Source: Macrostomum lignano (taxonomy: Eukaryota). Taken from it: DNA of 64,000 nt. Every line of letters starts with the position of its first letter. The first letter of the stretch is position 1. Location of the stretch: positions 94,144 to 158,143 of the forward strand of contig NIVC01002599.1 of the NCBI GenBank assembly GCA_002269645.1. Direction: 5' to 3'. The notes under the pieces are model-generated. The model was given only the letters and a program-made list of their open reading frames with translations, was not told the DNA's origin and made no database searches. Below, piece after piece: positions 1 through 64,000 of this stretch. The translations under genes were made by a program, and so were the position numbers.

Positions 1-519
1 TTTGGTTATTGCTGCTATGTGCTTTGTTAAAACTATAAAAAGCAATTTAATTTTTTTTAATTTTTTTTGAAAAAAGCAAGATTAAAATCTTTTGACTATT
101 TTTATTTACATCAATGTTTTTAATGCAAACATGTCTAGTCAAAAACAAATATAATTTGTGCATATGTATATAATAATATAACAAAAATGCTAGAAAGTAA
201 TAATTTTAAACAGAAAGTATAGCAGTCATTTTTTATTATTGCTAAAACAAAAAGTTTTTTTAAAAGTTCAAATATAAAGTACTTATTTAATTATTTTTTA
301 TTTGTACCTGGCAATTTTTTCAATGTAATCTATAGTTTAAATAAAAGAAGCTTTTAATATATTTTTACCTTTTTATATTAAAAATATAACATAAAAAATT
401 ACTTTTATATCATATGTTGCATTGACGCTATATATAATTTAATGTAATTTTTTGTAAAGTACATTTGTAGTGATAATGATAATTATTGATTGCATTGTTC
501 ATGAGCAGCATGCAAAAGT

Positions 520-1400
520 ATAAGTACTTATGGAACACCCTTCCATATGATTTTGATTTTATGATTTATGATTTTGCCTCTGCCTCTGTGCTGCAATCTT
601 TGTGCTATCACACCACTGCCATGATGTACTGTCAGCAGGCTGCAGGAGGCAGTTTTTGTAAGAAATAGAACTTTCCAAACTGCATTGGCACAGTCGATGG
701 CAAGCACATTCAAATAATTTGTCTATCCTGCAGTGAGTCACAGTTCTACAATTACATGGGCTACTTCAATCTAATTTTACTAGCTGTTGTAAACCATGAC
801 TATTGTTTTCTCATGGTTGATATAAAAAATTGCAGTTTGTAGAATGATAGCACATCATTCTACAAAGTATAATTTAAAGTTTGGAATACAACTAGAATCT
901 AGAACATTTCCATGACTTGAACCAAAGCCATTAGCTGTTGGTGATAGAGATATACCACATGTGCTCATTGGAGATGAGGGTTTCCTTCTATGAGACTACT
1001 TGATGAGACTATTCCTGGGCTGAAACCTAAGCCATGAAAAAGACTATCTTCAATTACTGACTGAGTTCAGGCAGAAAAGTTTTTGAGAATGCTTTTGGAA
1101 TTCTGGCACAGAAGTGGCAGATTTTCCAAAGACCTATCTAGCTCAGCCCAACAATAGCTACAACGGTTATAAAGGTGGCCCATATGCTACATAATTTTGT
1201 TCTAATTTACTAGGCTTCTGGACAGGAGTCCACAATTGCTGAAGAGCTGCTACAACAAATAGTCAGAAGTACATTTGCTGCAGGCAATATTGGCAGCTAG
1301 CATAGCAATGTCTAATAGTCAACAAAGGACACACCAGCCCAGCTTGCAGAATTTTTCATGTTAGATAAGGGTTCCATGCCATGGCAAATGCAAAAGTATT
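520..1400 (+). mobile_element. Decayed PIF/Harbinger DDE transposase (pseudogenised)
   Basis: Manual translation from 672 gives FPNCIGTVDGKHIQII...FYNYMGYFNLILLAVVNHDYCFLMVDI, then PHVLIGDEGF and IFNY*LSSGRKVFENAFGILAQKWQIF. These match the HARBI1/DDE_Tnp_4 motifs. Multiple stops and frameshifts. Confidence 0.85.
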
Positions 1401-1999
1401 CATCAAGAGTGACAATTTGAATCTTTCTCCTATGGACCATAAGAATCATGAGAATCATTGTTGCATAACAATTATTATTAGTAGCAATGGTTGATAATGA
1501 CATGATAATGATTTAATAATAAATATAGATAATTTCTTTAACCAAGAACTTCAGAGTTGGTTGAATATTTAATTGCAATGTATTATTCCAGTATCATTTT
1601 CCTAGAAATCCACAATTGCTATATTTTTTTCTAACAATGTTTTGCTTATCTAGCTTTTAGAGTACCTTTGCTTATCCAAGCTTACTAAATAGTAAAATAC
1701 TACACTTGGGATTGCTGATTTTATTAGACCAAAGTTTACCAAAGATTAACTTTTGTACTCTTTTGTGTTTTTCTTCATTTATCCAGAATTTGAATTTGCT
1801 ATATCATTAATCCTATTTAGCATGTTGCCCAAAATTCTAGGCATAGCAGATGTACATATTTATTAAAATTACTAATTAAAAATATACAAAATTTAGAGAC
1901 TTACAAAAGAGAAAAATACTACTCAAACATAATCCACAACAATGCTAGTCTCTTGAAATTTAAATGATGAGTCTTTTTAATATTTCATTAAATAGACTC

Positions 2000-2760
2000 T
2001 ATACTTAATTTGCTAAGTTAAAGGTAGTCACGGCTGGTTGCGAGGGCCACTTCAATTAGATCCTGGCCATTGATTGAATGCTGCTGATTTTGTATTCCTC
2101 AAATTTGTTGATAGATGCAAACAATCTCAAAATTTTAAGTTGCATCTGGGAGCTTTGTGGACGACTTAGGCACCAAATTTTGCCACAACCATGTGACCAA
2201 ACAAGGCACTTTCATCATCAGCCTCTTGACTTGCCTTGATTGAATTTTGGTCAGCTATTCATCCATTGACTTGTGTCTATTAGAACTGTTTTCTTGTAGG
2301 TTGACATCTTTTTCATGGATATGATTCATTTTGCTTCATTAAGATATCTTGGGACACCTGAATTATGTTAGACTCCCTCTGGAATCTGTCATCTTTGGAA
2401 TCATCTACAGACAACCCATTGGTTGCCTCCTTAGTGCAGCTGCTATCCAAAAAGTTGCAGCAGTTAAACAGTGGCCACTTGGAGTTATACATTTCCTAGC
2501 TCCCTATGTTGCTTTTGACTTTTTGTTGACATTTGGCCTTTTCACAACTGTAGCAATCACAAATGCCGCCACTTCCTTACCATAGATTCTTGAGCTTGAA
2601 CCCATCTCTTCTAGCTGTCTTCACCCTTCTAGGCAAGTTGAATGCTTTCCCACACTTCATCCTTCTTCTTTGAATTTTGATAATTAGGATGGTGAAAGTT
2701 GTACAAACAGGATTCTCTTGAACCTTCAATACTAGCAGCTCTAATGGCAACCAACAAGCT
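2000..2760 (-). mobile_element. Decayed MADF (Myb/SANT-like) + BESS-like ORF, probable ORF2 of the same Harbinger element
   Basis: Minus strand 2745-2640 reads ELLVLKVQENP/LYNFHHPNYQNSKKKDEVWESI (MADF signature, one frameshift). 2230-2110 reads DDESALFGHMVVAK...QMQLKILRLF (BESS-like). Convergent with the transposase. Confidence 0.7.
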
Positions 2761-3078
2761 TGTTCCTTCTATTTGCACTGGCTTATGTTGTTCTACTCAG
2801 TCTCAAGTGATAAAAAATAATAAAATAGCTAATAATTAATAACTTGACTTGTATGCTAACCAATCAATTTCTATGTAATAGCCAGACTAGAGGGAGGGTT
2901 ACTTAAATAGAGGTTTGAATTGAATTTTATGTATCTAATCACTATTTGTATTGTTTGTTGTATAAGAGAAAAGGTAGTCAATATGCAGTGCTTTTGTTGA
3001 TCAACTGGCCTTTGTGTGATTATCTTTTGGCTCATTCCATATAAGCATAGTCATAACATGATAGGCTATTTTTACTTA

Positions 3079-3835
3079 CCAGGGGTGTCCCAAAAGTTCC
3101 CGGAATGTCTAACGTAGCTCTTCAACAGAGCCATGAAATTTCACGCCCATGGTGTCAAATGAAAGGAAATTTTGTCACAAAGAATACAAAGTAAAAATCA
3201 TGTTGATATCTTTTTTTATTCAAGAGCTACAGCAAGAAACGTGCGCAAAGGTCAGGGGTAGTGTTACACAACCTCAACAATCTATGGCAATAATTTTTTC
3301 ATCTCCATTTTTGGAGTTTTTCATTTTGAATTCGTGCTATTGACGTGTTAGAAAGACGTGGTAGTGTCTATGGAAAAAAGCAGAAATGTTCATAAAGCTA
3401 ATCTGAGCTTTTGCACGAGTGCAGATAATTCGTACCAAGCGATTGCTTTCAACTTGAAATTTCTTTGCGAAAATGAGTTCTCTTCAGAGCCTTGAAAGTC
3501 AAGTTTTTGCCCTTTGGTCAGTAGGATGGAGTCGAGCCAAGATTTCTGACCACTTATTCTCCATCCACAGTGAGAACAGCCTGAAAAAAACTGCAATTTA
3601 CGGATGGATTGAATGCTTTAGAGATGGCCAGTCTGCTGTGAATGAATTTAAAATGAAAAACTCCTTTGCGTACGTTTCTTGCTGTAGCTCTTGAATAAAA
3701 AAAGATATCAACATGATTTTAACTTTGTATTCTTTGTGACAAAATTTCCTTTCATTTGACACCATGGGCGTGAAATTTCATGGCTCTGTTGAAGAGTTAC
3801 ATTAGACATTCCGGGAACTTTTGGGACACCCCCCG
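3079..3835 (+). mobile_element. Internally deleted Tc1/mariner element (non-autonomous) with ~173-bp TIRs and TA TSD
   Basis: 3079-3251 and 3663-3835 are near-perfect inverted repeats (ccaggggtgtcccaaaagttcccgg... / ...ccgggaacttttgggacaccccccg), flanked by TA at 3077-78 and 3836-37. Internal ORF 3473-3694 (KISDHLFSIHSENSLKKTAIYGWIECFRDGQSAVNE) resembles the mariner N-terminal HTH. Confidence 0.9.
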
Positions 3836-5132
3836 TATAAATTGAAATTTAATAATAGAATATACTAAACCAATATTTCTAGTAAGACTATTTTGTCAAG
3901 AATATGTTTATATAGTTTCATATAGATATCATCAATAGTATAGATGCTATTAAAACTTGAATGGCGCTTATGGTCGTAACAATAGGATTTTTGACATATA
4001 GGCCTAGAAACTAAAAGGTAAAAGTCTTATAAAATTTTTCATTTTTGATATTTTGCAATAATTTTTTTTAATTTGACTAAGAACATCTTCAGAAATCATA
4101 CTCTTATATTAGAATATGTAAATATAATAAAAGTCACATGTTTCAAGCATTAATAATAATAACTCAACTATATCTGTTTTAAAAAATTTAGAGTCATTTA
4201 AAAAAGGCTTTGGCCATAAGCCATGGCCTTTGGCCCTAGCCATGCTATATCAGCCAGCTTAGCAATTGTGCCATAGCCAGAGCTAGGCCTATACTGCCAT
4301 TCTAACAAACTCTCATTATTGCAGGCTGCACTCTGCAGGTGCTTGCATGTTGCACTAACCACTAACCCCTCAGGCCACTGGCCACTGCTGCCTATCCCTC
4401 CCATCTGTTCTGTGAATGTGAGTGTGTATGTGCAAGGGGGGCTCCCTTCTGCATCCTAATATTTATACAGTTATAAGTAATAAGAAGAGAGAAAAAGCAT
4501 GAAAAAATACTAAAAAATAAGTAATATGTATCAATAATGAGTTAGTTATATTCAATAAGTTAAAAACATTGATTCTAGTATTTGGATTCCACATGCGAAA
4601 ATTTAACTATACACTTGGGATACAACTAATACACTTCTAATACTAATGTATGGCTTATAATACATAAGCCTAAGCCTAATATTAGGCCTTTTAACTTTGT
4701 AAGCTTAAGTACTGAGCTAAAAGTAGGGTCTACCGTATTTTAATTGGAATAGTACAGATAAAAACTGATGGGCATGTCTATTGCGTTTAACAATCAGATA
4801 TATATCAATCGATACACTTCCGGTCCAATAAAAGCAAAACAGCAGATTCAACTATAACCGGCTATCCGGCTATCCGTAACCGCCGCCACCTACGCTTTTT
4901 TATTTAATTCTCAATTGTTTCTACGAAACGAAGCCAACTTAAAATGTTTTCATTTTACGTAGACTATAACAAAAAATATTTTTAAAATCATCCCAGTGAA
5001 TTGAAATTATAAGTTTTTAGAGAGAGTGGAAAATGGGTTAATCATCTGCACTTAAAAGACATTCAGATACAATTTAAATAGCCGAAATGCATATTAACAA
5101 AATGCAGGATAAAATTTATATTCAATTATTGG

Positions 5133-5500
5133 CAGGGGCGTCGCCACCGAGGGGACATTATCCCCCTGGGGGATAATCTATGGGGGAAATGCCCATGCTT
5201 TGTCCCCCCCACCCAACCCTGTGGTGACCCGCTGTGGAAATCAATAATTTGCTTCAGGGCGACAAAATACATGTATAGCGCCTGCGGCAGGAAAATGAGT
5301 GCCTGCGGCGCCAAAATGATTGCTAAAATGAGTGCTAAAATGAGTGCTTGCGGCGCTAAAGAGTTCCTGCGGCGCGAAAATGAGTGTCTGCGGCACCAAA
5401 ATGAGGCCGACAACACCAATTCTCAAAATAATGTACATGTAGAATTCTTGGCTTTGTCCCCTCCACTATAAAATTCATGGGGATTCCCTTGATTATTTGA
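5133..5500. mobile_element. Possible hAT-type non-autonomous element with degenerate 21-bp internal repeats
   Basis: Starts caggggcgtcgccac; gtggtgacccgctg at 5221-5234 is a degenerate inverse; ggggacatt/tgtcccc motifs; ~5 copies of aaaatgagtgcctgcggcgcc at 5290-5400. No TSD found. Confidence 0.35.
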
Positions 5501-7247
5501 TCGATATTAACACTCACTCAAGTTCGGGATTCAAGCATTGTTAACGAATTCTTGCTGATATCGGTACTGAAAACAGGGGGATACTTTTTTCTCTACAAAA
5601 ACATTAGATTGTACGATATACTGTAATCATGCATACAACGCATAGCTTAAACTGGTTTGATACTTACAATCGAGTGCTCTGAGCTTTTCTGCATGCCATG
5701 CCTACAAATATCACTTCTATCTACGATATTTTTTTTCTATTTAATCGCACTTGATCGAAAAAACCATTTTCCCTAAACTTTTGTTCATTCAGTTACATAT
5801 ATATTACATTTGGATGTACAGTACACATGCATGTATTAGTTGCACATTTACATGTAATGCTGTAGCTAAGCTATAACAGTCGCCCACTTTGCTTATGAAT
5901 TTATCTATACGCTCGCCGCTCGTATTTACGGTAAGTGGGTGGGTGGATCCTTTCTCAATTCATGCATGAGTACGACAGGTCATGCCAATACATGCCATGC
6001 TTTGTCGGCTATTCAATTTGATTTTACAAAGCAAACAGATCGCCTTAGTTATGCGGTAGCAATGCAAAATTTGCTCATCAAACACTGCTTTTTTTTGGAA
6101 CAAAAAAGCCGAGAAAATAAAAAGACCACGCGCGGTCAATCAAACGACTGAGAAATTCACATGGCCTCAAAAGTTTGCTTTTTAACAATGAAGTATATGC
6201 ACTGTTAGGCGCAATATCAGATTTCATTCGCTTTTCATGCGTACAGCTCTTCGAAAAAGAACGCTATAGCGACGCTACTGCATATGATTTTGAGCAACAT
6301 GAGAAAACACCAAGCATATAATCGCTGGTTTATAAAATAAAAGTCATTTGCGTGCCATTTTTAATCTACCGAGAACATTTAATATTGCTATAAAAAAGCG
6401 TTATGTTACTGAGTTCGTAGCTTTCATGTAGCTACATGTACCTACTTCATGAAGGTTTTGCAGTTTCTATAGCTAACTGGCATAGCTATATGGTAACTAA
6501 GTAATTTTGTACTCAAAAAAATCATGCACGCAATACATGTAATGCATAGCGCGCCAGTGGCGAAGCTAAACAACAAAGATTAATTTACGCGCGCCCCCGC
6601 ACAGCCCAGCAGGTGAAAATTTGTCCCCCGACAAAATAAGCGACGAGTGTAGAAGCAATCTCTTAGCTCTGAGTATAGTACCCAGCTGCTGCATAGGCAA
6701 AGAGGGGTTTGCTTTGAAGAAGACCCACCGAAAACGGCCTCATTCATGAGCCTTAATTCTCTCTACCTGCGAGCTGCACCATTGTCTATTTTATTCCATC
6801 AAAAACACTCGAGCTGTTGTTTTGCTCCGAATAGAAAGCCCCCCCCCCCGGACTCTTCCAGCCCGTCAAAACTCGGTCCGAGTTCGATGGTACTAAACAG
6901 TTTATAACGCAATATGCTTTTATTAACAAAAGTGCTTCATTTCAGAGTAGCCTTCTGCATCACGCATGCTGTTCGTGTTCTTCTTTTTTGTTTTAACGGC
7001 CGCGCCTTGATCATCTCATGCCTAATTGTTTTAATAAAGACAACAGTGTCTACAGTAGTGTAGTGCAGCCTCCTCACAAGCACACTGTCTAATTTCAAAG
7101 GTCACCTAGTTTGGTGCTGGTGCATCGGCGAAGCAAGCAAAATCTGGTATAGAGACAACAAAACTATCTAGTGAATTTTTTAGCGCCTTATTCTAGTTCA
7201 TCAATCTCACCGATATCTTACCTGCTGGACTTTAAATTCCAGATGAA

Positions 7248-7251
<4 letters not shown>

Positions 7252-7299
<48 letters not shown>
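7252..7299. repeat. (TG)n microsatellite
   Basis: About 24 perfect TG units. Confidence 0.98.
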
Positions 7300-7300
<1 letters not shown>

Positions 7301-8612
7301 GTGCACTTACAAGTTTGCCGAGCAAAGTTCCGGGGAAATTTCCTATAGGTTGTTCTCATCATGCCTACAGCATGCAGTGTCCACCGAATTGATCCGTGGC
7401 GAAAATCCAGGTATGCAAAACAGCATCTTTCTGAAAGCCGTTTAGAACGGCTTTAACTAATCTTACGAACATGTTGATGACCTCGGAAAAAATGTACAAG
7501 CCTTATTCATTTGGAGCCCAAACAGCAAACAAAAACAACAAGGCGGGGCAACAGAGTACAGTTCACAGATGAAGTATTGGGAATTTAGTGCTAAAAAACT
7601 GAAAACTTCCCATCTCGTCAATGCATTTTGCAGCGAAAACGCGGCCTCCAGTCCTTCTACGATCGTATAGTAGTCCATGGTGTGAATTATTCAAACATGA
7701 ACGGCATAGCTGCAAAAAGCTACAGTGCATGCATTTCCTAAAGTTTATCATTTTTTCTCTTTCACAACTCCTTATCGTTAACTTTAGCGCCACTTTCAAG
7801 TGCACATATAGAGATTTTTCAACTGCTCAATCGTAGGTTATATAGATTTCGGCTGCTATAGGAATTCGCCTTATGAGCCCTAGAGAGGGTCGCGCAGACT
7901 TGGGCCACAAGTCGAGCCGCAGGTTCAAGCTATGCTTCAACTTATCTGTGAGTTATTATATTCTATTTTTTTTCTGTCCCGTAAATGAAACCCAAAAAAA
8001 CCAGCTCAGCCCTAACTCAGAGAGAAGAGAGCGAGACTTCGAAATGAGACAGCAATAGGCGAAAGAACTAGCTGCCTTAGCCAATTACCTGCTGTTACCT
8101 GTGAATGTCTCACTCGCTGAATGCCCCTGCCAGCCTAAAATAGCACTCCAACCGAAGACGTCTCTTGTCTGTCGTTTCTTTCTTTCTTTCTCAAAAATCT
8201 TCCATCTTGCCACATCTCTCTCTCTCTCTCTCCGCCGCATCAATTCTCTCTCTCAGGTGTTGCTTTTATTTCCACTGTTGCTCAGTTTCTTAAGTCTGTG
8301 ACTCTCCGCTACTTACGCGAATAGTCGGCCCTGACAGAAAAAAGGATACTGCAGCATCCAGCTGCAGTTCATCTGCTTAAAAAAATTAATTACTCAGGGG
8401 CTCCCACCGGCAGACGAGCGCCATAAAAGCGAAGCCTAGATTCTGTTTGAAGCCTAGATCCACCGCACTGCGTGCAAGCCTAGCCATCCTAACGGAGCCA
8501 TTTCATTCAACATAGGTGAGTTCATATATACCTTCTTTTTGAAGTGGTTCATCAGTCTAAACGTGTATATTCACTTATCCAAATTCTTAAACGACACCTT
8601 GCAGCATTCGGC

Positions 8613-9988
8613 ATGGACTCGGGCTGCTACACGGATCCAGAAAGGGAGAGCAGCGGCAGCAGCGGCCGCTCCTTCTCTGCGTCTTCGAAGGCCAACGATC
8701 CTAAATCACAAACTTCTCCCAAGCAGGTAGTTCTGGAGGAGGTGGTGGCCGAGGAGTACCAGCCGACGGTCGAGGAGCAGTTGGAGTACGCTGCCACGAT
8801 AGGCATCGATCCGGAGTCCGAGCCGGAGCTGATGCACCTTGCTGCTGAGGGCCTGAAAGCCGCCCTGCCACCAAATTGGCGACCAGTACAGGTGTCTAAT
8901 GGCGGCGACGATCTAGTGTACTATTTCAACTTTCAGACTGGCCAGTCAACTTGGGAGCATCCGCGCGACGAGCACTTCCGCCAGTTAGTAGTTCAAGAGA
9001 GGGTCCGACTGCGCACTCGTCGGTTCAACAGGAGTGGCCGAGGCGTTGTGCGATTTCAGGAGGACCCGGCGGCGGAGTGCGCTCGGCGAAGCCGCGCAGC
9101 CGAGGAAGAGAAGGGGGCAGCCGCGATGCGAATGGAACTGCAGTCCCGGCTGACAGCTGAGGAAGCGGAGCTCCGAGCGGAGATGAGGGCGCGAGTGGCG
9201 GCTGAGGAGGCTAAACTGAGGACGGAGCTGCAAGCTCAGATGGAAACGGAACGAAGATCGCTACTACAGAAGCTTGAGCAGGAAGCTGAGGACTTACGTG
9301 AGGAGCAGCGACGCCTGCTGGAGCTAGAGACGGCGGAGAGGCGGGTGGAGGCGATGGCGCAGCTCACAGAGCTCCGAGCAGAGGTTGAGCAGCTGAAGAG
9401 GACAAAGGCGACGGCAATTCGGCATGAGCAGACGGTGCAGTCGGAAGAGACTCAATCGAAGCCGCGATGCCCGCGATTCCGGATGCCCCAGCGTTGCGTG
9501 TCAGTGGACGAATCCGCTGTCACAAGCGCTGATAACCGCGACCGCAGCGACATTGACGAAGATCTGGACGACCGCAGCAGCGGTAGCCGCGGCGGCAGGC
9601 TTAGTGTTGACGCTATCGGCCGCGCAAGAAGCTTTCTCAGCCGGCACCTGTCGTCGGAGCGCGGCTTTGTGAAGCCAAACCCGCCTGAACCCGTTGCTGG
9701 GGCGTCTAGGAAGCGACCGCAGCTGCGTGCCAGTCGCGCCTCGCGCAGGGCGTCACCTTCCAACGGCTCCGAGTACTCCGTAGAAGGCTCGCTAGACACG
9801 GCGCGGATGGAGGTAGCTTATCCGGATGTCGCCTCAATGGTCGGTGCTAGCGCAGAGCATGACCGCAGGGAGACTGGGCAAGAGGCGTCCGCCGCCCTGG
9901 CGGCAGAACTGATGAAGCTGCGCTGCAACAGTTTGCCGAGTCTGGCTGCTCGTTTGGAGAACGAGGAGACAACCTGCTCAGAGTCAAG
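8613..9988 (+). CDS. CEP164: CEP164-like protein (N-terminal WW module + coiled coil), coding exon 1
   Basis: EEYQPTVEEQLEYAATIGIDPESEPELMHLAAEGLKAALPPNWRP...YYFNFQTGQSTWEHPRDEHFRQLVVQER matches the CEP164 N-terminal/WW region, followed by an E/R/A-rich coiled coil. ATG 8613 follows a 5'UTR intron (gt 8516 to ag 8604). Donor gtgaga at 9989, phase 2. Confidence 0.85.
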
Positions 9989-10784
9989 GTGAGATTACCT
10001 GTTCTGAACACCTAACCATACTATCATCCATGATTTTAACCGTTTATCTATTGTGCAGCATGTTACCACTTATTTAATTGAAATTCAGCTTGATTTGCGA
10101 CTTTCATACACTCATCAAAATTAAAATCAAGGAAAAGGGCAATGTTGCGCTAGAATTCTGAGGGACAGGACGGCGGGAAATCCAGAATCAACCACATCGC
10201 CGACCAACTCCCGGGTTTCTAAGACTGCTCTCTCTCTCTTTCTCTTTCATTCTTTCGCTCTTGGCAGAGCCATATGGTTCTATAATAGCTCGTAGCTGTA
10301 GCTACTAATTGCTAGCCAGCCCCGGCTTCTTCCGCTCCTGCCTCCTTTTCCAAAGCACAGGGGGTGGGTGTTGTGCCGCACCCATCTTTCTCAAAACAAA
10401 GCCAGCCCCCCATCTTCTTTCTTTTTTACGTAGCTCAAATTCACAGAATAGGCAGGAGAATGGAGCGAGTGGAAAGCGCGGGGGCGATGGCCGGCCAGTG
10501 CTAGGGGTGAATTGAAGCCAAGCACACAGTGGTTCAGTAATTCAAAGATGGGCACGCATTCTGTGAGTGAGCGTAGCCAAGTAGACTCTCAGTGGGCTTC
10601 TATGCTCGTAGATCTTTTGGTCTCTTGTTTACTCGTCGGGTCCACAATGACTAGTATGCATTAAGCAGGTTTGGGTCATTCCAGCCAGGAGGAACAAGCG
10701 GGCTTGAAAATGTTGCAGTATGGTTTGAGGCTTGAATGTCCGGGCGATTGACACGGAATGGCGATTGACCAACGGTTGGAAGGT

Positions 10785-11342
10785 TGATAGTCTGTACGAA
10801 GAGCACGGAAGGGTTGGTGGTCTGTAGGAATGGCACGGAAGGGTCGATGGTCTGTAGGAATGGCACGGAAGGGTCGATGGTCTGTAGGAATGGCACGGAA
10901 GGGTCGATGGTCTGTAAGGAGTGCACGGAAGGGTTGGTGGTCTGTACGGAGGGCACGGGAGGGTTGGTGGTCTGTACGGAGGGCACGGGAGGGTTGGTGG
11001 TCTGTAGGAATGGCACGGAAGGGTCGATGGTCTGTAGGAATGGCACGGAAGGGTCGATGGTCTGTAAGAAGTGCACGGGAGGGTTGGTGGTCTGTACGGA
11101 GGGCACGGGAGGGTTGATAATCTGTACAGAGGGCACAGAAGGGTTGGTGGTCTGTACGGAGGGCACGGAAGGGTTGGTGGTCTGTACGGAGGGCACAGGA
11201 GGGCTGATGGTCTGTACGGAGGGCACAAGAGGGCTGATGGTCTGTACGGAGGGCACAGGAGGGTTGATGGTCTGTACGGAGGGCACAAGAGGGCTGATGG
11301 TCTGTACAGAGGGCACAGGAGGGCTGATAATCCGTACGGAGG
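10785..11342. repeat. 30-bp minisatellite (~18 copies) inside the CEP164-like intron
   Basis: Unit ggtctgtacggagggcacgg(a/g)agggttggt and variant ggtctgtaggaatggcacggaagggtcgat. Confidence 0.95.
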
Positions 11343-11511
11343 GCGCAAAAGACGCGTATTTTTTGCGAGCCATGTTAAAAAATCAACCTTGAGAGCGGAA
11401 AAACTTCTAAAATGTACTCATAGTAGCCTTGAATTCATAGAAAACAACACTGGAAACAGTCGAGTTGGACAAAATTTTCCCAACACTACTCAACCATATC
11501 TCCATCTCCAG

Positions 11512-11791
11512 CGAGCAGCAGCCGAAGGCTAAGCAGGACCGACAGTCCTCTGCTGCCAGGCAGCAAAGGCCCGCAGCACAGGCGCAGCCTGCTTCGGCGA
11601 ATCCGCCAAATCCGAGGCGGCACCGCATCGACTGGAGGAAAGTTGGAGAGAAATCGGATTGTCCGCCGCAGCAGCAGCAGCAGCAATCCACAGAGAGCAA
11701 GCTCGCTCAGCACAGAGCCTGGCTGTACAACTACGCCAGGTTGAACGGACTGCCTCCGTCTGGAAGCAAACCGCTGACACCTCAGGCCTAG
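11512..11791 (+). CDS. CEP164: CEP164-like protein, terminal coding exon 2
   Basis: Acceptor ctccag ends at 11511; AG+C restores frame into SEQQPKAK...LAQHRAWLYNYARL...TPQA*. Joined CDS 1656 nt = 551 aa. Confidence 0.7.
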
Positions 11792-12403
11792 AAACACTAA
11801 AAAGCTAAAAAGCCATTTGGAATCGAAACTTAGCAAAACCCATCGTGCTCAAACAAAGCTGCTCAGGCCGTAGTAGAAGATGACATCTTTTTATTTGGAT
11901 TGTTGCTGTTCGGATTATATTTTCGTTTCAAATTTTCGTCTTTCATTTCTAGCCATATAAAAACACGTTGTTTATTAGTTCCGTTTCAGCCGAAAGCTGG
12001 ACTTTGAAGTTATTTTGTTATAATTATCCATGTTTTAACTTTTTTCTAGGAAACTTATTGTTGCTAAGATATTTTCTTAGAAAAATTGAATAGGTGTTAA
12101 ATTAATACTTGGTTGACATGAATAGCTAACTGCTATGCTTCCAGTACTACAATCCAGCATCCATATTTTGATTTTTTGTGTTTGGCCGCTTCATTTAAGA
12201 AGCTTCTTAGTTTTATTATTTATTGGATTCTACTATCTGCTTCATGTAAAGCAATTGCTGCATCGATGCTCGCTGCTATTTCAATTATTTCTAAATAAAG
12301 CCACAACAGAATTAATTGATTTGCTAATTTCTAGTTATCAGTTACACAGTTGCAACCCGTCTTCTAAATTACTCCCAAGAGGGCGCAGCGTATGCCTACA
12401 ACA

Positions 12404-12734
<331 letters not shown>

Positions 12735-13730
12735 ATATTATAACATTTTCTGTAGTAAGCTCGGTGCGGATAATATGTCGCTTGGACGCTGGGAGTGTTC
12801 CGTCAGTTTCTCGCTTGTCGACGATCTTGAAGGCTTGCTTGAAAGCAGGGGAACGTGCGCGGCGTCAGATTCCTTGTCTCAGCTTTGTATAGCTAGCGCA
12901 GGAGGCCTCGACCACCGACCAGTTCGGAAATAGGTCGTGCTAACCCTGGGGCCCACAATATTCAGTAGAGGCGCAATAATTCACTTCAAGACTAACAAAC
13001 AACCAATAGAGGCTAATTCCACTCAAGCTACTATCAGTAGGCAGAATCTTCTTTAACGAACATTTTACGTACTTCACTTGAGTTAAATTTGGAATTCTGA
13101 CTTTTGCGCATAGTTTAGTCAGTCAACTGAGTGACTGCAGGTAAGAAGTGAAGGCTATTTGACTAAGGCTTCCAATCCACGATTTTCTTGCTTAGTACTA
13201 GTACCTGAACAAACAAGGACTGTTGACTTTGGCCTTGCAGTTGAGGCGCTTTCTCTCCTGCTGCTTCATTCGCACATTCCTGAGAATGTCAAATTATTCA
13301 ACACTAATAATGAAGTTCTCGCCATAACAACTCCATCAAAATCAGATTTGCGACTAGAAAGGACTCTGAACCAACATGCTAACAAGTGTCTCATTGCTGT
13401 CAACCTCGAAGTCATAGCCGATTTAAAGGACACTGCTGGGACCGCATCGCATTGACTGTGCAGGGGATAGAGAGGACTTTTTCGAGAGTGGAGTGTATTC
13501 CCAGATAATACACAGGTACATGTGCTTGCTCCCTTTTGGCCTGAAATGTGTCAACTCGTCGGCAGTCTCTTCCTCTAGGCAATAGCGAGGACTGCACTAA
13601 AGTACATGTCTGGCGGTTGGCTTGGATGACAGGTTAATTGACTCGGAACTGCACTGCTTTAAATCCACTGCGACTTTCTTTTCAATAATTGTTCACTATT
13701 AAACTTCTGCCTCGAATTCAGCACATAAAA

Positions 13731-14542
13731 CAACAACAACAACAACAACAACAAGTTACGCCCCAGGGTCGATGTTGGGCGTCACAGGTCGCGCCTCAGA
13801 GCACGGGAGCGGAGAAAGGCCGGTCCACCGGCCTGGTCGGGGGCGCCAGCATCGGCCAGCAGGCAGTCCGGATACCGCCGAGTGCGCGCCTGCCCCCGCC
13901 GGAAGGGCGCCGGGAGCGCAAGCAGCAGCGTCTCCTGCGCCGGCTCGGGGCAGTACGCCTCAGCGCGGATGAGGTGGCCTGCCAGCTGGAGCCGCCGACG
14001 GCGGAGCAGATCGCTGGGGCGGGACAGGCGAGCTCGGGCGTACAGCGCCACGTTGGTGACATGCTCACCGCCGCCGATCTTGAAGGCAGCGCGCAGCAGG
14101 CCGGCGTGCGCTGCGTCGACCTGTCGCTCGAGCGTCTCCGTCAGCGTCCATGTTTCAGCGTTGTAGAGCAGGACGGTCTCGATCATCGCCTGGAACAACG
14201 CCGAGCGCTGGCGGTCTGGCAGGGCCGCAGAGTGCAGGACGGTCCTCATGGAGTTGAAGGCCGCCCAAGCGAGTCCACGGCGACGCCTCAGGTCGTCGAA
14301 GGCGTCAGGTACCAGGCCGCCGAGGTACACGAACTGCTGAACGCGCGGCAGCAGCGTTGCCTGCCCATCAGCGCCTCGGCAGTAGATGTCGGCTTGGATG
14401 TTGGTGGGCATGGTGAGCACGACGGTCTTTTGCGTGTTGATCACCAGGCCGACGCTCGCAGCAACGCCAACCAGACGGTCCAGCTGACGTTGGGCGCCCT
14501 CGACGGTTGAGGACAGCAGAGCGAGATCATCGGCGAGAACAC
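13731..14542 (-). mobile_element. 5'-truncated RTE-like non-LTR retrotransposon with (TTG)n tail and 12-bp TSD
   Basis: Uninterrupted minus-strand ORF from ADDLALL (RT motif) through LLYNAETWTLT to stop at 13782; (CAA)n at 13731-13754 on plus; TSD cagcacataaaa at 13719-13730 and 14543-14554. Confidence 0.93.
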
Positions 14543-15502
14543 CAGCACATAAAAGCAAGTAATTAAAAGTGCGAATACCAGTTTGCAACTGAGCAAAAGG
14601 TAAAAAATAAAGTGCACCCGATAGAACAGGTCAAGAAGGCCTTTGACTCAACTGATCAGATTGATAAATCATAAAAATGCACTTTTAAATCATAAAAACT
14701 GCCTACGAGATGGTAACTTCTTAGCACAAAACTAGCAAAAATTGATCCCTAAGAACAAGTACAAGATGTCATAGAAAATGAACAAATAAGTCCCAGAATA
14801 AATACAAGGTAAAGAGGAAAAACTCAGAACTAGCCTACTGATAAAAGTAGAAGAGAAGGATATGAAAGCCTAGGTGGGATTCTAAGATTGCAAAAAGTGT
14901 AATAAATAATCAAAGCTTTACAATTATCTTGACCAGTTGAGAACGGCTTGGGCAAAACTGTACTCTTTACTCTATAGAAAATCAATAATTAGTTCGTAAA
15001 TTCTTACTGAGAGAAGTAAAGAGATAAAGAGGGATAGAAAGAGAGAGACAGAGAGTACTCACAACTCTATCTCTCTGCTCAATCTAACTCGTCTTCACCT
15101 CGACTCATCCAGGTAAAAAGGCGGTGCCAAGATGACGAGAAGCGTAGAGAAGAGATTGGGGAGGGCAGCGGGGAGGCGGTTGTTTGTGGGATCTGCAGGC
15201 TCTACAGCGGAGAGGATACAGCTGATTGGGGAGTTGACTGTTGAGCAGAGCGGGACGGGAATCCCGCAGATTAGCGGAGTGACTGTAGCGGAGATACGAC
15301 TATACGGGCTACAGGACAGTGAGCTCACAGCTCTGGCAACCTGAGAGATCGTAGGTCCAACTGCTCAACCCAAACTATAGGTCGGGCAGTATATTGAATA
15401 GCTAAGCCATGCTCAACAGCCTATCTCTGGCAGTATATATTAAGGATCAGATTCTCAACTAATCTGGAGCGTTAGAGTTAATTCTGAATCTTCCGCGAAA
15501 CC

Positions 15503-16200
15503 ATGAGCTACACGAACTACAACACGGTAACTATGGTGATCAATGTCGTTTGCATTCTCTAGTATGCTTCTGTGTTCTATACTGATTTGCATTTGCATAA
15601 TATTACAATACACTGTCCGTCACTCTAATTAATTAACTTACCCCTTTCCGACCAAAGTCGGAAAGCGCTAATGAAAGCCTCAAGGTTAAAATAGTCAACG
15701 TTACCTGATTGTAAGAGACAAAATTGTTCTCAACTGACACCTAACAGGAGCAGCCGGCCTACGGCCAGTACACGAATCCCGTGATGCACCAGCCCGCAAC
15801 CATCGGTCAGCCAGTGGTGGTCACGCAGCCGATGTACACAACCACTGGAACAGCCAGCAGCGCCCAAGAGAAGGACTGGAACAGCGGCCTGTGCGGTTGT
15901 TGCGAGGACGTCTCCTCTTGCCTGTGCGTGTGGTGCTGCGGGCCCTGCTACCTCTGCTTCAGCCTGTCGCCTCGCATGGGTGAGCACTGCTGCACGCCGG
16001 TCTGTCTGAGCTGCGTTGACCCGTCCGGTTCTGCTCTGACTGTGCTAGTCTACCGCACTAAACTGCGAGCCAGGTACAACATTCGAGGCTCGGTGATCAA
16101 CGATTGCTGCTGCTCAGTTTGCTGCGGCGCTCTGGTTGCCTGCCAGATTAAGAGAGAGCTGGACCACCTGGAGTCCTCGCTGGGTCGGCCGCCATTCTGA
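15503..16200 (+). CDS. PLAC8/cornifelin family cysteine-rich protein (2 exons: 15503-15526, 15748-16200; 158 aa)
   Basis: DWNSGLCGCCEDVSSCLCVWCCGPC...RTKLRARYNIRGSVINDCCCSVCCGALVACQIKRE is the PLAC8 pattern. Phase-0 intron gtaact 15527 to taacag 15747. Confidence 0.92.
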
Positions 16201-16231
16201 GTTGGCTTTGTATTGGGGGCTTTGAAGTTTC

Positions 16232-16600
16232 TGACATCCTGGTGTGAGCCGTGGGGATTTGTAGTGTTTGACATCCTATTAGTGTGAGCTATGGGGATTT
16301 GTAGTGTTTGACATCCTATTAGTGTGAGCTATGGGGATTTGTAGTGTTTGACATCCTATTAGTGCAAGCTGTGGGGATTTGTAGTGTTTGACATCCTATT
16401 AGTGTGAGCTATGGGGATTTGTAGTGTTTGACATCCTATTAGTGTGAGCTATGGGGATTTGTAGTGTTTGACATCCTATTAGTGCAAGCTGTGGGGATTT
16501 GTAGTGTTTGACATCCTATTAGTGTGAGCTATGGGGATTTGTAGTGTTTGACATCCTATTAGTGTGAGCTATGGGGATTTGTAGTGTTTGACATCCTAGT
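16232..16600. repeat. 40-bp minisatellite (~9 copies) just 3' of the PLAC8 stop
   Basis: Unit atggggatttgtagtgtttgacatcctattagtgtgagct. Confidence 0.95.
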
Positions 16601-17879
16601 GCGAGTCGAAGACTTCTTAAAGGAAGTATAGCTACAGGTATTTAATTCGCCTATGAGGAAAGTTAATCAGGTTTTTCATTACTTTCGTAACCTGAAAGCT
16701 TTATTTCTGAGTGCTTAGTTTTTGTCGTGATGACTACTGAATACAGCATATCTGTCCGTATGAGAATATTTAGTTGGAGAATTTTCTCTGACTCATTAAG
16801 GATTCAGATTGTTAGATAAACACAGAAATTGTTCGTGGTAATAGTTCCAGAAAATGTGTCTTAGGCTATACTCTGGAAACTCTCGTTTCTATGCTGAGTT
16901 TGAGAAAACTTATTTATAAACTCGATGAATACTTGGTCTTAATCCAGGAAATCATATTTTTAAGCTTGAGCAACTGTTCCAGCTAAGATTTAGCAGTTTC
17001 TCAATTGCGTCCAATCTGTCAACAAGATTTAATGTTACACGCGCGATGAAAGTCCTTTATGTTGATTTTTCCTGAAAACATTTTTCACTTCATGTTTAAC
17101 CAGACTTTGATATGGTCTATTCGGTGCAAACGTATGCTTATCTTCTAGAAGCGATCAATAAAAAGTGCATGATTGAGCAATTCGTCAGCTAGCTTTCAGT
17201 TTAATTCCCGACTTGGACACTTATTTATTTGTTAATTATTCAGCTGAGAAAGTACCAGGTATGCATGATTGAAAAATCTGGGAAAAAATTAAACAAATTA
17301 TTTCGCGGCTAGGCAAAACTGAGTCGCGCATCGTGGCGGCAAGCTGATATGATGATTCTAATTTTTTTATACGAAGTATCTAATTTTTTTTGAAGAACAT
17401 CGATTTTTCTTAGAAATGAGCCGGGGAGGGTAAGGAGCGTGTACATTAGTCGTATACCGCTAATGCATTTCGCGATCGAATCTCGACCGAATTTGTCTAT
17501 GGCGTAACCCCATTCAGCGCTATGTGTTCTCTATAGAGCATACTAAATGCGCTGGCGATACGACAGATACACCGGCCTCCAGCTCATTTCTAAGAAAATC
17601 GAGTGTGGGGTCCTTCTACTTCACATGAGACGATCGTTTACATTCTATTACCTAATAAGATACGATGCGCTAGGAAAGGAAGTAAGCAAATGTTCACCCA
17701 GTGTCATAATCTATTTAATCAACCGAAATCGTTGGACTGGTTGGACGAGTTATATCAGACCAGCAATTGGAGCAACAACCGTGGCATCTACATTAACAAC
17801 AACAGCGGCTTCGGCAGCTACATCTAATGGAACAACAACAGCGGCATATGAAGGTATCTACTACTGAATCATCTGCATC

Positions 17880-18190
17880 CTCAGCGCGGTTCGTAGGCTA
17901 GATGATGCAGAATTAAAAGCGGAACTGGGCCTCCGCTATTCCAGACAACACGCGTCGCAAAGAACCATTGGCCCTTAATGTGTTCAACGAGTGGCGAAAT
18001 GCGCGCCAGAACGCAGTTTTTCGAGGAGAAACGAAAGGACTTCTTGTCTCCAAACCGATCAAAGAATGGAGTCGAGGCGATTGGAACAATCTTCTGAGGC
18101 GATTCTTCGTCGAGGTGCGCAAACACGATGGGAGCAAGTACAACGCGTCAAGCCATCGAGGGCACTGCTGCCTGTGGTTCAACTGACGAA
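17880..18190 (+). mobile_element. Crypton-type (DUF3504/KCTD1-ZMYM-like) fragment, degenerate
   Basis: IPDNTRRKEPLALNVFNEWRNAR...IKEWSRGDWNNLLRRFFVEVRKHDGSKY resembles the DUF3504 N-terminal motif (NT..T.WA.NVF.EW ... L.RF..EVRK.DG..Y) of Crypton tyrosine-recombinase transposons and their domesticated genes. No catalytic core seen. Confidence 0.7.
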
Positions 18191-19098
18191 CCTCGTCCAT
18201 CCAAGAAGAGGTAGACATGGGAGTGACTATCTACATCTATACCATCAATAATGTGATGAACTTTCGGACAATTGTTAGCCATGCTTAACTTCTTGTTGCA
18301 CTTTTGCATTCATGTCGTTTCTGTGAGACGAGTTAAATAGTCTTAGTAGGTTAAGCATACTTTACAGTTAAAGTATCGTACATGTACAACTTCGGGCATC
18401 GGAATGTCAGGTCCTTCCTGCCAGAGCACCTATCCATTTTAGCGTAATAGTTGTGTTGTAAGGGTTCCAAGCTACACTACTGAAAGTAGATACACGATTT
18501 CTATATACAAGGCGTCTATGACGAAATTAATAAATGCACGACTGATTTAATATAACCATCATATTCATATTCCTCTAAAACGTAACTGTGGATTCGAAAT
18601 CGGAACAAGTTTACTCAGCATTCAATATCCCTAATAAGCCATATAGCTACTTATCAGTCATAAATCACTTACAGAAGAGTCTCTGACAGTAGAATTGCGA
18701 TTCTTTCGCGAGTTGTCTCAGTTTTCAATTGCATGCAGAACACTTACTTGCCGATAGAGTCCATGTCGGCAGGCGGGCTGGTAGAGTGTTTGCACTGTGC
18801 AAACCAGACTGCTTCACTATCGACGCGTCTCCCATCGTCAGGGCTGGATTGAACGGGGAACAGTACTCGGTTTCCATGACTACGGAGGTAAAATAAAACA
18901 TCTCGAAGCATTTTACATTGGACTGAGAACAAACACAGTTCGATCAATACAGCAAACGCACCATACAGTTAAAAAGAAGGCTTGGAAATTCTTGATTTTC
19001 TGATTCGTCGAAGAACCAATGCAAGAGGCTGCTACTTTCTAGAGGGTAGAGACGTCACAGAACATTAGCTCGTAGTAACCTGGCATTTAATAAATCTG

Positions 19099-21122
19099 AT
19101 GGTAAGTACATTCGAGAAGATGCTCAATATGCTTGCTCTTAATAGCTGTTCTGCACCGTAGATCGGTTGATTCGAAAGCTCTGCTTTGAACAACCATCAC
19201 AGGTGGACCATTTTTGTAAGCCGCCGACAATGTTAGAGATGCCGGAGCTGAAGCGCATTCTGCACGAGGACGACGCGGAGTCGCTGATCGTCCAGCTCGA
19301 GCTGGCCAAGCCCCTCTCTCTGCAGCAGATTCTGCAGCTTGGTATCGAGCAGCTGGGTGATGACGCCGGCACTGCTGACTGCATCAAGTGCGGCAGGTCC
19401 GACTTCACGTCGTTCCTCATCGCTCACTCAACCCTGCTGGAAGTGGCCGCGTGCACACTCGCTCTCAACTGTGTCACTCTCCTCATCGACGAGTTGGAGG
19501 CCGCAGCGGAGTTTGTCGCTGACGCCGACGCCGACGCCGACGCTCTTCATCGGGCAGTCGGAGGGTCAGTCGTGCCGCTGCACTGTCTCATTGTGAAGCT
19601 GTTCACTCTGAGAGGAGGCGGCGGCGGCGGCGGCGATGCGGCATTCGAGGACCGGGCGGTGAGATTCGTGCGCCAAGTGTCGGCCGCGCGGCCTCGCTTC
19701 TTCCGCGTGTGCGCAGAGAAGGAGGCGTTCGGCCACAATGCTCTCGAGCTGGCAGTCAGTCTGCAGCTGTTCTCACTGGCTGAGTGCATTCTCGAGTCGG
19801 GCAAGTACTGCGGCGAGGTCAGTCTCGTAGCGGGCGTCAAGGTGCAGCGAGTGGATCTGAGCGAGTACGACTTCGATACCGGGGAGCGATACAACAAGAG
19901 CCCCCTGAACATGCTGGCCTTCATGGCAATGAAGGAATTGTCGCATCCTCTGAAAAGATTTCTGGAGCATCGCATTATTGCCGAAAGCACACGCAGAATT
20001 TCTAGTCGCATTAGACGCCCGATGCTCACCAGTGCAATCGTGCTCACCATCTACAAGATTATCATTTTGCTGTTTGCTCCAGCCAGCATCTACACCAGAG
20101 TGACTGTGACGCGCTTCAAAATCAGCGGGAACTCCAGCTCGTGTCCCCTGTTTGGAATTCATTTATTGTGGCAATCTATTTGTGAGCACGCGCTTGTTCA
20201 AGCTGTGATGAACGTCTCTCTCGTTGCATTCAATTTGGAGTGCTGCGTGATTCTTGTTTCAAGCGTAGCTCTGGCCAAATCTCTTACCGTTCAAAAGTCG
20301 TACACTGAAACACTGCTGGAATTTGTGTTCACCAGGAGCCAGATTCCTATAAGAATCGGCATTTTGCTTCTCTCCATCATTATGGCGTACTTTTCAGTGA
20401 GAACTAGAACTGAGCCAACTTCGATGATCCCGCTGAACGAAACCCGACCGCATCAGCTTGTAGCTTTGGACTATGCTACAAGTATCATCTACTCCCTAAC
20501 GGCACTAACCTTGGTTTACGATTGGATGCTGGTCATCGAGAAAATGGTTCTGCTTTGGGATGTCATGGGGATCTTTGCGTTTTTTGTTGCAATCATTTTG
20601 GTCGTGATGTCGCTGTTTTGCTGGTTAATATCGCTTGTTGTGCCATGCGACCCAGTGTTTCATCCCGAGATGTCAGCGGAGATTTCCTACACTCTTCTTA
20701 CTTTCTATCTGCTGCTAAATAACGGAGGTTTGTCACGAGATTCGATCAGAACACTGGGCGCTGTGTTCCTGTTGACTCACGCGCTCATTGTTCTTTTCTG
20801 CTTCAACTTCCTTATCGCGCTGCTGTCCCAGCGTCTGTCCGTGGCATCGGAAAACCTGCATCACCTCTGCACGGCCTACCGAATGCACACGTACCATTTT
20901 GTCCAGATGGCTTTCAGGAACTTGCGGAATGCTCTTGGCCTAGATAGGCGGTGTACATGTGCATGCATCGAAAAACAAAAAGACAATGAGTTCACGCCTT
21001 GGAGATTCTGCCTAATAACGGAAGCTAAATCGGATTTTCAAAGCGGTGATGCATTATCAGCGAACCGAGAAAATAGCAGCAAGGATGACTTACGTAGAAG
21101 TACGGGAAACCTCGTACTATAG
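19099..21122 (+). CDS. Divergent TRPV-like (TRPV5/6-type) channel, paralogue 1 (exons 19099-19101 ATG, 19203-21122; 640 aa)
   Basis: Ankyrin-like repeats (GHNALELAVSLQLFSLAECIL); linker VDLSEYD...KSPLNML aligns with TRPV6 YDLTEID...QSLLELI; ~6 hydrophobic segments; pore-like FYLLLNNGG; S6 LFCFNFLIALLS. ATG|gtaagt intron 19102-19202 keeps frame. Confidence 0.75.
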
Positions 21123-22089
21123 GTGGGAATTAGGAAAGCGATTTTTAAAAAATCAATGGAGCAATACATAAGACAGGCATATGTAGATGTGGTACTTCGT
21201 AAATACTCTCTTGCTTTACTTACAGTAGACAAAAAGCACATTTTAACGTTTAAGGTTTAGAGATCTCTGCATACTGTACATGTTTAGCTACGAAACTCAT
21301 TATAGCGCTACAATAAGCGGATTATTTTGGACCAGAGGTTATATATCGGTATTCGTTGCGATTTATCGACAGGTAAATTTACGAGCACCTGTAGAGCACA
21401 CTTATTCTTTTATGATGCATAACGACCTTTTCTAACTTTTTCTTTACACATACTGAATAATTCTTATCTATTTATCTTTTATTTAGCGCAATACCAAATT
21501 AAGTTCTAGAGTTTGAGTTTCATTATGAGTTATTGTCTAAATAAAACTGCTTAAATAAATATTGGTTGAAGTTTTGAGATAAAATTGAAGCATTTTCATC
21601 CTATTTCAAGTAGCTATTATGAAATAACTTTTGAAATAAAAAAATGCATTATTCTACGGTTACCGGCCAAACTGGCGACAAGACGATCCGGCGACAGATA
21701 TTTAATTGTCCTAATTTGTTGATCCTTGGCTGATAGAGGCGGCAGGCAACACAGTAAGCGAAGATGTGAAAGTTTTAATTGTTTGTTCGAATTTTTTTCG
21801 AAGCTGTTTTAATGCGTGCCCCGAGGCATTTGTTGACTGTACCTAATTTTTATGCATGTGCGGTAGTCAATCAATCTATGCATGTAACAATAATCAATGG
21901 AGCGATCCAGAAAATTGAAATTGTGTAAATGTGTCTTTTTATCACATGCAACAATTAATAATGCACATGCCAAAAATTGGAAGAATCGACCCCCGATATA
22001 GAATTTAATACTTGAAATCCACTGTAGCGCGGTAAAAAGCACAGAGCGCAGCAGAAAAATTAAAAGGAGACTCAAAACATTTCGTCATT

Positions 22090-23905
22090 ACAAACAGACC
22101 GCGATCACAGTCAATCTCGGACCAGTTGCAAGGCTCGTTGAGCTTGCTGCACGCGACTCCGCCTACAGTCGGAAGCACAGCTTCTGCAAGCGTTGGTACG
22201 TACACGTACCGCGCTGCCTCCGACGCTGTACGACCTGCCGGACCAGATTGTCTCTGCTGATGAATGAGTGTATAATTGCATGTGCCGGTGTTGAAGGCGC
22301 CTGGCTGGGCTGGAGCGAAGTCTGGGATTGGCAGAAGAGGCGCAGTTGGAGCGGGCGCGTTGAGCACCTCGCGGTAATGGGTGGCCAGCACCCAGCATCC
22401 ACCCATATTGCGGTGCTCGGTGGAATCAGCGCCGACAATGGTGTTGGGCCTGGGCTTCGTGCCAATCAGCTGGTTAATGGCCCTCCAGGCAGCACTATGG
22501 CGGCAGTTGTCAGTGGCGAGTTGGATTTCGCTCACAGCCTCTTCGATGAAGGTTTCAGTCCGCTGGGCGTAGATGCGCTGCAGCTCGTCCCTGGCAGCAC
22601 TGGCCTGGTCGCTGTCATGACCGTGGAGTGCAGCAGTGCTCTGCACATGCCGCCTTGCCTGGGAGATGATGAGATCGAGGTCCCACAGGGCCTTTGGATG
22701 ATTTGCCTGTCATCGCCAGCAGCGATGCAGCAGCCTCGACGGCGTGATGGAAAGATTCGAAGGACTCGGCTGGAGCAGGAGTGGCGGCAAGCAGCTTGCG
22801 TAGGAAGACCTGCCGCATGTCCGGGTTTCTCAGGTCGGCCCAGAGCGGGTGAGGTGGCGCAGGCCCGAGCTTTTGTCAGTGCAGATCAAAGTCGCATGCC
22901 ACCAAGCGGTGATCAGATTGGACGCAGTCCGGGCGGATGTTGAGGACTCTGCGCACCCTGGACCTCAGAGCAGTTGGGCAGAGAATCCAGTCCAACCGAG
23001 TCGTTCGCCCGTTGGGGCCAGAGAGAGTTGAAAGCTTGCTGAAGCGCTGTCGCATGGTGCCATTGACAGGCATCAGATCTCTGACCTCGATAAAACTGGA
23101 TAGAAAAGGTGAGTTGGCATTGGGGATGCCACTGGCAATGGCGAGTTGAAGTGCACCAGCAACAATGACAGAGTCACGAGCAGGGATGGAATCAAGCATG
23201 CAGCCCAGAGTGTCGTAAAATGCTTCTGTCTCAGATGGATCTTTGCTGGTCCGGGGGGGGGGGCCGTTGGAGCATAGACGCAGATGATGTGAAGTCGCCT
23301 GTCTTTTCCGGCAAAGGAGGCGTGTTCCAGGCGCTCGGATGGAAACCTGATGTCCAGCAGCGCTCTGGATGCGGCGAGCGACAGCATCGGCTGGGCCTAA
23401 GCCGATACCTCCAGTTCCCTGTGGAGTGGCTGGGGCAGCCTTGAATTGCCAGCTTAAACCCAGATCCATAGTCTCGTCAGGGTTCTGCCGCCGATGTTCT
23501 TGAACTGCCAGGATGGAGATGTTGAGGTCGGCCGCCAGCCTTGTCAGCTCCTGCAGTTTCCATGTCTGACTGAGAGTGCGGGCATTGAAGGTGGCGACCC
23601 GAATCTGGTTTTGAAGATGCGGCTGACTTGTCTCCTTGGCTCTGCTTGTGCGCGCATTGCGGGGGGCCGAGTTGGGTGGAAGCGATGGCCCTTGAGGCTC
23701 CGGTTGGCAGACCGCGAGTCCTGGTGGGTCCGACGAGCATTGTCGCGGAGCTCTTTGCGCCACGCATTAAAGGGCTGCCGGCGGCGCTGAGAGGCTTCCT
23801 GACTCCGTCGTCCCCTGTGAGTCACCAGCTTGGTTGCGCCGCGCTATCAGGACTGATGGCGGCTCCATTGGCACCTGGCCGATGCTCTGGCCGAAGCATC
23901 TGGCC
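22090..23905 (-). mobile_element. RTE-like non-LTR retrotransposon, inverted 5' part (5'UTR, APE endonuclease, linker), degenerate
   Basis: IRVATFNARTL, ILAVQEHR, GTGGIG, CVYAPT, RLDWIL...SDHRLV (APE motifs); linker AWRAINQLIG; ends near SGPAGRTASEAA..LAEAVLPTVGGV, just before the RT core. Frameshifted. Confidence 0.9.
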
Positions 23906-25192
23906 GGCCGGAGTGATTCTGCACAACCGCCTCCTGCCCGGCCTCAACCCGCTGCTGCTGAGCCTCCAAAGCGGCTTCCGCCCGGGCAGGTCCACCACCG
24001 AGCAGGTTGCCACCATCCGCTCTGTCATTGAGGCCTCCAAGACCCGCCAGCGCTCCGTGTCAATCATCTTTGTCGACTTTCGCAAGGCGTCTGACTCGGT
24101 GTCCAGGCCTGCGATCTCTTGGCTTTTATCTCACTATGGTACCTGCTGCGCTGGTGAGCGCGGTGATGGACATCTACCGCGACTCCAGGGCTTTTTTCAT
24201 GTCGAGCGACGGCCCCACAGAAAAGTTCGGCACCAGCTCAGGCGTCCTTCAGGGCGACACGCTGGCTCCTCTGCTCTTCCTCGTGGTTGTGGACTACGTG
24301 CTTCGTCGGTCCCTCCGCGAGGATGACAGCTACTTGCTGGTCTCACGCCGAAGCTCCAGACACCCTGCTGTTTCGCTTGGCGTATGCTAACGACATCCCG
24401 CTGCTCTGCCGCGATCCAGCTGCTGCCCAGCGCGCTCTCACAAGGCTCTGCGACGAGGGTGCCCGTGTTGGGCTGCTGGTGAACGCTCGCAAGACGGAGG
24501 CGCTGCACGTGTGCACGAATACCGCCCCAACTCTAACGCTGCCCAATGGAGACCGCATCGCGGTGTGCGAGGACTTCCGGTTCCTCGGCGCCCTGGTGAT
24601 GAGCCCCGATGCGATTGTCTCCGACAGGAGGAACCAGGAACGTTTTTAATTCAGCTGCCAGAGACGACCTGAAGGTGCGCCTGTTCCGCGCGGCCATCGA
24701 GCCGATCCTGATTTACGGCATGGAGGCTGTGCCGCTGACCAAAACGCGAGAGCGAGCCTTGGACGCGCTTTACCGATCGCTGCTGCGCTACGCACTGGGC
24801 GTGCACAACCCGGATCGCCTGCCGACCAACGCTCTGATGGCCCGCGCTCGAACTCCGCCCCTGAGCGCTACCCTGCGCCGGCGCCGTCAGATGCTGCTGG
24901 GCCACTGCCTACGGACCCTGGGTCGCGTTGCGCCCGTCCCTCTGGCCCTGGCCATGCTGCACTGGCCGACCGTGCAATTGCGCCGCGGCCAGGCCCGCAC
25001 TGCCACTCTGGCGGACTGCCTCATCGCTGACTTGCAGGCGCTTGAGCTCACCCCTCAGGCTGCTGCTGCCTGCCCCTCCCGCCTGTTCTGCGAGCGCATG
25101 TGCGCAAGGGGCCTCCCCTCTGCGTCCTAATATATATAATAATAGAATAATAAATAATATTTATTATTATATTATATTATATATTATTTCCT

Positions 25193-25227
<35 letters not shown>

Positions 25228-25260
25228 TATATATATATACATATATATTATTATTATTAT
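23906..25260 (+). mobile_element. RTE-like non-LTR retrotransposon, 3' part (RT to end, TA/TAA-rich tail), degenerate
   Basis: NRLLP...QSGFRPGRSTTEQ, FVDFRKASDSV, GVLQGDTLAP, AYANDI, LIYGMEAVPLT, RRRRQMLLGHCLR; stop at 25130 followed by (TA)/(TAA) tail. Confidence 0.9.
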
Positions 25261-28200
25261 TATATATATATTTGCATGCAAAATGGGATACAAAATAGCT
25301 GACCGATAATATCGAATACGCAGTGCGTGTAGCTTCACCGATATATAAGTACACTTTGTCGCCGGATTGACAGTCGCCGCTTTGACAGTCGACGGATCAT
25401 CCTGTCGCCGGTTTGACCGTTTCTCATTTCTACTCTACATTTTAAATACGAATTTTCTAAGAACTATTTTCTAAGAACAATTAATTAAGAACGGCTCATG
25501 CTTGATGCACCAATGCCGATGCGCCTGCGCTCTGCTTTATCATCAGTGACAGAGTCTTCAATAATCTAAGTATTCTACCCAGCTAAATCTTGAAATTTAT
25601 AGGTATCTGAGTGCCAATCATACCTATATTTAGTTTAAACCCAGATATTTAGCGATAGCGATATTTAATATATTTATATAGCATAGCATAGGCGTAGGCC
25701 CCCTAGCAATAACAATATTAGCGATATTTAGTTTAACCCTAGATATAGGCTGGTTTTTAATTATAAGCTCAATACTTCGTTATTTAATTCCAGTGGCAGT
25801 CGCAGATCCAGGATTCCGAGTTAGGGAAAGGGCCTTCTAGCCTTAGTATTTTAAGTAAGTTAAAAGTTGCCCCTCAAAAAAATTCTAGATCTCTTTTGAT
25901 CTTCTAGCTTCTGAATCTATAATTCTAGATCTGTTGCATGTAGCTATTCACTTCTATGTTGAACATTTCTCTAGAGGCTACTCACCTACATATCTAATTT
26001 GGCATGATAGATGAGCATATTGGTGATATTGATCAAGATTAAATAGCCAAGTATTTTTATATATAGGCCTAAAAATACAAGTTTAAGATATCCTATTTTT
26101 TAAAAAACCTAATTGGGATGCTTTCACATAGTTTATTAATTAAAATTGGCTAATCAAAGACCAAGATTCATATAATAATAAGGCCTATATTTTTTAAAAA
26201 TGACTAAATATGTATTAATTATAAAAGTAGGCTAACTTTCATTACATTTTAACATTGCTCTTAGTTACCAAAAGTTCTTGATAATGATAATATATATAAT
26301 AGGGCTATTTTTCTATCCTTTCAAATGCCACCAAAGTTGTGCTGGGGTTTGCTTCCCTCTTAGCTATTCTACTAATGCTACTAAAGTTGTGCTAGCAGTG
26401 TTCCTATACGATATGAAATCCTACAAGTTAGCCACCAAAGTTGTCATAGGGGTTAGGGCCTACTTCTGTCCCTAATATAATCTTTACAAACTGCTACCAA
26501 GTTGTAATAGGGGTTACTTCTGTCCTCCTATTTTGTTACTAAATTTGTATTAGGGTTAGGCCTATTTCTTACTATTTGATTTTATTGGTTATTTCCTGTA
26601 TATTACTTGTATATTTACTGGTAGCATATGTACTTTTAGCCTCAGTGGTCTAATGGCAATATATTTCTAATTTTATATATCCCCAGTTCTCTCTTCTAGG
26701 AGGGTTTCTCTCAGTAGTCTAGGAATTATTGGGATCAGAGGGTCACAGCTTTCTTGCTGGGTATTTGGCCCTGAGGTGGGTTTTTAGACTGAGTTTTGAT
26801 TCCTCTACCCTGTGGTAGGATTTTTACCTTTTAAAGGTGAATTCTCAGATTCTGAATCTGGATATCTTGTTCTTCTGAGAACGGTTTGAACTCTCCCAAT
26901 CTTGGGGTTATTCCTAAGTCATTATCTACTACTTATAAATGAGTAACACTAGAACAACTCTTGAGATTGACTGATTTCATTTCTATAGTTGAAGGAGTTC
27001 AAGCTTAGAGTGAGAAGACGGAACTGGGTAAACTAAAACTTTTATTTTTCTTGGCCCCTAGTGGGCTCCCTTTGATAGTAAAGTTTTTCAATACAGTTTA
27101 TAACAAATGATAATATTTAAAACATACAGAATCTATCACTTATAGAAAATATTTATAATATTTGTACAGTATAACAATAGTAGTATTTTTTAGTTACACA
27201 TTTGACATTTCCTAGAAACTAATAGCATAAAAATGAGGCTTATTATATATAATATATTTAGAGAAGCCAAAAAAAATAATTTATAGTTATAGTCTATTTT
27301 TGGTTCAGCCTAGCTAGCTAGGCCTAGTCTTTATTCCTTTTCCCCATTTGACATTTATCTATGATATTTTTAGTCATTCAAAATTCACCTTTTTTGGTTG
27401 GACTTAAGGTATATTACCTTTGAAGTTTGACTATATTTGATTTTTTGTTTAAAGCCATAGGCTTGTAATAGATTATCTTAGGTATTGGATATATAAAATT
27501 AGTTTATTATTATGGTTCTTATCTATTATTTTTTTTCTATAAATAGTTTAAATATGCCTAAGATATAAAATTGAAATGATCTTTAGAGCCTATCACTTTT
27601 ATTATAGTTAATGATTGGTATATGTTTATATTTGTTTATATAAAAGGGCCCATGAATATAAATAAATTTGCCTAATATATCCTAACCTAAATGGAATATA
27701 TAGGCCTACTAATCCAAAAAGGTACTTTGTACTTTGAAATATAGTAGTTGGAACTAAAAAGTATTGCACTAATGGAACTTTTATTATTTTTTTGTTCCTG
27801 GATCTCTTCAAAAAACTTCTAGATAATAGGTAAATTCTATTGTGATTTTTTTACAAGTCTATAAGCAGATAGTAACTTATACTTCAACTCTCATGAGATA
27901 GAATAGGTTAAGCTTATGGGTGGCTTTCTAATTATCAATGATATTTGTCATGAAACAAGTGCTAATGACTATTAGTGCTAATGAATTGACATATTATTAG
28001 TTGCACATTGCCAAAGTGTTTGCAGTCCATCCAAATGGCTAACATTCAAGCAAGTATAGCTGAATTGCAGGAGCATTGGCACTTGAAAAAGGAGTTGCTT
28101 GTGGAAGCAATTAATTAAAACTTGCTCATTTTGACCCATTATCTCTTCAAAAGTCCAGATTCCTTGCAACTTACTGATACTGAAGCTCACCTGAAGATCC

Positions 28201-28822
28201 AGTTTTTTACCGTCAGAGCAGCATCTGCACTCTGCAGCTCTTCGCAGATCTGCTACAGGTAGCCTGAGCACTGGGAAATGCACATGCATGTCGACGAATC
28301 CCAGTGATTCGCCAAGCTTCAATGCCTACTTGACAACTAGTATGGCCGGGTGGGACGCAGCTGTACGTCGAGCAAGCCACGTCACCACTTCACATCCTGC
28401 ATCACCAGTCTGATTCATGCTTGTAGCTGGAACATCCAGTGGGACTGTGAACAATCAACTGCTGCAGCGTCTTTACCGGAATGATGACGCTGTTTGATAT
28501 CACCTAGTTGGGAGCTAGGTGGAGCACCACTCTTATCGCCATTCGGAGGATCTCATGTACATCGCACCTCTGGTTGCTGTTATCATCTGCCTTGACGTTT
28601 CTGCCCCTTTGCGCCACTGACCAAATCCAGGAAATTTCCCCACTTTCAATGCGTTAAACCTTAAGTTAGCTCATACATACACAAAGTGTAGGAGTTGTGG
28701 GCGTATATTTTTCAAAAGACAAAAAAGTTTTGTTTTGTTCTTTTTGAATTCTAAAAATATTAGAAATAAAAATGGAACTAAATATTGTAATCTAGCACAA
28801 GTCTCCGATAAAAAAATAATTT

Positions 28823-29349
28823 ATGCTCACAATTGGCTTCTATTGTTTAGCATCTCTGCCACTGCCTGCACATTACCAGCCGTGTGTCAGGTCTCTACAC
28901 AGGCAATTATTATCAACCAGTGCCGCTGTCAAAGCTGCAATGCGAGTTCTAAATGTTGCTGAAAAGAACGATGCAGCCAAAAGCCTGGCCGCTATCATGT
29001 CCAACGGTCAGATGCGCCGCCGAGATGGCCAGTCGAGGTATAACAAAATCTACGAATTCCAGTGCAACCTGCTTGGCCAGCAGTGCCAGATGACCATGAC
29101 CTCGGTTAGTGGCCACTTAATGAACTATGACTTCACTCAGCAGCACAGAAAGTGGCTCAGCTGCCACCCGTCGGCCCTGTTTGATGCCCCCGTTGTTAAA
29201 CAGATACAGCGGGACTACCAGCCAATCAGGGACACCCTGACCCAGCTGGCCAAGTCCGCTCAGCGGCTGGTCATCTGGACAGATTGCGATCGAGAGGGCG
29301 AAAATATCGGCATGGAGATTGTCAACGTCTGCATGGCCTCGAATCCCAG
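28823..29349 (+). CDS. TOP3A: DNA topoisomerase III alpha, exon 1 (second in-frame ATG at 28940)
   Basis: MRVLNVAEKNDAAK, MTSVSGHL, LVIWTDCDREGENIG (TOPRIM). Donor at 29350, phase 2. Confidence 0.95.
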
Positions 29350-29376
29350 GTAATGGTCGTTCAGGCAATTCTTTGG

Positions 29377-31295
29377 GATTCAGAATGGGGATATGGATTC
29401 TCGTGCAGGATTCAGAATGGGGATCAGGATTCTCGTGCAGGATTCAGAATGGGGATATGGATTCTCGTGCAGGATTCAGAATGGGGATATGGATTCTCGT
29501 GCAGGATTCAGAATGGGGATATGGATTCTCGTGCAGGATTCAGAATGGGGATATGGATTCTCGTGCAGGATTCAGAATGGGGATATGGATTCTCGTGCAG
29601 GATTCAGAATGGGGATCAGGATTCTCGTGCAGGATTCAGAATGGGGATCAGGATTCTCGTGCAGGATTCAGAATGGGGATCAGGATTCTCGTGCAGGATT
29701 CAGAATGGGGATCAGGATTCTCGTGCAGGATTCAGAATGGGGATCAGGATTCTCGTGCAGGATTCAGAATGGGGATCAGGATTCTCGTGCAGGATTCAGA
29801 ATGGGGATATGGATTCTTGTGCAGGATTCAGAATGGGGATATGGATTCTTGTGCAGGATTCAGAATGGGGATATGGATTCTTGTGCAGGATTCAGAATGG
29901 GGATATGGATTCTTGTGCAGGATTCAGAATGGGGATATGGATTCTTGTGCAGGATTCAGAATGGGGATATGGATTCTTGTGCAGGATTCAGAATGGGGAT
30001 ATGGATTCTTGTGCAGGATTCAGAATGGGGATATGGATTCTTGTGCAGGATTCAGAATGGGGATATGGATTCTTGTGCAGGATTCAGAATGGGGATATGG
30101 ATTCTTGTGCAGGATTCAGAATGGGGATATGGATTCTTGTGCAGGATTCAGAATGGGGATATGGATTCTTGTGCAGGATTCAGAATGGGGATATGGATTC
30201 TTGTGCAGGATTCAGAATGGGGATATGGATTCTTGTGCAGGATTCAGAATGGGGATATGGATTCTTGTGCAGGATTCAGAATGGGGATATGGATTCTTGT
30301 GCAGGATTCAGAATGGGGATATGGATTCTTGTGCAGGATTCAGAATGCGGATCTACAGTCTCCGAGCGCGACCGACCAGCTGCGAAGAAAAATGACGAGC
30401 TAAAATTCTCACCCAGATCGATCTATCTACCTAACTTCTTACCTGGATTCTTGTGTGGGATTCTGAATAGGGATCGGGATTCTCGCGGAGGATCAGAATG
30501 GGGATCGGGATTCTCGTGCGGGATTCAGAATGCGGATCGGGATTCTTGTGCAGGATTCAGAATGCGGATCGGGATTCTTGTGCGGGATTCAGAATAGGGA
30601 TCTGGATTCTCGTGCGGGATTCAGAATGCGGATCTGGATTCTTGTGTCGGAGTCAGAATAGGGATCTGGATTCTCGTGCGGGATTCTGAATAGGGATCGG
30701 GATTCTCGCGGAGGATCAGAATGGGGATCGGGATTCTCGTGCGGGATTCAGAATGCGGATCGGGATTCTTGTGCAGGATTCAGAATGCGGATCGGGATTC
30801 TTGTGCGGGATTCAGAATAGGGATCTGGATTCTCGTGCGGGATTCAGAATGCGGATCGGGATTCTTGTGCAGGATTCAGAATGCGGATCGGGATTCTTGT
30901 GCGGGATTCAGAATAGGGATCTGGATTCTCGTGCGGGATTCAGAATGCGGATCTGGATTCTTGTGTCGGAGTCAGAATAGGGATCTGGATTCTCGTGCGG
31001 GATTCTGAATAGGGATCGGGATTCTCGCGGAGGATCAGAATGGGGATCGGGATTCTCGTGCGGGATTCAGAATGCGGATCGGGATTCTTGTGCAGGATTC
31101 AGAATGCGGATCGGGATTCTTGTGCGGGATTCAGAATAGGGATCTGGATTCTCGTGCGGGATTCAGAATGCGGATCTGGATTCTTGTGTCGGAGTCAGAA
31201 TAGGGATCTGGATTCTCGTGCGGGATTCAGAATGCGGATCTGGATTCTCGTGCAGGATTCAAAATGGGACCAGGATTCTTGTGCAGGATTCGGAA
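29377..31295. repeat. 32-bp minisatellite filling TOP3A intron 1
   Basis: Unit ggattcagaatggggatatggattc(t/c)(t/c)gtgca; homogeneous block 29377-30350, ~90-bp unique spacer, diverged higher-order block 30440-31295. Confidence 0.97.
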
Positions 31296-31445
31296 TATCC
31301 TAAATAGTTTGTGATGTGGTTATTTGGGGGGATATCTGAGTCTAGATCCTGCATCAGAATCCTACGGTTCAAACAAATGATTTGAAGATGCATGGTTTAA
31401 AATTTTTAAACATTTTGAACAGTATTCCACGCCTGTCTCCCACAG

Positions 31446-31821
31446 ACTTGACGTATACCGAGCCAAATTCTCAGAGATCACCCGGCCTGCAGTGCAGCGG
31501 GCCCTGGCCTCCCTGACCCGCATGGACGAGCGGGTCAGCGACGCGGTGGACGCCAGACAGGAGCTGGACCTGCGCATCGGGGCCGCATTCACCCGGTTCC
31601 AGACGCTCCGGCTCAGGCAGGTGTTCCCGGCCGTTCTGGCCGACCAGCTGGTCTCCTACGGCAGCTGCCAGTTCCCCACTCTCGGCTTTGTTGTTGAACG
31701 ATTTAAAGAGGCCGAACGGTTTCAACCGGAGCCGTTCTGGCGGCTGCGCGTGCTGGCCGAGTCGCCGGACACCGGACAGAGCGCCGAGTTTCTGTGGAAG
31801 CGCGGCCGAGTCTACGATCAG
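31446..31821 (+). CDS. TOP3A: TOP3A exon 2
   Basis: cacag acceptor; LDVYRAKFSEIT...RQELDLRIGAAFTRFQTL...SYGSCQFPTLGFVVER; donor at 31822, phase 0. Confidence 0.95.
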
Positions 31822-31894
31822 GTTTGTAGGGCCCCGACTTGCTGTTTGGTAGGACTTCAGGATTCTGTGCAATTCTATAGTGTTTCAATATAGT

Positions 31895-33040
31895 ATTCTC
31901 AGTAGTTTCCATGATGAGATTCTTAATAGTTTTCATGAGATTCTCGGTAGTTTCCAGGATGAGATTCTTGGTAGTTTCTATGATAACCTCTGTAGTTTCC
32001 ATGATGAGATTCTCAATAGTTTTCATGATAAGATTTTGGTAGTTTCCATGATGAGATTTTGGTAGTTTCCTTGATGAGATTTTGGTAGTTTCCATGATGA
32101 GATTCTCGCTAGTTTCCATGATGAGATTCTCGCTAGTTTTCATGATGAGATTTTTGGTAGTTTCCATGATGAGATTTTGGTAGTTTCCATGATGAGATTC
32201 TCGGTAGTTTCCATGATGAGATTCTCGCTAGTTTTCATGATGAGATTTTTGGTAGTTTCCATGATGAGATTTTGGTAGTTTCCATGATGAGATTCTCAGT
32301 AGTTTTCATGATAAGATTTTTGGTAGTTTCCATGATGAGATTTTGGTAGTTTCCATGATGAGATTCTCGGTAGTTTTCATGATGAGATTCTCGCTAGTTT
32401 TCATGATGAGATTTTTGGTAGTTTCCATGATGAGATTTTGGTAGTTTCCATGATGAGATTCTCGGTAGTTTCCATGATGAGATTCTCGCTAGTTTTCATG
32501 ATGAGATTTTTGGTAGTTTCCATGATGAGATTTTGGTAGTTTCCATGATGAGATTCTCAGTAGTTTTCATGATAAGATTTTTGGTAGTTTCCATGATGAG
32601 ATTTTGGTAGTTTCCATGATGAGATTCTCGCTAGTTTCCATGATGAGATTCTCGCTAGTTTTCATGATGAGATTTTTGGTAGTTTCCATGATGAGATTTT
32701 GGTAGTTTCCATGATGAGATTCTCGGTAGTTTCCATGATGAGATTCTCGCTAGTTTTCATGATGAGATTTTTGGTAGTTTCCATGATGAGATTTTGGTAG
32801 TTTCCATGATGAGATTCTCAGTAGTTTTCATGATAAGATTTTTGGTAGTTTCCATGATGAGATTTTGGTAGTTTCCATGATGAGATTCTCGGTAGTTTTC
32901 ATGATGAGATTTTTGGTAGTTTCCATGATAACCTCTGTAGTTTCCATGATGAAATTTTTGGTAGTTTCCATGATAATTTCTGTAGTTTCCATGATAATCT
33001 CGGTAGCTTCCGTGATGAGCTTTTTAGTAGTTTCCATGAT
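31895..33040. repeat. 23/24-bp minisatellite filling TOP3A intron 2
   Basis: Unit gtagtttccatgatgagatt(ttg/ctcg). Confidence 0.97.
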
Positions 33041-33156
33041 TCACAATGTTATTTTGAGACTTGGGCGAAGAATGTCGATATTGATATTCAGCCAGATAAT
33101 CTCAGAGCTCAGCATCTCAAAATGCGCCTGGCTGTCTCGCCTCCTACTTTCCGCAG

Positions 33157-33570
33157 GCTGTCGGCCAGATGTTTCTGGCCCACGTGCTCGAATCGCCCAT
33201 AGCAACAGTAATTAGCGTCGAGTCCAAGCCCAAGAATCGATGGCGCCCGTGCGCGCTGGACACGGTGGAATTCGAGAAGCTGGCCTCCCGCAAACTGCGC
33301 ATCAACGCCAAGGAGGCGATGCACATCGCCGAGCGCCTGTACACGCAGGGCTACATCTCCTATCCGCGCACGGAGACGAACATATTCCCTAGGGATTTTA
33401 ATTTGCGCGGCCTAGTTCAGACTCAAACTGCGGACAATCGGTGGGCCCAGTTTGCCCAGCGAGTGGCCGAGCATGGGCCAAGCCCGCGGAATGGCAAGAA
33501 GTCTGATCAGGCCCATCCGCCTATTCACCCGCTGAAATGCGGTGACGGACTGGCTAATAATGAGGCCAAG
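33157..33570 (+). CDS. TOP3A: TOP3A exon 3 (catalytic tyrosine)
   Basis: ccgcag acceptor; LDTVEFEK...LYTQGYISYPRTET...DQAHPPIHP; donor gtgagc at 33571. Confidence 0.96.
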
Positions 33571-33654
33571 GTGAGCCTGCGTTCTTGTTGTCAGCAACAT
33601 GTGTTCTTCACTTTTTAAACCTGGAGACCTCGAAAGCCTATGGTATCTTTGGGA

Positions 33655-34550
33655 CTGAGATAACTCCGGATTTAATGCCCCCTGAGATAATTATGGATTT
33701 AATGCCCCCTGAGATAATTATGGATTTAATGCCCCCTAAGTTAATTCAGAATTTAATGACCCCCAGAAATAATTATGGGTTTAATGACCCCCTGAGATAG
33801 TTATGGATTTAATGACCCCCTGAAATAATTATGGATTTAATGACCCCCCTGGAATAAATCTGGATTTAATGACCCCTTGAGGTAATTATGGATTTAATGA
33901 CCCAGATAATTATGGATTTTATGACCCCTAGGATAATTCTAGATTTAATGACCCCCTGAGATAATTCTGGGTTTAATGACCCCCTGAGATAGTTATGGAT
34001 TTAATGACCCCCTGAAATAATTATGGATTTAATGACCCCCCTAGAATAAATCTGGATTTAATGACCCCTTGAGGTAATTATGGATTTAATGACCCAGATA
34101 ATTATGGATTTTATGACCCCTAGGATAATTCTAGATTTAATGACCCCCTGAGATAATTCTGGGTTTAATGACCCCCTGAGATCGCTCTGGTTTTAATATC
34201 CCCCTGGGATAATTCTAGATTTCATGACCCACTGAGATAATTATAGTTTTAATGACCCCTGAAATAATTCTGGGTTTAGTGAGTCAATGACCCCCTGAGA
34301 AGATTATGGATTTAATGACCCCTGAGATAATCATGGATTTAATGACCCCTGAGATAATTATAAATTTAATGACCCCCTGAGATAATTATGCATTTAATGA
34401 CCCCCTGAGATAATTATGCATTTAATGACCCCCCGCCGTGATAATTATAGATTTAATGATTCCTGAGATAATTATAGATTTAATGACCCCCTAAGATAAT
34501 TATAGATTTAATGACCCCTAAGATAATTATGGATTTAATGACCACTGAGG
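33655..34550. repeat. 27/28-bp minisatellite filling TOP3A intron 3
   Basis: Unit gagataattatggatttaatgaccccct; ~192-bp internal block duplication (33841 vs 34033). Confidence 0.96.
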
Positions 34551-34721
34551 TCAATCAGCATGCCATGAAAATTAAGTCACGACCCCTGTGAGGTAACCCC
34601 CTCGGTTGATTTCAACCGCTATGACCCACTTTGACACCGTGAGGAAACTTAACAGATGTTAAAGACCTTGTGAGTATGCCAAATAACTATTCTAGATGTA
34701 CTCTATTACCCATCCCGCCAG

Positions 34722-35234
34722 GTATTCGAGCTGATCGCTCGCCACTTCCTAGCCTGCTGCTCCAAAGACGCCGTGGGTCGGGAGGTCAAAGTCGGCATAG
34801 ACATCAACGGCGAAGGCTTCGAAGCCAAAGGCCTGACCATCATTGAGCGCAACTACCTGGAGGTGTACATCTACGATAAATGGGTTGATAAAGAACTGCC
34901 GCTGTTCCAGCAGGGCCAGCAGTTTCAGCCTAGCAACATCAGCCTGATTGACGGGTGCACGACAGCTCCGGCCCTCCTAACCGAGGCCGACCTGATCGCC
35001 CTGATGGACCGGCACGGCATTGGAACAGATGCTACTCACGCTGAGCACATTGAAACTGTGAAACAGCGCCTGTATGTCGGGCTGCAGGACGCCAGGTATC
35101 TGGTGCCTGGCCAGCTGGGCATTGGCCTGGTCGAAGGCTACGACGCAATGGGATTTCAAATGTCCAAGCCGGACCTGCGCTCGGCGCTGGAAGCCGATTT
35201 GAAAGCCATCTGCGAGGGCCGGCGTTCTAAACAG
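34722..35234 (+). CDS. TOP3A: TOP3A exon 4
   Basis: VFELIARHFLACCSKDA...LTEADLIALMDRHGIGTDATHAEHI; donor gtaagg at 35235. Confidence 0.95.
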
Positions 35235-35249
35235 GTAAGGCAACTTCTC

Positions 35250-35465
35250 TGTTAGAGTGTCGGACTCACGGCTGAAAGGTCGGGGGTTCGATTCCCGACC
35301 CACTCGGGACAATTTGTGTCCTTGAGCAAGACACTTAACTCTGCATTGCTTCAGTTCACCCAGCTGTAAAATTGGTGCCAGCATTAGCTGGGATAATTAA
35401 GGGGTGTGTGGCGACCCCCCAGTCCTTGGACTGAACAGCCGTAGAATCGAACCCGCGACCTTTGA
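35250..35465 (+). mobile_element. tRNA-headed SINE (CORE/Deu-Nin-like central domain) in TOP3A intron 4
   Basis: Partial A-box gttagagtg, B-box ggttcgattcc (35285-35295), then gtgtccttgagcaagacacttaac...cagttcacccagctgtaaaa, resembling the conserved CORE/Nin-type SINE domains. Confidence 0.75.
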
Positions 35466-35636
35466 GGCAAGCTTCTCGTTTCTTAGAATAGGATTTTAAA
35501 GCTACTTAATAGGCAGTAGTATCGATGGCATATTTATTGTTTTTGACAGTAAAATACTAAATAAATGAGGTTGAGATACTTAGCAATCAATAATATCGAT
35601 TTTTCGTTCTCTCTCTCTGTTTTTCTCCCATCTCAG

Positions 35637-37127
35637 GACGTGCTCAGCTTCCATATTGAACGCTACAGGCGCGTATTTGATGAAGCGTGTCGCCAGGCCA
35701 ACCTGCTGGACGCCCGGGTCGGCCACTACTTGGACGAACAGCCGGCCGAAGCGCCCCAGCTACCCGCTGGCGAAGCCGGTGGTCAGGCCAATTCGACCAA
35801 CTTGGTGAGGCGCTGCCCGCAGTGCTCAGCGGCCGACATGGCGCTCAAGACTAAGCGAGACGGCTCCAGTTACTACGTTGGCTGCCTGGCCTATCCGACC
35901 TGCAAGCGCGCTGTCTGGCTGCCCGAGTCTGTCCGCCGGGCCGCCGTGTCCGATCAGAACTGTCCGACTTGTTCAACGCCGGGCGGCGCGGGCGGACAGG
36001 TGCGAAAGCTGACGCTGCAGTTCAGCCAGGCGGCTCCGATGTCATTCCGCGACTTGGCCGAGCACACCATCTGCGTCTTCTGCGATCCCGACTATGTTGG
36101 CGCGTTTGGCGGCGCTGCTAGCACCGTTGGAGGCGGAGGTGGCGGTGGCCAACCAAAACCATCCACTGCTATTAGTTTCCATGCCAACGAGCTGCAGGCA
36201 GCATCGATGCAGCAGCGTCTGTTTCTGCAGCCGCAGGATCGGCAGACTTTTGCTGTGCAGGCGCCAGCGCCAATGCAGCAGCAGCCGCCGCCGCAGCCTC
36301 CAGGAGGTGCCGCCAACGCCGCTCCGGGCACCTGCGCTTGCGGTACACCTGTACGAGAACTGACTGTACGCAAAGAAGGCCCAAATAAGGGCAGACAATT
36401 CTACAAGTGCGCCACTGGTACCTGCAATCATTTCCAATGGGCTGATGCGCCACCTGGAGGCGGAGGCGGCGGTGGCGGTGGATTTGCTGGTGCATCGTTT
36501 TCAGCGTCGTCCACGCAATACGGTGGTGGCGGCGATTTTGGAAGCGGTGGAGGCGGTGGCTTCGGTGGAAACAGCGGCTTCGGCGGTGGTGGAGGCGGTG
36601 GCTTCGGTGGTGGTGGAGGTGGCGGAAGCAGCGGCTTCGGCGGTGGTGGAGGCGGTGGCTTCGGTGGTGGTGGAGGTGGCGGAAGCAGCGGCTTCGGCGG
36701 TGGTGGAGGTGGAAGCGGCGGCGGAGCTGCCTCAGGCGTCAGTTGCAAGTGCGGCGAGCCGGCCCGCGAGCGGACGGTGCAGAAAGACGGGCCAAACAAA
36801 GGCAGGCCGTTCTTCGGCTGCGCTAAGCCGATGAATCAGAGCTGCAACTTCTTTCAGTGGGGCGACGAGCCCGCTGGCGGCGGCGGCGGTGGTGGCGGCG
36901 GCGGCTTTGGCAGCGGCAGCAGCAGAGGTGGCTTCAGCCGTGGCGGCGGCGGCGGCGGCGGCCTCCAAAAGGCCAACAGCCATGGCAACCGACGCTCCGG
37001 CGGCGGCGGCGGCGGCGGCGGCGGCAGCGACGGCGGTGGCGGTGACGGGCAGAAAAAGCAACGCAAGTGCGGCGCCTGCGGACAGCCGGGCCACACTAGA
37101 AACCGATGCGCAATGTTTATCAACTAG
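35637..37127 (+). CDS. TOP3A: TOP3A exon 5 (C4 zinc ribbon, two GRF zinc fingers, Gly-rich linkers, CCHC knuckle)
   Basis: CPQC...GCLAYPTC; CACG...VRKEGPNKGRQFYKC; CKCG...VQKDGPNKGRPFFGC; RKCGACGQPGHTRNRC. Five exons join in frame: 1067 aa from ATG 28940, 1106 aa from ATG 28823. Confidence 0.95.
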   Translation, partial: DVLSFHIERYRRVFDEACRQANLLDARVGHYLDEQPAEAPQLPAGEAGGQANSTNLVRRCPQCSAADMALKTKRDGSSYYVGCLAYPTCKRAVWLPESVRRAAVSDQNCPTCSTPGGAGGQVRKLTLQFSQAAPMSFRDLAEHTICVFCDPDYVGAFGGAASTVGGGGGGGQPKPSTAISFHANELQAASMQQRLFLQPQDRQTFAVQAPAPMQQQPPPQPPGGAANAAPGTCACGTPVRELTVRKEGPNKGRQFYKCATGTCNHFQWADAPPGGGGGGGGGFAGASFSASSTQYGGGGDFGSGGGGGFGGNSGFGGGGGGGFGGGGGGGSSGFGGGGGGGFGGGGGGGSSGFGGGGGGSGGGAASGVSCKCGEPARERTVQKDGPNKGRPFFGCAKPMNQSCNFFQWGDEPAGGGGGGGGGGFGSGSSRGGFSRGGGGGGGLQKANSHGNRRSGGGGGGGGGSDGGGGDGQKKQRKCGACGQPGHTRNRCAMFIN

Positions 37128-38057
37128 CAGGCCCTTAAGCCAGTGTTTTATTGTTTCGATCCGATTTTCGACTTACTTTCTCGATGCAAAGCAAGCAGCA
37201 TTTCTTCCTAGCTTTTTTTACTAGTTACTTTCTCAATAGTAAAGCGGTGTTATCTGTGTTGCTACCAGGCAACGAATATAGCATGTAAATCTTGCAAAAA
37301 TATATCAAGAAACGTTTATATTGTTTATTTTTTGTTTCGTTTGTCAAGCATGTTTTTTATAAGTTTTAAATTCTAATTTGTACATTGGCAGTGTTTTTCT
37401 TTGGCGTTTCTTGTTTACCGTATTAGGGGAGCTGCATTGGAGGAGCTGCATATAGTCGCAGGGGGGCGTTGGCCGCCCCTGGCGTAATCACTGAGGCAAT
37501 TCTGCCCATTCCGCTGACTTCTGAACACATACAAGCGGGTCAATACTGTAGGCAGCATATGCACTCTATAACTTAGTGATTAAATAAATTACAGGGAATG
37601 GAGTTTTTTGTTTCTTGAGCACAAAATTTGCAATTACTTTATAGTCTTCACACTCAGTAGTAAGCCTTCATTAAATTAGAATAAAATGCCTGATTAATAG
37701 GCCATAAATAAATTTATTTGTTTTAATTTATGAATTAGGGTTGTGGCGCGAGAGTCACACGCTTTTGGCACCTGAGTTGCTCCGCCTTAGCGTTGCCCAA
37801 ACTGAGGTATTGAATTTCTCGGCTTTGCCTGACTAATAGATTAGAACTCTCTCAAAGCCTTTTGTGCTGCTGTCTTTTGTCCTTGTTGGTAGGCTCTCAA
37901 TTCAACTTTAAAATTGAAATAATAGTTCCCGTTGTCATTGGCAACGTGGATATACAAGCTTGCCGGATGAGCAGAAAAGGCAGACAGATCGGAATGAAGC
38001 GATCGATGTGGAGAGCAAAGTTGAGAAGTCAAGCTTAGAGGTTTGACTTTGGCGTCC

Positions 38058-38546
38058 ATGGCAATTCTGTATCGAGCTCAGCCGCTTCTTGTCCTCACAC
38101 TTTATGCTGTTGCTGTCCGGCTGTCGCGGGCGGCCACTCGCCTCGGCGGCTACTGCGACAGCCAGCCGGACGCTTTCGCTTGCAGTCCGGGGCGCGTGGC
38201 CGGCGCCACAATCGGCGCCATCTTATCTGTCGGCCTGTTAGTTGGAATCATCGCCGCCTGCTGTCTGTGGCGCCATCGGGCTAACAAAGTGCGCTGCAGC
38301 AGGTCAACCGCTCGGCAGCAGCTACCAGAGCCGGCTGGGCAGATCCCCATGGTCCCAGCGATGTGGCCGCCGCCTCCGCCGTACAGTCCGCCAGCAGTTG
38401 GAGCTGGCGCTCTCCGCAATGCCGGCTTTGCTGCCGACGAATGCTTTGAAGAGCCGCAACAGCCGCCGCCGACGCCACCGCATCTAGATTCCATTCAAGA
38501 CAGTCCGCTGAAGCAGAAGCAGCTGGAAATACCACCAGTCAGTTAG
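38058..38546 (+). CDS. Small single-pass membrane protein with PPPY motif (Shisa/CYYR1/WBP1-like architecture), 162 aa
   Basis: Hydrophobic N-terminal signal, short ectodomain with 2 Cys, TM ATIGAILSVGLLVGIIAACCLW, basic stop-transfer RHR, cytoplasmic PPPPPYSP. GC-rich single ORF. Confidence 0.65.
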   Translation: MAILYRAQPLLVLTLYAVAVRLSRAATRLGGYCDSQPDAFACSPGRVAGATIGAILSVGLLVGIIAACCLWRHRANKVRCSRSTARQQLPEPAGQIPMVPAMWPPPPPYSPPAVGAGALRNAGFAADECFEEPQQPPPTPPHLDSIQDSPLKQKQLEIPPVS

Positions 38547-38961
38547 AAGTTGAATCAGCATGTACGCTGCTTCTTTCAAAGTGCACCGCCTTCTTTTCAT
38601 CGCGAAAGTTTTTTTTTAAGTTAGATTTTTTAGGTTAACAAACTTCACCGAAAGACACTTAACTAGGATTGAGCGCTTCTTTAATTAAATACTAACTCAA
38701 GTTAAATACATTTACTACATAAGGTTACACTTATAAGGTAACTTTAAAGTTGACAGAACACTTGAGCTCTTTATTACGTCAGTGGAATAGTTTCGTTCAG
38801 TATGCTCTAGAGAATGCACAGCTAGGCCTGAATGGGGTTCCGCCATAGACAAATCCGATTTCACTGAACGCACTGGCGATACGGCCGGCCTCCAGCTGAT
38901 TTCTAAGAAAATCAAGTGTAGCGTGTTTCTGCTTCAGTTGCCCGTGTGTCTACTCGTAGAT

Positions 38962-39101
38962 TCGGGTTGGCAAACTTTTTACTTAAAGGGCCAGATATGC
39001 GAGGGGAGATGAGAGGGGCGAATAGAAGAGAGCTGAGAAGAGACAAACCTTGAACAGGTCGGATTGCTATTGTGAATTTTCAAAGGATCCGAGGGCCGTA
39101 T
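38962..39101 (+). mobile_element. hAT MITE copy (same family as 47315-48016) lacking a recognisable right TIR
   Basis: gggttggcaaactttt...aagggccagat...gaagagagctgagaagagac...ccttga...ttgctattgtgaa..ttcaaagga.ccgag.gccg is shared with the 47-48 kb copy. Confidence 0.8.
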
Positions 39102-39650
39102 AGTAAATTTGTACAGCTACTGCAGAAATTTGTACAGCTACTGCAGTAAATTTGTACAGCTACTGCAGTAAATGTGTACAACCACTGCAGTAAATTGGTA
39201 CAGCTACTGCAGTAAATTTGTACAGCTACTGCAGCAAATGTGTACAGCCACTGCAGTAAGTTTGTACAGCCACTGCAGTAAGTTTGTACAGCTACTGCAG
39301 TAAATTTGTACAGCTACTGCAGTAAATGTGTACAACCACTGCAGTAAATTTGTACAGCTACTGCAGTAAATTTGTACAGCTACTGCAGTAAATTGATACA
39401 GCTACTGTAGTAAGTTTGTACAGCTACTGCAGTAAATTTGTACAGCTACTGCAGTAAATTTGTACAGCTACTGCAGTAAATTGATACAGCTACTGCAGTA
39501 AGTTTGTACAGCTACTGCAGTAAATTTGTACAGCTACTGCAGTAAATTTGTACAGCTACTGCAGTAAATTGATACAGCTACTGCAGTAAGTTTGTACAGC
39601 TACTGCAGTAAATTTGTACAGCTACTGCAGTAAGCTTGTACAGCTACTGC
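39102..39650. repeat. 22-bp minisatellite (~25 copies)
   Basis: Unit gtaaatttgtacagctactgca. Confidence 0.97.
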
Positions 39651-40341
39651 GCAGTTGACTGTCAAAGTAATCTAATCAAAAACGTTTTTCCTATGCCAGT
39701 CGCAGATAAATCTCGTGTACGCTTGTACTTCTGATAATATTGGCACGTACATTGTACTCTTTAGAGTTTGAATTCAAATTATAACTTCTGTCTAAAACTA
39801 CCAAAACACAAACGATATTACAAGTACAGTCCAAAAATGTTCACGAACCATTAATCGGTTTTATGAATAAAAATATATAAACTTCCTAGAAACCCATTGC
39901 CTTTTTAGGCCTTTGATTGGATGGAGGTCTTTCAGGTCTATGAGTGGATAAAATAGTGTTAGTATGGCACCCCATATATGGATACAGTATACACAAGATA
40001 ATTCTATAGCTGCATTCAAATACTGATTGAGCACGGCTAACTCTGTGGTCAGTCGCCCATATGCTGCATAAACAATGGTGATAATTAGCTGGTGACGGAT
40101 GCCAAACATTAATATTAACGTACACTGTACCTATCCAGTAACGGTTCCTTATATTTACCCACGGCTAACTTGCTGAGTCAATAGACTCGGTGTGGGATCT
40201 GTTAGGCTATATATGCAGCGATAGAAAGCAAGCAAATGCTCTGCGAGAAGGCAAAGGCTAATCGTACATGTACGTGACCAATCCGGGAGGTTCTCCTGAT
40301 CTTTGAAATCCATTAGCAATCACAACGGCGTTCAGTTTGCT

Positions 40342-42265
40342 ATGGTGAGTTTTTGCAGAGCAGTTGATGAGGTGTTTATCCATCTATACATCATATCGCG
40401 CATCAATGTAGGAATCCGCGCAGCTTGAGCAGATCCCGGTGCTGAAGCGCATCCTGCACGAGGACGACGCGGAGTCGCTGATCGTCCAGCTCGAGCTGGC
40501 CAAGCCTTTCTCTCTGCAGCAGATTCTGCAGCTTGGCATCGAGCAGCTGGGTGAAGACGCCGGCACTGCTGACTGCATCAAGTGCGGCAGGTCCGACTTC
40601 ACGTCGTTCCTCATCGTTCACTCAACCCTGCTGGAAGTGGCCGCGTGCACACTCGCTCTCAACTGTGTCACTCTCCTCATCGACGAGTTGGAGGCCGCAG
40701 CGGAGTTTGTCGCTGACGCCGACGCCGACGCCGACGCTCTTCATCGGGCAGTCGGAGAGTCAGTCGTGCCGCTGCACTGTCTCATTGTAAAGCTGTTCAC
40801 ACTGGGAGGAGGCGGGGGCGGCGGCGGCGGCGGCGGCGGCGATGCGGCATTCGAGGACCGGGCGGTGAGATTCGTGCGCCAAGTGTCGGCTGCGCGGCCT
40901 CGCTTCTTCCGCGTGTGCGCAGAGAAGGAGGCGTTCGGCCACAATGCTCTCGAGCTGGCAGTCAGTCTGCAGCTGTTCTCACTGGCTGAGTGCATTCTCG
41001 AGTCGGGCAAGTACTGCGGCGAGGTCAGTCTCGTAGCGGGCGTCAAGGTGCAGCGAGTGGATCTGAGCGAGTACGACTTCTTCTCGGGGGACAGATACAC
41101 GAAGCACCCACTGAGCATGTTGGCCACATCCGCAATGGAGGATACTCCAGATGCTTTAAAAAAGTTCATGGATCATGGCATTGTTAGCCAATGGTCACAG
41201 AGACTCACCAACTCCATGCGGAGTACGATGCTTATACGAGCTCTCGTGCTGACCGTGTACAAGATCCTGCTTCTTTCTGTCGGCTCGTCGTGTGTTTACT
41301 CGGGCGTGACCGTGACCCGGGTGCGGAGCGGCCAGGCGAACGACAGCTGCCCGCTCTACCCGCTAAACCAGCGCTGGCACTCAAACTGCCAGCGGCCTTC
41401 TGCAAAGCTCGGTCTTGTGCTCCTCCTCATCTGCTACGTCGCTGAGAGCCTCCTGACCGTCTGCTCGAACTGCGTGTTCGCCTGCATGACACGAGGAGCC
41501 GTTTCGCGGTGTCGCGCCATCGTCCAGCACGCTTTGAGCAACAGCCAGATGCCCGTGGCTGTCGGTATCCTGCTTAACTCTGTCCTGACGCTAGTTCTCG
41601 CGATCGGCGCGGTTGAACACGCGTCTTCTCTGACCCTGGCCATCACCGATCGGGACGTCTACTTGAAGCTGCTGGACTACTCCATCAGCCTGCTGTACAT
41701 TCTGACCATCTTAACAATTGTGTTCGACTGGATGCTGGTGGTTGAGAGCATCGCCCTGCTGTGGAAAGTGATGAGCACCTTTGCCTTTTTCCTGGCCATC
41801 ATATTCAGCTTAATAGCCCTGTTTCTCTGGCTAATCGCCCTGATTGTGCCGTGCGAGCCCAGCTTCAATGTGAACGTGAACAGCAACTTGTTCACGGAGG
41901 GCCTGCTCGTATTCTACCTGCTGATTAACAATGGCGGCTTGTCCAGTGAATCTATCAGAGCGCTCGGCATCGTCTACCTGGTCATGCACGCCCTTATTGT
42001 GCTGTTCTGCTTCAACTTTCTAATTGCCCTGCTGTCTGAGCGGCTGTCCAAGGCTGCTAGCAGCAGTCGCTACGTCTGTTTGGCCTATCGGCTGCACGTG
42101 CGGTTCATTGGGCTGATGGCGCCGGCTTATCTAATCCGCTTGTCACCTGGATCCAAGACTGTAGGCCGCCTCTGCTGCTGCTGCCGCTGCTTGAAGAGCT
42201 TTCTGGGGAAAATTGTCCCAGATTGTTGTTTCCTCTATCGATTGGCTGAGCCTATGACTAACTGA
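40342..42265 (+). CDS. Divergent TRPV-like channel, paralogue 2 (exons 40342-40344 ATG, 40412-42265; 618 aa)
   Basis: Same architecture as paralogue 1; ATG|gtgagt intron 40345-40411 in phase 0; pore FYLLINNGGL; S6 LFCFNFLIALLS. Confidence 0.75.
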
Positions 42266-42469
42266 GCTTTGTTGAGCCAACTCGTTGCTTTGTTTACAGC
42301 TTCCTGCCCTTCTCTACTCTACTTAGCTGTAAGTAGTTTGCAACGTATTTTATTGATTAGCAACTGAACGACCTATAAATTAGAAAAGTTGACAGTTTAT
42401 GCAGAATACGCGGATGTTAAGAAGCTATATATAATTATTTTTTCTTTGCTCTGGTAAACAGGTGGTGCC

Positions 42470-43310
42470 CTTGTGCACACTTGCTCTAGTGCACAGGTGC
42501 TCTGGTGCACAGTTGCTCTGGTGCACAGGTGCTCTGGTGCACAGGTGCTCTGGTGCACAGGTGCTCTGGTGCACAGGTGCTCTGGTGCACAGGTGCTCTG
42601 GTGCACAGGTGCTCTGGTGCACAGGTGCTCTGGTGCACAGGTGCTCTGGTGCACAGGTGCTCTGGTGCACAGGTGCTCTGGTGCACAGGTGCTCTGGTGC
42701 ACAGGTGCTCTGGTGCACAGGTGCTCTGGTGCACAGGTGCTCTGGTGCACAGGTGCTCTGGTGCACAGGTGCTCTGGTGCACAGGTGCTCTGGTGCACAG
42801 GTGCTCTGGTGCACAGGTGCTCTGGTGCACAGGTGCTCTGGTGCACAGGTGCTCTGGTGCACAGGTGCTCTGGTGCACAGGTGCTCTGGTGCACAGGTGC
42901 TCTGGTGCACAGGTGCTCTGGTGCACAGGTGCTCTGGTGCACAGGTGCTCTGGTGCACAGGTGCTCTGGTGCACAGGTGCTCTGGTGCACAGGTGCTCTG
43001 GTGCACAGGTGCTCTGGTGCACAGGTGCTCTGGTGCACAGGTGCTCTGGTGCACAGGTGCTCTGGTGCACAGGTGCTCTGGTGCACAGGTGCTCTGGTGC
43101 ACAGGTGCTCTGGTGCACAGGTGCTCTGGTGCACAGGTGCTCTGGTGCACAGGTGCTCTGGTGCACAGGTGCTCTGGTGCACAGGTGCTCTGGTGCACAG
43201 GTGCTCTGGTGCACAGGTGCTCTGGTGCACAGGTGCTCTGGTGCACAGTTGCTCTGGTGCACAGGTGCTCTGGTGCACAGGTTCTCTGGTACACAGGTGC
43301 TCTGGCGCAC
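42470..43310. repeat. 16-bp minisatellite (~50 copies, core essentially invariant)
   Basis: Unit gctctggtgcacaggt; variants only at the array edges. Confidence 0.98.
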
Positions 43311-43660
43311 TCTGTGCTGTTATTACCAAACTACTCGCAAGGACATCTGGAGGTCGATCCGAGTTGGTGCACAATTCAATCAGTGCTTTAGTTATTTTGG
43401 CACTTTGAAAAATGGCTCAGTAACTTCTGCAAATCACCTAGAATGTGGAGCAATTTCGCCATTAAACCCTTAATCAGGTAATCCCCAAGCTGTCGCATTT
43501 GTTGCGCGAAATAAAATTTAATAAACTATAGAATAGCGCCAAGTTGATTTTGAAACTTTCTTCGTCTTTGCTCGATGCTAGAGAGATTACTGACTGATGC
43601 GGGGGATTCTTCCCGCACCCCTTCAGTCCCACCCAATCGTCTGGGGTAATTAACGCCCAC

Positions 43661-43738
43661 CTGAGCTTGCCTCCTCGGATTTCCAGGCTCGAGTTGTCAC
43701 TCATGCGAGCCATTTTGCCAATTCGACTCTTTAGCCGC
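43661..43738 (-). CDS. Candidate isolated exon of unidentified gene (RLKSRIGKMARMSDNSSLEIRGGKL)
   Basis: ctctttgatttacag acceptor and gtgggc donor on the minus strand, open phase 2-2 frame; no homology recognised. Confidence 0.25.
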
Positions 43739-43994
43739 CTGTAAATCAAAGAGATTGCAAGTACTCGTATGCAGCCGTGCACTTTTGGCAGTGCAGAGCT
43801 GCAGTTTTGCTTGTTGGACAGTGGATAACAACTGGAGGTCAACATATTCAATGGTAACGGAATCTACTTTGTACAGGGGGTAACTCAGTAGTTTGTTAAT
43901 TTTATCTCATCCATTAAAACTAAAAGCTAACGGTAAATAAATAATAGTAGATACAAGTTACTTATATAGTTTACTACAGTTGTCACCCAACCAT

Positions 43995-45070
43995 TGTTTT
44001 GTCTCCCAACTGATATCTATTGTCACCTAAATGATATCTATTGTTGTCACCGAACTGATACCTATTGTCACCGAACTGATACCTATTGTCACCTAACTGA
44101 TATCTATTGTCACCTAACTGATATCTATTGCCACCTAACTGATATCTTTTGTCACCTAACTGATTTGTATTGTCACCTAACTGATATCTATTGTCACCTA
44201 ACTGATATCTATTGTCACCTAACTGATATCTTTTGTCACCTAACTGATTTGTATTGTCACCTAACTGATATCTATTGTCACCTAACTGATATCTATTGTC
44301 ACCTAACTGATATCTATTGTCACCTAACTGATACCTATTGTCACCTAAATGGTATCTATTGTTGTCACCTAACCGATATCTATTGTCACCTAACTGATAC
44401 CTATTGTCACCTAAATGGTATCTATTGTTTTCACCTAACCGATACCTATTGTCACCCAACTGATATATATTGTCACCTAAATGATATATATTGTCACCTA
44501 GCTGATATCTATTGTCACCTAACTGATATCTATTGTCACCTAACTGATATATATTGTCACCTAGCTGATATCTATTATCACCTAACTGATATCTATTGTC
44601 ACCTAACTGATATCTATTGTCACCTAACTGATATCTATTGTCACCTAACTGATATCTATTGTCACCTAACTGATGTCTATTGTCACCTAACTGATATCTA
44701 TTGTCACCTAACTGATATCTATTGTCACCTAACTGATGTCTATTGTCACCTAACTGATATCTATTGTCACCGAACTGATACCTATTGTCACCTAACTGAT
44801 ATCTACTGTCACCTAACTGATACCTATTGTCACCTAACTGATATCTATTGTCACCTAACTGATATCTATTGTCACCTAACTGATATCTATTGTCACCTAA
44901 CTGATACCTATTGTCACCTAAATGATATCTACTGTCACCTAAATGATACCTATTGTCACCTAACTGATACCTATTGTCACCAAACTGATATCTATTGTCA
45001 CCTAACTGATATCTATTGTCACCCAACTGATATCTATTGTCACCTAACTGATATCTATTGTCACCTAACA
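43995..45070. repeat. 21-bp minisatellite (~50 copies)
   Basis: Unit tgtcacctaactgatatctat. Confidence 0.97.
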
Positions 45071-45584
45071 GTCCAACGCATCTAATTTTAAACACATCTA
45101 ACAGTTTAACAGTAACAGTGAATACAAAAAGAAATTTATTCTCCAGTGTCTGCTCAAAGCATTAATTTTTATCGCAGCATTGTTCTCAAAGCAAGAAATG
45201 AAATAAATCTGCTCATTCGAGAAGAATCAATTCCTATTGCATTAATCCAGCAAGAATCCACTATATATTAAACTGATTGAACTGATGCAAGGCAAGCATT
45301 TGTCTACTCTGATACAGTAGCCTGATATTGAAACACGAGACTCTCTGAAACAATGATGCAGTATTGAACGCGTATTGGATGCAGTGTGCATTTTTATCCC
45401 GTTTTAATCACTGCCGAATCATGCTAGCCTGTCATTGTTTTGCATGGTTACGAGGAGCATTCTGTAGCTGGCAATAAGAGAGGCTCGAACCATCTATATA
45501 GGGATTAATTTAATAATTCCAACTCTCTGCTGGTTAACAAACTAACAGTTTGCAGAAACTCCAGCTTTTATTGAAATCAAATGA

Positions 45585-46720
45585 TCCAGATAGGTGATTC
45601 CCAGTAGATAATCACTCCCAGATAGCTGATTCTCTGTAGATAATCACTCCCAGATAGCTGATTCTCTGTAGATAATCACTCCCAGATAGCTGATTCTCTG
45701 TAGATAATCACTCCCAGATAGCTGATTCTCTGTAGATAATCACTCCCAGATAGCTGATTCTCTGTAGATAATCACTCCCAGATAGCTGATTCTCTGTAGA
45801 TAATCACTCTCAGATAGCTGATTCTCTGTAGATAATCACTCCCAGATAGCTGATTCTCTGTAGATAATCACTCCCAGATAGCTGATTCTCTGTAGATAAT
45901 CACTCCCAGATAGCTGATTCTCTGTAGATAATCACTCTCAGATAGCTGATTCTCTGTAGATAATCACTCCCAGATAGCTGATTCTCTGTAGATAATCACT
46001 CCCAGATAGCTGATTCTCTGTAGATAATCACTCCCAGATAGGTGATTCCTTGTAGATAATCACTCCCAGATAGGTGATTTGCAATATAGATAATCACTCC
46101 CAGATAGGTGATTTGCAATATAGATAATCACTCCCAGATAGGTGATTTGCAATATAGATAATCACTCCCAGATAGGTGATTCTCTGTAGATAATCACTCC
46201 CAGATAGCTGATTCTCTGTAGATAATCACTCCCAGATAGCTGATTCCTTGTAGATAATCACTCCCAGATAGGTGATTCTCTGTAGATAATCACTCCCAGA
46301 TAGCTGATTCTCTGTAGATAATCACTCCCAGATAGGTGATTCTCCGTAGATAATCACTCCCAGATAGCTGATTCTCTGTAGATAATCACTCCCAGATAGC
46401 TTATTCTCTGTAGATAATCACTCCCAGATAGGTGATTCCTTGTAGATAATCACTCCCAGATAGGTGATTCTCTGTAGATAATCACTCCCAGATAGCTGAT
46501 TCTCTGTAGATAATCACTCCCAGATAGCTGATTCTCTGTAGATAATCACTCCCAGATAGCTGATTCTCTGTAGATAATCACTCCCAGATAGCTGATTCTC
46601 TGTAGATAATCACTCCCAGATAGGTGATTCCTTGTAGATAATCACTCCTAGATAGGTGATTTGCAATATAGATAATCACTCCCAGATAGGTGATTTGCAA
46701 TATAGATAATCACTCCCAGA
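45585..46720. repeat. 32-bp minisatellite (~35 copies)
   Basis: Unit agataatcactcccagatagctgattctctgt. Confidence 0.97.
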
Positions 46721-47314
46721 TATGGGACTCGCTAGTGTGGACAGTCGCTTTATCACCCGGTAGATAATCAACTCCCAGGTGAATGATTAGACTGTAGATA
46801 ATCATCCCCTATGTTAGGCAAAGCCTGACAAAGAAACGGCCTTCCCTAGATAGGGGTTTATTTTTAAGCAGGACCTCAAAATGCACAAGAACCTCAGCAG
46901 AAGGAAGCTACGATGCAGAGCTCACAAATTGCAATTTTAAGCGCGGCTGCAGGTGGCCGGAGGAGAAGGTGACACGGACAATTTGAGTGGCAACAAACAG
47001 AGGCCAGGTTTGCGTGTAAATCTGTGAGAGCGGCTCAAGGCGGAGCAGAGTCGGGGCTGAGCAGGATGAACAGCTGCACAAAAAGCCAGTCCCAATTACA
47101 GGCTGGTCTCACGACTGTCCCGAGCTTGGGTCCTCTTGTCCTTGTTGAGACTGCGTGAGGACTGCAGCTACTGAGCTCAAGGCTTCGCTTTGACAATTAT
47201 CAATCGGAATTAGTCTGAGCCCTCTCTCTCCAGTGTTTAATAGACTTTTACTAAACACTCGTCACTTGTTTTTCAACCCCTCTTCATTTATTCATCAAAT
47301 ACTGTGAATTAGTG

Positions 47315-48016
47315 CCGAGGTAGGCTAACTCTTTGTCTTAAGGGCCAGATGGAGAACCTGGCCCATGACTGCGGGCCACAGGAGGGGAGAGAGGAGATGG
47401 AATAGAAAAGAGACGAGAGAAGATAATAGAAGGGAGAGGAGAAGAGATAAGAAAGGAGAGAGGAGAGGAGGGAGAGAAAAGAAGAGAGAGAGGAGAGGAG
47501 AGGAGAGGAGAGGAGAGAGGAGAGGAGAGGAGAGGAGAGGAGAGGAGAGGAGAGGAGAGGAGAGGAGAGGAGAGGAGAGAGGAGAGGAGAGGAGAGGAGA
47601 GGAGAGGAGAGAAGAGAGGAGACAAGAGGAGAGGAGAGGAGAGAAGAGAGGAGACAAGAGGAGAGGAGAGGAGAGAAGAGGAGAGAAGAGAAGAGAGGAG
47701 ACAAGAGGAGAGGAGAGGAGAGGAGAGGAGAGGAGAGGAGAGGAGAGGAGAGGAGAGAGGAGAGGAGAGAAGAGAGGGAGAGGAGAGGAGAGGAGAGGAG
47801 AGGAGAGGGGAGGAGAGGAGAGGAGAGGAGAGGAGAGGAGAGGAGAGGAGAGGAGAGAAGAGGAGAGGAGAGAGGAGAGGAGAGGAGAGGAGAGGAGAGA
47901 AGAGAGGGAGAGATGAGATTAGAGAAGAGAGCTGAGAAGAGACACCAACCTTGAGCGGGCCATATTGCTATTGTGAAGTTTCAAAGGACCCGAGAGCCGG
48001 AGGTTGCAGACCCCTG
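47315..48016 (+). mobile_element. hAT MITE with 8-bp TSD and internal (GGAGA)n expansion
   Basis: TSD aattagtg at 47307-47314 and 48017-48024; right end gttgcagacccctg, degenerate left end ccgaggtaggctaac; ~500 bp of purine-rich (GGAGA)n inside. Confidence 0.9.
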
Positions 48017-48876
48017 AATTAGTGCAATTATAAATCGAATAGCACTGCTTGACCTTGGCTGCGCGCTAAGTTTCTCGAATATCACGATATACTTGAATTA
48101 ATCCAATAATCCCTATCATTTGCGCTCGATACAGTTTGTCGAAAGAGGCCTGACTGCATGTATACAGGATCAAGGATAAGTATGTATGAAAGGTACGGTA
48201 GCCATAGGAGATAAGAGGAAACAGGATATGTCTTAGCCATACAGGTAGACGAGAGGCTCATTTACAACTAAACTGAGTGGCCTCCTCCGATGTCAAGTTT
48301 TGTGCTTTTTGTGCTTTCATTTACGAGTATACAAAGACATGGCGGATTCCGCGTGCTTGGGGACTTCTCACACAGGATATAGCTGAGTTCTCCTAGGCTC
48401 TTATTCAATAATTCATTGGACTAACCGGGAATTAAGCTGGATTAAGAGGTGGCCCTGACGAACCTGCTGGATTTCGAGAGTTTATTAAGCGCGCCCATGA
48501 CATTAGCGCGCCTGTGTATTTTTTGGCAGCCAATGTTCAGGATTCGATGAAAATAAGTATTTTCTATTGAAAGTGAAGCTGTGTTATGCACGAGGGATAA
48601 AAACCTGTTGTCTGGTAATTAGTGGGCACTTATGTCAGTTGCTGCCAAGTAAAGTACGCTTTTGTCAACAATCTGCCAATTAAAGTGCGCTTATTGATAA
48701 TGTCTGTGACTGTCTTTGAAACGCGTACTTGTGTCATGCGCGTGTTTTTTTATTATATCACGCGAGAATAATAGAGAAGTCACGTGATCAGTGAATATGT
48801 GAGCCATGGACACCTAAAAGTAGAACTTGGGCTCTACACTCGAAAATGGTGATAAAAGGCAATTTGCAAGCAACAG

Positions 48877-51800
48877 CTCCTTCTGCACCGGCTGTGGGCA
48901 GTGCGACTCGGCGCGGATGATATGGCGGAGATAGCTGACCTCAAGAAGATCAATGCTGAGCAGTATAGACCCGGGTTGTGTCAATATCGCGACCTGTTTC
49001 AGCTCATTGCAAGTGTGTGTTGGCGGGAGGGGGCGGCAGGAGACTTGGAACTGTCGGTGCCCCCCCCTCACTGCAGGTAGCCTCAGTGTATAGAAAAGGC
49101 GTTGCCCTTTTGCCCGCCCGCATGGCATGGCCGCGAGGGGCCGCCGACTGGCCTGTCACCGTATCGCCCCAGAGAGAGACGGTGAGCACAGCCAGGCATA
49201 CAGTGCTGCATGGCGAACACAGCAGCAGAGCAGCAGCAGCAGGTTATACTCAGTCGCTTTGCTTACCACCCGCTATTGCTCGCTATTCTAGTAGCTGGGT
49301 AAGGGATTTTCGGCGGGAGAAAGAGAGACTAGGAGAACTCCGCTAGTCAACGACCTGTTCTAGATTCAGTATCTGGAATGGGAAATACAAAATATATACA
49401 TGTACAAAGCTACTTCACCCTGCTGTGATTGGGCAGCAGCTCTGAGCTCCCAAGTTCACCCTGCTCTGATTGGGCAGCAGCTCTGAGCTCCCAAGTTCAC
49501 CCTGCTCTGATTGGGCAGCAGCTCTGAGCTCCCAAGTTCACCCTGCTGTGATTGGGCAGCAGCTCTGAGCTCCCAAGTTCACCCTGCTGTGATTGGGCAG
49601 CAGCTCTGAGCTCCCAAGTTCACCCTGCTGTGATTGGGCAGCATTTCTGAGCTCCCAAGTTCACCCTGCTGTGAATGGGCAGCATTTCTGAGCTCCCAAG
49701 TTCACCCTGCTGTGATTGGGCAGCAGCTCTGAGCTCCCAAGTTCACCCTGCTGTGATTGGGCAGCAGCTCTGAGCTCCCAAGTTCACCCTGCTGTGATTG
49801 GGCAGCAGCTCTGAGCTCCCAAGTTCACCCTGCTCTGATTGGGCAGCAGCTCTGAGCTCCCAAGTTCACCCTGCTCTGATTGGGCAGCAGCTCTGAGCTC
49901 CCAAGTTCACCCTGCTGTGATTGGGCAGCAGCTCTGAGCTTCAAAGTTCATCACACTCATTTTGGGCGTGTGCACAAAACCACGAATATTAATGATAATA
50001 TGATTATTATTTATTGTTATTACGCACACAATTAATTATTTCGATAATAAGCAATCTTTAAAGAGTTGACCATTCTTCTAGCCTGAAATTTTCCATTCCA
50101 GTGTTAGGTGATTTTAGGACTCCTTGACTCGTCCAGGGACCGCGCGCGCGCATGAGCAAGAAGCCCAGACAGAAGAGAGAAAGAAGGAGTTGGGCGGTTG
50201 ATTGCGGGAAGATTCGTTATCTGCTTGAGCTGGCGCGTGGGCTTGCATAGGGTTAGAAGTCGCCGACAGATGATCTATTGCCTATGCTTGGCAATCGGAG
50301 ACCGTCTGAGCAGTTACCCCCCCCCCCAAATAGACTGACAATTGGCTACAGAACGCTACACACGCAGAGCCTTTTGAAGTGCAGTTTTCTTTGTCTCTTT
50401 GAACAAATTTCTCTCCAGCTTGACCTCGCTAGAGTACGAGGTATTTTCCGGCACCAGACCTGTTTAATTTCATATCTAACTAACTTTGCCACTGGTTATG
50501 GTAGCTCGTATGCTTTGTCAGTGCAATAGAAACTCAAATCTCATTGCTTGCTTTGGCCTCGTAGCTTACCCGTAGCTTGAGATAATGAAATGGAATACTA
50601 GAATTTTATAACAGCATTTCTTACAGTACTAGGAAATCCAAATCCCCATTGAGACTACCTTAGTTTTTCCTGAAACGGCCGATTCAGATGAGATTATCTA
50701 AAAAAACATATATAACACACGAGAATGTCTAAAACCCATTCAGAAAAATTATAAATAATATGAGATTATCCAAAACGCCGTGAGATTATCTCAAACCCAA
50801 TGAGCTTATACAAACCGTCATGAGATTATCCAAACCGTCATGAGATTATCTAAAACCCAATGAGATTATCCAACACCCAATGAGATTATCCAAAACCCAA
50901 TGAGATTATACAAAATCCAATGAGATTATACAAAACCCAATGAGATTATCCAAAACCCAATGAGATTATCCAAAACCTAATGAGATTATACAAAACCCAA
51001 TTAGATTATGCAAAACCCAATGAGATTATCCAACACCCAATGAGATTATCCAAAACCCAATGAGATTATCCAAAACCCAATGAGATTATCCAAAATCCAA
51101 TGAGATTATCCAACACCCAATGAGATTATACAAAACCCAATGAGATTATTCAACACCCAATGAGATTATACAAAACCCAATGAGATTATGCAAACCCAAT
51201 GAGATTATACAACACCCAATGAGATTATCCAAAACCCAATGAGATTATTCAACACCCAATGAGATTATCCAAAGCCCCATGAGATTATACAAAACCCAAT
51301 GAGATTATACAAAACCCAATGAGATTATCCAAAACCTAATGAGATTATACAACACCCAATGAGATTACTCAACACCCAATGAGATTATACAAAACCCAAT
51401 TAGATTATACAGAACCAAATGAGATTATACAAAACACAATGAGATTATCCAACACCCAATGAGATTATCCAAAGCCCCATGAGATTATGCAAAACCCAAT
51501 GAGATTATACAGAACCCAATGAGATTATACAAAACCCAATTAGATTATGCAAAACCAAATGAGATTATCCAACATCCAATGAGATTATCCAACACCCAAT
51601 GAGATTATGCAACACCCAATGAGATTATCCAAAACCCAGTGAGATTATTCAACACCCAATGAGATTATCCAAAGCCCCATGAGATTATACAAAACCCAAT
51701 GAGATTATACAAAACCAATGAAATTATCCAAAATCTAATGAGATTATACAACACCCAATGAGATTATCCAACACCCAATGAGATTATCCAAAACCCAATG

Positions 51801-54800
51801 AGATTATCCAACACCCAATGAGATTATCCAAAACCCAATGAGATTATCCAACACCCAATGAGATTATCCAAAACCCAATGAGATTATCCAACACCAATGA
51901 GATTATACAAAACCCAATGAGATTATCCAAAACCCAATGAGATTATCCAACACCCAATGAGATTATCCAAAGCCCCATGAGATTATACAAAGCCCAATGA
52001 GATTATAAAAAACCCAATGAGATTATCCAAAACCTAATGAGATTATACAACACCCAATTAGATTATCCAACACCCAATGAGATTATCCAACACCCAATGA
52101 GATTATCCAAAACCCAATGAGATTATCCAACACCCAATGAGATTATCCAAAACCCAATGAGATTATCCAACACCAATGAGATTATACAAAACCCAATGAG
52201 ATTATCCAAAACCCAATGAGATTATCCAACACCCAATGGGATTATCCAAAGCCCCATGAGATTATACAAAACCCAATGAGATTATACAAAACCCAATGAG
52301 ATTATCCAAAACCTAATGAGATTATACAAAACCCAATGAGATTATCCAACACCAATGAGATTATGCAAAACCCAATGAGATTATCCAACACCCAATGAGA
52401 TTATCCAACACCCAATGAGATTATCCAAAACCCAATGAGATTATCCAACACCCAATGAGATTATGCAAAACCCAATGGGATTATCCAACACCCAATGAGA
52501 TTATCCAAAACCCAATGAGATTATGCAAAACCCAATTAGATTATCCAAAATCCAGTGAGATTATCCAACACCCAATGAGATTATCCAACACCCAATGAGA
52601 TTATTCAACACCCAATGAGATTATACAAAACCCAATGAGATTATACAAAATCCAATGAGATTATCCAAAACCCAATGAGATTATCCAAAACCCAATGAGA
52701 TTATCCAAAACCCAATTAGATTATCCAAAACCCAATGAGATTATCCAACACCCAGTGAGATTATACAAAACCCAATGAGATTATTCAACACCCAATGAGA
52801 TTATACAAAACCCAATGAGATTATGCAAACCCAATGAGATTATACAACACCCAATGAGATTATCCAAAACCCAATGAGATTATTCAACACCCAATGAGAT
52901 TATCCAAAGCCCCATGAGATTATACAAAACCCAATGAGATTATACAAAACCCAATGAGATTATCCAAAACCTAATGAGATTATACAACACCCAATGAGAT
53001 TACTCAACACCCAATGAGATTATACAAAACCCAATTAGATTATACAGAACCAAATGAGATTATACAAAACACAATGAGATTATCCAACACCCAATGAGAT
53101 TATCCAAAGCCCATGAGATTATGCAAAACCCAATGAGATTATACAGAACCCAATGAGATTATACAAAACCCAATTAGATTATGCAAAACCCAATGAGATT
53201 ATCCAACATCCAATGAGATTATCCAACACCCAATGAGATTATGCAACACCCAATGAGATTATCCAAAACCCAGTGAGATTATTCAACACCCAATGAGATT
53301 ATCCAAAGCCCCATGAGATTATACAAAACCCAATGAGATTATACAAAACCCAATGAAATTATCCAAAATCTAATGAGATTATACAACACCCAATGAGATT
53401 ATCCAACACCCAATGAGATTATCCAAAACCCAATGAGATTATCCAACACCCAATGAGATTATCCAAAACCCAATGAGATTATCCAACACCCAATGAGATT
53501 ATCCAAAACCCAATGAGATTATCCAACACCAATGAGATTATACAAAACCCAATGAGATTATCCAAAACCCAATGAGATTATCCAACACCCAATGAGATTA
53601 TCCAAAGCCCCATGAGATTATACAAAGCCCAATGAGATTATAAAAAACCCAATGAGATTATCCAAAACCTAATGAGATTATACAACACCCAATTAGATTA
53701 TCCAACACCCAATGAGATTATCCAACACCCAATGAGATTATCCAAAACCCAATGAGATTATCCAACACCCAATGAGATTATCCAAAACCCAATGAGATTA
53801 TCCAACACCAATGAGATTATACAAAACCCAATGAGATTATCCAAAACCCAATGAGATTATCCAACACCCAATGGGATTATCCAAAGCCCCATGAGATTAT
53901 ACAAAACCCAATGAGATTATACAAAACCCAATGAGATTATCCAAAACCTAATGAGATTATACAAAACCCAATGAGATTATCCAACACCAATGAGATTATG
54001 CAAAACCCAATGAGATTATCCAACACCCAATGAGATTATCCAACACCCAATGAGATTATACAAAACCCAATGAGATTATCCAACACCCAATGAGATTATG
54101 CAAAACCCAATGGGATTATCCAACACCCAATGAGATTATCCAAAACCCAATGAGATTATGCAAAACCCAATTAGATTATCCAAAATCCAGTGAGATTATC
54201 CAACACCCAATGAGATTATCCAACACCCAATGAGATTATTCAACACCCAATGAGATTATACAAAACCCAATGAGATTATCCAAAACCCAATTAGATTATC
54301 CAAAACCCAATGAGATTATCCAAAACCCAATGAGATTATCCAAAACCTAATTAGATTATCCAAAACCCAATGAGATTATCCAAAACCCAATGAGATTATA
54401 CAAAACCCAATGAGATTATCCAAAACCCTATTAGATTATCCAAAACCCAATGAGATTATCCAAAACCCAATGAGATTATCCAAAACCCAATTAGATTATC
54501 CAAAACCCAATGAGATTATCCAAAACCCAATGAGATTATACAAAACCCAATGAGATTATCCAACACCCAATGAGATTATCCAACACCCAATGAGATTATA
54601 CAAAACCCAATGAGATTATCCAACACCCAATGAGATTATCCAACACCCAATGAGATTATACAAAACCCAATAAGATTATCCAAAACCCAATGAGATTATG
54701 CAAAACCCAATTAGATTATCCAAAACCCAATTAGATTATCCAAAACCCAATGAGATTATACAAAACCCAATGAGATTATCCAAAACCCAATTAGATTATC

Positions 54801-55601
54801 CAAAACCCAATGAGATTATCCAAAACCCAATGAGATTATCCAAAACCCAATTAGATTATCCAAAACCCAATGAGATTATCCAAAACCTAATGAGATTATA
54901 CAAAACCCAATGAGATTATCCAAAACCCAATTAGATTATCCAAAACCCAATGAGATTATCCAAAACCCAATGAGATTATCCAAAACCCAATTAGATTATC
55001 CAAAACCCAATGAGATTATCCAAAACCCAATGAGATTATACAAAACCCAATGAGATTATCCAACACCCAATGAGATTATCCAACACCCAATGAGATTATA
55101 CAAAACCCAATGAGATTATCCAACACCCAATGAGATTATCCAACACCCAATGAGATTATACAAAACCCAATAAGATTATCCAAAACCCAATGAGATTATG
55201 CAAAACCCAATTAGATTATCCAAAACCCAATTAGATTATCCAAAACCCAATGAGATTATACAAAACCCAATGAGATTATCCAAAGCCCAATGAACTTATA
55301 AAAAGTCAAGATGAAAACACTTGGAATCCAGAATAAATTAATTACTTTGCTCTCTAAAATTGAATCACAAACAACGCTGGCCAAGCATGTCATTTTTTAA
55401 TTAAACTCATTCAATCATTTAAACAAATCAAACAAAAGCAAATAAGGATTTTCAAATTCAAAATGAGATCAGTAAAACAAAACAGCTGCTTTGAAATGGC
55501 GGGCGGTCATGCAACCAGCCAGCACAGGACTTGTCCAGTATGACAACTATTTTGTACAGATACAAAAAACACTCTCGGGCATTGTTGGTGCTGCTAAATA
55601 A
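48877..55601 (+). CDS. Candidate 3' exons of an unidentified gene (48877-49014, 49077-49181, 50419-50440, 55486-55601)
   Basis: GT-AG boundaries give a phase-consistent open chain LLLHRLWAVRLGADDMAEIADLKKINAEQYRPGLCQYRDLFQLIAS/VASVYRKG.../LDLARVR/AALKWRAVMQP...GAAK*. No homology recognised; the last acceptor is weak. Confidence 0.3.
49413..49945. repeat. 41-bp minisatellite (~13 copies)
   Basis: Unit caagttcaccctgctgtgattgggcagcagctctgagctcc. Confidence 0.97.
50760..55292. repeat. 20-bp satellite array (~225 copies) with higher-order duplications
   Basis: Unit aatgagattatccaaaaccc with variants; diagnostic variants recur at ~1635-bp and 500-bp offsets. Confidence 0.98.
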
Positions 55602-56201
55602 GCAATTCAATATGCCGCAGGTATGGCATGAGCAACTTAATCATGGACAGATGTTTATAATTAATGAAATTGTCAAATATCCCAGGTACACACAAGAAAT
55701 GCAACATCAGAAAAAATGGTTAATTAATTTATACATATGTCATAATAAAGGTATACTATGAATAGTAAATAATACAGTAATACAGCCCAATGAGAAAATT
55801 CTTTAAACCGAATACTCCAACACTCGTTGAATAGCTCAATACTAATTGCATACACGCATATGTATATAATCTAATAAATATTTGATTTAATGAACAGGTA
55901 AAATTACAGTTATAATTAAAACAAGAAGAAATTAAAAAAAACACAGCTTATCGAAAATCTTATAAAGCAATAAAAAAGAATCACAATTTTTGCAAACTTG
56001 CTCACTGATGCTTGCTGGTGCACAACAGAAGACACGGGAAGCGGGGGACATAGCCGGGCATACATTGGTGTATAAATAAAGGTCTCGAGAAAAAAGACAC
56101 AATTCAAGAAAATAGCGCCTGAACTGAACGATCGACTTGAATGCTGCTGGTTTGCCATCATCATCCTGGTTTATTGAATGCGACTCCAACAAATTAAATA
56201 G

Positions 56202-57488
56202 CTAACGACTCACAGTTTGCTGTAATGATGCGCAATACACAACAGTTAGCGAAGCTGTTGAACTACGATCTATATAATAAGCGGCTTTAAATAATTCTAA
56301 GTCGGCTAATAAAGCTAGCAATGCCGATAATGATTCTTGATGCGCGTGGCGGGGGCACCGATCGAGTGTGGAGATGAGATATGCGCATTGTCTAACAGGT
56401 AGCACGAGCACTTTATGAACTGCAGCTTGGGTTGGGGCACAGCTAGGCTGGACTGCCAGAGGCCCTGCTGACACCACTGTTGTACCTGAGTGGTTGTCGC
56501 TGCTGCTGCTGCTGTTGCTGATGATGATGATTAAGCTGCTGCGGATGCTGAAGATGAGGCGGCATGGGCGGCTGCAGAGGCAAAGGCAGCGGCAGAGGGC
56601 CAAGCATGCGGTGCTGCTGCTGCTGCTGCTGTTGAACCATCTGCTGTTTCCGAAGCATCGCCTGGTGCTGCTGCTGTGGCGGCGAGCGCAGCAATCCGTG
56701 CATCTGCAGCTCCTCCTCGCTGCACGCGCCCGAGCTGCAAGGCGAGCCGCTGCTACGCGACGGACAATCGAATGCTTGCCGATCCTGGCGGACGCGTTCG
56801 AGCATGCCCAGCAGCTTCTTGATGGCGCCCTGGGTGAACTCCAGCGCCTCCAAAGTGGGCCTGTCTATGGCCAGCAGCTGCTCGAAGCTGTACTTGCGCA
56901 GCCGATCGAAGTATTTGTGCATCCGGTGCGTCTTCAGCCAGGTGAGCAGTTTAGATTGATAGTCTTGCCTGCGTGTGGCCGGGAGACACATTGTACTCAC
57001 AACTGAGGCACTGGGCTAGTGGCTATATATAACTAAATAGAGAACGGTCGCTCACCCATAATGGCAGGCTGGGTACACCGCGGTACCTTCACCAGTGTAA
57101 CCGACGCTTCCAACTGTGAGAGATTGGAACTGAAGCATCAGGCCTGAAATGATTGTTGAAATCATAATTGAGTGAATCGAATTCGGTTAACAGGTTATAG
57201 ACGGCAATGTGGGATAAGTGGTCGAGCCTGGCGGACTCCAAGGATTGGGACTCACCGCTAAGGGGACTAGTGGGCGGCGGCGGCATCGGCGGGGCAGCGG
57301 CGGCAGCTGGTGATGGTGGTGGGGGTGGGGGTGCGGCCCGGCGGGGTAACCGTAGTATGCCGGCGACTGCGGCTGCTGCTGAGGCGGCGGTGGCGGCGGC
57401 GGTGGCGCCTGCGGCAGAACAGCGAACGGAGACATGAAAGCTGCCGCAGCGTAATAGGGGCACTGAGGCGGGCCGCCGAGGCAAGAGT

Positions 57489-57519
<31 letters not shown>

Positions 57520-57884
57520 AGACATTTGGTAGAGCATGTGGTGCGGCGGCACCGGCTGATAGTACTGGACTTGCATTGCAGTTACCGGGCTGTGTTGGTG
57601 AGATTCGGCTCAGTTGTGTTGTTGTTGTTGCTGCTGCTGCTTTGACATGCGCAGCCTCGGCGCCGCTATTTATGAATGAGGCCGGCACAGCGGCCCGGGC
57701 GGGTGGGGAGCGGCCGGGGCGAGGTCAGGGGCGGGCCGGACAGCTGATTCACGGCGCTGGGCAACTGCTATTGGCTGCTGCCGCTGCTGCCGCTGCTGCT
57801 CAAAGGGGGTCTGGGTTAGAGGGAGCAGGCTAAGACAGGTAATGGGCGTCGGCGGAAGGGGCGGAGTGGGGGGCTGACGCGTGG
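56202..57884 (-). CDS. Smaug/ZCCHC14-like RNA-binding protein, 3' exons (low-complexity exon, SAM domain exon 56968-56486, PHAT-like exon from 56391)
   Basis: SKLLTWLKTHRMHKYFDRLRKYSFEQLLAIDRPTLEALEFTQGAIKKLLGMLE is a Smaug/Vts1/ZCCHC14-type SAM domain. AYLISTLDRCPRH weakly resembles Smaug PHAT SYLQLIDKCLIH. The frame is broken in the 57256-57884 Pro/Gln-rich exon. Confidence 0.7.
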
Positions 57885-58167
57885 CTGAGTACACTCAACA
57901 TTTTCTGGGTAGGGGAAGGAGAGAGAGCTATCAACACTGCAGAATGTTGGACTTGTGAGCAAAGAAGAGTAACGCAGACAGGCGGAGAGCGCAGAGCTTT
58001 CGCTTTCTTCTATCTAGTTTTGGTATCTGGCAACGCTTGACTAACTAGCCATTGTTAGGCATTTGTGCCTGTTCTGTCTGACTTGATTTAACTGACTAAT
58101 TCCCACTGGGGCTGAATGAGGCAGTAAGGGCGGTCGGTCAAGGGCTCCCCCCCCCAATCTCTCTCAC

Positions 58168-61100
58168 CTGGTTTGGCCGCGGCCGAGTCCGAGCTGGCCC
58201 GGCTGTGGGCCACTGTCGGCGGCTGCGGCGGTCGGGGTGGTCGGCGGGCGGAGAAAAACTCGACAATGTCGGCCGAGCGCCTGACGGGCTCTGGCAGTTC
58301 AACAAGCAACCTTGGAGGGTGGGAGGAGAAATGATAGGGCCGGATGATGGCGATAAGGTAGCCGGGTGTTCCACATCTGAAAGGATTCCTAACACGCAGT
58401 CCCTGGTGCTTGTGAAACGGAAGGGAAGGCGGGCCCGGGACGCAGAGGGCTAACTAATAAATTCTAAGTGCTTATTTTCCTGCTTTTGTGTGTTTCCGAC
58501 ATCTGGATGACACTTATTCATGCACATAAAAATCTCCAACGGTCAATTATCAATTTATTAGACCTGTTATTTATCAAGGTAGCTAAATAGATTATATCCT
58601 AAACTGTGGTCAACATAGCATTGTAATATAGCAAGTGCAAGAGGTCAAAGTGTAGGCACGGCAGGTAGGACAGGATCCAGTTGAGATACTATTTTTAGTA
58701 ACAAAACTCTTCCCCCACCCGGGCAAGGAAGAGTCATGAGCAGTGGGGAGGGGACTATCCATATAGGGAACAGGGAGTGGGTATGGGCGGCAGAAAGTAC
58801 CCGGCTTGTGCAGGGGCCCTCACCCCACCCCGGCAGAACAGTGCAGTCGTGCATTATTGAAACTATTACATTCTCTTCTAATCTTAACCCAGATAAGACT
58901 GGCATGCAAGAAATAATAATTGCAGAAATTATCTCTTCTAAGAAAGTTACGAATGGAGACTTTTTTACTAAAAATAGTAACAAAACTGTATTAGAGATAA
59001 CCAATATTGCCCAGACTTTAAAAAACTTAAAATACATGAAGAAATAAAAATTTTCTAACAACAATAGAAAATAAAATAGTTTGAATAGCTGCTAGCACAG
59101 TCGGCAAAAGCCATCCGAAATAGAAATGGGTGGGAGTGACCCAAGCAACAACATTCATACTGCAGGCACAGCGGGTGGGTCAATCACACAACACACGCAC
59201 AGTTTGCTAATACCCACACTAGGGCAGCCTCCTCTGCCCTCGCGCACACACACACCAACTCTGTATAGATAGATGGTCTGGGTCAGGTTCTGCAGGTTTT
59301 TGAGTCTGCACAATATGCAAAATAGCGCCTATTACTACAGAGCTACCTGTTTACTTGAAGGCTCCAGAAAGGTGGGTGGGGGGGCTTACGAGATGGGGCA
59401 GTGGCAGCCACAGGTTTAGCTGTTGGGCCCTAGTAGCAGCAGCAGCTCTCAATATCGACAGCAGCCCCGCGTATAGCGGAATAAACTGATGAGGCACACA
59501 GTTTACGTTGAGAAAGAAAGACGCCTGCCTAAAATACGCGAATTCCATTCAGGTAAGAATTCGGCACACAGCCGGGGAGGCAGGGGAGGGGGGCAAGACC
59601 TCAATAATGAGACTTCTTCTTCTTTTTCTAGTTTAGTTGGCTCAGAAGAAGATCACAGGACTCAACTCCGTTGGCTGCGTGCCAAGTGCCCACTCCATAC
59701 TCAGCCGCCGCCTACACACTATACGAGGAATTGAAGGGGGTCACCCGTCCCCCCGTGACCCCGCGTGTTGACTTTGGCCAAGCAAGAAGCGATCCGGAAG
59801 CAGAAACAAACAGAGAACATGGCAAAGTAATTAGAAAAAGACAACTGATGACTGTGGAACTGCTTAGCCTATTAACTAAACTTCTTAATCCCCCCCCCAG
59901 ATACAGAATTCGAACTATTCGAGTTGTTTATATAAGCGCAGAAATCTGACTTGCTTTGAATAGAAATTCTTGATTTTTTGAGTGAGCAAATATTATGATT
60001 TCTGAATTCTGCTAGTGGCTAACAGGCATTTATTAGGATGGCCGACAGTGATGACATGAAAAACTTCGAATGCTTTGCAAGTAAAACTAACTCATACTCG
60101 ATCTTGTAAAGCTCAAAAAAATTAATTCAAGGTTAACTTGCAGAACCCTACTCAGCACCTAAAACACCGGTTGCAGAACCCTACTCAGCACCCAAGATAC
60201 TGGTTGCAGAACCCTACTCAGCACCTAAAACACCGGTTGCAGAACCCTACTCAGCACCTAAAACACCGGTTGCAGAACCCTACTCAGCACCTAAAACACC
60301 GGTTGCAGAACCCTACTCAGCACCCAAGATACTGGTTGCAGAACCCTACTCAGCACCTAAAACACCGGTTGCAGAACCCTACTCAGCACCTAAAACACCG
60401 GTTGCAGAACCCTACTCAGCACCCAAGATACTGGTTGCAGAACCCTACTCAGCACCTAAAACACCGGTTGCAGAACCCTACTCAGCACCTAAAAAACTGG
60501 TTGCAGAACCCTACAGCACCAAAGACACCGGTTGCAGAACCCTACTCAGCACCAAAAACACCGGTTGCAGAACCCTACTCAGCACCTAGAACACCGGTTG
60601 CAGAACCCTACTCAGCACCTAGAACACCGGTTGCAGAACCCTACTCAGCACCAAAACACCGGTTGCAGAACCCTACAGCACCTAAAACACCGGTTGCAGA
60701 ACCCTACTCAGCACCTAAAACACCGGTTGCAGAACCCTACTCAGCACCTAAAACACCGGTTGCAGAACCCTACTCAGCACCTAAAACACCGGTTGCAGAA
60801 CCCTACTCAGCACCTAAAACACCGGTTGCAGAACCCTACTCAGCACCTAAAACACCGGTTGCAGAACCCTACTCAGCACCTAGAACACCGGTTGCAGAAC
60901 CCTACTCAGCACCAAAAACACCGGTTGCAGAACCCTACTCAGCACCAAAAACATCGGTTGCAGAACCCTACTCAGCACCTAAAACACCGGTTGCAGAACC
61001 CTACTCAGCACCTAGAACACCGGTTGCAGAACCCTACTCAGCACCTAAAACATGGGCTTGACCTGCGATTGTCATCCCGCAACTCACCGAAGCAACATCT

Positions 61101-63522
61101 GCACGGCACTGGTGACGGACTCAGCGCTGAGCCGGGACGCCAGCTTGCCTCTGTTGAGCAGGCCGTCCAGCAGGGGAATTCGGGCAGCCTGCTGTGTCCG
61201 CAGATGCGGCTGCACCTGTGATAGTTTTAACAGTTGGAAACAAGCACGACAGGATGATGACATCGTAACGGTATAGATTTTAGCTTATTCTTGAGCATTT
61301 TCTCAATCCAAAATGCCGTCTCAAAGTCAATGAGAAAATCTTCCTCTTTGAGTTAACTTCCCTTGGGAACTGAACCCCAGCTGAAATCTTGGGCAATCCG
61401 ACCTGTGCGTGGGCCGAGTCCTAATTGAAAACGGCAGTTGCCAGAGCGAGTAACCTGCCAAGTACCTGCCAGTCTGTCCAGTCCTTATCAGATTTTGCTG
61501 GATTATAAACCAAAACCTCCTTCAACGACTGTTATATCCCATGACTGCGATGGATGAACAGTTTACGTCCGTGTTATAGTTTTTCAGCATTTACTTTTCT
61601 CGCAAGAGTCGCCCGATTGCAAAGTAATCGAGCCAACTACAATTGTACTTCTATACCCAAAGTCATAAATTATATTTTTCGCCAATAGAGATAATGTTTT
61701 TTTTTTATAAACTCAACGGCGAAAATAAGGTAAAACGTGCAGTAAAAATAAACAGAGAGTCGGATTCAAATGCACCAGAGGCAGTGAGGAGCGAATATAT
61801 CTATTTAGCACCTAAATATCATCTCGGGGCCGCATCTTACGCTCAGAAACTCTCGCAAACTGACAGAATATTGCGGGTGAGAAGAGGGCGGCCACCTCCC
61901 TCCCTCTCCTCTGGCGACAATTGAGTTAGTTCGCATTGAGCATTGTTGCTCAATCTGTGCCAAAAGAAGGGAGAGAGAGACGGAGCGCTCGATCTTTCGA
62001 AAGAGCCGACCCTGATGAAAGAAAAGACCCAGCGGCTGGTCCGCAGCTTCTTCATTCTTTTGATGGCGGCTTGAAATTAACTCAGCCCAACCCCCACCTG
62101 CAAAGCGCTGACAGGTGCGACAAACTGGATTTCATACAGCGAAAAATAGATTTGACAGTTTGCCAGGCCTGGACAGACTGGGGCAGGCGGCGTGCAGCTT
62201 CTCAGATGAAGCTATTCATTTATTCATTCATTCACACGCCGCATGCTGAGAATACTTTAATTTTTGACCCACTGACAGGCACGCGCAATAATAGCTAGAA
62301 TGCTGAGGTTCTCAGAGTTGCTATGCTCGTATTGTAAAAAAAATTGGACACTTCATCAGACAGACTAACTGTGCGTGAAATTAGTGATCTGGTTTAATTA
62401 AACCAGCAATACGGCTTGTTGTCTATGGCTTACAGCAATTACAGCACTTTTCAGACCCCTTAGAGAAGTATACTATTTAATACCCTCTAATTTCGTCTTC
62501 TATGGAAAAGAAAGTCCGAGGATGCACTTTATCAGGCCGAGGCGAAGCCGGGGTCTGAGAATAGCGTCCGAGGGCTTTCTACCATAGAACACGAAACTAG
62601 TGAAACTAGAACACGACGGGAGCGGAGTGCGTTGGCGTTGCCAAGGCTTGTGTATATGGTTTTGGAGGTAGACAATGATTGTCTTTAACAGTATTGACAG
62701 TATTGTCTTTTTCAACAGAAAAGAAAGGCCTCGTTAAACGATACATTATATAGTTTTAGTAAAGAAGGTTAATAAGAAAGACTATAGAATTAAAAGCAAA
62801 TATTTAAATAAAACTCTGCTTCTCTTTCTTCTGCTCAGTGAGGAAGAGGAAAGGGAAGGCGCGGGTGCCGCTCGGCTGTGTGTGTGGAATTCTGCCGGCA
62901 TCAACTGACACGCAATAAAACACGTCAGGTAGGCAATACAAGGTTGGCAAGCGTGCAATTTTACCCTGCGTAGAGAGCCAGCAGGTCCGACAGGCTTCTG
63001 ACAATTCAGAACGGACACTGCCGGCCAGAGAGTCGCCTGCAAGTGCAAGTGTGCGGAAGCTGAGGCTGAGTCGGGAGTTGCATGGCATAATTGAGGCGCA
63101 GGCAGAGAGGGAGAGGCTGAGGGGTGAAACGGGCCGCGGGAGACCTGATCACGTGAATGAGGGAAGGGGTTGCTTTTTTCCAAACGGAGCGGGAACGCTC
63201 TTTTAGTGGTCAGCCCGTCTACCTGCCTTCCTCTCTGCACCTGCCGTAGCTATTGATTCAACACAGCCAACAGCCAGCTAAAACATGTAATTGCCCCCCC
63301 CCATAAAATGATTTGTTATTCCCAATTGACTTGACAAGTAGCCCCATGCTATTTCTTACTTTCTACTGGCAGTAGCTGAGGAAGATATTTTCAGCAAATA
63401 AATTGAATGAAAATTTCTTATTGGCCCACTTACGTGGATGCAGAACGGCGCGTCGAGGCCGACAGAGCCGACGGGAGCGGAGTGCGTCGGCGTCGCCAGG
63501 CTGGCCTGACGCAGGCACAGAC
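58168..63522 (-). CDS. Same gene, upstream exons including a PX-like domain (63522-63434, 63036-62965, 62211-62098, 61215-61088, 59528-59390, 59305-59256, 58310-58168); continues beyond window
   Basis: All seven exons have GT-AG ends and chain with consistent phases (1-0,0-0,0-0,0-2,2-0,0-2,2-1). The spliced product contains LWLPLPHLTQKP...SIQSWLLVELPEPVRRSADIVEFF, resembling a PX-domain C-terminus. The three most upstream exons are less certain. Confidence 0.55.
60138..61050. repeat. 33-bp minisatellite (~28 copies) in an intron of the SAM-domain gene
   Basis: Unit ttgcagaaccctactcagcacctaaaacaccgg; begins 37 nt from the minus-strand donor at 61087. Confidence 0.97.
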
Positions 63523-63609
63523 CTGCGGGTTGTTGGGAGTATCAACTACTTGAGCGCTCAGCTACTTTTTCGGTAGTACGCAGAGGGGTCCAATGGAGCC
63601 ACACCAAAG

Positions 63610-64000
63610 GGACTGACACTGAAGTGACTGACACTGAAGTGACTGACACTCACTGAAGTGACTGACACTGAAGTGACTGACACTGTGATGAAGACCAGAA
63701 GGTGACTGACACCGAAGGGACTGACACTGAAGTGACTGACACTGAAGTGACTGACACTGAAGTGACTGACACTGAAGTGACTGACACTGAAGTGACTGAC
63801 ACTGAAGTGACTGACACTGAAGTGACTGACACTGAAGTGACTGACACCGGAAGTGACTGACACCGAAGTGACTGACACTGAAGTGACTGAAACCGAAGTG
63901 ACTGACACTGAAGTGACTGAAACCGAAGTGACTGACACTGAAGTGACTGACACTAAAGTGACTGACACTGAAGTGACTGACGCTGAAGTGACTGACACTG
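63610..64000. repeat. 15-bp minisatellite, truncated by the window end
   Basis: Unit gactgacactgaagt. Confidence 0.96.

What the first reader, a model, noticed from the sequence alone, without database searches (positions are those of the whole stretch)
19248..41080. TRPV-like paralogues share a near-identical N-terminal tract but have diverged transmembrane domains (gene conversion or chimera)
Seen: 19248-19874 and 40442-41080 differ by about ten substitutions and a 12-bp poly-Gly expansion. Identity collapses right after gagtacgacttc (DLSEYDF). Downstream, the S4-S5-like stretch is ~60% identical in amino acids by my count, S1-S3 are much less so, and the 5' flanks and introns are unalike. 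Known: the TRPV ankyrin/linker region contributes to assembly and ligand regulation. Inference: recent interlocus gene conversion (or exon shuffling) homogenises the cytoplasmic module while the sensor/pore module diversifies, possibly allowing heteromers with different gating. This could be a modular receptor-diversification system.
Basis: partly seen in the sequence, partly recalled or inferred. Interest (0 to 1): 0.72.

Follow-up and report, generated by a model that had tools for sequence, protein, structure and literature searches.

The report
Gene conversion between two TRPV-like genes
Two old, neighbouring copies of a very divergent TRPV-like ion-channel gene in an animal genome have had the first ~630 bases of their coding sequence recently copied from one to the other. 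This is an ordinary case of gene conversion between paralogues, not a new receptor-diversification system.

Summary
19248-19874 and 40442-41080 differ by 11 substitutions and one 12-bp (GGC)n indel, about 98% identity. The last 189 bp are identical, and identity collapses exactly after GAGTACGACTTC.

Synonymous divergence is 0.048 inside the tract and saturated everywhere downstream. Protein-level selection therefore cannot explain the pattern.

Both genes are long single ORFs on the + strand, 21 kb apart, with a TOP3A-like gene between them. Each appears to have an ATG immediately followed by a short intron.

The 3' breakpoint lies in mid-exon, inside a motif conserved across the family (D-L/V-S/T-E/D-Y-D/E ... 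R-Y-x-K-x-P). The 5' edge lies about 10 codons into the same exon. This is a two-ended homologous replacement, that is, interlocus gene conversion. It is not exon shuffling or a simple crossover chimera. GC at four-fold sites suggests gene B was the net donor.

"TRPV-like" holds only by remote homology. Pfam finds nothing, but profiles reach TRPV3/4/5/6. The first ~138 residues of the tract have no detectable ankyrin signal.

The heteromer and "modular diversification" ideas are untested speculation. This is an ordinary mechanism in a poorly sampled gene family.

The parts
19248..19874 (+). Converted tract, copy in gene A (codons for LKRILHEDD...VDLSEYDF)
   Evidence: 98% identical to 40442-41080; dS 0.048; max-chi2 breakpoint after 19874
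40442..41080 (+). Converted tract, copy in gene B; carries a 12-bp (GGC)n expansion at 40811-40822
   Evidence: GC at four-fold sites (0.74) matches the rest of gene B (0.72), so B is the likely net donor
19221..21122 (+). Gene A main exon, one uninterrupted ORF to the stop. An alternative acceptor would start it at 19203. An in-frame ATG lies at 19230.
   Evidence: ORF list and translation; six hydrophobic segments S1-S6
19099..19220 (+). Gene A putative start codon as the last 3 nt of exon 1 (ATG 19099-19101), followed by a phase-0 intron (GTAAGT at 19102; acceptor AG at 19201-19202 or 19219-19220)
   Evidence: read from the sequence; inference, no RNA data
40412..42265 (+). Gene B main exon, one uninterrupted ORF to the stop. 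It has no in-frame ATG before the tract, so an upstream exon is needed.
40342..40411 (+). Gene B putative start codon (ATG 40342-40344) followed by a 67-nt phase-0 intron (GTGAGT...TAG, 40345-40411). This is the same layout as in gene A.
   Evidence: read from the sequence; inference
19875..21119 (+). Gene A unconverted part: linker helices, pre-S1, S1-S6, pore loop and C-terminus
   Evidence: pS 0.63-0.88 against gene B; GC at four-fold sites 0.546, different from the tract (p = 2e-4)
41081..42262 (+). Gene B unconverted part: linker helices, pre-S1, S1-S6, pore loop and C-terminus

Best explanation
Genes A (about 19.1-21.1 kb) and B (about 40.3-42.3 kb) are old duplicates of a lineage-specific, very divergent TRPV-like six-transmembrane channel gene. 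They lie on the same strand, 21 kb apart, with a TOP3A-like gene between them.

Almost all of their sequence has diverged to saturation at silent sites. A 627/639-bp stretch is the exception. It encodes the N-terminal cytoplasmic domain up to the beta-hairpin that follows the last ankyrin-like repeat, and it has been overwritten by non-reciprocal homologous recombination (interlocus gene conversion).

The tract has two ends inside homologous coding sequence, so it is a patch and not a crossover product. Its silent-site composition matches gene B, so the net direction was probably B to A. GC-biased repair is the alternative reading of that composition.

Differences thin out from 5' to 3': 3.3%, then 2.0%, then 0% over the last 189 bp. 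This suggests more than one overlapping event, with the latest next to the 3' boundary.

The flanks are now only about 57-65% identical. That is below what recombination normally uses (mostly over 80% identity, with about 200 bp of near-identity). The tract has therefore most likely been kept convertible by repeated conversion since the duplication, while the rest escaped and can no longer be converted.

Shown here: the tract, its boundaries, the silent-site contrast and the family relationship. Inferred: recurrence, direction, and any role of selection.
For: The tract and its sharp 3' boundary are seen. dS is 0.048 inside the tract and saturated outside it. Both ORFs are intact, and neither tract end falls at an intron. 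Ancient-level homology continues right across the 3' breakpoint. The motif VDLSEYDF|xxGxRYxKxP is contiguous in the relatives P0004, L001 and L002, and corresponds to the TRPV6 segment YDLTEIDS. Upstream of 19248/40442, four more codons are similar (10 of 12 nt plus a codon indel). Similarity then falls to chance level, although both exons continue and both genes share the ATG|intron layout. GC at four-fold sites is 0.74-0.76 in the tract, 0.716 in the rest of B (p = 0.52) and 0.546 in the rest of A (p = 2e-4). The published ranges fit: tracts of 50 to several hundred bp, identity above 80%, a MEPS of about 200 bp, and a rate that falls with distance (PMC3924818).
Against: Only two sequences are available. 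No orthologue, third paralogue or outgroup was found, so incongruent trees, the classical proof, cannot be shown. No reads are available. The 5' boundary is only about 10 codons from the exon start, so 'homologous but diverged' sequence on that side rests on very few bases. Flanks this diverged make a first-time conversion mechanistically awkward. The explanation therefore needs recurrence or an unseen donor, and neither is demonstrated. The zero-difference run at the 3' end is only weakly significant (p about 0.02, post hoc).
Confidence: 0.8

Rival explanations
1. One-off chimeric origin rather than conversion between A and B. Possible routes are a partial duplication, an unequal crossover inside a larger array, reverse-transcriptase template switching between two paralogous mRNAs, or independent conversion of A and/or B by a third paralogue outside the window.
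For: Both genes are almost intronless while their neighbour TOP3A has many introns, which fits a retrogene history. The flanks are too diverged for easy homologous recombination. The window shows only 64 kb.
Against: A crossover or template-switch product has one breakpoint and carries the donor's 5' flank or 5' UTR. Here identity stops about 10 codons into the exon, and the upstream exon sequence, intron and flank are unalike. The join is in exact homologous register and in frame, inside a conserved motif. No other copy is present in the window. A third-paralogue donor would still be interlocus gene conversion.
Confidence: 0.1
2. Assembly or polishing artefact: the near-identity was created by a mis-join or by consensus polishing with multi-mapped reads.
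For: No read data could be examined. The region is full of minisatellites.
Against: A mis-join could only swap which flank sits next to which copy. It cannot create two copies. Polishing can homogenise only sequences that are already similar enough to cross-map, not ones at about 60% identity. The copies keep 11 substitutions and an in-frame 12-bp indel, both reading frames stay open for over 600 codons, and there are no Ns or junction scars.
Confidence: 0.04
3. Selection alone: the N-terminal domain is under such strong constraint that it has not changed since an ancient duplication.
For: The tract is coding, and dN/dS inside it is about 0.25.
Against: Silent third positions are 85-100% identical inside the tract and 20-50% outside it. 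dS is 0.048 inside against saturation outside. Protein-level constraint does not preserve silent sites, and no RNA family or other overlapping feature was found.
Confidence: 0.01
4. One reading: conversion is real, but it is kept in place by selection. Under this view the two channels must share an identical cytoplasmic assembly module, for example to form heteromers, while the sensor and pore parts diversify.
For: The tract ends at the beta-hairpin after the last ankyrin-like repeat. In solved TRPV structures that region contacts the neighbouring subunit (established knowledge, not tested here). S1-S3 are the most diverged parts.
Against: Nothing here distinguishes this from neutral conversion with an arbitrary end point. 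There is one pair, one tract and no expression or interaction data. Five of the 11 differences in the tract change amino acids, so the module is not strictly identical. The linker helices and pre-S1, which are also cytoplasmic, lie outside the tract.
Confidence: 0.1

Closest known systems
Interlocus (non-allelic) gene conversion between nearby paralogues that produces mosaic divergence. Examples: GOT1 paralogues of Tigriopus californicus (PMC3728101), tandem HMA4 copies of Arabidopsis halleri (bioRxiv 10.1101/2025.10.29.685298), and the review of rates and tract lengths (PMC3924818).
   Same: Same chromosome and orientation, tens of kb apart. The tract is a few hundred bp long. Silent sites are homogenised. 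A sharp boundary separates the tract from regions that have escaped conversion.
   Different: The contrast is extreme (dS 0.05 against saturated). Only one short island of identity is left in otherwise very old duplicates, rather than islands of divergence in mostly identical copies.
TRPV channels (vertebrate TRPV1-6; invertebrate OSM-9/Inactive)
   Same: Six transmembrane segments with a pore loop between S5 and S6. The S6 motif is N-F-L-I-A-L, against TRPV N-M-L-I-A-L. A helix follows S6. A final ankyrin-like repeat and a beta-hairpin motif (D-L-S-E-Y-D against TRPV6 Y-D-L-T-E-I-D) precede the membrane domain. The only significant matches among solved structures are TRPVs.
   Different: No Pfam domain is detected. 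The first ~138 residues show no ankyrin signal. The pore loop reads NNGG where TRPV3 has GLGD and the relatives have NMID, so the acidic filter residue is missing. The TRP-box tryptophan is absent. The proteins are short, at 608-630 aa.
TRPVL, the proposed eighth animal TRP family, described from cnidarians and an annelid (mentioned in bioRxiv 10.1101/2021.11.14.466824)
   Same: TRPV-like channels that fall outside canonical TRPV, from non-model invertebrates.
   Different: This is a lead only.

Membership tests
Interlocus gene conversion | A tract of significantly higher identity than the flanking homologous sequence | tested here: met
   Max chi2 = 419, with 0 of 1000 permutations reaching it; breakpoint after 19874/41080
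Interlocus gene conversion | Silent sites homogenised as much as replacement sites | tested here: met
   dS 0.048 inside the tract; pS 0.63-0.88 outside
Interlocus gene conversion | Both ends of the tract lie within homologous sequence, and the flanks are not co-duplicated (a patch, not a crossover) | tested here: met
   The 3' end is inside a conserved motif with old homology continuing past it. The 5' end is about 10 codons into the exon, and the upstream exon, intron and flank are unalike. The 5' side rests on few bases.
Interlocus gene conversion | Incongruent trees for converted and unconverted parts when orthologues or further paralogues are included | not testable with these tools
   No orthologue or close paralogue was found in any collection
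Exon shuffling | Module boundaries coincide with introns | tested here: not met
   Both boundaries lie inside one uninterrupted ORF in each gene
TRPV subfamily of TRP channels | Six transmembrane helices with a re-entrant pore loop between S5 and S6, and the S6 motif N-x-L-I-A-L | tested here: met
   Hydropathy. A profile without P0004 aligns S5-pore-S6 to TRPV3/4, E 1.4e-5.
TRPV subfamily of TRP channels | N-terminal domain of six ankyrin repeats | tested here: inconclusive
   A and B have no Pfam Ank hit. Only residues from about 139 onward align with the relatives' last repeat. The relatives have sub-threshold Ank hits. The family profile aligns with the ankyrin domain of TRPV5/6 from about residue 160. 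The AlphaFold model was unusable (pLDDT 37).
TRPV subfamily of TRP channels | Beta-hairpin linker motif Y-D-L-[ST]-x-I-D after the last repeat | tested here: met
   VDLSEYDF aligns with P0004 YDVSDYEF, which in turn aligns with TRPV6 YDLTEIDS
TRPV subfamily of TRP channels | Acidic residue in the selectivity filter (G-M/L-G-D or T-I-I-D) | tested here: not met
   A and B read NNGG at the aligned position. The alignment in this loop is only moderately reliable.
TRPV subfamily of TRP channels | TRP box (I-W-x-L-Q) in the helix after S6 | tested here: not met
   A helix is present and aligned, but it reads LAYRLH / TAYRMH, with no tryptophan
TRPV subfamily of TRP channels | Phylogenetic placement inside TRPV rather than TRPVL or another TRP family | not tested
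   No reference set of TRP families was available. All significant matches among solved structures are TRPV.

The most novel reading that the evidence does not exclude
A lineage-specific, highly divergent TRPV-like channel family with no Pfam signature and a pore loop lacking the usual acidic residue. In it, recurrent gene conversion is held in place by selection, so that neighbouring paralogues share one cytoplasmic assembly domain while their sensor and pore domains diversify. That would give combinatorial heteromeric channels.
Probability: 0.08. Interest if true: 0.55.

Novelty: new member of a known kind. Interest (0 to 1): 0.25.

Why it matters
This is a clean textbook example of partial gene conversion. 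One short island of near-identity survives in duplicates that are otherwise saturated at silent sites, with a breakpoint resolved to the base.

In practice it is a warning for anyone building trees or dating duplications in this gene family. The N-terminal third and the rest of the gene would give completely different answers.

The underlying family may interest people who catalogue TRP diversity. It comprises short, nearly intronless TRPV-like channels with very few database relatives. That is separate from the finding, and nothing here opens a long-standing question.

Tried and rejected
- Pfam on both proteins gave no family, even at E <= 1.
- phmmer of gene B against solved structures gave only poly-Gly noise.
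- Word-indexed protein searches with B alone and with a 7-sequence alignment found nothing.
- The exhaustive HMMER search of 1.84 billion representatives gave only four weak hits, all unnamed ENA metagenome proteins. No orthologues were available for tree tests.
- Exact look-ups of three ORF versions found nothing on record.
- AlphaFold2 on the two-sequence alignment gave pLDDT 37, which is unusable, so no fold search was run. A deeper alignment could not be submitted because the relatives came from tools whose output the predictor does not accept.
- Rfam over the whole window gave nothing.
- tblastn of A and B against the window found no third copy.
- Taxon identification through the TOP3A-like exons showed only that this is an animal. 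The nearest relatives are 54-61% identical: a tardigrade, a beetle, a fluke and nematodes.
- A literature search for gene conversion in TRPV5/6 found nothing relevant.
- Exon shuffling, a simple unequal crossover, a retro-chimera and nucleotide-level selection were each considered and rejected, for the reasons given under rival explanations.
Full report
THE WINDOW. The sequence is eukaryotic. It has GC-rich exons in AT-rich non-coding DNA, short GT...AG introns, reverse-transcriptase debris and more than a dozen minisatellite arrays. A multi-exon TOP3A-like gene lies at about 28.8-37.1 kb on the + strand. Its best database relatives are animal TOP3A proteins at only 54-61% identity: a tardigrade, a beetle, a fluke and nematodes. 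The source is therefore an animal from a poorly sampled lineage. I could not narrow it further.

THE TWO GENES. Gene A is one uninterrupted ORF running to the stop at 21122, with an in-frame ATG at 19230. Gene B is one uninterrupted ORF from 40412 to the stop at 42265.

Gene B has no in-frame ATG ahead of the shared tract. It does have ATG|GTGAGT at 40342-40350 and an acceptor TAG| ending at 40411. This gives a 67-nt phase-0 intron directly after the start codon. Gene A has the same layout: ATG|GTAAGT at 19099-19107, with in-frame acceptors at 19202 or 19220. These models are inferred from sequence only.

Both genes are on the + strand, 21 kb apart, with LINE debris, the TOP3A-like gene and an unknown ORF between them. 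tblastn finds no third copy in the window.

CHECK OF THE OBSERVATION. Apart from satellites, the only internal repeat of the window is 19237-19936 vs 40431-41142.

- Base by base, 19248-19874 and 40442-41080 differ at 11 positions. Copy B also has a 12-bp insertion (40811-40822) that lengthens a (GGC)n poly-Gly run.
- The last 189 bp before the breakpoint are identical.
- A maximum chi-square scan places the breakpoint exactly after 19874/41080, the end of GAGTACGACTTC. The statistic is 419, against a maximum of 21 in 1000 permutations.
- Third codon positions are 85-100% identical inside the tract and 20-50% identical downstream.
- Nei-Gojobori dS is 0.048 inside the tract (dN 0.012). Outside, the proportion of silent differences is 0.63-0.88, which is saturated.

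WHAT THE PROTEINS ARE. Pfam finds nothing in either protein. Direct comparison with solved structures finds only poly-Gly noise. Hydropathy gives six membrane segments, with a short loop between the fifth and sixth.

An exhaustive profile search of 1.84 billion representative proteins returns just four weak relatives, all unnamed metagenome proteins. One of them, P0004 (646 aa), matches TRPV6, TRPV3 and TRPV5 at E about 1e-14, including part of the ankyrin domain and the YDLTEIDS linker.

- A profile of A, B and the three other relatives, without P0004, hits only TRPV3 and TRPV4 among all solved structures. The match is E 1.4e-5 across S5, the pore loop, S6 and the following helix.
- Two single-exon relatives were recovered from metagenome contigs: L001 and L002.
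- With them, the family profile reaches TRPV3 at 1.7e-22 and aligns with TRPV5/6 from the ankyrin domain to the TRP helix.
- A profile-profile comparison of A+B against P0004+L001+L002 gives 97.8% probability, E 1e-12, over columns 139-560.

"TRPV-like" is therefore justified, but A and B are outliers. The first ~138 residues match nothing. The pore loop reads NNGG where TRPV3 has GLGD and the relatives have NMID. The TRP-box tryptophan is missing. Whether they belong to TRPV proper or to the proposed TRPVL group (bioRxiv 10.1101/2021.11.14.466824) was not testable. The AlphaFold model from the two-sequence alignment was useless (pLDDT 37).

WHERE THE BREAKPOINTS FALL. The 3' breakpoint cuts through a motif that is contiguous and conserved in every relative. 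The last ankyrin-like repeat (G-x-x-x-L-E-x-A) is followed by a hairpin, then D-[LV]-[ST]-[ED]-Y-[DE], then R-[YR]-x-K-x-P. Old-level similarity continues immediately after the break, for example GGGGA., GATACA and the residues G.RY.K.PL.ML.

At the 5' side, four more codons upstream of 19248/40442 are still similar (10 of 12 nt plus a one-codon indel). Similarity then drops to chance, although both exons continue for another five or six codons. Neither end is at an intron.

MECHANISM. Silent sites rule out protein-level constraint.

- A crossover or template-switch chimera would have one breakpoint and would carry the donor's upstream sequence. Here there are two breakpoints, and the upstream exon, intron and flank are unalike.
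- Exon shuffling needs intron-bounded modules, and these boundaries are in mid-exon.
- An assembly mis-join cannot create a second copy. Polishing cannot homogenise sequences that are only 60% identical. The two copies also retain 11 substitutions and an in-frame indel.

What remains is a two-ended, in-register homologous patch, that is, interlocus gene conversion. Its size (about 630 bp), the same-strand arrangement and the 21-kb spacing are all within the usual range (PMC3924818).

GC at four-fold degenerate sites is 0.74-0.76 in the tract, 0.716 in the rest of B (no difference, p = 0.52) and 0.546 in the rest of A (p = 2e-4). The tract looks native to B and foreign in A. This favours B as net donor, although GC-biased repair could produce the same signal.

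Differences thin out from 5' to 3': 3.3%, 2.0% and 0% in three blocks. The chance of no difference in the last 189 bp is about 0.02. This hints at several overlapping events, with the latest next to the 3' edge.

The flanks are now about 57-65% identical, and conversion is mostly seen above 80% identity with about 200 bp of near-identity. The most economical history is therefore that this segment has been converted repeatedly since the duplication, while the remainder diverged past the point of no return. That history is inferred, not shown.

The tract covers the N-terminal domain up to the hairpin. In solved TRPV structures that hairpin takes part in contacts between subunits (established knowledge, not tested here). 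The idea of a shared assembly module is therefore not absurd.

Nothing here supports it over neutral conversion, however. There is one gene pair and one tract. Five of the 11 differences change amino acids. The cytoplasmic linker helices and pre-S1 lie outside the tract. No expression or interaction data exist. I rate it at about 0.1 as an overlay on the conversion explanation.

VERDICT. This is a real and very clean partial gene conversion between two old paralogues of a divergent TRPV-like channel. The mechanism is ordinary, and mosaic divergence through interlocus conversion is well described (PMC3728101; bioRxiv 10.1101/2025.10.29.685298; PMC3924818). The gene family is poorly sampled and mildly interesting in its own right. 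Interest is 0.25. Novelty: a new member of a known kind.

Noticed in passing
window 50760-55293: A 4.5-kb minisatellite with a 20-bp unit (ATGAGATTATCCAAAACCCA), about 227 copies at about 90% identity. It has a strong strand skew in composition.
   Followed up: no
window 29376-31296, 31895-33040, 33655-34543, 39102-39650, 42464-43310, 43999-45069, 45586-46722, 49414-49950, 60138-61052: An unusually dense set of unrelated minisatellite arrays with 16-41-bp units, each 0.5-2 kb long. Three of them lie inside introns of the TOP3A-like gene, and three follow directly downstream of gene B.
   Followed up: no
window about 28823-37127 (+): A multi-exon TOP3A-like gene with Toprim, Topoisom_bac, Zn_ribbon_Top1 and two or three GRF zinc fingers. 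Its Gly-rich tail contains a 57-bp coding repeat at 36567-36709. The nearest database relatives are animal TOP3A proteins at only 54-61% identity.
   Followed up: partly
window 19099-19220 and 40342-40411: Both channel genes appear to place the start codon as the last three bases of exon 1, followed at once by a short phase-0 intron. The intron sequences themselves are unalike. This fits an old whole-gene duplication.
   Followed up: partly
window 20691-20717 (gene A) and 41900-41926 (gene B), pore loop: The pore loop reads LL(L/I)NNGGLS in both genes. The position aligned to the acidic filter residue of TRPV3 (GLGD) and of the metagenomic relatives (NMID) is glycine. The TRP-box tryptophan after S6 is also absent.
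   Followed up: partly
window 23628-25130 (+), 13782-14588 (-), 22005-23763: Fragments of reverse-transcriptase (LINE-like) ORFs with weak RVT_1 hits, lying between gene A and the TOP3A-like gene and upstream of gene A.
   Followed up: no
window 8544-9992 (+): A 482-aa ORF with a sub-threshold WW-domain hit and a long charged coiled-coil-like region. Its identity was not determined.
   Followed up: no
window 12405-12734 and 47386-47930: An (ACT)n microsatellite of about 110 copies that reads as a poly-Thr ORF, and a purine-rich (GGAGA)n array that reads as an Arg/Glu-rich ORF. Both ORFs are probably artefacts of the repeats.
   Followed up: no
L001 1294-3069; L002 272-2152: Two metagenome contigs (JAAUXT010149714.1 and JAAUYA010281480.1) each carry a single-exon TRPV-like gene of about 590-625 aa with weak ankyrin hits. 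Together with P0004 they are the closest recognisable relatives of genes A and B. The source organisms are unknown.
   Followed up: partly
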